A DNA stretch of 64,000 nt from Chiloscyllium plagiosum. Its lineage: Eukaryota. The notes below the pieces were generated by a model that saw only the letters and a program-made list of their open reading frames with translations, did no database searches and was not told the origin of the DNA. Shown one piece after another: positions 1 through 64,000 of the stretch. Location: positions 1,687,930 to 1,751,929 of the forward strand of contig NC_057753.1 in assembly GCF_004010195.1 (NCBI RefSeq). The letters are read 5' to 3'. The first letter of the stretch is position 1. Each line of letters begins with the position of its first letter. The translations under genes and the position numbers were made by a program.

Positions 1-236
1 CAAAGCTAGAGTTAACAGTGAGCACCCTACCCCCACCCATACCAACACCTGGATATATTTGGTAATGTTAATACCATATATAAACATATAACTATAACCT
101 CAACAAATAATAATTAAATATAATAATACAAAATAACAAAGGAAAAACAACCCCGCTCCTAAAGACAGAGGTAAAATAGAATAAGGTAACCACCTCCCCC
201 CACCAATAATAACCATAACCCCCTGCTTATATATAT

Positions 237-551
237 GGGCGGCACGGTGGCACAGTGGTTAGCACTGCTGCCTCACAGCGCCTGAGACCCGGGTTCAATT
301 CCCGCCTCAGGCGACTGACTGTGTGGAGTTTGCACGTTCTCCCCGTGTCTGCGTGGGTTTCCTCCGGGTGCTCCGGTTTCCTCCCACAGTCCAAAGATGT
401 GCAGGGTCAGGTGAATTGGCCATGCTAAATTGCCCGTAGTGTTAGGTAAGGGGTAAATGTAGGGGTATGGGTGGGTTCGCTTCGGCGGTCGGTGTGGACT
501 TGTTGGGCCGAAGGGCCTGTTTCCACACTGTAATGTAATCTAATCTAATCT
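237..551 (+). mobile_element. HE1-type tRNA-derived V-SINE, near intact
   Basis: A box TGGCACAGTGG, B box GGTTCAATTCC, V-domain TGTGTGGAGTTTGCACGTTCTCCCCGTGTCTGCGTGGGTTTCC, CR1-like 3' end and (TAATC)n tail, inserted in a TA run. Confidence 0.92.
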
Positions 552-690
552 ATATATATATATACATACACACATATACATACATACATTTACACACACA
601 TATATATATACACACATATACATACATACTCACATATATACATAAAATAATAAAAAAAAACAACCCCAACGGGGGGGGGGGGGGGGGGGG
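551..690. repeat. (TA)/(CA) microsatellite followed by a 20-nt G run
   Basis: Directly visible; G run at 671-690. Confidence 0.85.
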
Positions 691-1850
691 AGAAAATCAT
701 ATCCCTCTCCCCACCCCCCCATGATAGTATTAAAAAGTAAGGTAAGAAAAAAGAAAAAAAAAGGGGATATAAACCAAAGTGGGGTGAAAGGCAAACCAAC
801 ATCCATTATCTCTTATAATTTATCTAAGAGAGTCCCATAATTCCTTAGCCTTTCTGGCGATCCGAACTTATGCACGGATACTTCATGGTTAAAGCGTAGC
901 GTCGCAGGGTAGCGTAAGGAGTATTGAATATTTATGTCCCTTAAATGCTACTTCGCCTCGTCGAATGCCTTCCTCTTTCGGACCAGAGCTGGGGAAAAGT
1001 CCTGAAATAACATGATCTTGGATCCTTTATAAGTCATAGCTTGGGGGTCTTTTCCAAGATTTCTAGAATCTTCTAGGAGTATCTGCCTCTCCCTATAGCT
1101 CTGCCGATAGCAGCTGGAACAGGACCGGGCGTGGGCGCTGGTTCGAGCCGGGCCCGCGTATTGCGACCCGGTAGGCCCATTCTACCCTTACCTGGCCTCA
1201 TCCAGCTTCCAGATTTAAAAGCTGTGGCAGCCATTGCTGGAGGAATGCTGTAAGCTGGCCTTCTTCTTCCCATTCGGGAAGGCCCAGCAAACGAATATTT
1301 TTTCGACGACCTCGATTATCGAGGTCGTCAATGTGATTCTCTAAGGTCCGGACTCGCTGTTCGAGAGTCCGGACCTGATCTACGGACGATTGTGCTGTAG
1401 TTTCGGAGGTCGCGGCCTTTAGCTCCGCCCCTCCGACTCAGCGCTCGGTCTCCTTAATATCTCGGTCGTGCTTCTGCAGCGCGGCCGAGAGTGAGTCCCA
1501 TCGACTTCGGGACTCCTCGATTAAAGCGTTGATCTTCGCGTCCAGCTTGGAGATCATCTCCACAAGGCTTGTCACTGTCGGTAAGTCCCCCGGGGCGGCT
1601 GTGGACGCCTCTGCTGCTGCTGGAGAGTGTGGGGAGGGGTTCCTGCTTGCTGAGAGCTGCTGGGTCCCTTCCCTTTGGTCATTTTTGCTAAATATTAGAC
1701 TGTTTAAATGTAATATTAAGCAAATAATTAAATTAAACAGCTATTATGAATGATTTGGTGAGTGTGGTGGGGGTGGGTGACCCACTTTACCCAAGTCTTG
1801 GGAAGAGCACTATAGACTCAGACTTGCTGGGTCGCCGCCATCTTGGATCC

Positions 1851-3640
1851 GCAACAACTACTCATTAAATCGTTTCCACATGTCTGTTGTGCCCTTTCTG
1901 TGGAACAATTGCTCCCGATCTGTACCTCCCAGCTCCTGTCTGAGAACGTCATAATTTTGTTTTCCCTAATTAAATATCTTACCATGGTAACTGCTCCCTT
2001 CCGTCTCCATGTCTATGTTAAATGTGAGGTAGTTGTGGTCACTGTCACCTAAGTGTTCTCTCACCTGTCCTGGTTCATTGCCGAGCACCACATCCAAAAT
2101 GGCCTCTTCTTTCGTCGGCCTGTCTACATACTGAGTAAGGAAACTCTCCTGAACACACCTGACAAAAATTGCTCCAACCAAACCAGCTGTACTGAAGAGG
2201 TCTCAGTCAATATTGGGAAAGTTGAAGTCACCAATAACAAGAACCTTGCTACATCTGCATTTGTCAGACTCTGCAACCTTTGAGTTCTGTGATCTCCGTA
2301 CTGCTATTAGGGAGTCTGTAGGAAGCTCCCAATGACGTGGCTGCTCCTTTGCTGTTCCAACGTCGACCCAAGCTGACTCTGCAGACAAACCCTCCTCGAC
2401 AATCTTCATATTTGAAGCTGTGACACACTCGCTGATTAGAAATTTGGAACCTCTCCTCTTTCTATCACCTCGTTCTTTTGAAATGTTTTAAAACCCTGGA
2501 ACATCTAGCAAACATTCCTGTTCCCGAGAAACCCACGTCTCCATCATGGCCACAACATCATAGTCCCAAGTATTGATCCATGCACTAAGTTCATCACTCT
2601 TATTTCTGACACTGCTTGCGTTAAAGCAGACACAGATCCCTTTGTTTCATCCCATGAAAAATCTCCCTGATAGATTTACTGCGTCCTTTCAGTGCCTCAC
2701 CTACAACTACTCCCTTCTCAGATACGTAGCTCTGGTTCCCAACCTCCTGCCAAACTTGTTTTAACCCTCCCAAATCACACGAGCACATCCCTTACCCAGG
2801 GTTTTTGTACCACTCCAGTTCAGGTGCAACCTGTCCTTCATGTACAGGTACCACCTTCCACAGAAGGCATCCCAGTGCTCGACGTATCTGAAGCCCTCTC
2901 TCCTGCACCAGCTGCGCAACCACGTATTAAGTTGCACTCGCTGCTTTTTCTTCACCTCACTACTCTACTCGTCCTGCTTTTCAGCTTTCAACTAGCTCTC
3001 TGTAGTCACTTTTCAGATCCTCATTGACTTTCCTGGCTACGTCCATGGTGCCAATATGAACTACGATTTCTTGCTGCTCAACCCCACAGAATCTTGCAAA
3101 ACCGAACAGCGACTTCCCGGACCCTGGCACCGGGGAGGAAACATACCTTCCTGGAGTCCCGTTCCTGACCACAAGTGTCAATAACTATTGAGTTGCTCCT
3201 ACCACTAGCACTTTTCTATTCTTCCCCTTCCGTTCTGAGCCGCAACACCAGGCGCAGTGCCAGAGACTTGACAAGTATGACTTTCTCCTGGTAGGCTGCC
3301 CCCACCAGCAGGATCCAAAACAATGTATTTATTGCTGCGGGGAACGGCCACAGGGGAACCAAGCTGTATGTCGGTTCCCTTTCCTCCTCCTGACTGCAAC
3401 CCTGCTGTCCTTATCCTGCGTGTGAGGAGTGATCACCTCCTTGCACATCCTCTCAATTTCCCCCTCAGCCTTCCAGATGATCCGTAGTTCATCCAGCTGC
3501 ATCTCCAGTTCCCTAACTCGGTTTTCGAGGAGCTGGAGTTGGGTCCTGCAGATGTGGCCAGCGGAGAGATGAGTCTCTCAACCGCCACATTCGGTGGGAG
3601 GAACATGCAACTTCCCTCTCTTACCTTTTCCTGTCCTAAA
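1851..3640 (-). mobile_element. CR1-clade LINE 5' portion (ORF1 esterase domain and ORF2 endonuclease), degenerate
   Basis: VVHIGTMDV, NTWLRSWCRREGFRY..DRLHLN (SGNH-like ORF1); VIGDFNFPNID and FLTQYVDRPT..ILDVVL..LGDSDHN (APE domain). Confidence 0.88.
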
Positions 3641-3899
3641 TGTGGAAAAAACTTACTCTGGAATTATGCTTTCAATGCGAAACAACTCTCAGCTTCTACT
3701 CTGGCAAGGTCTCTACGAAATATATATGTGTCCATAGGGTTGTTTCTCATTCTTCCAAACTCCAATATTTACAACCGAACCTACTCGAGCTCTCCTCATG
3801 GAAAAAAAAAATCCTCTGTACTGTGATCAGTAATCGTCTCCCTTGCCATTATATTTTACCTGATATCGGGGAATCAAAACTATTCACTTTAGTCTCGGT

Positions 3900-6800
3900 G
3901 TGTTCTAAGTGATATATTACATTATTGTCACAAGGTTTCCCTGTTTCTATTGTCCATTCCCTGTGATAAAGACCAATATCTCAGTCACCTTCCTTCTTTT
4001 CTATTAAACATATATGCTAGCTTGTGTTATTTATGCACTAGAAGCCCCAAATGCTTTTGTGCTGCAGTCATTTTAGATAATAGCGTCTCCATTCTTCCGC
4101 AAAACCTATTTTCTACATTATCTTCCTTCTATCAAGTTATTGGCACACACTTAACCTGTCTTTATTTCTCTGCAGACGTTTTGCATCATTTCCCCACTAG
4201 TTTTTCTGATAACATATTCACTTGCCTCATTTATATCATAAATACATATTGGAAATAATTGTTGTCCCAGTACTGATAGGTGTGATATTACACTAGTTGC
4301 GGATTTCCATCTTGAAAATGCTCCTCTTTAACCAAACTCTATTTTGTATTAATTAGTCAATCTTCCATCCATGGAAATATCCGACGTATCCATGGTCATC
4401 TCTTACTAAGTAATCTTACGTGCAAGACATCTTGAAACAACTTTTGGAAATTCAGCTATGTCACATGTCTTAGCCCTTTATCGTCCTGCTTGCGATATTC
4501 TCATGGAATTATAATAAATCTGTCGAGCATTGTTTCTATTTTGATGAAGACACGTTGAATCAACTTGAACAGATTATGCATTTCTAAGTAGACTGCAATT
4601 GCGTCATTCGTAACATGTACTGACATTACTCTAATGACACATTTTAAACTCACTGATTTGTTTTTGCTTTCCTATCCTTTAGGACGTTTCCAGAAAGGAA
4701 GGAGTCTTGAAAGTTTTCTACCATTGTCTTTTAAGATATTTCATTTGACGTCTTCGGACACAATGCATCAAGTTCAGTGTACCAATTGGCTTTCAGCCCA
4801 ATTAGTTTCCAAAGTAATTTTTTCTACTGGTGATTATTGCATTCATTTCCTCGCCCACCTTTATCTATTGAGTATTTTGCAATTAAAATTCTGATCGTGG
4901 TTATTTGTATGCATGGCTCACTTCCGACCCCGACCACTCCACTTCACCTCAGACACTTGTTGAGATTTTCTGGAGGACTACTATGAGGTTTTGATAAGAC
5001 CGTTTTTCATTCTGATGAAGCAGCATTGCAGTATAATAACATACCTGTACCTGTGTCACCAAAAGTGCAATTTGGACTCACATAAAAACATGTTTAGAAA
5101 AATTCAATAAAATCGTTAAAAAATCATTACTGCTACATTGACCACAACTTCAAAATGCAGAACATAAGCATGATCTTATTGACTGGTCGAACAGGCTTGA
5201 GGACCTGAATGATCTATTCCTGTTCCTTTGCCTATTCTCTTCTGCTGATTCATATGCCACGCTGCAGTAGTGCTCGCCTTCTGCATAAGGAGCTAACGGT
5301 CAGGAAGGGAAATAACTTCAAATGCCTGCCTTTGGCCGATATGTATGAGGAACGGCGTTCCAAACCCGTAGTATTCTTTCCAAGTAGAAATGCTTTCTCG
5401 CATCACTTTTGAATGCCATGGTTCTCGTTCTCAGTCTGTGGCGCTTAGTTATAGATTTTCATCCAGTGTAAATAGTTTATGTTTATCTGTCCTGTCTTTT
5501 CCTGCTAACACCTTGGAAACCCTGATGAGATCACTACTTTACCTTCTAACTTTTAGGGAAGGCAGGCCTAATTTGTCTGATGCCTGAACTTAGTTTAACC
5601 CTTGAAGTCCAGCTAATATCACTGTAAACCTACCTTGAACGGCCTCCAAGGCCAAGACATCCTCCGTAAAGTGCGGTGCCCAGATCTACTCACAGTACTC
5701 TGCGTGGGCGATAATTCGGATTTTGTATAACTATAGCGTAGCATCTGCACATCTGTATCCTTTCATTGGATCTCTTTAGATATGAAGGTCTGCATTACAT
5801 TCGCCTTCTTGACTGTTATCTGTACCTGTTCATGGCATTTCAGGAGCTTTGCATCGAACCCCACAAGTCTCAGTGGACATCTACTACATTTAATTTTGTG
5901 CCTTCTGAAAAATATCCTGATGTATGCAAAAGCCAGCAACACATGGCCTTTTTAAAAGAAAACTGACACACACTACTTTTGACAAAACGTCATCACTCTC
6001 AACACAGGTTCCATGAAGGGGTGAGCTCAAAGTTAATCTGTTGCATGCTTGGCTCCAACAGTCTTTACATCTCAAGTGATAGACACTATGTATGATCCTT
6101 TGAGATGTAATAATACAGTGAGTGAAATCTGAATGAAAAAGAAGTGTTCAATATTAAATTATTCTGTTGTCACAGCATACATTGCACAATAGCCACGACA
6201 GTTCCACCAGCTAGTCGTTTCTGCACTCCTGTAGCATAAGGCTACAGTTTTCAGATTCATATGCAACAAGTTTGTTACCTCCGTTTTGTGGCTTTAGCAA
6301 CCCCACACTCGCTATACATACATCCCACCCTTTGTTGCACTCACTTTCCCAACTTTGTGGATTTCCATCCTTCTAGCCTGACAGCTCTGTTTCACATTCC
6401 ATGCCAGCCACCTATAAATTTTGACTGCCCGACTATCTCCAATGTTCCTAAGTGTTTCTCCTTATTTTCTCACTTCTGCACCAATTGCAGGTTGCTTGTT
6501 TCTCAAATTTGTTGATGATAGCATCGTCACAGATTCTGTCCATTCTACTACCTTTCCTTGATTGGCTGTCATCATGATACACTTTTGTTGGGAATTCTGG
6601 TGGCTTTCAGTGATGAATTTTCCCACCCCTAAAATGTGGTTTCACTGTTGCAAACCAATTGCTTTAATGGGGTGCATTCTTAAAACCTGCTGTATGACCA
6701 TTGGTCAATTTGATTGTTTCATTTACAATTTCGAAGACTCCCTGCAATTTTATAAACAAATCGTTATAGTAAATATGCTCTCTTAGTCTGATTGTTTTTA

Positions 6801-7700
6801 TCATTTGCAAATCGAACATAAATTGTTACCTGCAGAAAATATCATTGCTTACGTGAGAAGATGTCCGCAGATCCCTGAAAGGAGTCAGAAGCAAAGATAT
6901 GCAGAACAGCAGAGATCTTAACCACAACATGGCTAACTGTTGCGTCACCATCCTCGTTGAGCAAGGATGATGTTAATTTTGTTGTCTGTACTATTCAACA
7001 AGTTCTAAATCAGAAGTTCATACGAGGGCTGCAGTGGTTGGTACCATGCTGCCGAGAAGGTCAAAAGTCGGAAAGTACAGGTAAAATGAAAGAAACTTCC
7101 AAATTGACCTCTAGGTTTTTGAAAATTATCTCGAAATGATCTCAATTACAGTCTGAGCAAGACCTCTGAGCCAAATTGTTTAACATGTTTCAACGTTTTC
7201 TACCTGAATTTCATAGCCATATCCAACTCATTACAGCACTCCCCCTGGCGACACTGGTGAGTTTCAGACAACGTTAGAAACTCCAATAAGAATACGGTTG
7301 ACTTAGAATTCAAGTTCTGTTAACAGCCTTTTGGCATCCTTATTCTAACCTGTCTGTACCACTGGACTAACCGACCTTGAAACGTGCATCAGTTCATGGT
7401 TTCATGTCACAATATTGATAGCTTTACCATCTTTAAATCCTTGCACCTACTGTTCTGTTAGCAATGATTAGAAATTGCTGTATCGACATTTGTAACGGAA
7501 GAGGTCTTGTAAACGTCTCACAGTGTGATTATGTACTTGAGTACTCATGATAATAGAACCCAATGTAAATCCAATTTTTTCATCTGCAAACGTTGAAGTT
7601 ATAACCATATTATTAATATTTATTACAACAGCAGCAATGCGAATGCCTATGTAAGTACCACAAAATACGTCCCTTCAATCTGTAAAGAATCGAGTCACCA
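3900..7700. repeat. Segmental-duplication block (upstream flank of copy 0), paralogous to ~36400-41600 and ~55300-57650
   Basis: Shared anchors in the same order, e.g. gagattttctgga at ~4962/37468/56401 and ggagycagaagcaaaga at ~6881/40887. Confidence 0.75.
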
Positions 7701-7879
7701 TCATTTCCTCATTTCTGTCCCATAGACAATTTTGTATCAACGCTATGACTGCCAGATCTTATTAATACAATGGGCTATAAGTTTGCTGTTATGTAAGGCA
7801 GGTATCGGACGGGATTTGGCTGGGAATGGAGGGTTTAAGTAGAAGGACAGGCTGGAAATGTAGAATAATGATTAACAAA

Positions 7880-10800
7880 GACAATAGAGTACAGCAACAG
7901 TCCCTTCGGGCGTCCAAGCGTCTGCCAACACATTTCCATTTCCATATTAAACCAGTCTGCACTTACAGGATCTGTATCTCTCTATTCCCTTCCTGTTCAT
8001 GTATTTGCTCAGGTATCTCTTCCATGCTGCTATTGTGTCTGCTTCCAACACTTCCTGTGGCAGCATGTTTCAGACACTCATCACCCATTGTGTGAAAACC
8101 TTGTCTTGCACCACACTTTTGAACTTGCCCCCACAACTCATCCCGTACCTTGAACCCGTGTCTCTTTGCAAGCTACCCTTCCATGCCAAGAAAAAAGCCT
8201 TAGACTTTATCCATGCCATTCCTTATCTGACATACTTCTATTAGGTCGTCTCTCAACCTCCTGCGTTCCAGTGAGAAAATATCAGTCTGTCTAACCTTTC
8301 CACACAGCTACATGCTCCCATATCAGGCAATATACTGGTAAACATTTTCTGTACGTTCTCCAATGTATCCACTTCCTTCTGGTAATGTGGCGATCAGAAC
8401 TGCATCTAGTATTTCAAGTCTGTCCTATATAATGTTCTATTAAGCTGCTGCAAAACTTGTCTATCTTTAAATTCAATGCCACTTCCATTGACACCATGTA
8501 TGCCATACCTCTTTTGCGCAATCTAATCTGTGATACCACCTTCAGTGATTTGCGAACCTGTGTACACAAATCCCTCCGCCTATCAATACTCCTAAGCGTT
8601 CTGCCATGCTCTTAAAAACTTCTATTTGTATTTGTCCTTCTGAAATACATCACTTCACATTTGTCAGGATTAAGTTCTAGCTACCATTTTTTTCTGTCCA
8701 TTCCTCCAACTGATCAATATCCTGCTGTATATTCTGTCAAACCTCCTCACTATCCACAACTCCATCAACCCCGCATCGTCGTGTTGGAAAAATACTAACT
8801 AGACCAGCCACTGTTTCCTCCATATCATTTGTATAGAGCATGAAAAGAAGAGGTCACATCACTGATCCTTGTGGAACACCACAACTGTGCATTCCGAAAA
8901 AAAAGTCCTTCCACCGTTACTCTCTGTCTCCTTTGACTACGCCAGTTCTGAATACATGTTGGCAGCTCAGAATTGATACCATGTGACTTTTTCCTTTATA
9001 CTTGCCTTCCATAAGTGACATTGTCAAAAGCCAACAAGGGTCGATACCATATTGGATTTGGTAATGGGGAATGAACCCGGTCAGGTGTTAAATTTGGAGT
9101 GAGGTGAGCACTTCAGCGAAAGTGACTACAATTCGGTTATGTTCACAATAGCAATAGGCAAGGATAGGTATATACAGCACGGAAAGAGGTGTAACCCGGA
9201 GAAAGGCAATTATGATGCGATTAGCCAAGACTTAGGATGCATAGGGTGGGGAAGGAAACTTCAGGCTTGGACAGACTTGAAATTTGTAACTTATTCAAGG
9301 TAATTCGACTGTGTGTCTTTGGTAAGTATATATCTATCAGGCAGGGAGATAGTTGTTGAGAGAGGGAGCCATGGTTTACTAAAGAAGTTGAAGCTCTTGT
9401 CAACAGGAAAAAAGAGGATTACGTGAGGATGAGGCGTGTAGATTCAATTAGGGGCTTGAGAGTTATAAGTTATCCCGAAAAGATCTAAAGAGAGGGCTAA
9501 GAAGAGCTAGGAGGGGACACGAGAAGGCATTAGCGGATAGGAGCAAGGAAAACCATAAGGTCTTCTGTAGATATGTCAGGAATAAAAGAATGAATAGAGT
9601 AAGATTAGGGCCAATCAAGCATATTCGTGGAAAGTTGTGTGTGGAATCTGAGGACATAGGGGAAGTCCTTAATGAATACTTTTTGACAGTATTCACATCG
9701 GAAAATGGCAATGTTAGCGAGAATACAGAGTTGCAGTCTCCTAGATTCGGTGGGGTTGCAGTTTACAAAGAGGAGGTTTTAGCAATTTTGGAAGATCTGA
9801 AAATAGATACGACCTCTCAGCTGGATAGGATTTATCCTCCAATTCTCTGGAAAGCCATTAAGGAGATTGCAGAGCATTTGGCTTTGATCTTTATGTCATC
9901 ATTGTCGACGGGAGGAGTGCCAGAAGACTCGAGCATAGCAAATGTTGTCGCTTTGTTGAAGAAGGAGAGTCGGGATAACCCTGGAAATTATAGGCCAGTG
10001 AGCCTTATTTTGGTTGTGGGTAAATTCTTGAAAAATGTTATAAACGATAGGATTTATAATCGTCTGGAAAGGAATAATTTGATTAGGGATAGTCAACACG
10101 GTTGGTTGAAGGGTAGGTCGTGCCAAACTAACCTTATTGAGGTCTACGAGAAGGTGATAAAACAGGTGGATGGAGGTAAAATGGTTGATGTGGTGTATAT
10201 AGACTTCAAAAAGAGGTTGGAAAGGTTCCACACAGTAGGCTATTGCACAAAGCACAGAGTTTCGAGATTGACGGTGATTTAGCGATTTGGATCAGAAATT
10301 AGCTAGTTGACAGAAGACAGAAGGTGAAGGTTGATTGGAAATGTTCATCTTGGAGCTCAGATACCAGTGGTGCGCCGCAAGGATCTGTTTTGGGGCCACT
10401 GCTGTTTGTTATTTTTATAAATGATCTGGATGTGGGCGTAGATGGATGGGTTAGTAAATTTGCGGATAGCACTAAGGTAGACAGAGTTGTGGATACTGTC
10501 AAATGATGTTGTGGGTACAGAGGAAGATAGATACGATGTAGAGCTGGGTGGAGAAGTGTCAAATGGAGTTCAATTCGCAACAAATGTGAGGTAGTTCACT
10601 TAGAAGTAACAGGAATGCAGAGTACCTGGCTAATGAAAGAAAATCCTCGCAGTGTAGATGAACAGAGAGACCTCGGTGCCCTGGTACATAAATTCCTGAA
10701 AGATACCACCGAAGTTGATAGAGTTGTTAAGAAGGCATAAGGTGTGTTTGCGTTTATTGGTCGGGGGCTTAAGTTTCGGAGCCACGAGGTCATGCTTCAG

Positions 10801-11600
10801 CTGTACAAGGCAGTGGTAAGGTTGCACCTTGAGTATTGCGTACACTTCTGGTCATCGCATTATTGGAAGGATATGGAAGCTTTGGAAAGGGTTCAGAGGA
10901 GTTTTATGAGCATGCTGCCTGGTTTGGAAGGAAGGTCTTACGAGGAAAGGCTGAGGGACTTGAGGCTATTTTTGTTGGAGAGAAGAAGATTGAGAGGTGA
11001 CTTAATTGAGATGTATTAGATAATCAGTGGGCTAAATAGGGTGGATAGTGACAACCTTTTTCATTGGATGGTGAAGGCTAACCCGAGGGCACATAGCTTT
11101 AAATTGGGGGGTGATAGATTGAGGACAGATATCAGGGGTATTGTCTTTACTCAGTGAGTAGTAGAGGAACGAAACGGCCAGTCTGCAACAGCAGTAGATG
11201 ATCAGGGCATTTAAAAGGGCTTTGAACATATATGTGGGCAATAATGGAGCGGTATAGGTTAGACAGCATCAGATTAATCTCACAGGTCGGCGTAACATCG
11301 AGAGCCAAAGGGCCTGTACTGCACTGTCATGCTGTATGTTGTATGCTTTATGTTCTACGTTCCATGTTTTACTGAAGTCGATGTGGACAACATCAAACGA
11401 TTTTCCAAAGTCAATCGTCATCATCAATCTCTCAGTAAAGTCGGTCACGTTATTAATATACGATCTCTCCCTCATACCGTCTATCAGTAATAAGTCAATT
11501 TGTTTCTTTCCCTCCCACTGGTTTGATTTTTTTCCCTAATATGGCAATTCAACTTTTCTTCCAAACCATTTGTCACATTCTTTTTCACCAGCTGAACTGG
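7880..11600 (-). mobile_element. Old CR1 LINE 3' half, interrupted at 9033-11367
   Basis: The RT-region sequence ttgtcaaaagcc (9021-9032) continues as ttactgaagtc (~11369); ORF piece FDVVHIDFSK. Confidence 0.72.
9033..11367 (+). mobile_element. CR1 LINE, 5'-truncated (end of EN, RT, 3' tail), inserted in the opposite orientation into an older CR1
   Basis: [48 protein letters not shown]; tail atgttctacgttccatgtt. Confidence 0.92.
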
Positions 11601-11620
11601 CACAGGAAAGGAGTTACGTA

Positions 11621-11845
11621 GGTGAAAGTGAGGACTGCAGATGCTGGAGATTAGAGTCGAGAGTGTAGTGCTGGAAAAGCACAGCCAATCAGGCAGCATC
11701 CAAGGGTCAGAAAACTCAACATTTCATGCATAAGCCCTTCATCAGCAATGAGGCTTTTGGGCCGAGGGGGCTGAGAGATAAATGGGAGTGGGGTGGGGTT
11801 GAGGAGAAGGTAGCTGACAGTGCAATAGGTAGATGAAGGCTGGGA
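11621..11845 (-). mobile_element. Penelope-like terminal repeat fragment with a degenerate hammerhead-like motif
   Basis: Minus strand CTGATGAAGGGCTTATGCATGAAATGTTG; same family as 47093-47510 and 52196-52406. Confidence 0.7.
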
Positions 11846-11849
11846 CCAT

Positions 11850-13600
11850 TTTCACCAGAACGTCGGCGTTTGAGGAGTGACCTTATAGAGGTTTATAAAA
11901 TCATGAGAGGTACATTAGCAGAGCTCTTTTCCTTCAGGAGAGAAGTTCAAAACTAGGGAGCACATATTTTTGGTGAGATGAGAAGGATTTCAAAGGACAT
12001 GAGGTGCAAAATGTTTACACTGAGTGTAGATAGTATGTGGAATGAATTGCCATAGCAAGTGGCGAATACAAGTTCAGTTACAAAGTTTAAAGATATTTGG
12101 TACTAACGTGTATAGGAAATGTTTGGAGGAATCCGGACCAAACGCAGGCCTTTGAAATTAGTTTTGTTTGGAAACATGGCTGGCTTGAATTCATTGGACT
12201 GAAGGGCTTGTTTCCATGCTATATTTGACAAAGAGGCAACAATTCCGCCTATCACAGACACATGCACATACCCGCATCCATGCTTCCATTTGGTAGAAGT
12301 GAGTTCAATTCACCATGAATTATTCAGTGTGCATGTAAGTTCACAAAAAACTAACAAAGCTGTCACTCTGAGCCACACCTTTGACAGAGCTGTCTGATTT
12401 TCATGTATTTGTGAAAATGCATTCCAAATTCTCAAGAGAGAATGACTTTAGAATATGCATAACATTTCTCCTAGAATAAGCTCTTAAATTCATCTACTGT
12501 AATAATCTCAGTAATAATCATAACAGTTTGGGTTTCTCCAGAACTGCATGCGACTTCCTTTCTTCAACTCCTGTATTATAGATTATCCTCAACTGCTATT
12601 ATAGAACGAACGAAAAAAGATGCCGAGTGATTTAGTAGCTTCTCTGTTATTTTCATACTTGCAGTTAGATTATCGCTTGAGTCTGCCTTTCAGAGTATAC
12701 CTTAATGTCAGTGTCTGCATGAGAGACTGAGACTCTCAGCTGATCTGAGTTTGAAAACCTATTCAATCCTATTGTTAATTGGATGAGCTGCTGTTGCGTC
12801 CAGCCACTATAAAGAGCGAGCGTCCTGAATTTGAAGGCGAATGTTGTTCAGATTTGAATCATTGTTTAGACTGAATCATTTGAGGATATATGCGCAGTTC
12901 ATGCTTTTTTTTACTGGATTTTAACCGAATTCGCTTTCTCCAAAATGCACGACATTTATTGCTTAGCCTCTCTCATAATGCATTCAGCTTATCATCTTTC
13001 TTTTGGCTTTTAGGATCTGGTGGAAAATTGATGTTGGGATTGCAGATCCTCAGTCACTGAATTAAAAGGTGGAACAAGATTGAAGGTCGAAGATGTCAAG
13101 ACAGTAACAACGCCAGGGAAGCCATCATTTATTCGATTTATTTTATTAATTCACCAGATGTGGACGTTGTTGGCTTGGTCAGTTTTGTTGTTCAGTTTAA
13201 GAGTCATTGCTGTTCATGTGGATTCACATGTAGATCAGACCAGAGGAAAAGTAAGCAGCTTATTTCTCTAAAGGACATAAGTGAATGAATTTGTTTACAC
13301 AGCAAATGTTTCGTGGTCTTTGGAGACACATAATTCCAAATTTGTTATAAAATTCAAATCTTATCAACTGCCATGGCAGGACATGAACAAGGAAAACGAG
13401 GACATCACCTGGGTGTCTGTAAATTGCAACACCAGTTCGGATAGTCTTCATCCATAGGCTGTGCAATGATGCGTCCCCCCAGACATTAAGGTGATGAACT
13501 TCTTATCTAGTATGTTATACACGCGTTGGTTCAAATCATGCTGTTGTCGCCATTTCCGTCAATGATTATCTCCGTGTTATTTCTGGATGCTTGTCCAGCT
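11850..13600. repeat. Segmental-duplication block paralogous to ~43400-45200, including a shared old CR1 3' fragment and a SINE relic
   Basis: ctattcaatcctattgtt at ~12760/44366; attcagcttatcatcttt..tttggctttt at ~12982/44594. Confidence 0.75.
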
Positions 13601-13644
13601 TTTGTAAAAGACTTTGCAGAGGAGCAAACTTGGGTAGAGAGTAA

Positions 13645-13850
13645 ACAAAACTGCAGATGAAGTAGACAGGCAGCAGGCTGGAAGAACACACCAAGCCAGG
13701 CAGCATCAGGAGGTGGAGAAGTCTATGTTTTGGGAAGAAGGATTACATCCGAATCATCAACTTCTTCATCTCGTGTTGCGCCTGGCTTGCTGAGTTCTTG
13801 CAGCTTCCTGCTTGTCTACTTCGGATTCTAGCGTCTGCAGTTTGTTTTTG
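13645..13850. mobile_element. Degenerate palindromic element, probably inverted Penelope-like termini
   Basis: aaacaaaactgcagatg..agtagacaggcagcaggctggaagaac mirrored by gttcttgcagcttcctgcttgtctact..tctgcagtttgtttt. Confidence 0.6.
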
Positions 13851-14179
13851 TCACTAGCTTTTGTAAGACCAGAAACTCCTAATTTTCAATTTATCACACC
13901 ACAGTGCGTGTACTTCAGTGAACGGTGGAAGAAGGATTGAAAACCTTAAGCTAAACGGTTTTTGAGTTTGGTTTCAAGTGCAATAATGATAAGGGACAAG
14001 AAATTCCCTAGTTTCTGTCCTTCTATCATTATTTTGTGTGGGTTTGTATCAAACGCAACATAAAGAAGAATGACGAGGAATCGAACGAGAAGAAGCACAG
14101 ATTTATCAATAGATAATACTTATTTAACCATATTTTTCATAGACTAGATGGGTTAGAAAGCGAATTCCTGCAGTGTAGG

Positions 14180-14465
14180 GACTACTGTGTGGAAGCAGGG
14201 GATTCTCTCCATCTGGTCCATTCTGACCCTCCAAAGATATCCCAACTCAGACCGACCCTCTGGCTCAGTCCCTTGACTCTACGTTTAACATAATCAATCT
14301 GCCTTTACAGTACATCTTTGAATGGTAGGGAGTAGCCAGATCACACGGAGGAATCCCACGCAGACATGGAGAGAACATACAAACTCCACGTCGGCAGTTT
14401 CCTCAGATTGCAATCGAGTCGGGGTCCCTGGCGCTGTTGGGCAGCAGTGCTAATCACCGTGTCCC
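14180..14465 (-). mobile_element. Degenerate HE1/V-SINE
   Basis: cccacgcagacatggagagaacatacaaactccac...ccctggcgctg..gcagcagtgctaa is the reverse of the V-domain and tRNA head. Confidence 0.75.
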
Positions 14466-14719
14466 TTATCCTAGGTTTCATTCATCCTGCCGAGTGACAT
14501 CGGACGAGCTACAGTGTTTAGAGTTTGCTGTTTATCACATCTAGGGCTGAAGTGAATTCATTCTGACAGTTAGGATTGATTCTATCCAGTAGCTGAAATA
14601 TAATTTAGTATTTTATCATGTTTACATGCATGGTCAGATGGAAGCCAACCGCTTGAGTGTAAGAATCAAAATGCGTTGTTGAAATACAAGGTTAGACTTT
14701 GGACTGAAGTAAACATTTG

Positions 14720-16610
14720 AGATTTCCATCCATCCTCTGAAGACCTGTTATTCCATCTCCAATATACACTATTCTCTTGGACACCCCGTCCTGCATTCTT
14801 ATTATCCCTCGACCTCTTTATCTCCAAAGGCCGTCGCAAAATTGACCACATCAACCTGTTTACCACTCTCACCCACTCCAACCTCTCACCCTCGAAAGGT
14901 GCAGACCTCATTTCCCTCCACTCCAACTCCAACTTCACCCTCAAACTCGCTGACAAGGAGGCACAGTGGTAGTATGGTGCATTGACCTCGACCTCGGCGA
15001 AACTAGATGTCAACTTCCTGACACCTCCTCCTACCATCCCTTCGACCATGACGTGGAACACTCCCTCTTCCAGGCACTGCATCAGCACAATCCCCTACAT
15101 TTTCCGTAGCTACGTTGATGATTGTATTTTGGCCCCATCTTGTGTTCCCACAAGGAAGATGAACAGTTCACCAACTTCACTGAAACCTTTCATCCTTGAA
15201 ACCCACCAACTCCCACAGCTAACTTCACTATACGTTTTCTCACTTTCCCATTGTAAAAGCGCGATCCCTTCCTTCCAAATCCTCTACCTCCACCCTATCT
15301 GCTCCCAGGAGGAACAGCTTCTCTCCAGGACATCCTAAATGTACTCCTATTTCAAGGACAGCATGTTTCCACTCCCACATGATCCAGAATGTTATCCATC
15401 ACATTTCTTCCATTTCCCTCACCTACACCCTCGAATTCCAAATCCAGAACCGTATCAAGATTGAACACTGATGATCCTCAGATTCCACCAACAAATCTCC
15501 AGATGCAGCAAACCGTCCTCCATTATTTTCATCACGTGCAGTCAGACCCCAACTCCAAAATATATATTTGCGTCGCCAACCCTATTTACGTTTTGCAGAC
15601 ATCATTACCTGCGTGACTCCCTTCTCAAAAAGTTTAAGAAGTGACTTAGTATAGACATACAAGATGATCAGAGGTTTAGGTAGAGAGCCATTTTCCTCGG
15701 ATGATGATGGCTAGCACGAGGAGACATAACTTTCAATAGAGGGGTAATCGATATAGGATAGATGTCAGAGATAGGTTCTTTACTCAAAGATAGTAAGAGC
15801 GTAGAATGCCCTGCCTGCAACAATACTAGATTCGCCAACTTTAAGGGCATTTAAATGGTCTTTGGATAAACATATGGATGATAATGTAATAGTTATGGTT
15901 GGAAGGGCTTCAGATTGGTTTCACTGGTGGGTGCAACATCGAGGCTGAAGGGCCTGTACTGCGCTCTATGTTTTTTGCGCATCCGCCCACTTCATTTACT
16001 GCATCCTTTGCTCTTGATGTTGTCTTCTCTACTTCGGGGAGACAGAGCACCAACCCATGGAGCAGTTCAGTGCATGTCTGATCCACACGCACCAACTAAC
16101 CCCGCCGGTCTGTGGCCATCCACTTCAACTCCCCCTCCCAGTGCCGTAATGACATGAAAATTCTGGACCTCCTCCATCGCCGAATCAAAGCCACTCACCG
16201 ACTGGAAGATGAACATCTCAATATCCGCCTGGGGCCCCTACAAACTCATGGTATCAACATTAACGTCACTAGTTTCCAACTCTCCTCTCCCCCACATCAT
16301 TCCAGTTCCAACCCTCCAACTCGGCACTTCTCTTGACCTGACGTACTCTGTCCATCTTCCTTCCCATCGACCTGTCATAATCACGTCCTATATGCATCCA
16401 ATTATCGCTGTTGCACGAACCTTCCTCCACCCCAAATGCATCCCCTATTTATCTATCACCCCCCTTTCCCCTCCAAATTTCTGATATATGCTTTATGCTT
16501 CAAACGTTGACTCTTCTGCTCCACGGATGCTGCCTGACATTTTATGCTTCTTCTATCGCCACACTTTTCGATTCTGAGTTTCTAACATCTATAGTATTTA
16601 CTTTCTTCTT
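14720..16610 (+). mobile_element. Penelope-like element, internally deleted (RT and GIY-YIG remnants plus terminal repeat), interrupted by a CR1 3' fragment
   Basis: FRSYVDDCI (RT active site); HFNSPS..MKILDLLH..RLEDEHLNIRLGPLQTHGINI (GIY-YIG C-terminus); the terminus resembles the other Penelope ends. Confidence 0.8.
15627..15972 (+). mobile_element. CR1 3'-end fragment inside the Penelope element
   Basis: gacatacaagatgatcagagg...gaagggcctgtactgcgctctatgtt, matching the other CR1 3' ends. Confidence 0.82.
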
Positions 16611-16629
16611 AACTAAATCATGCCTTTAA

Positions 16630-19600
16630 TATCTGCTCGGAAAAAAAAAACATATACCAAGTGGCTCTTTTCCATGAGCTCTGTGTTAATAAGAGAGCCA
16701 GAGAATAAGCGGGAAATGCAATTGAATTCCTTTAGTTCAGAAATGGAGAGAAATGAGCGATAAAGCCTCAGGCGATCTGGAGAAACTAGAGATGAATGTG
16801 GAGGATGTGGTAAACTGATATTGGTAGAGGTTGTGGTAATACTGATTTCAAGCTCAACCCCTGAATAAACCTCACTGGTCCTGTGTTTGCAGCTCCAGGA
16901 TTTTATTTTTCCTGCGATCACCCCAGGTTCTCGTTGCTATCTTTGCTCCACAGGTATCACAATGTTTGCCTAACTGTCTTGGTTACGAATATATACCTTG
17001 CTCTGCTCGTCATAATCCACGCACACAAAAAAAACCAAACTTGTGGAAATGTTGAAATGGTCTAATTGGTACGTCAGGTACAATCGGTGAACCCCTGTGC
17101 AACTGCTGAAATAACCCGACTGCAATCCAAAAGGTAAATGTTAATACAGACTATTCCACATCAATCCCACAATTTCATGTCAACGTTGCTACTTCACATT
17201 TATTTCATTAACTCCAATGATTTACTGACCTGACTCTTATCGAGAAATTTATTCGATCATTTTCTCCATGTTCGTCAGGTCAGTTATATCACTTTCATGA
17301 GAATTATGCTACCTTAACAAAAATAACTCGGGCAATCCTGAGAGACCAGGACTCAATGAGTAAATCAATGCGACATTCCTGAATTAAGAAAACATTGTCC
17401 TCATGGCTGTTACCTCTTTACCAAAACAAAATCTTCAATTGAGGCGTAGTAACCAGTCTATAGTGCTACTATTAAACTTTCATTTATGTTTAATGCAGAC
17501 TTAAAATGATTTTCCAGGAACTGGAGTGCAAATGCGTGAAATGACTAAATTACATTTCCCACTCATAGAATGATCGAACCTCAACAGTGCGGGAGCAGCC
17601 ATTCCATCCTTGAAGTTCACACTGACTCTCCAAAGATCGTCCCACCCAGACCTGCGCCCCTACCCTATCACGGTAACCTTACATTTCCCATGGGTAATCC
17701 GCCAAACCTGCACATTCATGGGCACTCCGTGTAATTTAGCATGGCCAATCCTCCCAACCTGCACATCATTGGACATTGGGGGGAAACCGGATTACCCAAA
17801 AAAAGGGCGCAGAACCGGGGAAAAATGAAAATTCTACATAGATAGTTGTCTGGAGATGGACTCGAACCCACCTCCCCGGCTTTGAGGTAGCTGCCCTAAA
17901 CATTAAGCCAACATGTCAACCCATCCAGGTTCGATGATCAACGATAATGGCTTCTATAATTAATCCCATTTCAGAAGATATAAACTCCAAATCACGAATG
18001 TTGATCGATACCTGGATTAGTAAGAAAGATTAGTCAGTCTGTTGGTATTGTAGAACTGTAAAACATCATCCTCGTTTAAAAATTGAGATGTGAGCAGAAT
18101 ATTGTGGAGATACTCAATGGCGTCAATAGTTTTAGTGGAGGCAGAATTTGGTTCACCTTTCAGGCCTGTGAGCAAGTGAGGGGCATCTGGGAAAGGATGC
18201 AAGGTGAACATGGCAAGATGAACAAAATTGAATGTGAGTGATATGGTGGGTGGAGGGGGTAATTAAGTGAGAAAAGGTGAAAAGAATTGGAGCTGTCAAG
18301 ACACAAAAGATGTGTCAGCATGACGTATGAATGCAAATATTCACTGTCAAGAAAATCATAGAGAAACGAGAAAGTAAAATAAAGTCAAAGCGAAAGACGA
18401 ATTAAAATGGGACAGAAATTAAATTATAAAATGCTTAAATGCTTGAACTTTGACTTCTGAAGGCTGGCTATTGCCCCCTATTATTCACCAGTTCAGAGCT
18501 GACCAGCTAACTTTATTTTTTCCCTCTGCAGCAGTACAGCACAGATCAGGAGGTCACTGCCCTCGACTCACCGCCCTGTCTCCACAGAGATTGACATTGC
18601 ACTGTCCCACGTCTGGGCAGCACTGGGTAAACAGTCAGGAAGCTGCTGGTTGGTAGGTTGCACGTTTCTACTCATCCAGGATTGGTTAATACACAAACCA
18701 GGCTATCATCTGACTTGAAAGTTCACGCATTAACTTATACTTGCAATGCTTGCAGATGGTGCGATTGAGCATTTGGGGATTCCATCCAATTCTTTTTCAT
18801 TTATATACATTTTGAAAGCTTCATCCCTGCCTCTCTCACCTCTCCATTTCCTTCCATTATTTACAAGTGCTGCCTGGTTCTCTCCCACGAATGGCGTCAG
18901 TGACTTAGTTTGGTTTATAACGATAAACCCGCAGCTTCCATGGTCATTTTTTTCATCTCAGTGCCAGATCCACATATTACCAAATTCACTCCCTCGATTT
19001 CACAACTAGTTTGTGATTTAGATGATTGTCGAGCAATGTTTCTTTTGGTGATACATCAGGTTCACAGGAAATTAGCGAGGTGTATTTGCAGTCAGGAAAC
19101 TCAATAGAAACATTGTGGCACAGTAGAATCACTGGCATACTCTCTCTTTCTTGCAGAAAATAAAGTTAAAATAAATTTAAGGGAGCAGTGCAGAACCAGC
19201 ATGGCCTCTCGCCAAAAAACTGTATTGAGGGATATTACAAATCACTTTTATGACTTTTGGTGTTACTGACAACATTGAGTATCGTTATAATGTATAGTTT
19301 CATACAATTGTTAGAACCAACATCATTATACTACTTTGAGGTGAGGTTATATGAAAAATTGAGATAGTGGGACCAGACATCTTTGCTTTCACCACATTAT
19401 CCTTCTTGAATAACTTCTTGCCATTTAAATTTAATGTTATTCTGAATAACTACTGGTGCATTTCCAGGGACTGCCGATCACAATACAGACGGTAAAGCTG
19501 GAGAATTAAACAGCACAGCCCAATGAAGATGATATGCAAGAGTGAATAGAAAACAAATGCATGGAAAATAATGTCGAACTAAAATTGTATTTTACTGTGA

Positions 19601-19630
19601 TTTATGTGATTTTCATATGTTCACTAAATA
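16630..19630. repeat. Downstream flank of GPCR copy 1, paralogous to ~29400-32190, ~48750-51370 and, in part, ~61630-62490
   Basis: gagccagagaataag-like anchor at ~16694/48803/61677; atttcattaa at ~17202/29966/49311/62130; ttttactgtgatttatgt at ~19590/32162/51336. Confidence 0.8.
17565..17920 (-). mobile_element. Degenerate HE1/V-SINE
   Basis: aatttagcatggccaatcctcccaacctgcacatcattggac matches the reverse of the SINE at 237-551. Confidence 0.72.
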
Positions 19631-21410
19631 AATTAAGCACTAGTGTCGAGTGGGATTTCTCCAATCTCTTTCACTGCTGTCTAAATTTACTGGGACCCTG
19701 CATAAATAACTGGATTGATGCAGGAACTCAAATAAGAAGGATCGACCTATCTTCCACAAGAATAAAATTTGTAACTTGAATCTGAGAAACAAATCACATT
19801 TGCAATATGAACACAGAGAAAATTCAGTGGAAGTGACAGAAGGAAACTAACCGAGATGGCAAAGAGTAAAATATAGAACATAGAACAATACAGCGCAGTA
19901 CAGGCCCTTCGGCCCTCGATGTTGCACCGCCCTGTCATACTAATCTGAAGCCATACACTATTCCATGTACGTCCATATGCCTGTCCAATTACGACTTAAA
20001 TGCACTGAAGCTTGGCGAATCTACTACGGTTGCAGACAAAAAATTCCATAACCTTACTACTCTCTGAGTAAAGAAACTACCTCTGACATCTGTCTTATAC
20101 GTATCTTCTACCTAAAGTTGTGTCTCCTCGTGTTTGCCGTCCCCATGCTTGGAAAAAGGCTCTCCCTGTCCACCCTATCTAACCCTCTGATGACCTTGTA
20201 TGTCTCTGTTAAGTCACCTCTCAACCTTCTTTTCTCTAACGAGAACAGCCTCAAGGCCCTCAACCTTTCCTCGTAAGACATTCCTTCCATACCAGGCAAC
20301 ATCCTAGTAAATCTCCTCTGCACCCTTTCCAAAGCTTCCACATCCTTCTTATAATGCGGTGACCAGAACTGTGCACAATAGTCCAAGTATGGCCGTACCA
20401 GAGCTTTGTACAGCTGCAGCATAACCTCCTGGTTCCAGATCTCAATCCCTCCATTAATAAAGGCCAAAACACTGTATGTCTTCTTAACAACCCTGTCTCT
20501 CTGCTCATCTGCACTCCTAAGAATCTTACCATTAGCCCAGTACTTTGTATTCCGATTACTCCGTCCAAAGCGTATCACCTCACATTTGTCCACATTAAAC
20601 TCCATTTGCCACCTCTCAGCCCAGCTCTGCATCCTATCTATGTCTCTCTGCAACCTACTACATCCTTCGTCACTATCAACAACTCCACCGACCTTAATGT
20701 CGTCCGCAAATTTACTAACCCACCCTTCTAAGCCCTCATCCAGGTCATCTATAAAAATGACGAACAGCAGTGGACCCAACACCGACCCTTCCGGTACGCC
20801 GCTAATAACTGGACACCAAGATGAACATGTTCCATCAACTACAACCCTCTGTTTTCTTTCCACAAGCCAATTACTGATCTAAACTGCTATGTCTCCCACA
20901 ATCCCATTCCTCTGCATTTTGTATAATAGCCTACTGTGGGGAACCTTATCGAACGCCTTGCAGTATTTCCATATACACCACATCAACCGGTTTACTCTCA
21001 TCTACCTTTTTGGTCACTTTGTCAAACAAAAAAACTCAATAAGATTCGTTCGGCACGACCTATCCTTCACAAAACCGTGCTGACTGTCCCTGATCAGATT
21101 ATTCTTTTCCAGATGGTTATAAATCCTATCTCTTATAACCTTTTCCAGCACTTTACCAACAACTGAAGTGAGACTCACTGGTCTGTAATTACCAACGGAC
21201 TTCTTCCATATTTCCATCTCTGGGTCACTTTGATTATTTCCATTGTTCTGGGTCTGGAGTCTCTTGCGGGCTCTACTTGCCAAAGCGATGTGCCTGACTG
21301 AAGACATTGAGCAACAAAATCAGAATAAATGGAAGGCAATAATCTAAAATTGCTACTATTCTCTCAAAAGCTACCCAACAGGGCGAGGAAGCGCATATAG
21401 ATGTAAGGCT
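19630..21410 (-). pseudogene. GPR139/142-like pseudogene fragment (copy 1): ECL2-TM5-ICL3 at 21410-21194 and TM6-TM7 at 19872-19630, split by a CR1
   Basis: SPCWVAFERIVAILDYCLPFILILLLNV..VRHIALASRARKRL..SDPEMEIWKKSV resumes after the CR1 as ILLFAISVSFLLS...LSSCINPVIYAG, with frameshifts and stops. The 5' half of the gene was not found. Confidence 0.88.
19873..21193 (-). mobile_element. Young 5'-truncated CR1 inserted into GPCR copy 1 at the start of TM6
   Basis: 251-aa RT ORF 20108-20863 ([20 protein letters not shown]); (ATAGAAC)n tail at 19873; GPCR sequence on both sides. Confidence 0.93.
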
Positions 21411-21925
21411 TTAAAAGAACATAGAACAAGACAGGCAAGTACAGGTCCTTCAGTCCTCGATGTTGTGCCGACGTTTAATCCTACATTAAGATTGAACCAA
21501 TCTACACACCCTACATTTTGCAATCATTTATGTACCTACCCAAGAGTTGCTTAGATGTCCCTCATGTATCTGACTCTACTACCCCTGTTGGTTTTGCATT
21601 CCATGCACTTAGCACTCTCTGTGGAAAGAACTTACCTGTGAAACCTCGCCTAAACCTTCCTCCAATTACCTTAAAATCATGCACCCTCGTGATAAAAATT
21701 TCCGTTGTGGAAAATAAATTCTCTGACTATCCATTCTTTCTATGCCTCTCACCATGTTTTACAGCTCTGTCAAGTCACCTGTCGTCCTTCTTTGCTCCAA
21801 TGAGAAAATCTCTCGCACCCTCAAACTTTCTTCATAAAGCGAGACCTCCAGTCCAGGCCGGATCCTGGTAAATCTCCTCTGCACTTTCTCTAATGATTCC
21901 ACATTTTTCCTGTAATGAGGCAACG
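21411..21925 (-). mobile_element. CR1 3' fragment bordering the truncation of GPCR copy 1
   Basis: gaacatagaacaag tail, then CR1 3' UTR and ORF2 C-terminal sequence. Confidence 0.8.
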
Positions 21926-22995
21926 AGACATAACACAAAATCTGGCACTTCCTCCTTCAACTACCTCCGACAAGGTTGTACATTTTTAGATTCCGGTGTG
22001 CTTTTCTTTACCACATTAACATAATTTATTGGCGTATCCTGTTTTCTTCCATTGTCTTCGCAGTCCTTTTCTTAACCCACAAAGAAAAATTGTGAATTGA
22101 CTTTGCCTACTTTATTACGGTGAAAACACCGGAACTTTCCAAATTATTTTTCCCCATTCATTAATTTACGTTTTTTTCCTGTGGTACGTCATCCTTATTA
22201 TCTTCTCCGAGAACAACCTATCCCTTACCAATTGAGGATTTCTCTTTTCCTTAATTCTGTCCCTTATGAATTGGAATTGATTTTGGAAGCCAATGCTTAC
22301 TTTATGAGCCAATTCATAACCATCAGCCATCTCCACTGCTGATCTTGCCTTTTTCACTGTCTGCTCTTTCCAATTCTCAACACTTTAGGAAGTGATTTTT
22401 GAACTCCTCCAAATTAATCGTCTCTCAAGAGGGTAATATGTTTGCTTTATTTTTATTGCCGTTATCCACCGATCAAAATGAATTTGTTTGATCCTTTCAG
22501 ACTAACTGTAGGTTTGAACAAGACTACTCTTTAAGAGCTGTCTGTCCGCCTGTGGCACAAACTCATGTGCTTTTAAAAATGTTTACCTCGTCTCTACACC
22601 CGAAATTCCTCCTCAATAGCAATGCGAATACATTATTGCTTTATTTAAAGTTTTGTTTGCATAAAAGAGAAAAACCACATGGACACTGTCCACTTCATTT
22701 GTTTAGCGACTTTCTCAAATGAGATGAAATAGACTTCTGCATTCTTCTTATCAAATTTATGCAATGCTTGAATATATTTAAACAGATCATCACCAGGACT
22801 TTGGCTTTGATGGGTTTACTTGTCATCACTCTCTTCCTCACTCAGTTCACTTTCAATCTTTACCTCCATCTTTTAAAGCTGACTTTCCTGTCGAATTGCC
22901 AATTTATAAAGTTCAAACTTCGTCTTTTCTCCCTTCCCCCCTCTCTCTTTCTCTCTTTCTCTTTCCTTTCCTTCTTGTTCTGCTAGAGCCTTTCA

Positions 22996-25900
22996 TAGAG
23001 CATAGGACATAGAACATAGAGTATCATGGTGCAGTACAGGCTCTTTGGATCTTGATGTTGCGCTGACCTGTGAAACCAATCTAAAGCTCATCGAACTTAC
23101 TCTACTCCATTATCATCGATGACAATTTAATTGCCCTGATTGTTGGCAAGTCTATTGCAGGCCGGGCATTCTATGCCCTGACTACTCCCTGAGTAAAGAA
23201 CCAACCTTTGACATCTATCCTATATCTATTGCCCCATAAATTTAAGCTATGTTCCCTCGTGCTAGCCATTACCACCAGAGGAAAAAGGCTCTCGTTTTCC
23301 ATTGGCTCTGATCGTCTTGTATGTCTCGATCAAATCACCTCTCAATCTTCTTCTCTGTTATGAAAACAGCCTTAAGAACCTCAGCCTTTCCTCATAAGAC
23401 TTTCCCGCCATACGAGGCAACATCCTGTAAATTTCCTCTGCACTATTTCCAATGTTTCCAGATCCTTCCGATAAGTGGTGACCAGGACTGCACACAATGC
23501 TCCAAGTGCGGCTGCACCAAAGTTGTGTACAGCTGCAGCATGACCTCATGGGTCCGAAACGTCATCTCTCTACCAGTAAAAGCTAACACACCATACACCT
23601 TCTTAACAACCCTATCAACCTGCGTGGCAACTTTCAGGGATCCATGCAACTCACTGCTTATTCACATGACCAAGAATTTCCTCATTAGCCTAGTACTCTG
23701 CTTCCCTGTTACGGCTTCCAAGGTGATTCACCTCATACTTTTCCGTATTAAACTCCATTTGCCATGTCTCAGCCCAGCTCTCCAGCTTATATATGTCCCT
23801 TTCTAACCTGCAATATCCTTCTGCACAGTCCCCAACGCCACCGACTTTAGTGTCATCCGGAAATTGACTAACCCGTTCTTCTACTCCTCCACCCAGGTCG
23901 TTTATAAAAATGACAAACATCAGAGACCCCAAAGCAGCTGCTTGTGGTTCACCATTAGAAACTGAACTCCAGGACGAGGATTTCATATCAACTGCCACCC
24001 TTTCTCTTCTTACAACTAACCGATTTCTGACCCATAGACTAAACCACCCTCAGTCTCGTGCCTATGTATTTTCTGAAAAAGCCTTTCTTGTGTAACCTCA
24101 ACAAACACTTTACTGAAATCCTTATATGCCACATCAACTTCCTTACCCTCATCCACCTGTTTTGTCACTGTAATGGAAAATTAACAAATTTAACATTTAA
24201 TGTGAAATCTGAAAGAGAATGCTTTTCTAAATTTAATTCCGTGCTGAGTGCTGAATTTTGCAGCCAGGAGACAGCTTGTCTTTGTTTGAACTTTGTAACC
24301 ATTCAACTTGACCTTTCGACAGTCGAATTCAGCGAAAGCTAAGGAAAGCACAAGAACAATTATGTCCACGACCAGGGGTTGAGAAAATAACAACGTACGT
24401 TTTCCCAGTCTTTGCCCTTGAGAGCGTGATCATGGTATCAGAAGAATATCTGAATTATGCTCAAGTGCCCTTCAGATGAGGCATCTGGCCGAATGTATTG
24501 GGTCGGTTCTGCAGAATCTGAATAAAGCTCTTTTCGTTGCTCTTGCTAACAGTTGAATCAAGTCAATTTAATTTCCACGGCAGTCACGTTCTGAAAGAAC
24601 TCATTAAGGCTTGTGAGGCTCGGCCCAAACTTCACAAAACCGTGTTGACTATCCCTAATCAAATTATTCAGTTCTATAATATTATAAAACCTACCTCTTA
24701 TAATTAATTACAAATCCTTGCCCACAGTGGACGGAAGGCTCACAGGCATATAATTACTCGGGTTGCCTCTGCTCCCCTTCTTGAGCAAGGGAACAACATT
24801 TTCTATTTTTCAGTCTCCTGGCACTATTCCTGGAGGCAACGGCAACATAAAAAATAAAGCCAAACGCGCTGAAAACTCTTCCCTAGCTTCCCAGAGAATC
24901 CTCGGATAAGTCCCATCCCGCCCAGGGGATTTATCTAGTTTCACACTTTTCAGAACTGCTAGTGCATCCTCCTTATGGGTCTCAGTCCCGCCTCATCTAA
25001 CAGACTGGATCTCAGTATTCTCCCCGACAGCATTTACCCGTGTGAATACTGAAGAAAAATGTTCATTTAGCACCTGTTCCTTCTGTTCAGAATCCAGGTA
25101 CAACTTCCCACTACTACCCTTGACTGGAACTCATCTTACCCCCAGTCATTCTTTTATTCCTGACATAACTATAGGAATCTTTAGGGTTTTCCTTGATACT
25201 GCTTGCCACAGACTTCTCATGTCCCCTCCTGGCTCTACTTAGCTCGTTCCCTCTCTTTAGGTCTTTCCTGGCTAACTTGCAACCATCAAGCGCCCTAACT
25301 GAGCCTTCATGTCTCATCTTTACAAAAATAACGCCTTCTTCCTCTTGACAAGAGATTCAACTTCTTTAGTAAACCACGATTCCCTCAGTCGTGTCATTGA
25401 TAAATATGCACCTCCCTGCCTGAGAGGTGCATATTTATCAATGACACGCAGTGCTTCCTGAACAAGCTCAATATTTTAATTATGCCCAGCCTCTATAGTC
25501 TCCTTCCGCATCCTATCCATCCCACATATTGCCTAATCGCATCATAATTTCCTTTACCCCAGCTATAAATCCTGGCCTACGTTATAGACTTATCCATTTC
25601 CTTTACTAAAGTAAAGGTAACTGATTCATGTTTGTAATCCTTTCGTCTGCATCTCTGGAACAATTCAGAGGCCTACAGGGCTTCACAACAGAGTGACCTC
25701 TCGTTTCCTGTTTTTAACGTCAGCCCAGACTACCTCATTAGACAGGTCCTCATCAAACGTTCTTTCTGCCACCGTAATACTGTACCTTGATCAACACTGC
25801 CATATCTCCCCCTTCTTTTGCCACCTTCTCTGATCTTATTGAAACATCTAAACCGTGAAACCTACAACAACCATTCCTGTCCCTGCTCTATCCATATCTC

Positions 25901-27270
25901 CGAAATGACACAACATCGAAATCCCAGATACCATATCATGCTGCAAGTTCACCCACCATATTCTGAATGATTCTGGCGTTGGGCTCGACGCACTTTAACC
26001 GAATTTCCTGCGTGTTGGTATACTCTTGCAATCCTGAAACGTTGTGAACCTCTTGTATAGTGGAGCTACAATTCCTGTTACCGCCACTCTGCTGAATATG
26101 TTTCAACCTTCCCGAAGAGCATTAGTAAATCGCGACCGCCTCCAGGATATCGGAGTACCTCGGGTTCAGGTATAGACCATACCGTTTGGAGAGGTCCCAC
26201 CGACGCCAGAATGAACCCCAATTATCCAGGTATCTGAATTCCTCCCTCCCGCACCATCCTTGCAGCCATGAGTTCAACTGCACTCTCTCCATATTCCTCA
26301 CCCATTTAGCACATGACACGAGCAACAAACCAGAGATAACAACTGTGTTTTTCTCGCTCTAAGCTTCCAGCCGAGCTGTCTGAATTTCTGCATTATATTC
26401 TCAACCCTTTTCCTGCCTATGTCGTTGGTGCCTATGTAGTGCACGACTTGTGTTTTCTCCCCTGAACTATCTCGAAAACGTGATCCGAGTTATCACAGAT
26501 CCTGGCACCTGGGAGGCAACACACCAACCGCAGAATATCCTATCTGTCACCCTTAACTATGGTGTTGCGAATGACTAATGCTCTACCCCTCTTCATCCTT
26601 CCCTTGTGCGCAACAGGAAAAAACTGTGCCAGAAACCTGTACCCCATGGCTTACTCCGGATAAGTCGTGCCCCCTAACTGTACGCAAAATGGAGTACTTT
26701 CTGTACAGGTGAACGGCCACAGGGAATCCCTGCACTGAATGCTTCTTACCCCTTCTAAAAGTCACTGAACTATCTTTGTTTCCAGGAGCAACCACCCTCC
26801 TGTAGCTTTTATCTATGACTGTGTCTGCCTCCCAAATGATCCTAAGTTCATGCAGTTCCAGTTGCAGCACTCTAACGCAGTCTTCAAGGAGCTGGACTTG
26901 GGCAAGCTTCCCGCAGGATTACGCAGCTGGGACACTACTGGTGTCACTCACTTGAAACATCCCACAGGGAAAAAAGACATTGCACTGCCTGCACTGCCAT
27001 TCCTGCTAACTTCCCTTACTAAGAAAGGAAAGAGAATAATAAACCTACCTGATTTCCATCTAGTGGTATATGGTTAGAGGAAGTGGGTTGGTGGGAGGCT
27101 TTACAGCTGTAGGGTCTCGGGTTTTGCAAACACCCAACTTATATTGCTGTCGGGAAAGAAGACACAGAAGCATCTACACTCTGCAGGAATGAAGGCCGTT
27201 GCTCCCGTGAGGTGAGTTTTTAAATGAAAAATTTACCTTCCCAACTTTCGTTCATTTTCTCGTTCCTCTG
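22996..27270 (-). mobile_element. Near full-length, internally deleted CR1 nested in the Gypsy gag
   Basis: Tail at 22996; RT (SQFPDDTK, HLEHCVQSWSP); IKENPKDSYSYVRNK; ORF1 esterase QLNSWLQGWCGREEFRYLDNWG; candidate TSD CTTTCA at 22990-22995 and 27271-27276. Confidence 0.85.
24169..24582 (+). mobile_element. Solo LTR (414 bp, TG...CA) with a 5-bp TSD, inside the CR1
   Basis: GTCAC at 24164-24168 and 24583-24587; ends TGTAATGGAAAATTAA / TTAATTTCCACGGCA; AATAAA at 24521; the CR1 sequence is continuous across it. Confidence 0.85.
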
Positions 27271-28729
27271 CTTTCAATCGTAATTCAAACAGTTAATTTT
27301 TGTTATCTTTCTTTTTCTTTTGCATCTAACTGAAGCTTCTCCAAGTTGAATTGTATTATAGCAATCTTCAATGATTCTGTTGGCGTTTTGAGCAAATATA
27401 AGTGCTGAGCTATTGCTATAGTTATCTCTCATTTCCTTACGGAAAGGAACAGCTCCAACTCCAGCTTTACTGCCAATTCCAATAGCTTTTCCTTGTTTAT
27501 GTTTTGTAAAACCTCCAAAGTCATTTCTTCCGTTCACAGAAAACTCCCAGTGACTGAAAGAGTCATTTCCACATCAAGCACTGTTTAAACAAGCCCACAT
27601 CAGCACCTCCAAGAAAAGGCACTCACACCAACCCCTCACTGCCTTCCAGTCCAACTACAGTATCCCAATTTGGAAGTTTAGAACAAATCCTGGACGTGCC
27701 CCCAAGGTTAAGGGCCATGCTGTTTCCCCTCAAAACATTTCAAGAAGGTAGTCCATATGCTAACGTTTCTCGGTGTTTTAGACAAGTGTTAGGTGGATAT
27801 TCCATGAGCAATGCAGCTGGCCCAACCAGGCAGTTATAAGCGAAACAAAATTTAATTGCAGTCTACTGAATGAAACATGAACAAAATACAACCAAATTTA
27901 TAATAACTTACACCGTCTGAAAACTCAGTTGAGTCCAGCACAACTTAATGATGCTGTTTCAAATACTTGCAAAAACCCCATAAACACCCCCTGGCAAAAA
28001 AGTAAAATAAATCACAGTTTCTTAGAGGAGAAATAGCAGCGATAAATTGGATCACCATGAAACATGTTCTTTGACCAGCGCCTCAAAAACAACTTCTTAC
28101 TAAAACCAAAATAACCAAAGCCCCGAAGTGGGAGAACTGCCACTCTCCTTTCATTGTACATGTGTTTACACACTTAAAAGCTCTTTCAAATAGGTATTTC
28201 CAGACATATTGGAACCTCTGGTTGTACCGTCCCTCTGATACAAAAACAAGAACAGAATAACCTCCTTGAAGAAGCAGCATTGTCACATCAATCAACTTCT
28301 GTTGAAGGAGTAACATATTTTACGTGATGTGATTTCACTGCTTTTGTACTGAGAGGCGTTTCTAATCCACAAATATTAGCTATCGCATCTGCCAGTGCGA
28401 ATGCTGAAAATATGCTTGCGGAGGGACTGGAAGTCGGAGATACTGTTTAAATATAAGGGGTTTCCCATTAAACATGGAGATGAAAGGAATGGTATTATGC
28501 AGGTTGGTTGGGCTTCAGAATAGTTTCATTGATCTATTGAATGAAAGGCTCTGTGCTGCGCTGTAATGTTTTATGTTGTAAATAAAGTGAAGGCATGGTC
28601 ATTCAATAGTTGTTCATATCACAGCTAAGTATGTTCCTGTTGAACAAGGAAGTTAATCATGATTGTGATGTTGATGTTCTACTCAGATCAGTCGTGATCT
28701 GAGGGTCATATAATTTTGCAACACGGATG

Positions 28730-29260
28730 AAGAACCTACAGACTAACTCTCCCTGCCGACCAGGTGTTCAAAATTAATCTGGTCACATTTTCCACCATTT
28801 GCTCCATATCCCTCTAAACCATTCGTATTCATTTACCCATACAAATGCCTTTTTAAATATTTTAACTTTAAAAGCCTCTAACCTCCAGGACTTTCTCTTG
28901 CAGCTCATTCCATACACACACTACTCTCTGAATGAAAATCATGCCCCTTACAGCACTTTTATACCTTTTCCCTCTCCTTATGCCTCTGATTTTGGACTAA
29001 CCATCCTGTGAAAAAAAAAGACCTTGGTTAATTACTCTGTCTATCACCTTCATGAATTTGCAAATTTCGATAGGATCACCCCTCAGACTCTAGGGCTAGG
29101 TAAAATGGCCCGAGCCTATTCAATCTCTACCGACAACTGATAGCTCCAGCCCTGGCAACAGCAATGTACATCTGTTGTGCACCATTTAAGTAATATCTGA
29201 CCGAAAGCAGGGAGAATTGAACAAGAGTATTCCAAAAGTGGCCGAACCAATGTGGTTGAA
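28730..29260 (-). mobile_element. Old CR1 3' fragment shared between array units (paralogues at ~60920-61450 and, in part, 48520-48590)
   Basis: The same truncation point and following flank, ccaat..tgaat..gagcagwctcaa, appear in three units. Confidence 0.7.
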
Positions 29261-30437
29261 TGGCTGAGCAGACTCAATTCCTTTTTAATCTGTTTATGTA
29301 CATGGTCATACTGAGCCTATGCACTCGAGTTCATGCATAAGAAGTGGACATTTAAATAAAGTGTTAAACATTGGATTGAATTCAACTAAGCCTTTGATTT
29401 ATGCTTCGATATAAAAAAGAATTACCAAATGGATTCTTGTAAGGACCTCAGTTCAAACAAGTGGGCCAGAGGTGAAACAGGAAAAGTGATTGAGTTCAAC
29501 TTATTTCACAGGAGAGAAATGAAGAATGAAGCGTTGGGAGATCTGCATACATGCTGGAAATGTGGGTGGAGGATGTGGTAACACTGGTCTAAGCTGGAAA
29601 ACCCAAACTAATCTTCCCTGGTCAAGTGCTTGAAGCTCCACGATGTTTATCCCCCTGGGATCACTCCAGGATCTCAGCTGCCATATTTGCTCCACAAGGA
29701 TCAAAATGCGTGCCTACCTGTGTCGTTCCTGATTTATTTGTTGATGCCCTATTCATAATTTACAAGAACACCTCCAAGTTTCTGGAAATGTAGACATGAT
29801 GCTTTGTTCATCAACGTCAAAGTCTTGAATGCTTATCAGGAACAAGCTATAAATCTTCGTGGGAATCCCAATGTAACTCCCCTTTTGTCAAAAACATAAC
29901 TGCGAATGACAACTACTTCATGTCAGTCAGATAATTTCGTGTCAATGTTAATAGTGCCACTTCTATTTCATTAATTCCAGTGATTTTTGCACCAAATCAT
30001 CATGCAGCAACTTATTAAGTTATTTTCTCTACTTTCTTCCCATCAATTGTATTACTGTCTTCAACATTTTGTTACGTCAACAAGAAATGATATGACAAAT
30101 TTCGGCAGATGATTTTCCTTCAGTGCATCTGTGCACTCATTCCTGTATTCACAACGATTTGTCCAAATGGCTGTTAACTGCTTACCAAATTATCATTTCT
30201 TAAACATTTCCTTCTATGGAGGTGAAACTAATCAGCCTTTCGTGCTGTTGTTACATTTTCATTGATGGTGAATGAAGATTCAACATTATTTGTCAAGACC
30301 TACAATGTAAATGAGTGAACTGACAAACTTGCAAATTCAACTAAATGACAACTGATAAAGATCTCGATAATTGATCAAATGTCACAGGATATAAACTGTC
30401 AATCACAAATGGAGATTTGTAAGTGAATTACTAATGA

Positions 30438-30641
30438 AAATCAGAAACAAGAACAGATGTTACTGGAAAAGCTCAGCAGGTCTGGCAGCATCTGTGAAAA
30501 GAAAACAGAGTTAAGGTTTCGGGTCCAGTGAATATTCCTGAGAACTCGAACGAGAAATTCTGATTCTATCTCTGATTTCTTTTCACAGATGCTTTCCGAA
30601 TTGCTGAGCTTTTCCAGCAACTTCCGTTTTTGTTTCTGATT
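30438..30641. mobile_element. Palindromic Penelope-like terminal element specific to copy 2
   Basis: aatcagaaaca..ctggaaaagctcagca..gcatctgtgaaaagaaa mirrored by tttcttttcacagatgc..tgctgagcttttccagca..tgtttctgatt. Absent at the equivalent sites of copies 1 and 3. Confidence 0.75.
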
Positions 30642-32195
30642 GACAGCATCTACTGTTCTTTCGGTTTGTACAACTAATGAGCAGTCAGTTCTGTTAGTAT
30701 TGTAGAACCGAAGAACACCGTGGACGTTTAAAATTTGGAAGTGGAGCAGGAAATGCTGGAGAGCCCAACGTCGTTGACACATTTAGCTGACAGAAATTGG
30801 TTCACGTTTCAGGTCTGCGAGCAAGTCACAGTGGTCGGTGGTTGGTTGGGTTGGAGTGGGATGAGGAACAAACGGGAAAGTCTGAATGTGGTGAAATCAA
30901 TGAGTGCAGTCAATACACAAAAAGATGTGTGTACATGAGGTGTGAATCGGTGAATAGAAGCCTTGAATATGAAGAAAATCATGGACGAGCCAGAACAGAT
31001 AACAAAGTCAGAGTGAAACACCTAAATAAAACGGGACAGAAGGAAAATCACGCAATTCTTGAACGTTGGCAATTTAAAGCTGAAAATCGCGTCTATGACT
31101 CTTCAGTTCAGACGAACTGTCACAGATTTTCTAACTTTACTTAATTCCTCTCCAGGAGTCCAGCTCAGATCAAGAGATTACTTCCTCAACTACCCTCTCC
31201 GGCTCCACAGAGACTAACATTGGACTGTCACAATCTGTGCAGCGCTGAGTAAAGCTAGCTGGTCGATTCTAAGTTTCTACTTTTCTATACGGGATGAAGA
31301 CAAGTCAGATTGTCATGTGACTGAAGTTCTGATGTTGACATGTACCAGCAATGCTTTCCCTTCGACGTGGTGAATGTGAGAAATGTGGAGACTCTGGTAC
31401 ACCTCTGGTCCTGTTACAGACATAGTGAATCCTGCTTCTCTATCTCCTCTTTGCAAAAGGTGATTGGTTCCCTTCCCTGAAGAGCATCAGTGAACTAAGT
31501 TAGATTGTATGGACAATCCAGCAGCTCTCATAGTCAATTTCTTCCCCTCAGTGCCAGCTGCACATATTACCAGACTGATTACATCGATTTCACAACGAAC
31601 CTGTCTTTTAGTGGGTTCTTTGTTGCTGATATTATCTTCTGTGATTGATCAGGTTCTCAGGAAATTAAGTCGTTTGAAACGTTATGGAACAGCAGAATAA
31701 TTGGTAAACTCTCTCTTTCTTTCAGGAAAATATTAGAATTTAGTTAGGAAAGCAATTAAGAACCAATGTTGCCAGCAACCTAAGTGTTGTTTTATGGGTT
31801 ATTAAGAACTGCCTCAATGACACTCAGTTGCACTGTGAACTCTTGAGAATCGCCATAATGTTCTGTTTCATGCAATTCTCATATGTCAGATCACCATATT
31901 ATTTTAACGTGAGATTATATGCAATATTGCAATGGTCAGAGTAGACATATATTGTTTTGCACCAGATTTTCCATCTTTTATCACACGTTGCCCCTTTAAT
32001 GCCATACGTTTGAACGAAGAATTACAGGTATATCTCTGGGGTCTGCCAATCACATTACAGAAGGTGATGCAGGAGAATTCATCAGCGAAGACTAATCAAA
32101 TTGACAAGTACAAATGAACATAAAGAGCAATGTGTGAGAATAATGTTGAACCCAAATTGCATTTTACTGCGATTTATGTCATGATCATATGATCA

Positions 32196-34708
32196 CTATT
32201 TAAATCTTTTAAACACGAGTGTCAAGGGGAATTTCACGCATTTCTTCAGCTGCTGTCTGAATTTACTCTGCGTCCCGGCATAAATAAATGGGTTGATGCA
32301 GGAACTCAAAAGCTGAAGCATAGTCCCACCTTCATCAAGAATGAAGTTTGACTCATTGTAATTTGATCCTGAGAAATAAGTCACATTCGCAATTTGAACA
32401 TAGAGGAATGTAAGGAGAACCAACAAATATGACAGCAGGAAACTGCCTGAGATGGCGAAGAGTAAAACAATAGACTTCCTCCGTTTTTCCAACTCTGGGT
32501 CACTGTGACTCTCTCCATTGCTTCGGATCCGCAGTCTCCTGCGGGCTCTACTGGCCAATACAATGTGCCTGACAGTGAGCACATTGAGCAGCAAAATCAG
32601 AATGAATGGAAGACAAGGGTTTGAAATTACGATTATCCAGTCAAAAGCAATCCAACAGGGTGACGTATAATATATTGGTTTGAGGATGCAATACCAAGGT
32701 ACATTGTTAATGATAAAGGATGGCCCATAAGCAAAGTATAATGGAATGTTTCTGATGCAGCTCAGAGTGCAGGTAGTTGCTATAACCAGAGTCGCAACTT
32801 TCTCAGTGCAATATTTTATTTTCAGCTTCTGGCAACAAATGGCAATGAACCGATCAAAGGTGAAAGTGACAGTTACCCAGACAGAAGAATCTCTGATTCC
32901 ATAAATTAACATAAGACATGCACTACAGATTGGGGTCTTGTAGAGTAAAGCCATTGGTAAGTAAATACCTACAATTCGATTTAATATCACAGCTGTAAAA
33001 ATTACGAGGACATCCGTCACCGCCATGGATAGCAGATAATACACAATGCACTTGGAAAGACCGCATCTTTCCCGTGACAGGATAACAACCACTGAAATGT
33101 TAGCTATGAAAAAAAGAGAGAAAGAGTGAATACATGATATCAACAAATGTGGACATAGCCAAATAAAGACAAAATCGTACTGCTCATCGTCTTAGAAGCA
33201 ATTACAAAGATAAAGAAGAATCCAGAGTTTGGACTGAAAATATTTCCATTCAACTGAAGACAAATAACCTCCAATTGGCAGCTAACTCTCAGTATTATGT
33301 AGAATGGCAATAAGGATATATTCTTTACAGTAAACGTTGTCATTATTTCGTTATAATTCAGTTGCAGGGATTTTCATTTTATTTTGCTCGTAGAAAATTT
33401 TAAAAGTACAGAAGCAAACGTCATCTGAAGCATTGGCAAATTGAAGAAACAGTAATATTATAACTGACAAAGACATGGCCAGAAATATACAGATGACAGG
33501 TAATATAAAGATATCCTGGAGTTCCACGTTAAAGAAATCCAGGAAGAGATCTCCTAAAATTAAAAGAAAACTCGTCTCTGAATGGAAAGAGATCTGGGAT
33601 TGTAGTTGGCAATAACCCTAAAGTAAGGCAACAACGTTTTCTTACAGACATCAAGAATGGACAAAGTCTATTTATAGCTCGATTGGCAATGTTGTCTCTT
33701 TTGAACCTAATAATTTTGGCTTCTAATCCGATTGCAAGTCTTCAATACTGACTGAGTATTGCATTGCCCCGTGTTGTGCATTTGTGTGAAACCAATAAAT
33801 GGAAAATGTGGGAAATAAGAGAAGAATATACAATGTAACTGGACTGTTAAGAAGCTGCTGTTAATATTCCTTCAGAAACAACAAGTCATACATCATGTTA
33901 AATTTGAGATACCTCCGATACTGTGCAGATAAAAACAATGATATTTCTATAATGTAATAATTAAATTACAATTACACTGCTCAAAACAATTGAAGTGCAA
34001 TTTCAGTGGTAATCCCAGTGAGATAATTAGATTGCAGTAATGGCGTTAGCAAGACAACAGAACAGTATTTTTTGACAAAAACCTATAAACCAAAAAAAGG
34101 GAGGAATGGTGTTATTCAAGGAAAATGGAAGTGTTCTAACAATGTAAAGAAGCTATGCAATTGAAAAGAAGAAATGACAGTGTTAACGTGTAGAAAATAA
34201 GATAGAAAATCATTGAAAATAATGCTTTAGTAAAAATACATAATTTATACCCTTAAAAGAAAGAGGAGACATTCTAATCAAACTAAGGTAATGCTGCCAT
34301 GCTCTTAATAGACCATCTGTCTCAGAGGCTGATTACTCACGATGGTTTAAACTGAAGGTCAGTTTGTCTCTGAGTTTCAGATGAAGGGCGCTTCAAGGTA
34401 ATCTCCACCAGTGGAAGAATTAACCAAAATCTAACTGACATAACTGACCCCCTCACCATTGCATAACCTGAAAAGACAATCACACTGAATTGAACCAGTT
34501 ACCAGGCTGAGTCCGAAAAGACGATGAGTTCTCTGAGAGTGCAGTGTTGCTAAGTGCAAGAAGGGGTAAACGGAGGTCAGAAAAGTAAAGAAGGTATTAA
34601 AAATCATTTTTATTTCATAAGTAAAAGATATCCTTTACCTGGAACCCCAACAGCTGCGAGGATTGGATAGTAAATAGCAAACACGAGCCCTTTCGGTAAT
34701 CCATGCAT
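32196..34708 (-). CDS. Intact two-exon class A GPCR, GPR139/GPR142-like (copy 2); exon 1 34708-34639, exon 2 33103-32196, 325 aa
   Basis: Exon 1 reads MHGLPKGLVFAIYYPILAAVGVP+G|gtaaag. The acceptor ttttttcatag|CT gives ...GVP-A-NISVVVILS. 70+908=978 nt in one open frame. Seven hydrophobic segments, TM2 MAVTD, TM3 FDRF, ECL2 WYC, TM7 NPFIY. Family assigned from recalled similarity to GPR139; not called an orthologue. Confidence 0.92.
33104..34638 (-). other. Phase-1 GT-AG intron of GPCR copy 2 (1535 bp)
   Basis: Donor GTAAAG at 34638, polypyrimidine tract and AG at 33105-33104. The same donor and acceptor positions occur in copy 3 (intron 53431-52487, 945 bp). Confidence 0.9.
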
Positions 34709-37700
34709 TTCTGTCTCAAGCTGCGGTTTCGTTTGGCACTGCAATGGATGATAGTCAGATTTGTACCTGATGACAGGCTCTCGGGACATAATGAGATGCC
34801 TTGGGGTTTAACAATAGTTGCTGTAAATGAGAGACCAGATTAGAGATACTTCTGCCCTAACCGTCTTCAATTTAGTTGGAATCGAAATTTTAGGTGTTAT
34901 CACCTTGAATTAAAACAAAACGAAACACACCCTTGTAAATGTGTACCAGGGTGATTTGCATGAAGTCTCTTGTCTACCAACAACTTATCTCTGACCTGAA
35001 ATATTCTGTTTTATCGGAATATGCAGCGACATTTCCTCTCCCTGATCATTATTCACTACGCTTAATGAAACGTTTAAGTCTCTCTGATTGGGTTCAAGTC
35101 TCTCTGAAACTGCATAACCAATTTAGATCAGCAGTCTATGATCACATTACGGGCATACCCATCATATGTGTTGCTGCGTTTACAGGGCTGGCTTGTTTCT
35201 ACGATTACTTCTCATGCAGATTAGATCAGATGAAAGCATTATTTGATATGTCGACACACAAGCTCATCTTGACCAGATTCAATTGAGCATATACAGTTCC
35301 AATTCAGCAGTTTTATCAGAATTTAAATTTGCTTTCTTACCTATTGCATTTAGAATGGATAAGACCTGCTTATTGTGATGAAATTCAATGCATACTATTG
35401 CCTTCTCTCTAGACACGACCATGTCACTGTGCTTATCTTCACTGCCATAGTTTCGTGAGGCAGAGTGGGTTGAAATCCATTCATTAAACAGACAGGGAGT
35501 GGTCAAGTTTCACAAGGTTAAATTAAATGCATACAGGCTCATTCAGTACTCTCCTATAACAAAATGACAGATCAATGTTCTCCTCAGGATGCATTTAGTC
35601 AGAGCAGAACTGTGCATTTGAGTATAATTCATCTTAACATCGACAGAATCATATTCACAAGTGAATGCGACTGTGAAACTGTCCTGGCGAATTTGGTTAT
35701 TAGTGCAGTGAAAACAATGCGTTGTGAACATATACCTTGTGTTCAAAATTCCTATCAAGTTCGGACAGCAGTAGTTCTATTCAGTGCACACGAGTTCAGG
35801 TTTGCACAGTTGCTTTCAGCATATGTAGGCTTAGTTCTCCACATTTACATTCAGCGTGCATACGATCAATTGTGGATACTTGCCTTTATTGCAGCGATTC
35901 CAGATCTGCAACGTCAAACTAACAGCAAATCCTAAACTTCATTTTCCTGCCATTTGCTAAGATATCTTCACTCTCTTTTGTATAAAATATTCTATTTTAG
36001 CATTAAATTTACTTCATGACATAGCTTGTACAGCTCTCCATGTTAATGAAATCCACAAATTACAACTCTCTGACAGAAAACATTCCTCCTTGATGCTGGC
36101 CTAAATGTGCAACCTATTATTCTGAGATTGTACCCTCCAGTCGTACATCTTGGCAAACCGAGGAAACAATCTCTCAGCAGCTTCGCGTCAAGCACCTTGA
36201 AATATCGATGTGTCAATAGATCACTTTTCATTCTCCGAAACTTCAATGTTTACAGTCCAACCTACTTGACCTCTCCTCATATTTTCTTCTCAGGAGAAAA
36301 CCCGTCTGTGCCTGGAATTTGTTTATCTTCTCGACATTGCCTCCAATGCAATTACATCTTACTTAAGGCCCAGAACTATTCACATTATTGTCGGTGAGTT
36401 TTAATTCATAGTACCTTGTGTACGTATCGCAAGACTTCTCTATTTCTGTACTCCATTCCCTGAGATAGACCATTTATCCAGTTAGCTTGCTTATTATCTG
36501 CTAAACTTGTATGCTCGTTTTGGTTGTGATTTTTACACTGGGAACCCCTAAAGTCTTTCTCATGCAGATTCCTGCACACCATTTAAATAACAGCGCCTGT
36601 ATTCTTCGTCAAAGCTTCATTATCCTCATTATATTCAATCTACCAAATTTTTGCTGAAACATGAGGCGTCTGTATATCTTTGTAGATATTTTATGTCATC
36701 CTCAGCACTCATCACCCCACTACATTTTGTGACCCTGCACTTCTCCTATTTATGTCATAAAGATATTATGCAAACAATTGTAGTCTCAGCAGTGATCCTT
36801 GTGGTCCCCCATTAGTTGCACATTGCCATTTGGAAAATGTCCATCTTATCGCAACTCTGCTTTCTATTAACTGGACAATTCTCTCTTTAATCAAATGTAC
36901 GACTTACTCACAATAGGCTCATATGAAGTGGGCATTTTTGCAGTTTCTTATGGAACACCTTTTGGACATTCATATATATTATTTCTACTGGTCCCCGTTT
37001 ATCTTCTTGCTCGTTACCTTGTTAAGAATTATAATGAATATGCGAGTCATGGTTTCCATTTTGTTGAAGCCACGTTGAATTAAATTGATTCGAGAATGTT
37101 TTGTTAAATATACTGCAATTACATAATTTATAGCAGACTCTAACATAGTTGAGATGACAGATTTAAGCTGACCGACCTTTTTTTTGTTTCCTTTTTTGTT
37201 TTCCAAGCCTTCTGAAGTTTCCCAGAAGCAATGGACTCTTGGAAGGTTCCGACCGTGCATTTTTAAAATCTCTTCAGCTACTTCCATTGATATCTTCTGA
37301 CAAAACCCAGCACCGCTTTCTTTAGTGTTAATCAGTGCATTCATTTCCTTCTCCACTATCCTCGCTTTACTATTTAGTAAATTATGAACGCTGTAAGTGG
37401 CTATTTACATGCAAGTGTCAGTTGCACTCATCTCCCCCAAACCTTCTCGCACCCCAGCTGTCTTCTTGAGATTTTCTGGAGGGCTACCTCCAGGTTTTCA
37501 CAAGACGCTTTCTTCATTCTCATCGCACCACCATTAGGTGATAGGAAGTTTGGACTCCCACAAAAATATGGTTAGAATAATTCGTCAAAATTGACCATTA
37601 TCATCACTGCTCTATTGTTCTAAAACGTGAAATACAGAGGCAGGCATTAATTCAGTGTGGCATTTGAATCAGCATAAGCGAGCAGACATCGAAACAGCAA

Positions 37701-38532
37701 TAGGTCATTCAAATCTTCGAACCTATTCCATTGTTCAATAAGATTATACTTAATCTGTATGCCTGCATATATAACTTCAATTACATAACTTGGGCTCAAA
37801 CTTCTTAATATTCTTGCTTATTAAGCATTTGTCGAAATGGGACTTAAATTTCACAACTGAAGTAACATCAAACACTACTTGAGTAAGACAGTTCCGAACA
37901 CCAACGGCTCATTGCATTTAGAAATGATTTTTAACATCCCTCCTGAATTGTCTGGCCCTAACTCGCAGACAATGTCCACTGGTTCTTGAATATTCCGCCA
38001 ACTAAAATAGTTTATTTTTGTCTATCCTGTTTATTTTTCAAGTAAACATCTTGAAATACTATGTTAGATCACCCTTTAACACTTCAGGTTTTAGGGGATT
38101 AAGACCTAATTTGTCTAATCTATTCCCATAACATAACCCCTGAAGTCCGGGTATCGTTCTTGTAACTTGGATTGAGCCACCGTTCAGGGCCAGAACATCC
38201 CCGCGAAGGTGCAGTGCCCAAATCTGCTCACAATACTGGTAATGATGTCTAATCAGAGATTTTTCAACTGCAGCATACCATCTGCATCCTTGTACTGCCT
38301 TCCCTTAGATATGGTGGCCCGCATTCCATTCGTCTTCTTGACTATTTTCTGGACCTGTCAATGGCATTTTAAAGAGCGTTGCGCCCGAACCTCCATATCT
38401 CACTGGACATCCACTGCAGTTAAGTTTGTGTCTTTAAAAAAAATACCCTGATCCAGAGAAAAGCAAAAAATAAATGCTTACTAAAAAGAAAACTAACGCA
38501 CGCCTCCTGCAATAGTCGTCATTCCTCCTGTT

Positions 38533-39950
38533 TGAGGATAGCAAATATGGTTCCCTTGGTCAAGAAGGGGAGTAGGGATAACCCTAGTAACTATAGGCCG
38601 GTGAGTCTCACTTCTATTGTGGGCAAAGTCTTAGAGAGAATTGTAAGGGATAGGATTTATGAACATCTGGATAGGAATAATGTGATCAAGGATAGTCAGC
38701 ATGGTTTTGTGAAGGGCAGTCGTGCCTCACAAACCTTATTGAATTCTTTGAGAAGGTGACTAAGGAGATAGACGAGGGTGAAGCGGTAGATGTGGTGTAT
38801 ATGGATTTTAGTAAGGCGTTTGATAAGGTTACCCATGGTAGGCTACTGCAAACAATAAGGAGGTATGGCATTGAGGGTGAGTTGGAGGTTTGGATTAGGA
38901 ATTGGCTGGCTGGAAGAAGGCAGAGGGTAGTAGTTGATGGTAAAGATTCATCTTGGAGTGCAGTTACTAGCGGTGTTCCGCAAGGATCTGTTTGGGACCA
39001 TTGCTGTTTGTCATTTTTATAAATGACCTGGAGGAGGGGCTAGAAAGTTGGGTGAGCAAGTTTGCGGATGATACGAAAGTCGGCGGAAATGTTGACAGTG
39101 AGGAAGGATGTGTCAGGTTACAGCGGGATATAGATAAGTTGCAGAGCTGGGCAGAAAGGTGGCAAATGGAATCCAATATAGGTAAGTGTGAGGTGATTCA
39201 CTTTGGTAAGATTAACAAAAAGATGGGGGTACTGGGCTAATGGTCAGATACTTGGTAGTGTGGATGAGCAGAGGGATCTTGGTGTCCATGTACACAGATC
39301 TCTGAAAGTTGCCACCCAGGTAAATAGTGCGGTGAAGAAGGCATATGGCGTACTGGCTTTTATTGGAAGAGGAATTGAGTTCCGGAGCCCTGAGGTCATG
39401 TTGTAGTTGTATAAGACTCTGGTGGGGCCGCATCTGGAGTATTGTGTGCAGTTTTGGTCGCCATACTATAGAAAGGATGTGGAGGCACTGGAACGGGTAC
39501 AGAGGAGGTTTACCAGGATGTTGCCTGGTATGGTAGGAAGATCGTATGAGGAAAGGCTGAGGCACTTGGGACTGTTTTCATTGGAGAAAAGAAGGTTTAG
39601 GGGTGACTTGATAGAGGTGTACAAGATGATTAAGAGTTTAGGTAGGGTTGACGATGAGAACCTTTTTCCACATATGGAGTCAGCTAATACGAGGGGAATA
39701 GCTTTATATTAAGGGGTGTTAGGTATAGGACAGATGTTAGGGGTAGATTCTTTACTCAGCGAGTCGTGAGTTCATGGAATGCCCTGCCAGTAGCAGTGGT
39801 GGACTCTCCCTCTTTATGGGCATTTAAACGGGCATTGGATAGGCATATGTAGGATAGTGGGTTAGCGTAGGTTAGGTGGGCTTGGATCGGCGCAACATCG
39901 TGGGCCAAAGGGCCTGTACTGCGCTGTATTTTTCTATGTTCTATGTTCTA
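38533..39950 (+). mobile_element. Young 5'-truncated CR1 with a (TTCTATG)n tail
   Basis: NPSNYRPVSLTS, YMDFSKAFDKV, GVPQGSV, KFADDTK, HLEYCVQFWSP; few frameshifts; absent from the paralogous sites at ~6000 and ~57470. Confidence 0.94.
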
Positions 39951-40064
39951 AATCCAGGTTCTCTGAATGGGTGAGGTCACAGTTAATTTGATGCGCTACA
40001 TGTTTGTGTGAAACAGTGATTACATTTTAAGTATGATGCTTTGAAATGTAATAACGCATTAATT

Positions 40065-40492
40065 CAAGTCCTGGGACCCCTCCACTACTACACCTTAAAC
40101 ACTCGACGCCTGGTGGAAGAACACCTCACGTTCCACCTTGGGACCCTCCGACCATACGGGATCAACATGGATTTCATCAGTTTCCTATTTTTCCCTCCAC
40201 CCACCTTATTCCAGAAAGAAGTTCCAACTCGGCACCGACCTCTTGATCTGTCTTACCTGTCCATCTTCCTTCCCACGTAGCCACTCCACCCTCCTCTCCG
40301 ACCTAACTTCATCTTCCTATCGAATTCTCAACTGTTTTCACCACAGCCCCAACCCCTCCCATTTATCCCTCAGCTCCCTTGTGCCACAAGACTCATTCCT
40401 GACGAAGGGTTTTTGTCCAAAACATAGATGATCCTCCTCCTCGGATGCTGTCTGACCGGGTGTGCTTTTCCAGGACTACACTCTTCGACTCG
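40065..40492 (+). mobile_element. Penelope-like 3' fragment with terminal repeat
   Basis: RRLVEEHLTFHLGTLRPYGINMDF followed by cattcCTGACGAagggtttttgtccaaaac. Confidence 0.8.
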
Positions 40493-42017
40493 TTAAAGAT
40501 TCTGCCCAGTTTACGACATTTCTCCGATTGGCTGTCACAGCGTATGAGTTTTCAGACAGTTTTGCTGGCTTTCAGTGATGCATTTGTCGGCCCTGGCATG
40601 CATTCGTGCTGTTTCATACCAGTTGTATTAATGGGATGAATTCTGTAAACATATTTGTTGATATTTGATCACTTTGATGACATATTGATGTAATCTGTAA
40701 CTCTCTGCCGTTTTGGATTCAAGTGTTGGCAGTCTATCTGAAGTCTGTTTAATTCTGATTGATTTCATCAGTTGCAAATTGAACATAAATATCTTTCCGA
40801 CAAAACAGAGCATTGCTCAAGTGGGAAACATCCATGTGTGCAGTACTTTAAGACATCTTAAAAAGGACACTTGAAGATCCCTGAACGGAGCCAGAAGCAA
40901 AGACTGCTGTGATCTTAACTACAATCTGGGCAATTGTGCATGATATCTTCATCCAGGTGACAGCTAATTTCAGGACAAAAGTTCAAGAGAGTCTTGAGGC
41001 GCCGTTGTCCAGAAAGCCGATTCTGCAGTCAGTGTATAATGTGATGGGGATATTGCCTTCGTTGTGTTTGAGCCTTTTGTTCACCTGTATCATTGGTGAG
41101 CAGTGATAGTGTTGACCTTACTGTCAGGACAGCTCAACTAGTTGCTAATCAGAAGTTTACACTGGATTTCATTATCCTCTAAGCAAGTCCTGTTAGCAAA
41201 ATCATCGTACTTCGTTCAATATTTGAAGCCCACTACCTCGGTTTGAATTTCACAGACACATCAACCCTGCACTATACATCCTTTAGTGACCTTGGAGAGT
41301 TTCAGAGAGCCCCTCACTCGTACAGTTCGACCCAGAGTGCAAGATTATGCATTCAGTTCAGTGCATTTTGGTGTCGTTATTCCAATCTACCTGCCCCACT
41401 GCGCTAGCAGGCCTTAAATGTGCATCAGTTAATGAGTTCATGTCAAAATATTGACGTGCTGCAATTTTTCCTTCTTTATCTCCCAGCACTTACAATTCTG
41501 CTGGCTAATATTACAACCTGCTGTGTCCACATTTTTGAATTTGTTATACCATCATTGCAAACTTCTAACGTTGGTGGAGTTCTTGAACCTTCATGTTGCA
41601 AAAAAAAACTACAAGTGGACTGAGAAATCAGAAGGCTTAACAGCATCTATGAAGGGAAAACAGTGTTGACAATTCAAGTAAATCGAACCTTCCTTATAAA
41701 TTAATTTTGCATCACCTACGTCTTCTGCTTTTTCCGCATATAACTTCATATTTTCTTAAACCTTGGCTTATTTGTTGGGCATAAATATTTCTACTGAACC
41801 AGAGAAGTAATGTTAAATAACAGAAAATGATTTGCGAATATGTTAGGAATGCATATTGCAATAGCAATGCAGAATCCCCAGACAGCTTCGCCTGGAGTCT
41901 GAACTTGTTTGTGACTCCAGGCATGCCACGACACTATAGCTGATTAAAACATGTCAATTTCACTACAGATAGCACAATATGAGATACTAACGTCTTATAA
42001 TTAAGAAAAGAACAGTT

Positions 42018-42280
42018 AGCATGGTTACCTTGCAGTGCTCAGGGCAAGGGTCCGATAATAATGTCATGTGACTTTCTTTGTGGAGTTTCCAGATTCCAGG
42101 ATGAGTTCCCGTTGGGTACTCTGGTTTCCTCCCATAATTCAAAACTGCACCGACTAGCAATTTGGGTGTTGGGGGAAGGGTGCAGAATTACCGAGATACT
42201 GCAGTTGGTCTGTTTGGTTTGCTCTTCAAAGAATCGGTGTGATCTCGAGGTGCGAATAGCCTGCTTCCACACTGTAGTAA
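42018..42280 (+). mobile_element. Highly degenerate V-SINE (paralogous relic at ~59200-59450)
   Basis: tgtggagttt..tactctggtttcctccca..gtgcgaatagcctgcttccacactgta. Confidence 0.6.
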
Positions 42281-43149
42281 TTCCAATGAACTGAGTGAGT
42301 ACTCTGATTGTGTGTTCATGAATTGTGATATTGCTAATGCTATTGTAAAGAAGAAATTTGGGGTCGTAAAAAGAATTGGATGGGAGGAAAAGAAATAGGA
42401 ATAAATAAACGATGAGTTCGGCTCACAGGAGTCATCGTCCAGCCTTAATAGATGTATACTGGGTTGATGGGTCGAAATTTGAGATTCTTTTTAGTCTTTC
42501 AATCCACCTTCAATATTGGCAGAATGACATTTGAATGAAGGGTTGAATGTGTTCCATCTCTGAAAGAGTAAACAAAACAATCATGAGCCAGTCACCCAAA
42601 TTCAGTCTTGGGGGTCAATCTCTAGAAAACATTTTCTGCAATGCAATTACTTTTCCCATAGAAAATCGTGAGATAACAAATGTCATTACATATTAGTAAA
42701 ATTAAAGCTCATTGGATTTACTAGGCCTGGCAGTCACAGTGTTCATACAAAATTGGGTATGGTACAGGAAACAGGATTTGGTAGCGAATGGATGTTCATC
42801 AGATTTAAGGGACGTAACCTAAAGGTATTCAGGTCACTGTTCTTTTCACATATATCAAAAACATAGGTATAATTTCAAACATTGCAGGTGACTCGTAAAT
42901 TATAAATGTAATACACTGTGAGAAAGAAAACAACAAACATCAGGAGGGCATAAATTGCAGAAAATAACAGATAGACAACACTTCTGAGAAGTGTGGAAAT
43001 GCAATTTTGGAGAAAAATTGGGAATAAGCAATTTAAAATAAATGGTACTACACATGTTTGCCTTGAGTTGTATTACCTTAACAAAACCGTGCAACATTTG
43101 AGAGAATTGAATCATTTTACTCTGTTGTCATGTTGCCACTGGGTCATGT

Positions 43150-43780
43150 TGAGAACAGAGATACCGAGGGGTTCAGGGACATAAATCCTTGAAATGTGCT
43201 CGGAGGGGGACGCAGTGTCTAATGAGGAGCTTAGAATGCTTGCCTACCTTGCTCATCGTCTGGCGTACTGTGTGCTTTCTGTCCTTCGTGTTATAGGAAG
43301 GATATTATTGAAATGGAGAACGTTCAGAGAAGATTAACCAGGATGTTACGGAGAATGACGCTTTGAGTTGCAAAAATAGGCTGGCTAAGCTCGGATTTTT
43401 TTTACTGGAGTGCGGGAGATTGAAGCATGACCTTACAGAGGATTAGAAAATCACGATGGCATAGATAAGGTGAGCAACAAAAGTCTTTAGCCTCATGTGG
43501 AAGACTTCAAAACTAGGAGGCATATTTTTAAGGTGAGAGTAGAAAGATTTACAAAGTCCATGAGAGGCTGTTTTTACACGGTGAGAGGTTAGTACATGGA
43601 AGGAATTGGATGGTGGAAGTTATGGATCTTGGTAAAGTTACATCGTTTAAAAGATACTTGACCAAGTTCGTGCACAGGAAAGGTTTGGAAGTGTTGGTCA
43701 GATGGGACGAATTTAGATAGGGAACATTTTCGCCTTCAACCTGCTTGGACTGAATGGGGTGTTTTCATTCTATATGACGC
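43150..43780 (+). mobile_element. Old CR1 3' fragment
   Basis: aggaaggatattattgaaatggagaacgttcagagaagattaaccaggatg; cttcaaaactaggaggcat. Confidence 0.7.
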
Positions 43781-46700
43781 AATGTCTGCATATGGCAAAA
43801 AGGAAAAGATCCAACATGTCTCGCACATATTCACATTTCCTTAACCATACTTCCATTTCGCAGAAGTGACATTAGCTTAGGCAAAATTTGTTCAATATGC
43901 ACACATTTTCAGACAGGAACAACAAGAGCTCTCACTCTGTGCTGCAGCACCGACAGAGCTTTAAGTTCTGCATGCCTTTGTGGAAATATATTATGAAAGA
44001 ACGAATTTAGAATGTTTATAACATTTTCCGTGGAAGAATCTTTTAGATTCCTCTGCTACTCTGTAATAATAATCTCAATGAACTAGACGGGAAAGAATCT
44101 GGTTTCTGAGTCACCTTCATGTCTCTTGTTGCTGACTTAAAGAGAAGCAGGGTGCTTTACCAGAGAGCATATGCATCACTTACTTCGACTCCCTGCTGAG
44201 TCTTTTCTTCTCCACTGTTATAGACAGAAAAAGAAAGTTGCAAATGGATTTGATAGCTTCTCTGTAATTTTCTCAATTGCAGATAAAATATTACTTGACC
44301 TTGTCGTTTGAAGCGCACTGCTATGTTATTGTCTGTATGAGAGACCAAGACTTTCGATTGAACATCTATTCAATCCTATTGTTGACTGGATGAACTGGTG
44401 ACTATCTCAGCCACTTTAAAGCATGAAAGCGTTGTAATTGAAGTTGAAAAATGTTACATTTCGAATCATTGCTTAAAGCAAGCAACTAAATTTGGAAAAA
44501 TAATGTAGAGTTCGCGCTTTTTTCTAGTGACCTTTAACCGAACGTATGTTTTCATGACACATGAAACTAATTGTTCACCAAATCTGCAAATGTATTCAGC
44601 TTATCATCTTTGCTTTGGCTTTTGAGATCTAGTGGAGAATTGATTTTGGGGGTGGGGATTCCCAATTACCGAATTAAATGGTGGAGCAAGATCGAAAGTC
44701 TTAGAGTTGAATTGCTGCCCCGAGACTAATGTTATATTGCAGCAGCAAAGCATGAGGCAACCGTTATTTATTAGATTTAATGTATTAATTCACGGTATGG
44801 TGATGTCACAGGCTCAGTCAGGTTTTATTGCCAATTTAAGAGATAATGCTATATATCTGGATTCACGTTCTGTACAGATCAGGTAAAGAGAGCAGTTAAC
44901 TTACCTCAAGGTCATTACTGAACCGACAAACTCTTCATAGTTATCTTATACACTTAATTCCAGATTTGCTATGAAATCAGCATACCACCTACCGCAATGA
45001 CGGGATTTGAACTAGGGGCCCCAGAACATGATCTTATTCTCTGTAAATTGTAATACCAATTTAGAACGTTTTCCCCACAGACTGATGTGATGAGGTGTCT
45101 CAGAGGTTAAGGCGATCGAATGCAAATCTTGTTTGTTATTCACTGGTTGGCTCATTATCACACTCTCGTTGCCATTTCAGGGAGTATATAACTCTATGTT
45201 CTTTCGTTCTGCTTGCCTACCTTTTGTCAGGGCTCGAAGATTCTAATTGTCAATGGATACTGCTAATAATATTACTAATGCAATTATAAATGAGAAGTTT
45301 GTGATGGTAAAAAGAATTGGATGGGAGGAAAACTATTATGAATAAATAAACGATAGGTACAATTCACAGTCGTCATCATCCAGCCAGAATGGATGCATAC
45401 TGGATCGATGGATGGAAATGTGAGTTTCTTGTAGCAATTATTCAATCCTCGTTCAACACTGGCAGAGTGACAGATGAATGAAAGGTTGGATGTATTCCAA
45501 ATCTGAAAATAAATTAAAATAATAGACCAAGCAATCATGAGCCAATCACCCAAATTCAGTTTTCGGGGGCAATATATCGAAAACATAATCTGTGATAGAA
45601 TTAATTTGCAGTTATAAAATCATGAGATAATAAATGCCATTGCGTATTAGTAGAATTAAAGCTCATTGTATTAACACGCCCTGGCAGTCAGAGTGCTGAT
45701 ACAAAATTGGATGTGGTACAGAAAACAGAAAAATAAGTGACTAGTTGATCGAAAAATAGAAAGAGAAAACATCAGTGAAGAGATTTCAACGTTAACGTTT
45801 CGAGTTCGCTGACCCTTCTTAAGAACTGGTGGCAGTTAGGAAAATATTAGTTTATATGCAGAGAGGTGGAACAAGTAAGGAGAAATCAATAGGTAAAGAT
45901 AGAGGCTAAAGAGAGAGAACAGTTCGACAGAGCAAACACCTCGTCAAATACCAGGAGCGAAAGTGAAATTAACATCAGTGGACATGAAAAAAGGATTGGA
46001 ACGGAAATCCCGTCGGAGAGAGGAGCAGCATTTGTTCAAAGTGTCGAGAAGAGATGCAACGGTGAATTAAAAATACAGTCAAAGAGTAGTAGAGTCCTCC
46101 AGCACGGAGACAGGTCCTTTGGCACAAACTGGTCCATGATGACCAAAATGTCCATCGATGCAAATCCCATTTTCCTACATTTGACCCTACTTTCTAACCA
46201 ATTCCTATCAATAGATTTGCACAAATGCCTTTGAAATATTATTAGTGTACCTGCCTCAGTCGCTAAACTGGCAGCTAATTTCATATGCATACCACACTCT
46301 GTGTAAAAACGTTGCTCCTCAGGTTCCCTTTTATTCTTTCTGCTCTAAACTTAATCTGATGCCCTCTAGTCCTCGATTCTCCAATCCTGAGAAGATGTGA
46401 GAGTGCATTCACCCTATCCATACCTCTCATGATCTTATTCAACTCGGTAAGGATCCTTCTGAGTCTCTTACACTTTAAAGAAAAATTAATAGCTTGTCCA
46501 ACCTCTCCATATTACTCAGACCATTGGGTCCAGGCATCCTCATTGTAAATTCCTGTTGCCCTCTTTCCAGTTTCATCAAACCTTTCCTCTAGCAAGGTGA
46601 CCAACAGTGAACACAATGTTCCAAGTGCAGCCTCAACAACGTCCTGTATAACTGCAACAAAACTTTCCAAATACTGTACTCAATGCCGTGTCTGATGAAG

Positions 46701-47092
46701 GCCAGTGTGCCAAAAGCCTTCTTCACTGCCCTGACTGCCTGTGACTCCACTTTCAGAGAACTGTAAACCTGAACTCCAAGATCCCACTGTTCCAATATAA
46801 TCCGTAATGCCCTGCCTTTCACAATGAAACTCCTACCTTGATTTGACTTCCAAAGTGAAGACCTGAAACTTACATACAATAAACTCCATTTGCTATTTCA
46901 TAGCAGACTTCCCCAGCTGATTAAGGTCCTGCCAGAATTTGTGAAAAAATTACAAACTTTCCACGGTACTGCCTATTTTAGTGCCATACCAAACATATTA
47001 ATTATGCCTTGTGCATGCTCATCCAAATCATTTATACAGATGACACACAACAATGGGACCAGGGGCCTTTGAGGCACTCCATGTCACAGGCC

Positions 47093-47510
47093 ATCTCTCC
47101 ACCCAGGAGGCTTCCTGCCTTCATTCTTGATGAAGGGCTTATGCCCGAAATGTCGATTTTCCTGCTCCTCGGATGCTGCCTGGCCTGCTGTGCTTTTCCA
47201 GCACCAATCTAATCTAGACTCTGATTTCCAGCATCTGCAGTCCTCACTTTTGCCTAGTTGATTTTAACCTTACTGCGAACCCTCCTGCCTGGATGCCTAC
47301 CTTGAAGAAGTGCTCCTCCTCCCTCCACAAGAATCTCAGTGAGTCTAATCTTTGCTACCTTCTCGCCAGCCCCACCCCTTCCCAATTATCTCTCCATCCT
47401 GGACGCTCCCTGCCTTCATTCCTGATTAGGGCTTTTGCCTGAAACGTCGATTTTCCTGCTCCTCGGATGCTGCCTTACCTACTGTGCTTTTCCAGCACTA
47501 CTCTAACGTA
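47093..47510 (+). mobile_element. Non-coding Penelope-derived element with two direct terminal repeats, each holding a hammerhead-like motif
   Basis: A ~110-bp direct repeat at ~47093-47210 and ~47389-47506; TSD GTCACAGGCC (47083-47092) / GTTACAGGCC (47511-47520). Confidence 0.78.
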
Positions 47511-47651
47511 GTTACAGGCCTTCAGCCTGACAAGAATTCTTCCACCACTGCACTCTGTTTCCAGCGTCAAGCAAATTTTGGATACAGTTTGTCACCTCGC
47601 CCTACATTCCATGCGATCTAACCTTTCAGAGTAGCCTACCAATTGGAACCT

Positions 47652-47952
47652 GATTACATTACATTACATTACAGTGTGGAAACAAGCCCTTCGGCCCAAC
47701 AAGTCCACACCGACCCGCCGAAGAGCAACTCACCCATACCCCTACATTTACCCCTTACCTAACACTACGGGCAATTTAGCATGGCCAATTCACCTGATCT
47801 GCACATCTTTTGGACTTGAGGAAACCGGAGCACCCGGAGGAAACGGGGAGAACGTGCAAACTTCACACAGTCAGTCGCCTGAGGCGGGAATTGAACCCGG
47901 GTCTCTGGCGCTGTGAGGCAGCAATGCTAACCACTGTGCCACCGTGCCGCCC
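47652..47952 (-). mobile_element. Young HE1-type V-SINE
   Basis: Near reverse complement of 237-551 with an (ATTAC)n tail; splits the CR1 sequence ggaacct|tatcaaatgcc. Confidence 0.92.
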
Positions 47953-50900
47953 CTTATCAAATGCCTTACTGAAATCCATATAGACTACTTAAACTGCCCT
48001 GCCCTCGTCAACATTCCTGGTCATTTCATCAAAGAACATTAACAAATTTGTGAGACATGATCTCCCACTCACAAAGCCATGCTGACTATTCCCAATCAAA
48101 TCCTAACTTTCCAATTCATGCATATCTTATCCCCCAGAATCTGCTCAAGTAACTTACCCAACGCAAATGTTAAACTTGCTGGTCTATTGTTCCCAGGCTC
48201 TGCGTTGCAGCCTTTCTTGAATAATGGCACGAAATGTGCTCTCCACCAGTCGTCCAGGATCTCACCCATGGCTACCGATGATGCAAAAGTATCCGCCAAG
48301 GCCCCCTGCAATTTATTGTCTAGCATCTTGCAGTGTTCTTGGATATATCTGTTCGAGACGAGGAGATTTATCCAAATTCATTCATTCTAATACACCCAAC
48401 ACCTCCTCTACTGTGATATGGACTGTACCCAAGACATCAGCAAGATATCCCCAAGTTCACAAGTCTTCACGCCTTTCTCCATATTAAACACAGAGGAGAA
48501 GTATTCATTCAGAGCCATGTCAAGTTTAACAACATCTTTTCTTTAGCAGGAAGAATTTGACACAGTATTCCAAAAATGGCTGAACCAATCTTGCTGAATC
48601 ACTGAGCAGACTCAAAGAACTGAATTGAATATTCCAGATTCTTATTGGTATGTTATATGCATTGGCATACTGAGACGATCCACTCTGGCATACGCATAAG
48701 CAAGTTTATATAAAGGGTTAGACTTTTTAAGGGAGGCCTTTGATCAATGCTTGGAAAACATTAACAAATGGTTCCTTATGAGGAACTCAGGGCCAAGAAG
48801 AGAGCCAGAGAATAAGTGGGAAAAGTGACTGATTTTATCTTATTTCAGAGAGGGGGAGAAATGAAGAATGAAGCATGGCGAGAACTGGAGAAAAGTGGAG
48901 GTGAATGGGAAGGATGCAGTGACACTGGTTTTGTCAGTCCAAATAAATCCTCCCCGATCCTGTGTTTGCAGTTCCGGTATTTTTTCCATGGGGTAATTCC
49001 AGGTACTTTGGAACGATCTTTACTCCAAAGGGATCACAATGCATGCCGCATCGTCTCAGTTTTTGATCTAATTCTTGTTATCCCTATCGTAATTCACAAA
49101 AAGGAAACATTTTCAAGCTTTTGGGAATGTTGCCATGGTGCCTTGTTCATCGATGTCAAAGTCGTTAATGTATGTCAGGAAAACCTATGAACCACAGTGG
49201 AACTCCTGAAGTAAACCTCCTCTAAACCAAAAGATAACTGTTATTGACGACTATTTCATGTTAATCAGAGATTTCAAACATTTTATGTCAATGTTGCTCC
49301 TGTCACTTCTATTTCATTAACTTCAGTGATTTTTCCACCAGATAGTTATAAAGCAATTTATTTAATAATTTTCTCCATGTTCATTACATCAATTATATAA
49401 CTGTCATTAACACTGTGTTACGTTAACAAATCATGACACAGAAAATCTTGGGAGATAAATTAGTCTCAAAACATGTGTGCAAGCTTCCCTGAATGAATGA
49501 ACATATATACGAGTAGCTGTTAACTATTTAACAAATTACCTTGTCGAAAACGTTTCCTTCTACCAAAGCTAAACTAACCCAACTCTGGTGCTACCTTTAA
49601 CCTTGCATTGATGTTCAGTGAAGATTTAATAGTATTCGCCAGGAACTGTGATGTAAATGAGTGAAGTGATTAAATTCTAATTGCAGTTGAATGACAAATG
49701 ATAAAGAACTGGATAATTAATCAAAATTCACGGGATATAAACTACCAATCACAAATGGGGATTTTTAAATGAATGACAAAGGAAGTTCCTTTGGCATTAT
49801 TGAATAGTAAAACAGCGTGGATATCTATAATTTGGAATAGGAGGAGAAAATGGTGGAAACGCCTAAAGGCGTTGACAGATTCAGAAGACACAGAAATTGT
49901 TTCACATTTCACGGCTCTGAGCTAGTGAGGGGGTTCAGGGAGTGGATGGAGGGCGGAGGTAGGATGATGAACAAAATTAAATTTCGGTGAAAATTGTGAA
50001 AAAAGTGAAATCATTCAAAACACAGAATATGTGTCGGCATGAGATGTGAATCGAAGCCATGAATGTAATGAAAATCATACAGGAGCAAAGAAAAGGAATT
50101 CATAGACAAAAACACCATATGAAATGGAACAGAAATTAAATAAAATAAAGTTGAACTTTGACACCTCAAGCCTGAATATAGCCTCCTGTTACGGCCAGTT
50201 CAGATGAAAGGTCACAGATGTGCTAACGTTACCTATTCCCTCTCCAGTAGTAGTGTTTAGATGAGGAGAAAACGTCACCCCTTCCCCTCCCTGCCACCCC
50301 AGAGACTTATTGGACTGTCTCACATCTGCACAGCGCTGTTTGAAGTATCAGGCGACTGCGACCTGGTAGGTTGCAAATTCCTCCTCCTCTAGTACTGGAT
50401 GACAGATAAATCAGTGTGATATGTGACTTGAAAGTTCTGGCATTCACATCCACCTGCAATATTTGTTATTCTATATGGTGGGGGTGAGCACTCTTTCCAG
50501 TTCTGGTCCAGTAACAGACATATGAGACCCTTCATTGCTGCCTGTCTGACCTCTCCATCTCTTTATGTTGCTCGCAAGTGCTGACTGGTTCCCGTCCCTG
50601 AAGGACATCAGTGAACTCGTTTGGTTAATAATGGCAATCCAGCAGTTTACATGATAATTTTGTTCCACTCAGTGCCAGCTCAACACATGACCAGATTCAT
50701 TCCCTCGATTTCACAACTAGTCTGCGGTTTTGTGGATTGTCTAACACTGTTTAGTTTAGTTTTTTGTAATAAACCATTTTTGCAGGAAATTAAAAGGGTG
50801 GATTTGCAATTTGAGGAGACTCAATATAAATTTGGCGGCACAGCAGAATTACGAGCATGCACTCTGTTCCATGCAGGAAGACGTTGGACTGAATTTAAGG

Positions 50901-51000
50901 AACCAGTACAGAACCAGCATGGCCTGCAAAATAACAGGTGTATTGAAAAATAATACAGCCTCCTTCATGATATTTAGCATCATTGAGAAATTTGCGAATC

Positions 51001-51080
51001 GCCATTATGTCCTGTTTTATACAATTCTTATATCTCAGCTGCCATTATGTCCTGTTTTATACAATTCTTATATCTCAGCT
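51001..51080. repeat. Perfect 40-bp tandem duplication
   Basis: gccattatgtcctgttttatacaattcttatatctcagct occurs twice; single copy at the paralogous sites. Confidence 0.95.
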
Positions 51081-52195
51081 CATCATAATGTTCTGAAGTG
51101 AGAATAATTAAATCTTGAGATGGTGATTCCGGAGATACCTTCGTTTTCACCACATTATCCTTCTCGCAACATTTCTTGTCCTTTTAATTACATGTGTTTT
51201 TACAAACAAGAACTGGTGTCTCTTGAGGAAATACAGATGGCGCCACAGAATGTAAAGCAAGAGAATTGAACAGCACAGCTGCATCAACATGAACATAAAA
51301 AAATGGATCGACTATCCTGTTGAACACAAATTGCATTTTACTGTGATTTATGTGATTTTCATATGATCACGATTTAAATCTTCTAAACACTAGCATCAGC
51401 GAAATTTCACTAATTTCTTTAACTGCTTTCTGAATTTACCCCGCGTCTCTGCATAAATAAATGGGCTGTTACAGGATATCAAAAGCTGAAGCATATACCC
51501 ACTTTCGTCAAGAATAAAGTTTGATTCATTGTAATTTGAACCGGAGAAGTAACTGACATTCGCAATTTGAACATAGAGGAAAATCAGGAGAACTAATAAA
51601 TATGACAGGAGGAAAGTTCCCGAGATGGCGAAGAGTAAAACAATGGACTTTCTCCGTTTTTCCATCTCCGGGTCACTCTGTTCCTTTCCATTGCTGCGGC
51701 TCCAGAGTCTCCTCCGGGCTAAACTGGCCAATAGAATGTGCCTGACAGTGAGGACATTGAGCAGCAAAATCAGAATGAATGGAATACATGGGTTGAAAAT
51801 TGCGATTATCCAATCAAATACAACCCAAAAGGGTGAGGTATAATATATTGATTTTAGGCTGCAATACCAAGGTACATTGTTAGTAATAAACAATGGTTCA
51901 TATGCAAGGTAAAAAGTGATGTTTCTGATAGAGCTCAGAGTGCAGACGGTCGCTATAATCACAGCTGCTACTTACTCAGGGCAATATTTCATTTTCATTT
52001 TTGGACAACAAATGTCAGTGAATCGATCAAAGGTGGAAGTGACAGTTACCCAGACAGATGAATCTCTGATTACTTGAATAAACATAAGTCTGCCACTGAA
52101 GACTGGGGTGAGGAATAGGAATGTCATTTGGAAATAAATGCTCACAATCGGGTTTAATATCACAGCTGTGATAATGACCAGGACATCCGTTACAG

Positions 52196-52406
52196 GAGAA
52201 AGTGAGGACTGCAGATGCTGGAGATCGGAGCTGAAAATGTGTTGCTGGAAAAGCGCAGCAGGTCAGGCAGCATCCAAGGAACAGGATAATCGACGTTTCG
52301 GGCATAAGCCTTTCTTCAGGAAGAAGAAGGGCTTATGCCCGAAACGTCGATACTCCTGTTCCTTGGATGCTGCCTGACCTGCTGCGCTTTCCCAGCAACA
52401 CATTTT
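52196..52406. mobile_element. Palindromic Penelope-derived insertion in TM2 of GPCR copy 3
   Basis: Inverted arms ~52231-52317 and ~52324-52409; 17-bp direct repeat CAGGACATCCGTTACAG at 52179-52195 and 52407-52423. Confidence 0.88.
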
Positions 52407-53094
52407 CAGGACATCCGTTACAGCCATGGCTACCAGATATCATACCAGATAACCAGGCTACAGAATAGCAATCAGCAAAAGGTTGGCTTTGCAAAAACGG
52501 TATATGAGAGTGAATACATGATATCAACAAATGTAGTTGTAGCCAAAGAAAGACAAATAACAGACATCTGGTAATGTTCAACTCACTGGAAGCAATGTCA
52601 AAGAGAGAAAAGTGTTCAAATTTTGCCTAATAATAATTGTATCCACCTGTATAAAAAAGACTCTAATTGACAGTCAACTCTCACTGTCAGATCATACTGG
52701 CAACAGAGAGATGTCATCATTTTTATATTGACGTTGTTTCTTTCTGATTCGGTTGCAGGAAGTTCAGCCTAAACTGCTCTCGTGTGACTGGTATAGCAGA
52801 ACAGCAATCATAATCAGCCTGAGATATTGGTAAATTGAAGAAGTAGTGTCCAAAAAGCAGCAGAAGACATTTGATATAAAGAAACAAAGATTTTCGCACT
52901 GAAGCATATATCCATGAAGTGATCGCTTAAAGAGCAAATAAAACTCACTTCTAACGTGAAAGAGATCTGGCAATGCACTTAATAATGATTTGTTCATTGA
53001 AAACATTTTGTTGGTGAAATTGAAACTAATGTCCTTAAAAAGGCGAGGCATTCTAATAACGCTGGTAAAGTAAGCGTACTCTTACTGGACAACA

Positions 53095-53260
53095 GGACGT
53101 CTCTCTTGTTAGACAGAGACCACTCATAACGGTTTAACGTGAAGGTTACTTTGCCTCAGGCGAGCAGAGAGGTTGAGAAAGAGAGTCCTTCATGGTAACC
53201 TCATCCAGTGCACGATTTGAAACAAAAACTTGCCATCCAGCCAACTGAGCTAACTGACTT
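53095..53260 (-). mobile_element. Old tRNA-derived SINE in the GPCR intron (paralogue at ~34290-34450)
   Basis: Minus strand TAGCTCAGTTGG A box and body ctcgcctgaggc..accttcacgttaaacc, possibly MetaSINE-type; same intronic position in copy 2. Confidence 0.6.
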
Positions 53261-53552
53261 CCTCAACACCTTTGAATTTGACCAAATTGCTGGAATGAAT
53301 ACTAGAGAAAATCATTATGAATTCATATGGACTATACTATTGATAACTGAGTGAAGGTGTATACTGAGGTGACGAAATTAGAGAATCACTTAAAAATACT
53401 TTCCATGTAATAATTGACAGATGTCCTTTACCTGGAACCCCAGTAGTTGCTAGGATTGGATAATAAGTAGCAAACAAGTGCCCTTTTGGTATTCCATGCA
53501 TTTCTGTCTGAATCTGCATTTCCATTTGGTATCACTGTAGATGATAACCACA

Positions 53553-53558
53553 TTTATA
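53553..53558 (-). promoter_or_regulatory. Candidate TATA box (TATAAA) 52 bp upstream of the ATG of copy 3
   Basis: caggTATAAAtgtg on the minus strand. Same motif and spacing in copy 4 (62547-62552); TACAAA at the same position in copy 2 (34760-34765). Confidence 0.55.
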
Positions 53559-56500
53559 CCTGATGCCAGGCTCCAGGAACCCAACTGAATGCATTTCTTT
53601 ACAATAATTACTGTACATGTCGAAAGCAGATTCGACATATTTCTGCCCCGCTCATCTTCAATTTTAATAGATTTCAAAATGTATTCCTGGGGATTGTCAT
53701 TTATCTGAAGTCAAGTACGTACAGGTTCTGGTCGTTCTCATTAGAACAAAAGTGAAATGCGAAGCAGGCCGTTGGAAATATGCACAAAGCTGGATCTGGT
53801 ACACCACAATCACCTGATGAATGAGCAGCACTCACAAAGCTAGCACTTCCAAATAAAACTGTTGCACTATAAATGATACGTGATTTTGACTGGATCTGGA
53901 TGAGATGTCCTTTTCTATGAATAGGATATTTTGGAGCTGCAATATTCTGTTATATTGGAATATGCGGCTACGTATCGTTTCATGATCATTATTCTATTTG
54001 TATGATCACTGATTAGTTTCGAATCTCTCTGGAACTGTTTAACTCCTTCAGAGCAGCTGCCTGCACACGGTGTATAGGCACGTTCATTATATTTCATTTT
54101 GTGCTCACAGGGCCAGCTTATTTTTACAATTACTTTGACTGCAGACTTGATCACGCGTGAACCTTTATATTGTCTTCTGAAACATCAAGCACATCTTAAT
54201 TCAACATGCATAGTCCAATTCAGCAGGTACATAAAAGAATCGATACTTGCTGCTTTCTGGGTAATGCCTGTTCAGTGTGATTACATTTTGCATGATGGCA
54301 ATTTACCGGTGTGGGACGATGGTAGACATCATCAGAAATCTTCACGTGATGCAGATCTCCGAACACTGTCCGATAATAACTTGAAAAATCCATGCTCACC
54401 TCGGGCATTTAGTCAGGGAAGAAACGTGCACTTCAGCACAATTCATCTCAACGAGTTAATGTAATTATGAGACTGTGGAAGTAATTTTGTTTATTAGTAC
54501 TTTCAAAACAATTTGTTAGGAATATTTACATTCAGAGTTGAAAATACCCATTCAGTTCTGAGCACAGTTGCATTAAGTGTGCACTGGTTTAATTCAGCAC
54601 AATTACATTCAGCGTCCAAAGGATCAATTGAGGCCTCTTGCGTTCATTGTGTAAGGCCCAGATCAGCAGCTTGAGCTACGGCTTTTGATCAACACTGTAT
54701 CACATTGGGGAGCACGCGAGCGCATTGAGTTTCGAATGGTGAGGTGGAACGTGATAAATAGCAACAGTTGCATTTCCTGCGTGTATAAGACATTCTTATG
54801 AAGAAAGCTGTTGTTTCAGGTGAGTGCATGAAATGTACTTGGAAAAAATCTGAGGAGAGGCTGCCTGGAAGCACTGAAAAGTAAGATTCTAAATATAAAT
54901 CCGCTGACTGCTCCATTGTTCAAAGAGGTCATACATGATCTGATAATCCTCAACTTTATTTTCCTGCCTTTTTCCAAGAACCCTTGACTCTCTTATTGCA
55001 TGAAATATCCATCCCAAACTTGAATATACTTCGTTGTACAGCCTCGACAAATCACTGTGCCAATGAACTCCACAAATTCACAACCATTTGACAGAAGAAA
55101 TTCCGCCTGGTTTCTGCGTTAAATGTACACACGTCTTGCTCTGAGACTCTTTTCCATAATGAGAAAAAACCTCTGAGCACTCGATCTGCCAAAGCCTCTT
55201 TGAAATGTATATGCTTCTATAAGGTCACTTCTCATTCTTCTGAACTCCACTGTTTACAATCCGACTTACTTGATATCTCCTCGTGAGAAAATCCCTCAAT
55301 GCCTAAGATATTTGAATAATGCATCCAATTGAGTTATATTTTATCTGAAATTAGGGGACTAAACGGTCCACATTATTGTAGGTGAGGTCTAAGTGGTACT
55401 TTGCATAGATTTCACAAGATTTCTTTATTTAAGTACTCCACTCCCCGAGACAATAGAATATTCCAGTTTCGTCCTTATTATCTTTTGAACTTGTCTGCTC
55501 GTTGTCTTGTGATTAATGCACTAGGATACCCAAATACCGAGTGATGCAGATTTCTGCTGTCTGTTTAAACAACAGCATCTCTATTATTTCTGCAAAACCT
55601 CATTTTCCGCATTATACTGCATCAACTAAATTTTTGAGACTGTGTATTTCACTGGAGATGTTTTTACTCTTCTTCGTCACTTATGTTCCTGTCAATGTTT
55701 CTGCAACCACAATTACTTTCATTATTTACATCATAAATATATGTTGTAAATAATTGCATTTGCAGCACATCTCTGAGCTACTTTGCTATTTGCAGATTGC
55801 AATCTTGGAAATTTCCTCTTATTGCAACTTTGTCTTTTATTTACTTTCCACTTCTTTATCGATGTAAATGTGCGATCTACCCACAACAGGCTCTTAATAA
55901 ATAGACTTATGTGCAGGACGTCATCGAATACTTTTTAGAAATTTAGATACTTTACATCTATTAGTTCCCCTTTATCTTTCTGCTTGTTACCAACTCAATT
56001 AATTATTATTAATTTGTGAAGCATGATTTCCATTTGGGTAAAGCTATGTTCAATCAACTTGGATTCGATTGTGTACTTCCAAATATTGTGCAATTACGTT
56101 ACTTACAAGAGACTCGAACATTTTTGATAGCAAATTCTAAGCAAACTGAACTGTTGTTTAGTCACGATTTTTGTTCTCCAAACCTTTTGGATTGTCCAGA
56201 AGTAAGGAATATTGGAATACTACTACCATGTTCCTTTACCTACTTTCTTTAATATCCTAGGTACAATCAACCATGTCCAGGGAATTTATCAGCATTTGGC
56301 CAAAATATTTTTCCTATTAACTTTATTGTTGGCTTTAGTGTAAATTTACATGAAAGGAACAAACCCTCGCCCACTCACAACCCCGATGAGGCCTTTTCTT
56401 GAGATTTTCTGGAAAGCTACTGCTACGTTTTCATAAGATCCTTTCTCAATCTCACTACTCTTTCATTACATGATGCATTAATGTCATAACAATATTTAGG

Positions 56501-57929
56501 CATTTCTGTTACCAAATGGGCAGTTTGATGTCAACCAAAAGAATTATTAGAAAAAATCATCAAAATCCTCAATAATCATCACTGCTCCTTTGAGCTCAAG
56601 TTTCAAATACAGAAGGTGAGCATTAATTCAGTGCAGCATTTAAATTGGCCCAAAAGAACAGACATAGAATAAGAAGTAGACCATTCAGCCTCTTGAGCCC
56701 GCTCCTCCATTGAATAAGATCATGCGTGATCTGTGGCCTAATTCCATATGCCTGCGTTATAACTATTTGTATACCTCAGATTTAAATTTAACTCTTGCTT
56801 TTAACTATTTGTATACCTCAGATTTAAATTTAACAATTGAATTTTGATGAATCAACATTTGAGGAAGAGCTTCAATTATTCACTGCTAATGATTTCTTAT
56901 GGATTTATTGAATGGCCTGGCTCTAATTCTGAGACTTTACCCACTAGTTCCACCAGTGGAAAAATATACCTTTATATACCCTGTCTTTCCATGTCCATAT
57001 CTTTAAAACCTTAATTAGATCATCCTAAGCCTTGCAAATTCTAGGTAATGAATGCCTAATTTTTCGAAGGTGAAACCATACCTTTACCAGTCGAGGTATC
57101 ATTCCTGTAAACGTGCTGTAAACCCTGTAGGGCCAAAATAAGCTCCATAATATGTTGTGCTCAGATGTGTTCATAGTACTTTAAGTAGGATCGAACCAAG
57201 GATTTGTGTAACAGCAGAACGACATATTCACCCTGAAACTGCAGTTCTGTAGATATGAAAACTAAAATTCCATTCTAGGTCTTGACTATTTTCTGCACCA
57301 GTCCATGACACTTAAAATAGCTATGAGTCCAGAAATCACAAATCCCTTTGGCCATCGAACGAATTTAAATTTTACCTTTTATAAAATATCTGGATCTGCG
57401 CATAATTTAGGAACAAATCCTTTCTGAAAAGAAAATTGATACTACTTCTATCTGCAAAGAGTCATCACTCGAAACACAGATGCCCTAAGGAGTGGAGGTC
57501 ATAGTTAATCTGTTACATGTTTGTCTTCAACAGTCATTACATCTCAAGGGATGGACATTATGTGTGATACTCTGAGTATAATAACATATTAATTGAAATC
57601 TTCATGAACGAAAACATTTCAATATTAAATTATCCAGAAAAGACAACATTCATTATGTTAACATCCATTACATTTCCCTCTATCGAGTAGTTTCTGACCT
57701 CCTGCAGCCGTAGTCCAGAGATTTCACATTCATATGCAAGGAATTCATCACCGACGTTTTGCTGGATACCAATTGACTTTCGAGAAATATGAAAAAGCGC
57801 TCTCCTCCTTCTAAATCTTCTGCTGCTTTACAGCCGCCCAACTCTTTGCAGCCTATATTCTCTTCTTTTTGTAACACCTGTCTTCCCTTGCATTCACTTT
57901 CCCAACGATGTGGCTTTCCATACTCCTGG

Positions 57930-58570
57930 CCTGCGGGGTCATTTTCACATCCCACCCCAGTTACCTGTCGATCTTGACTGCCCCACGGATTCAAGCCTTC
58001 CCGACTGCTTCTCCTTATCTTACCTTTACAAAAAGGCAGGAAAAAGTGTGGAAAGGCTATAGTCACAGGGAATTCAGTTGTGAGGGGTGTAGGTCGGCGG
58101 TTCGAAAACGATACTCCAGAATGGTATGCTGCCTCACAGGTATACTGGCAAAGGATGTCTTAGATTTGCTGCAGAGCGTTCTGAAGGAGGAGGATGAACA
58201 GCCAGTTTTCGTGTTGCAGGCAGGCACCAATAATATAGGTAAATGAGAAAAAAAATGGTCGTACAAGCAGAATTTAGGAAGTTAGGCGCCAAGTTCAAAA
58301 GTAGGACCTCAGAGGTAGTAATCTCAGGATTGATGTCAGTACCACGTGCGAGTCAGATTAGAAATGAAACAACAGGCAAGATGAATGTGTGGTTTGAGAC
58401 ACAGTGCAGGAGGGAGGTGTTAAGAATATTGGGACAACGGGACTAATACTGGGGAAGGTGGAACGATTACAAATTATATGGACTACTTCTGGGCCGGACT
58501 GGAACCAATGACCCTCGGGGTACTTCTGCTAATGCTTTTGGGTAGGGTTTATACGAATGCAGCAGGGAGA
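57930..58570 (+). mobile_element. CR1 ORF1 (esterase) fragment
   Basis: MVCCLTGILAKDV..EQPVFVLQAGTNNIGK; LGAKFKSRTSEVVISGLMSVPRAS..MNVWFETQCRRE. Confidence 0.82.
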
Positions 58571-60639
58571 TCTCTGTGGTCTCTGTGGTCTGCTAAGACT
58601 GTGGCGACATAACAACAACAACCTTGTAAACTTGTTGCACTGTAATAATGTCCTCCTTCAACTTAAGGAGCTGTTGAACCTTAGGTTTGCTTCCAAAAAA
58701 AGAGAAAGTATCCAGTAAAGTGGTACTTCTTCAGACCCAAGTTGTACGTCACTTATCTCCATTTGTGCTGAATAGGACATTCTATTTCCTCACGACTTTG
58801 CTGGTGAATTTGCCGATTTCGTACAGTTTTTACTGTTCTCTTTTACGATACACTTGATTGCGTGTGACAATAAAACTTCTTTAAAAATCTAAATATATAC
58901 ATTGAACCCAGGAAGCAATATGAAGAAAATAATAAATGTGATAATAATGTTGGAATGAATGACTTTTAAATGTGGTGAAATTTACCTGCATTCAAGTTAC
59001 GATTTTCCCCCAACACCTTCAACTACAGGCTGTACTTGTTTTTGACTCCAGATATAGAAACGAAAGCTAGCTCATCTAAACTGGTCAATTTGCACTACAC
59101 GCAACGCAGAAGAAAATACTCAGGAGAGGCAGAGGAAAGAAATTGGAACAATTAGATAAATTAAATGAAATTGTTGGAACCAGTAAGTTTAGCGCAGCAA
59201 CTGGAGTGGCATGGTAGGTCAATAATGAGCACTGTTGCCTCACAGCTCAAGGGATTTGGGCTCGATTCCAGCCTCAGGTGATTGTGTTGAGTTTGCCCTT
59301 CGGTGCTCCATTTTCCACCTTCAGCTTAAAAATTTGCACGTTTGGTGGATTAGCCGTGGGGAAAGTAAAGATATTGTAGCGGGCGTGTTTGAGATGCTGT
59401 CCAGAAATTTGGTAAGAACTTGGTAAGTGGTATACCGTGCTTCCTCAATTTGAAAATTATATGAACTGAATGCGCACTCTGGCTCTGCGTTCATGTATTA
59501 AGAAGTTGCTAATGATATGGTAAAGAAGGAGCTTCGTTTGGTCGAGAAATTGGATAACAAGTAGATGTGAGATTAAATAAGTAATTGGTACTTTTCACAG
59601 TAGTAACCATTCAGACATAATGGATACATCCTGGGTTGATGAGGGAAGCAAAGTTGGAAATATGAGATTCTATCACATTCAATCTTCATACAATGGTGAA
59701 ATGTATTACATCTCTGAAAATAAAATGAAGGAAATAAACCAAGTAGCCATGAGGCAGTCTCCCAAATATAGTCTTGGGGTCAAAACTATAGAAGTTATGT
59801 CCTGTGATAGTAATAGGTTTCACTGAGAGATAATGAGTGACAGCCAACATGGCTTTGTAAAAGACAAAACCTGGAAAACATGGTTGCTTGAAGAAATTGG
59901 ATGACCAATGAAGGTCATTTCTGTGGATTTTATATATGTCGACTTAATAAGATGTCATATTCCATTCTTGTATCTTAGCAAAATTAAATCCCATTAGATT
60001 AACAAACCTTGGCAGTCACAGTGTTGATAAACATTTGGAATGGGGAAAGAAAGCAAACAAAAAGCTGAATGAACATAAATTGCTGGAAAGCAGATTTGAA
60101 AGCATCTGTGGAGAGAAATCAGAGTTTACGTTTCGAGTCCAGTGACCGTCCCTTCTCTGCAAATTGCAACACCAGACTGGAAATTTTTCGTCCATATGTT
60201 GGTGCTGCGAGGTGTCCAAGAGGATAAGGCAATGGACTGCAAAGCTTCCATGTTGTATGTTGTACACAGGTTGCTTCATATCGCACTCTCGTCGCCATTT
60301 CTCCATGTTATTTCAGTGTGCTTGCTGAGCTTCTCCTTGTCAGTTTATCACATTGGAGCGCATGAAATGTTCTTTATTTCAGTGAAAAATAGAAGAGAAA
60401 TTGGAAGACATGGCGTAAACTGTATTGAAAAGTAATTCTTACTGAATTAAAATGATGGAAAGGGACATAAATTTATGTCATTCCCTTGTTCTATCATGAC
60501 ATTCAGTGTCTCTAAGACAGCCCGTTCTGTTTCCCGAACGATCCCCCCCCCCAGGACGACAGCAGTCGGGACGGCCGGTCCACCCTCTGGCTCAGAAGTG
60601 TCTTTATTCTGACAGTTGGGATTGCATCTACTTATCTTG

Positions 60640-63600
60640 AGATAGTTGCGTCATCGCCACTTCTGTACACTGTGCTGGTTCTCATCCACAGATATTAGCA
60701 GCTATATTTGCCACTGTGCATGCTGAAAATATGTTTGCAGAGAGACTACAACTGTGATATACCTTTCAAACATAATATAATATAAAATCAAGCAGACGCA
60801 GGTTCATTGCCTTTATCACGGTACAGCAAAGTATGTTCCTGGTGAACGAGGAAGTCAACAATTGTTGGGGTATGCATGAATGTGGTTTTTATGTTCAACT
60901 CAGACCAGTCGTAACCTTCAGGTGATAGAGATGAACAGCATGGAAACAGACACGACAGTCCAACTTATCCATGCCTGCCAAATATCCTGTATTAGTCTCG
61001 CTCCACTTGCCAGTATTTAGCCCATATCCCTCTAAACCATACTTATTCATACCCATCCGGATGCTTTTTAGATATTGCCTGCATCAGTTCGTCTGACAGC
61101 TTATTCCATACACGCACCACCACGTGCATGAAAATGGATCCCCTTAGTTCTCTCCAAGATCTTTCCCTTCTCCGCATGGCATCTAGGTTTGGACTCCACA
61201 TCCTGGGAGAAAGACTGTTTACTCTATCCATTCCCGACATGATTTTATAAACATGCATAAGTTCACCATTTAGGCTCCGACGCTCCAGGGAAAAAAACAA
61301 ACCGTAGCTGTTCAGAGGCTTCCTAGATCTCACATTCTCCAGCCCTGGGACATCCTTGCAAATATTTTCTGCACACTTTCAAGTTTAACAACATACTTTC
61401 AATAGCAGAAAGAATTGAACGCAGTATGCCAAAAATAGCCACACCAATCTTGATGAATGAGCAGTCTCAAAGAGCTCAACAGCATAGCCGAGATTCCTTT
61501 TTGTATCTTTCTATGCATTTACACACTGCAACGATCCACTCGGTTGTAAGCTCAAGAAGTAGACATTTGAAGAACGGGTTGGACTTTGGATTGAATTCAG
61601 TGAGGCCTTTGATCTCTGTTTGGAAATAAAAAATTATACTCAATGGCTGCCTAAGGTGAGCTCGGCGCCAAAGAGAGACCAAGAATAAGCAAGAAAAGTG
61701 ATTGAGTACAACTGATTTCAGAAAGGGATAGGAATAAAGAACTAATGTTTGGGTGAACGAGAGAAATGTGAGTTGACTGAGGTGGATGTGGTTTTGGCAG
61801 TCCAAATAAGCACTCGCTGCTCCTATGTTTGACGCTCCAGGGTTTTATTTTTTCTTGGGAGCACTCCAGATTTTCAGCTGTCAACCTGGCTGCATGGGGT
61901 CACAATTGTCTTTGTTACTGATCTGTTTTATTGTCCTCAGCAAAATTCACCAATAAAGAAAAACACTTCCACGCTCCTGGAAATGTTGACATGGTAGATA
62001 ATCTACATCAGGAAAACTGATGAACCCCTGTTGAACTTCGCTAGTCCAAAAGATATCTGTTAATGGCGACTACTTTATGTCAATCAGACATCAGCATCTT
62101 TTAACGTCAATGTTGTTACTGCAACGTTTATTTCATTAACTCCAGTAATTTTCTCAGCAGACTGCTATGGAACAATTTATTAAAACATTTCCTCCGCGTT
62201 CATCACATCAATTATGTTATTGTAATCAACATTCTGTTACCTCAACAAAAAATGTTACAGAAAACCTTGGGAGGTGATGTTTCTTCAAAGTATCTGTGCA
62301 AGTTTTCCTGAATTAACAAACACCTTTCCATTGCCCTTAACAAATTACCTTTTCTAAAACTTTTCCTACGACCAAAGTTAAACTATCCAGCCCCCACAGC
62401 TTTTTTAAACGTTTCGTTGATGATGAGTGAAGATCTAATATCATTTGCCAGGAACTGTGACGTAAATGAGTGAAGTGATTAAATTACAATTACATTTCTC
62501 TGTCAAACTACAGTTGCGTATGGCACGACAGTGGTTGATATTCACATTTATACCTGATGCCAGTCTCCAGAAACAGAATTAAATGCCTTGGACTTTTACA
62601 ATAGTTACTTAATTGTAAAAAAAAGTTCTGGGATTTTTTTTCGGTTTGTCTTCAGTTTGGATGGAATAGGAATTTTATTCCTGGGCACTGACAGTGCTTT
62701 GAAGTGAAGCAGTGCAAGATGTGGTTTCCTTGATTTAAAAAAAAACAATAAGAAACCGATCATTGCAAATGTAAACAAGGATGTTTTGCATTACTCTTTA
62801 CTGTGAAAAATAAATCTTTACCTGAGATGGTCTATTTTATGGGAATATGCAGCAAAGTTTCCTCTCATGATCATTATTCAGTCTGTAGTATCAATGATTA
62901 AATCCAAGATGGTTTCAAAACCCTCTGAATCGGTATAACCACTTTAAAGCAACGGTCTGTGCACGGATTCTGGGCATGTCAATTGCATTTCATGCTGCTT
63001 TCACAGGGTCGGTTATTTTTAAAAATTACCTCCAGCGCAGACTGGACCACATGGGAACCATTAAATTATATTCTGACACGTCAACTACATCTTGATCAGT
63101 TTAAACTGAACATGCCCAGGTCCAATTCAGCAGTTATGCCAGAATTGATATTGGCTGCTTTCTGCCGAGACACTTAGAGTGGTTACACCCTGAGCAGTGT
63201 GATTACATTCTGCATTGCTTTATGTCTGCACAAGACCATGTGAACTTGTGTGTTTTCACAAGGGCACTTGCGTGGTGCGGAGAGAGGGTAAATCTCTTCA
63301 TTGACCAGCCACGCACTAGGTGTTAACAAGGCTAAATTAAGCGTAGACAGGCTCATTCAGTATTCTCCAGCTGCAAAAGGACAGTTCATTGTCCTCATCG
63401 GGGTGCATTTCGTCAAGGAAGAAAAGTACAGACGAACATAATTCATTTCAACATAGAGAGAACCGTATTAACAAGTTAGTGTCATTGTGAAACTATACAA
63501 GCGAATTTGTTTGTTAGTACAGTGACAGCAACGACTTGTGAATACTTCCATTCAGTGATGAAAATTTACGTTCACTTGTGAACACAGTTACATTCAGTTT

Positions 63601-64000
63601 GCACAACTTCATTTCAGCAAATTTATATTCAGCATACGAAATGATGGATCGAGGACACTTGCCTTCGTTATGTTAGGTCCGGGTGTGTAGTGTGACCTTC
63701 AGCTGTTAAAAAAAGATTATAACACTTTGAAGATCACATGAGCGCATTGAGTTTGAAATGATAAGGTGAAGTGTGGTACAATGCCAATGGTTACATTTCC
63801 CGTGTTTGCAAGACATACTCGGAATGGAAGCTATTGTTTCAGGTGACGTAACTGAAATGCACCTGGAAAAGATCTTAGGAGAAGCTTGAGAAGGACAGAA
63901 GTAAATAACATTCGATACAAAACCTATTGAATGTCCTACTATTCAATCAAATCAAATCTATTCTCAAGTCCATTCTCCTGCCTTTTGTCCAGAATCATTG
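60640..64000 (-). pseudogene. GPCR unit copy 4: both flanks present, coding region deleted at ~62493
   Basis: 61660-62490 aligns with 48790-49685 (downstream flank) and is joined directly to 62493-63900, which aligns with 53499-54900 (ATG and upstream flank). Confidence 0.8.

Follow-up and report, generated by a model that had tools for sequence, protein, structure and literature searches.

A tandem receptor array in Chiloscyllium plagiosum as a slice of a very large, possibly chemosensory, two-exon class A GPCR family

What kind of receptor is encoded by one intact gene that stands among broken copies of itself in Chiloscyllium plagiosum, how many such genes does the genome hold, and what might they be for? 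The window, by which we mean the whole 64-kb stretch of DNA that was analysed (G000:C44:1687930-1751929), had been described in a first-pass annotation as a tandem birth-and-death array of GPR139/142-like receptors, with at least five same-orientation units sharing long non-coding flanks, one gene intact and three inactivated in different ways. Self-BLAST of the window confirms five units in one orientation, with collinear same-strand blocks of 0.2-2.5 kb at 63-75% identity (E 1e-12 to 0). The common flank is partly old repeat sequence that was copied together with the unit. Unit B is intact, units A, C and D are each broken differently, as had been reported, and unit Z is represented by its flank only. 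We suggest that the window is a slice of a very large two-exon class A GPCR family whose intact copies may form a chemosensory repertoire, a reading to which we give a probability of roughly 45%. The features of the window, with positions counted from its first letter, are these:

3674..6288, minus strand: unit Z, far upstream flank, 65-69% identical to the upstream flanks of B and C
16622..19619, minus strand: unit A, downstream flank, 63-66% identical to and collinear with the flanks of B, C and D
19620..19877, minus strand: unit A, frameshifted remnant of the 3' part of exon 2, from TM6 to the end, 79% identical to B
19873..21192, minus strand: retroelement inside exon 2 of unit A (Pfam RVT_1, E 5e-12)
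21193..21410, minus strand: unit A, middle remnant of exon 2 (TM5, ICL3), 77% identical to B
28621..32195, minus strand: unit B, 3' UTR and downstream flank, with a candidate ATTAAA signal at 32000-31995
32196..33103, minus strand: unit B, intact exon 2, running from mid-TM1 to the stop codon
33104..34638, minus strand: unit B, predicted phase-1 intron, GT..AG, 1,535 nt
34639..34708, minus strand: unit B, exon 1 (23 codons + 1 nt; 70 nt), from alignment
34759..34765, minus strand: putative TATA-like box of B (TACAAA variant), ~55 nt 5' of the ATG, presumed promoter element
34766..37888, minus strand: unit B, upstream flank, collinear with Z, C and D
48520..51369, minus strand: unit C, downstream flank, from self-BLAST
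51370..52486, minus strand: unit C, exon 2, broken, from alignment to B
52179..52423, no strand: insertion in exon 2 of unit C, 211 bp and largely palindromic (52196-52406), flanked by 17-bp target-site direct repeats
53432..53501, minus strand: unit C, exon 1, with an open frame, its ATG and its GT donor
53502..57761, minus strand: unit C, promoter and upstream flank, from self-BLAST
60823..62490, minus strand: unit D, downstream flank, from self-BLAST
62491..63913, minus strand: unit D, promoter and ATG retained; a ~4.4 kb deletion begins directly after the ATG

Gene B consists of two exons on the minus strand and encodes 325 aa. The intact receptor gene that had been read off the window is borne out, with a Pfam 7tm_1 match (E 2e-16) that is the sole Pfam match at E<=0.001. 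The predicted splice is supported by a whale shark gene model (P0003), because that model has the same length (325 aa) and the same N-terminus. The structure model of B has seven helices (pLDDT 86.7) and an ECL2 hairpin, and its Foldseek matches are class A receptors, the nearest folds being peptide receptors; Foldseek singles out no subfamily, and GPR139 chains ranked 19th and 45th among these peptide receptors. Class A marks are present in the family alignment at D107 and R108 (99% each), N294 and Y298 (95% each) and C83 and C162 (98% each), and DRF, NPxxY and the TM3 and ECL2 cysteines are conserved across the family. Pro6.50 of the CWxP motif, which is not needed for class A membership, is Pro in 5 of 59 family sequences and Leu in B. 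By domain, modelled fold and motifs, the predicted B protein is a class A (rhodopsin-like) GPCR, and receptors of the family would be expected to couple to G proteins.

Unit A retains only the 3' half of exon 2, frameshifted and split by the reverse-transcriptase retroelement, and a homology search for the 5' half of its exon 2, its exon 1 and its promoter gave no further matches. Relatives of this RVT_1 retroelement occur elsewhere in the window. Exon 2 of unit C carries an in-frame TAA (51974-51972), small deletions near its 5' end and a 1-nt deletion near its 3' end, and the deletion in unit D removes the entire coding region. The gene of unit Z, 9-11.5 kb to the left of the window (G000:C44:1676443-1678981), is intact and encodes 325 aa. 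The surrounding 664 kb, of which 13 kb are N, was read without a coordinate break; the first 74 kb contain no family member, and the array occupies 580 kb (1.522-2.102 Mb) with every gene on the minus strand. It comprises 15 intact two-exon genes of 322-338 aa, all with ATG, GT and AG, and some 17 broken or remnant units, an approximate count in which two are flank only; one open exon from another subfamily is also present. The proposal of a tandem birth-and-death array thus holds. A TATA-like box lies ~45-60 nt 5' of the ATG in the 15 intact local genes (TATAAA in nine, TACAAA in five and TAAAAA in one), and no 26-bp upstream satellite occurs within 4 kb 5' of any of them.

The GPR139/142-like identity given in the first-pass annotation has to be corrected, the genes being copies of neither GPR139 nor GPR142. 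C. plagiosum has a GPR139 of its own, whose protein reaches 95% and 93% identity with GPR139 from shark and ray and 85% with a human sequence, and B is 23% identical to it. The GPR139 motif has one match in the genome, where family loci exceed a thousand. Maximum-likelihood trees were built from 49 of 89 assembled sequences and, in a second run, from 37. In them GPR139 and GPR142 form one clade (support 100/100), and a second clade (93/97) unites an amphioxus gene (P0265), two low-copy vertebrate lineages and the expansion; among the receptors sampled, the trees place the family in no other known GPCR family. AU tests, based on fast constrained searches with 5,000 replicates, rejected grouping the family with GPR139 (p 5e-5) and with GPR139 and GPR142 together (p 6e-4). 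The sequence match nearest to B among solved structures is human GPR139 (PDB 7VUG, E 4e-6), and the intron acceptor of B falls in the same codon as in true GPR139, a phase-1 position in TM1 that is common to GPR139 (L021), B, L062, L063, L071, L066 and L025. The TM3 and ECL2 cysteines of the family, however, have no aligned counterparts in GPR139, and the family mostly lacks Pro6.50 and does not retain N7.38 or R6.51. As judged from sequence, the family is a lineage separate from GPR139/142, though related to them within the same wider lineage.

How large, then, is the family? A TM3 motif has 1,360 exact matches genome-wide and its reversed control none; this number is too low, as no more than 9 of the 15 intact genes of the array carry the motif. 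From two ICL1 motifs that do not overlap came 559 and 543 genome matches, the 559 belonging to a subfamily that we call C8-type, and an exon 1 motif with donor gave 783. Stop-free second exons made up 118 of the 131 best matches to query B and 108 of the 130 to query L025, which represents the C8-type subfamily, and this puts the number observed directly at no fewer than 226. When we checked 42 TM3-motif matches, taken from 40 stretches around the first 100 listed motif places on contigs C2-C8 and hence not a random draw, 13 were open, 20 broken and 9 cut by gaps. The open fraction of the gap-free matches (13/33), applied to 1,360, extrapolates to ~500 open copies, and it is likely that several hundred genes of the family are intact. 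A lineage-expanded repertoire had been suspected from the window, and the genome-wide counts are indeed far from a few paralogues. Allelic redundancy was considered as a source of the C8-type count and rejected (none of the 378 pairs is more than 97% identical in nucleotides). In 10 kb stretches 5' of ten C8-type loci no exon 1 was found, and motif positions suggest that C8-type introns are longer.

The window's subfamily is under purifying selection. Across the 15 local genes, dN/dS is 0.26 by counting (dS ~0.5) and omega is 0.37 by a codon model written for this analysis. There is no diversifying selection on the extracellular face of these receptors, omega being 0.35 in the extracellular third versus 0.38 elsewhere, and M2a is only weakly better than M1a (2dL 16), most of the sites behind this signal belonging to ICL3 or the C-terminus. 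In the C8-type subfamily, in contrast, diversifying selection is strong, and it is limited to the extracellular face. From the 30 best matches to L025, which are not a random draw, one with stops and one unparsed were dropped, and the other 28 genes were compared. For these, M2a versus M1a gave a 2dL of 493, or 330 with multi-nucleotide changes allowed, in site tests of a kind that gene conversion can inflate. All 13 selected sites (omega about 8-10) of this young subfamily (dS ~0.12) fall in the extracellular third of the model (34% of positions), a class that was drawn from the structure model after the selected sites were known; omega is 1.15 in that third and 0.37 elsewhere. The sites lie mainly in loops and helix tips, a pattern that suits immune receptors equally well. 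The site-wise dN/dS check proposed in the first pass therefore revealed a strong outer-face signal in the C8-type subfamily but none in the subfamily of the window. Subfamilies may differ in role.

At a C8-type locus, the single-cell run X5 has reads along exon 2, a one-strand pile-up 3' of the stop and 17 poly(A)-tailed reads whose tails start 23 nt past an ATTAAA, at a point with no A-rich stretch in the genome. From the stranded pile-up and the poly(A) reads we conclude that some C8-type genes are transcribed. Runs X6 and X8 gave no reads at this locus; the second run of X5's sample was blank there. For exon 2 of B, no RNA run is listed with a match. Among runs X5, X6, X1 and X7, a few partial X5 reads lie on both strands of the coding region of B and are uninformative either way; there are none from X5 on exon 1, no spliced read and nothing from X6. 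Gene B is presumably spliced and expressed.

Our preferred reading is a chemosensory one. Units of 10-30 kb, and multi-unit blocks, are copied in tandem, probably by unequal crossing-over, and copies are lost through retroelement insertion, deletion or point mutation. Purifying selection holds the surviving copies, with at least one young subfamily diversifying its outer surface. Each receptor would detect different external molecules and pass on a G protein signal; peptide-like ligands are suggested by the modelled fold, the ECL2 hairpin and the lineage, and sensory tissue is the presumed site of use. A bolder version, which we hold more tentatively, is that these receptors give cartilaginous fishes an additional chemoreceptor family, much larger than any of their others, with several hundred intact members that are derived from a peptide-receptor lineage next to GPR139 and sparsely expressed in sensory cells.

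Many clustered paralogues with birth-and-death turnover, a trait of chemosensory repertoires, are present. The vertebrate OR, TAAR, V1R and V2R families are likewise clustered and pseudogene-rich, with lineage-specific expansions, but in cartilaginous fishes they are reported to number 6-13 OR, 3-5 TAAR, 2-4 V1R and 8-43 V2R genes (PMC10116579), and the shark family is far larger. B carries no family-specific Pfam profile of the OR, TAAR, V1R, V2R or T2R type at E<=0.001, only 7tm_1. The srw chemoreceptors of nematodes are reported to have arisen by expansion out of the myosuppressin/FMRFamide receptor group as well (PMC2576165), and an FMRFamide-receptor-like expansion of about 450 genes has been described in Lymnaea (PMC11589774). 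Since GPR139 is reported to be related to a neuropeptide-receptor group (PMC12208981), both resemble the shark family as large expansions from a GPR139-related neuropeptide-receptor group, and the three are likely independent. Unlike GPR139 clusters and some Atlas neighbours, which carry the Pfam Srw profile (PF10324), B has no match to it at E<=0.001. We rank the chemosensory reading first because of the srw parallel and the mismatch with the small olfactory families of sharks. Scale, turnover, retained function, ligand-side diversification, transcription and the srw parallel were counted in its favour. The conserved outer face of the window's subfamily, the uninformative B reads and a catshark gene list were counted against it; that list, of the top 50 genes of brain and olfactory epithelium, contains no GPCR in the part of the source cited here (PMC11979771).

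The main rival, ranked a close second and in itself rather unlikely, is an innate-immune or barrier repertoire, in which leukocytes or epithelia would recognise peptides of microbes or parasites. Formyl-peptide and Mas-related receptors provide the analogy for sensing of this kind. The 13 outer-face sites of the C8-type subfamily, with their high omega at so low a dS, resemble an arms race, and that subfamily alone has 559 motif matches. The same does not hold for the subfamily of the window, whose outer face is conserved and within which, in the tree, whale shark genes such as P0003 nest.

A protein search with B yielded 1,723 clusters with E<=1e-10. Of the 120 best, 119 come under the name of a shark or ray, most of them as 'probable G-protein coupled receptor 139', and within these 120 the clusters from whale shark and zebra shark are closest to B (84-85% identity). 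RefSeq and UniRef relatives of 325 aa are up to 85% identical to B, and divergent members occur in catsharks, skate, stingray and Callorhinchus. Other family models in sharks, rays and Callorhinchus are called 'GPR15-like', 'capa receptor-like' or 'sex peptide receptor-like', all of them automatic names. The 14 intact neighbours of B (75-81% identical to it) are not among the best 120 of the 1,723 clusters and so seem to be missing from the protein sets searched. A sequence from Callorhinchus falls, with moderate support, within the shark members of the tree, and the expansion therefore likely began before the chimaera-elasmobranch split. Expansion in cartilaginous fish, as first proposed, is thus upheld, but the family has a low-copy counterpart outside them. 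This gene occurs in sturgeon and in 20 amphibians, each of the latter with a single cluster (P0234 salamander, P0401 Xenopus, P0417 sturgeon), and it groups with the expansion with support of 100/100. A word-seeded protein search gave no amniote or teleost counterpart. The AU test rejected neither a sister nor a nested position of the amphibian gene relative to the expansion (p 0.47). The next relatives are coelacanth (P0221) and anchovy (P0269) lineages, each with a single best match in the C. plagiosum genome.

A conserved, single-cluster amphibian gene is what one might see if the receptors read internal signals, that is, endogenous peptides, metabolites, or gamete or self-recognition cues. 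The wider lineage is reported to include neuropeptide receptors (PMC12208981), and the nearest folds to B are peptide receptors. Hundreds of copies and rapid loss are, however, unlike the stable families of peptide receptors, an argument that has likewise been made in the cited part of PMC2576165, and we regard this explanation as distinctly improbable.

Still a little less probable, and already weakened, is genomic drift, under which repeat-rich regions duplicate in blocks, redundant copies decay and few of the receptors matter. Such blocks can be seen here: a block of ~100 kb, reaching from Z to the 1.768 Mb gene, is present a second time 97-119 kb further right at ~80% identity, and in an exon 2 tree Z, B, C and the 1.768 gene each pair with their twin (bootstrap 100). 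Z and B are intact and their twins dead, C is dead and its twin intact, and in the fourth pair both are intact. Three of the four twin pairs with a survivor thus retained one intact copy only, and about half of all units are dead, both as drift would have it. Against it stand the omega of 0.26-0.37 across the 15 intact paralogues at dS ~0.5, the conserved splice sites and TATA-like boxes, and the confinement of C8-type selection to the outer face. A separate duplication of an A-B dimer into C-D, suggested by 32-kb offsets in the self-comparison, was rejected, because A and C do not come out as a pair in the exon 2 tree.

Activation of GPR139 by Trp and Phe is reported to need F3.33, H5.43, W6.48 and N7.38 (PMC5430874). 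B has Y, I, Y and T at these positions; among 59 family sequences His5.43 is found in 21 and Trp6.48 in 39, and N7.38 is not among the five commonest residues. That the family consists of amplified GPR139/142-type sensors of L-Trp and L-Phe is very improbable, given the separate clade, the 23% identity and the four replaced residues of B, which outweigh the match to human GPR139, the common intron position and the partial retention of His5.43 and Trp6.48; the aromatic amino-acid sensing linked to these receptors in the first pass does not carry over.

Judging from their sequences, members of the family are already in RefSeq under misleading automatic names, and the family itself appears undescribed in the literature that we found. 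Searches under shark or GPR139-like names, and in the main text of shark genome papers, gave no description of it; subscription journals and supplements lay outside this scope and may hold a mention. The shark genome literature speaks, in the passage cited, of a paucity of GPCRs (PMC8455134). Over a thousand loci hidden under a 'GPR139' label change the shark GPCR count whatever the ligand. If the family does prove to be one of chemoreceptors, it would account for chemical senses that are keen although OR, TAAR, V1R and V2R genes together number only a few dozen, and the ancestral ligand could be approached through the gene that amphibians have at one per species. The Xenopus counterpart opens the family to laboratory tests, and the C8-type subfamily offers a case of selection on the outer face at the level of an arms race.

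A motif search of contig C8 (G000:C8:0-21.6 Mb) found the exon 1 motif, which includes the donor, in 88 places, against 32 for the exon 2 motif, taken from TM3. Nearest same-strand pairs of the two motifs are separated by ~11-58 kb. Unplaced contigs carry many of the second exons of the C8 type. We suggest that the excess of exon 1 over exon 2 matches probably reflects long introns combined with a gappy assembly; alternatively, the imbalance may arise from surplus first exons. Within their intron, C8-type genes carry a minisatellite of ~65 bp together with shorter repeats; in the query sequence, L025, these lie ~1.0-1.6 kb ahead of the TM3 motif on its upstream side. Different copies have them in common, at differing lengths.

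On C44, exon 2 ends have been re-duplicated in short tandem, and a 3.7-kb duplication (96%) adjoins gaps; the intervals listed together for these are G000:C44:1676215-1676415, 1822731-1822998 and 1774533-1782139, the second and third of which could be artefacts of the assembly. A perfect 40-bp tandem duplication lies in the flank of the broken unit C (window 51001-51080). Directly upstream of the TATA-like box, most local genes conserve a TGGC(A/G)TCA-like motif (window 34766-34775 in the intact unit B).

Opposite-strand matches inside the 664 kb read cover ~24 kb of the window. The elements seen in the window are:

9030-11357, decayed reverse-transcriptase retroelement
19866-21197, decayed reverse-transcriptase retroelement
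22994-25624, decayed reverse-transcriptase retroelement
38531-39951, decayed reverse-transcriptase retroelement
30439-30641, short palindromic repeat element, member of a high-copy family
52196-52406, short palindromic repeat element with a 17-bp target-site duplication

Three low-copy GPR139-like genes are separate both from GPR139/142 and from the expansion:

L062, G000:C26:36.60 Mb
L063, C98156
L071, C27:2.29 Mb

Two of the three have bony-fish counterparts, and all three resemble orphan receptors of vertebrates that have yet to be named.
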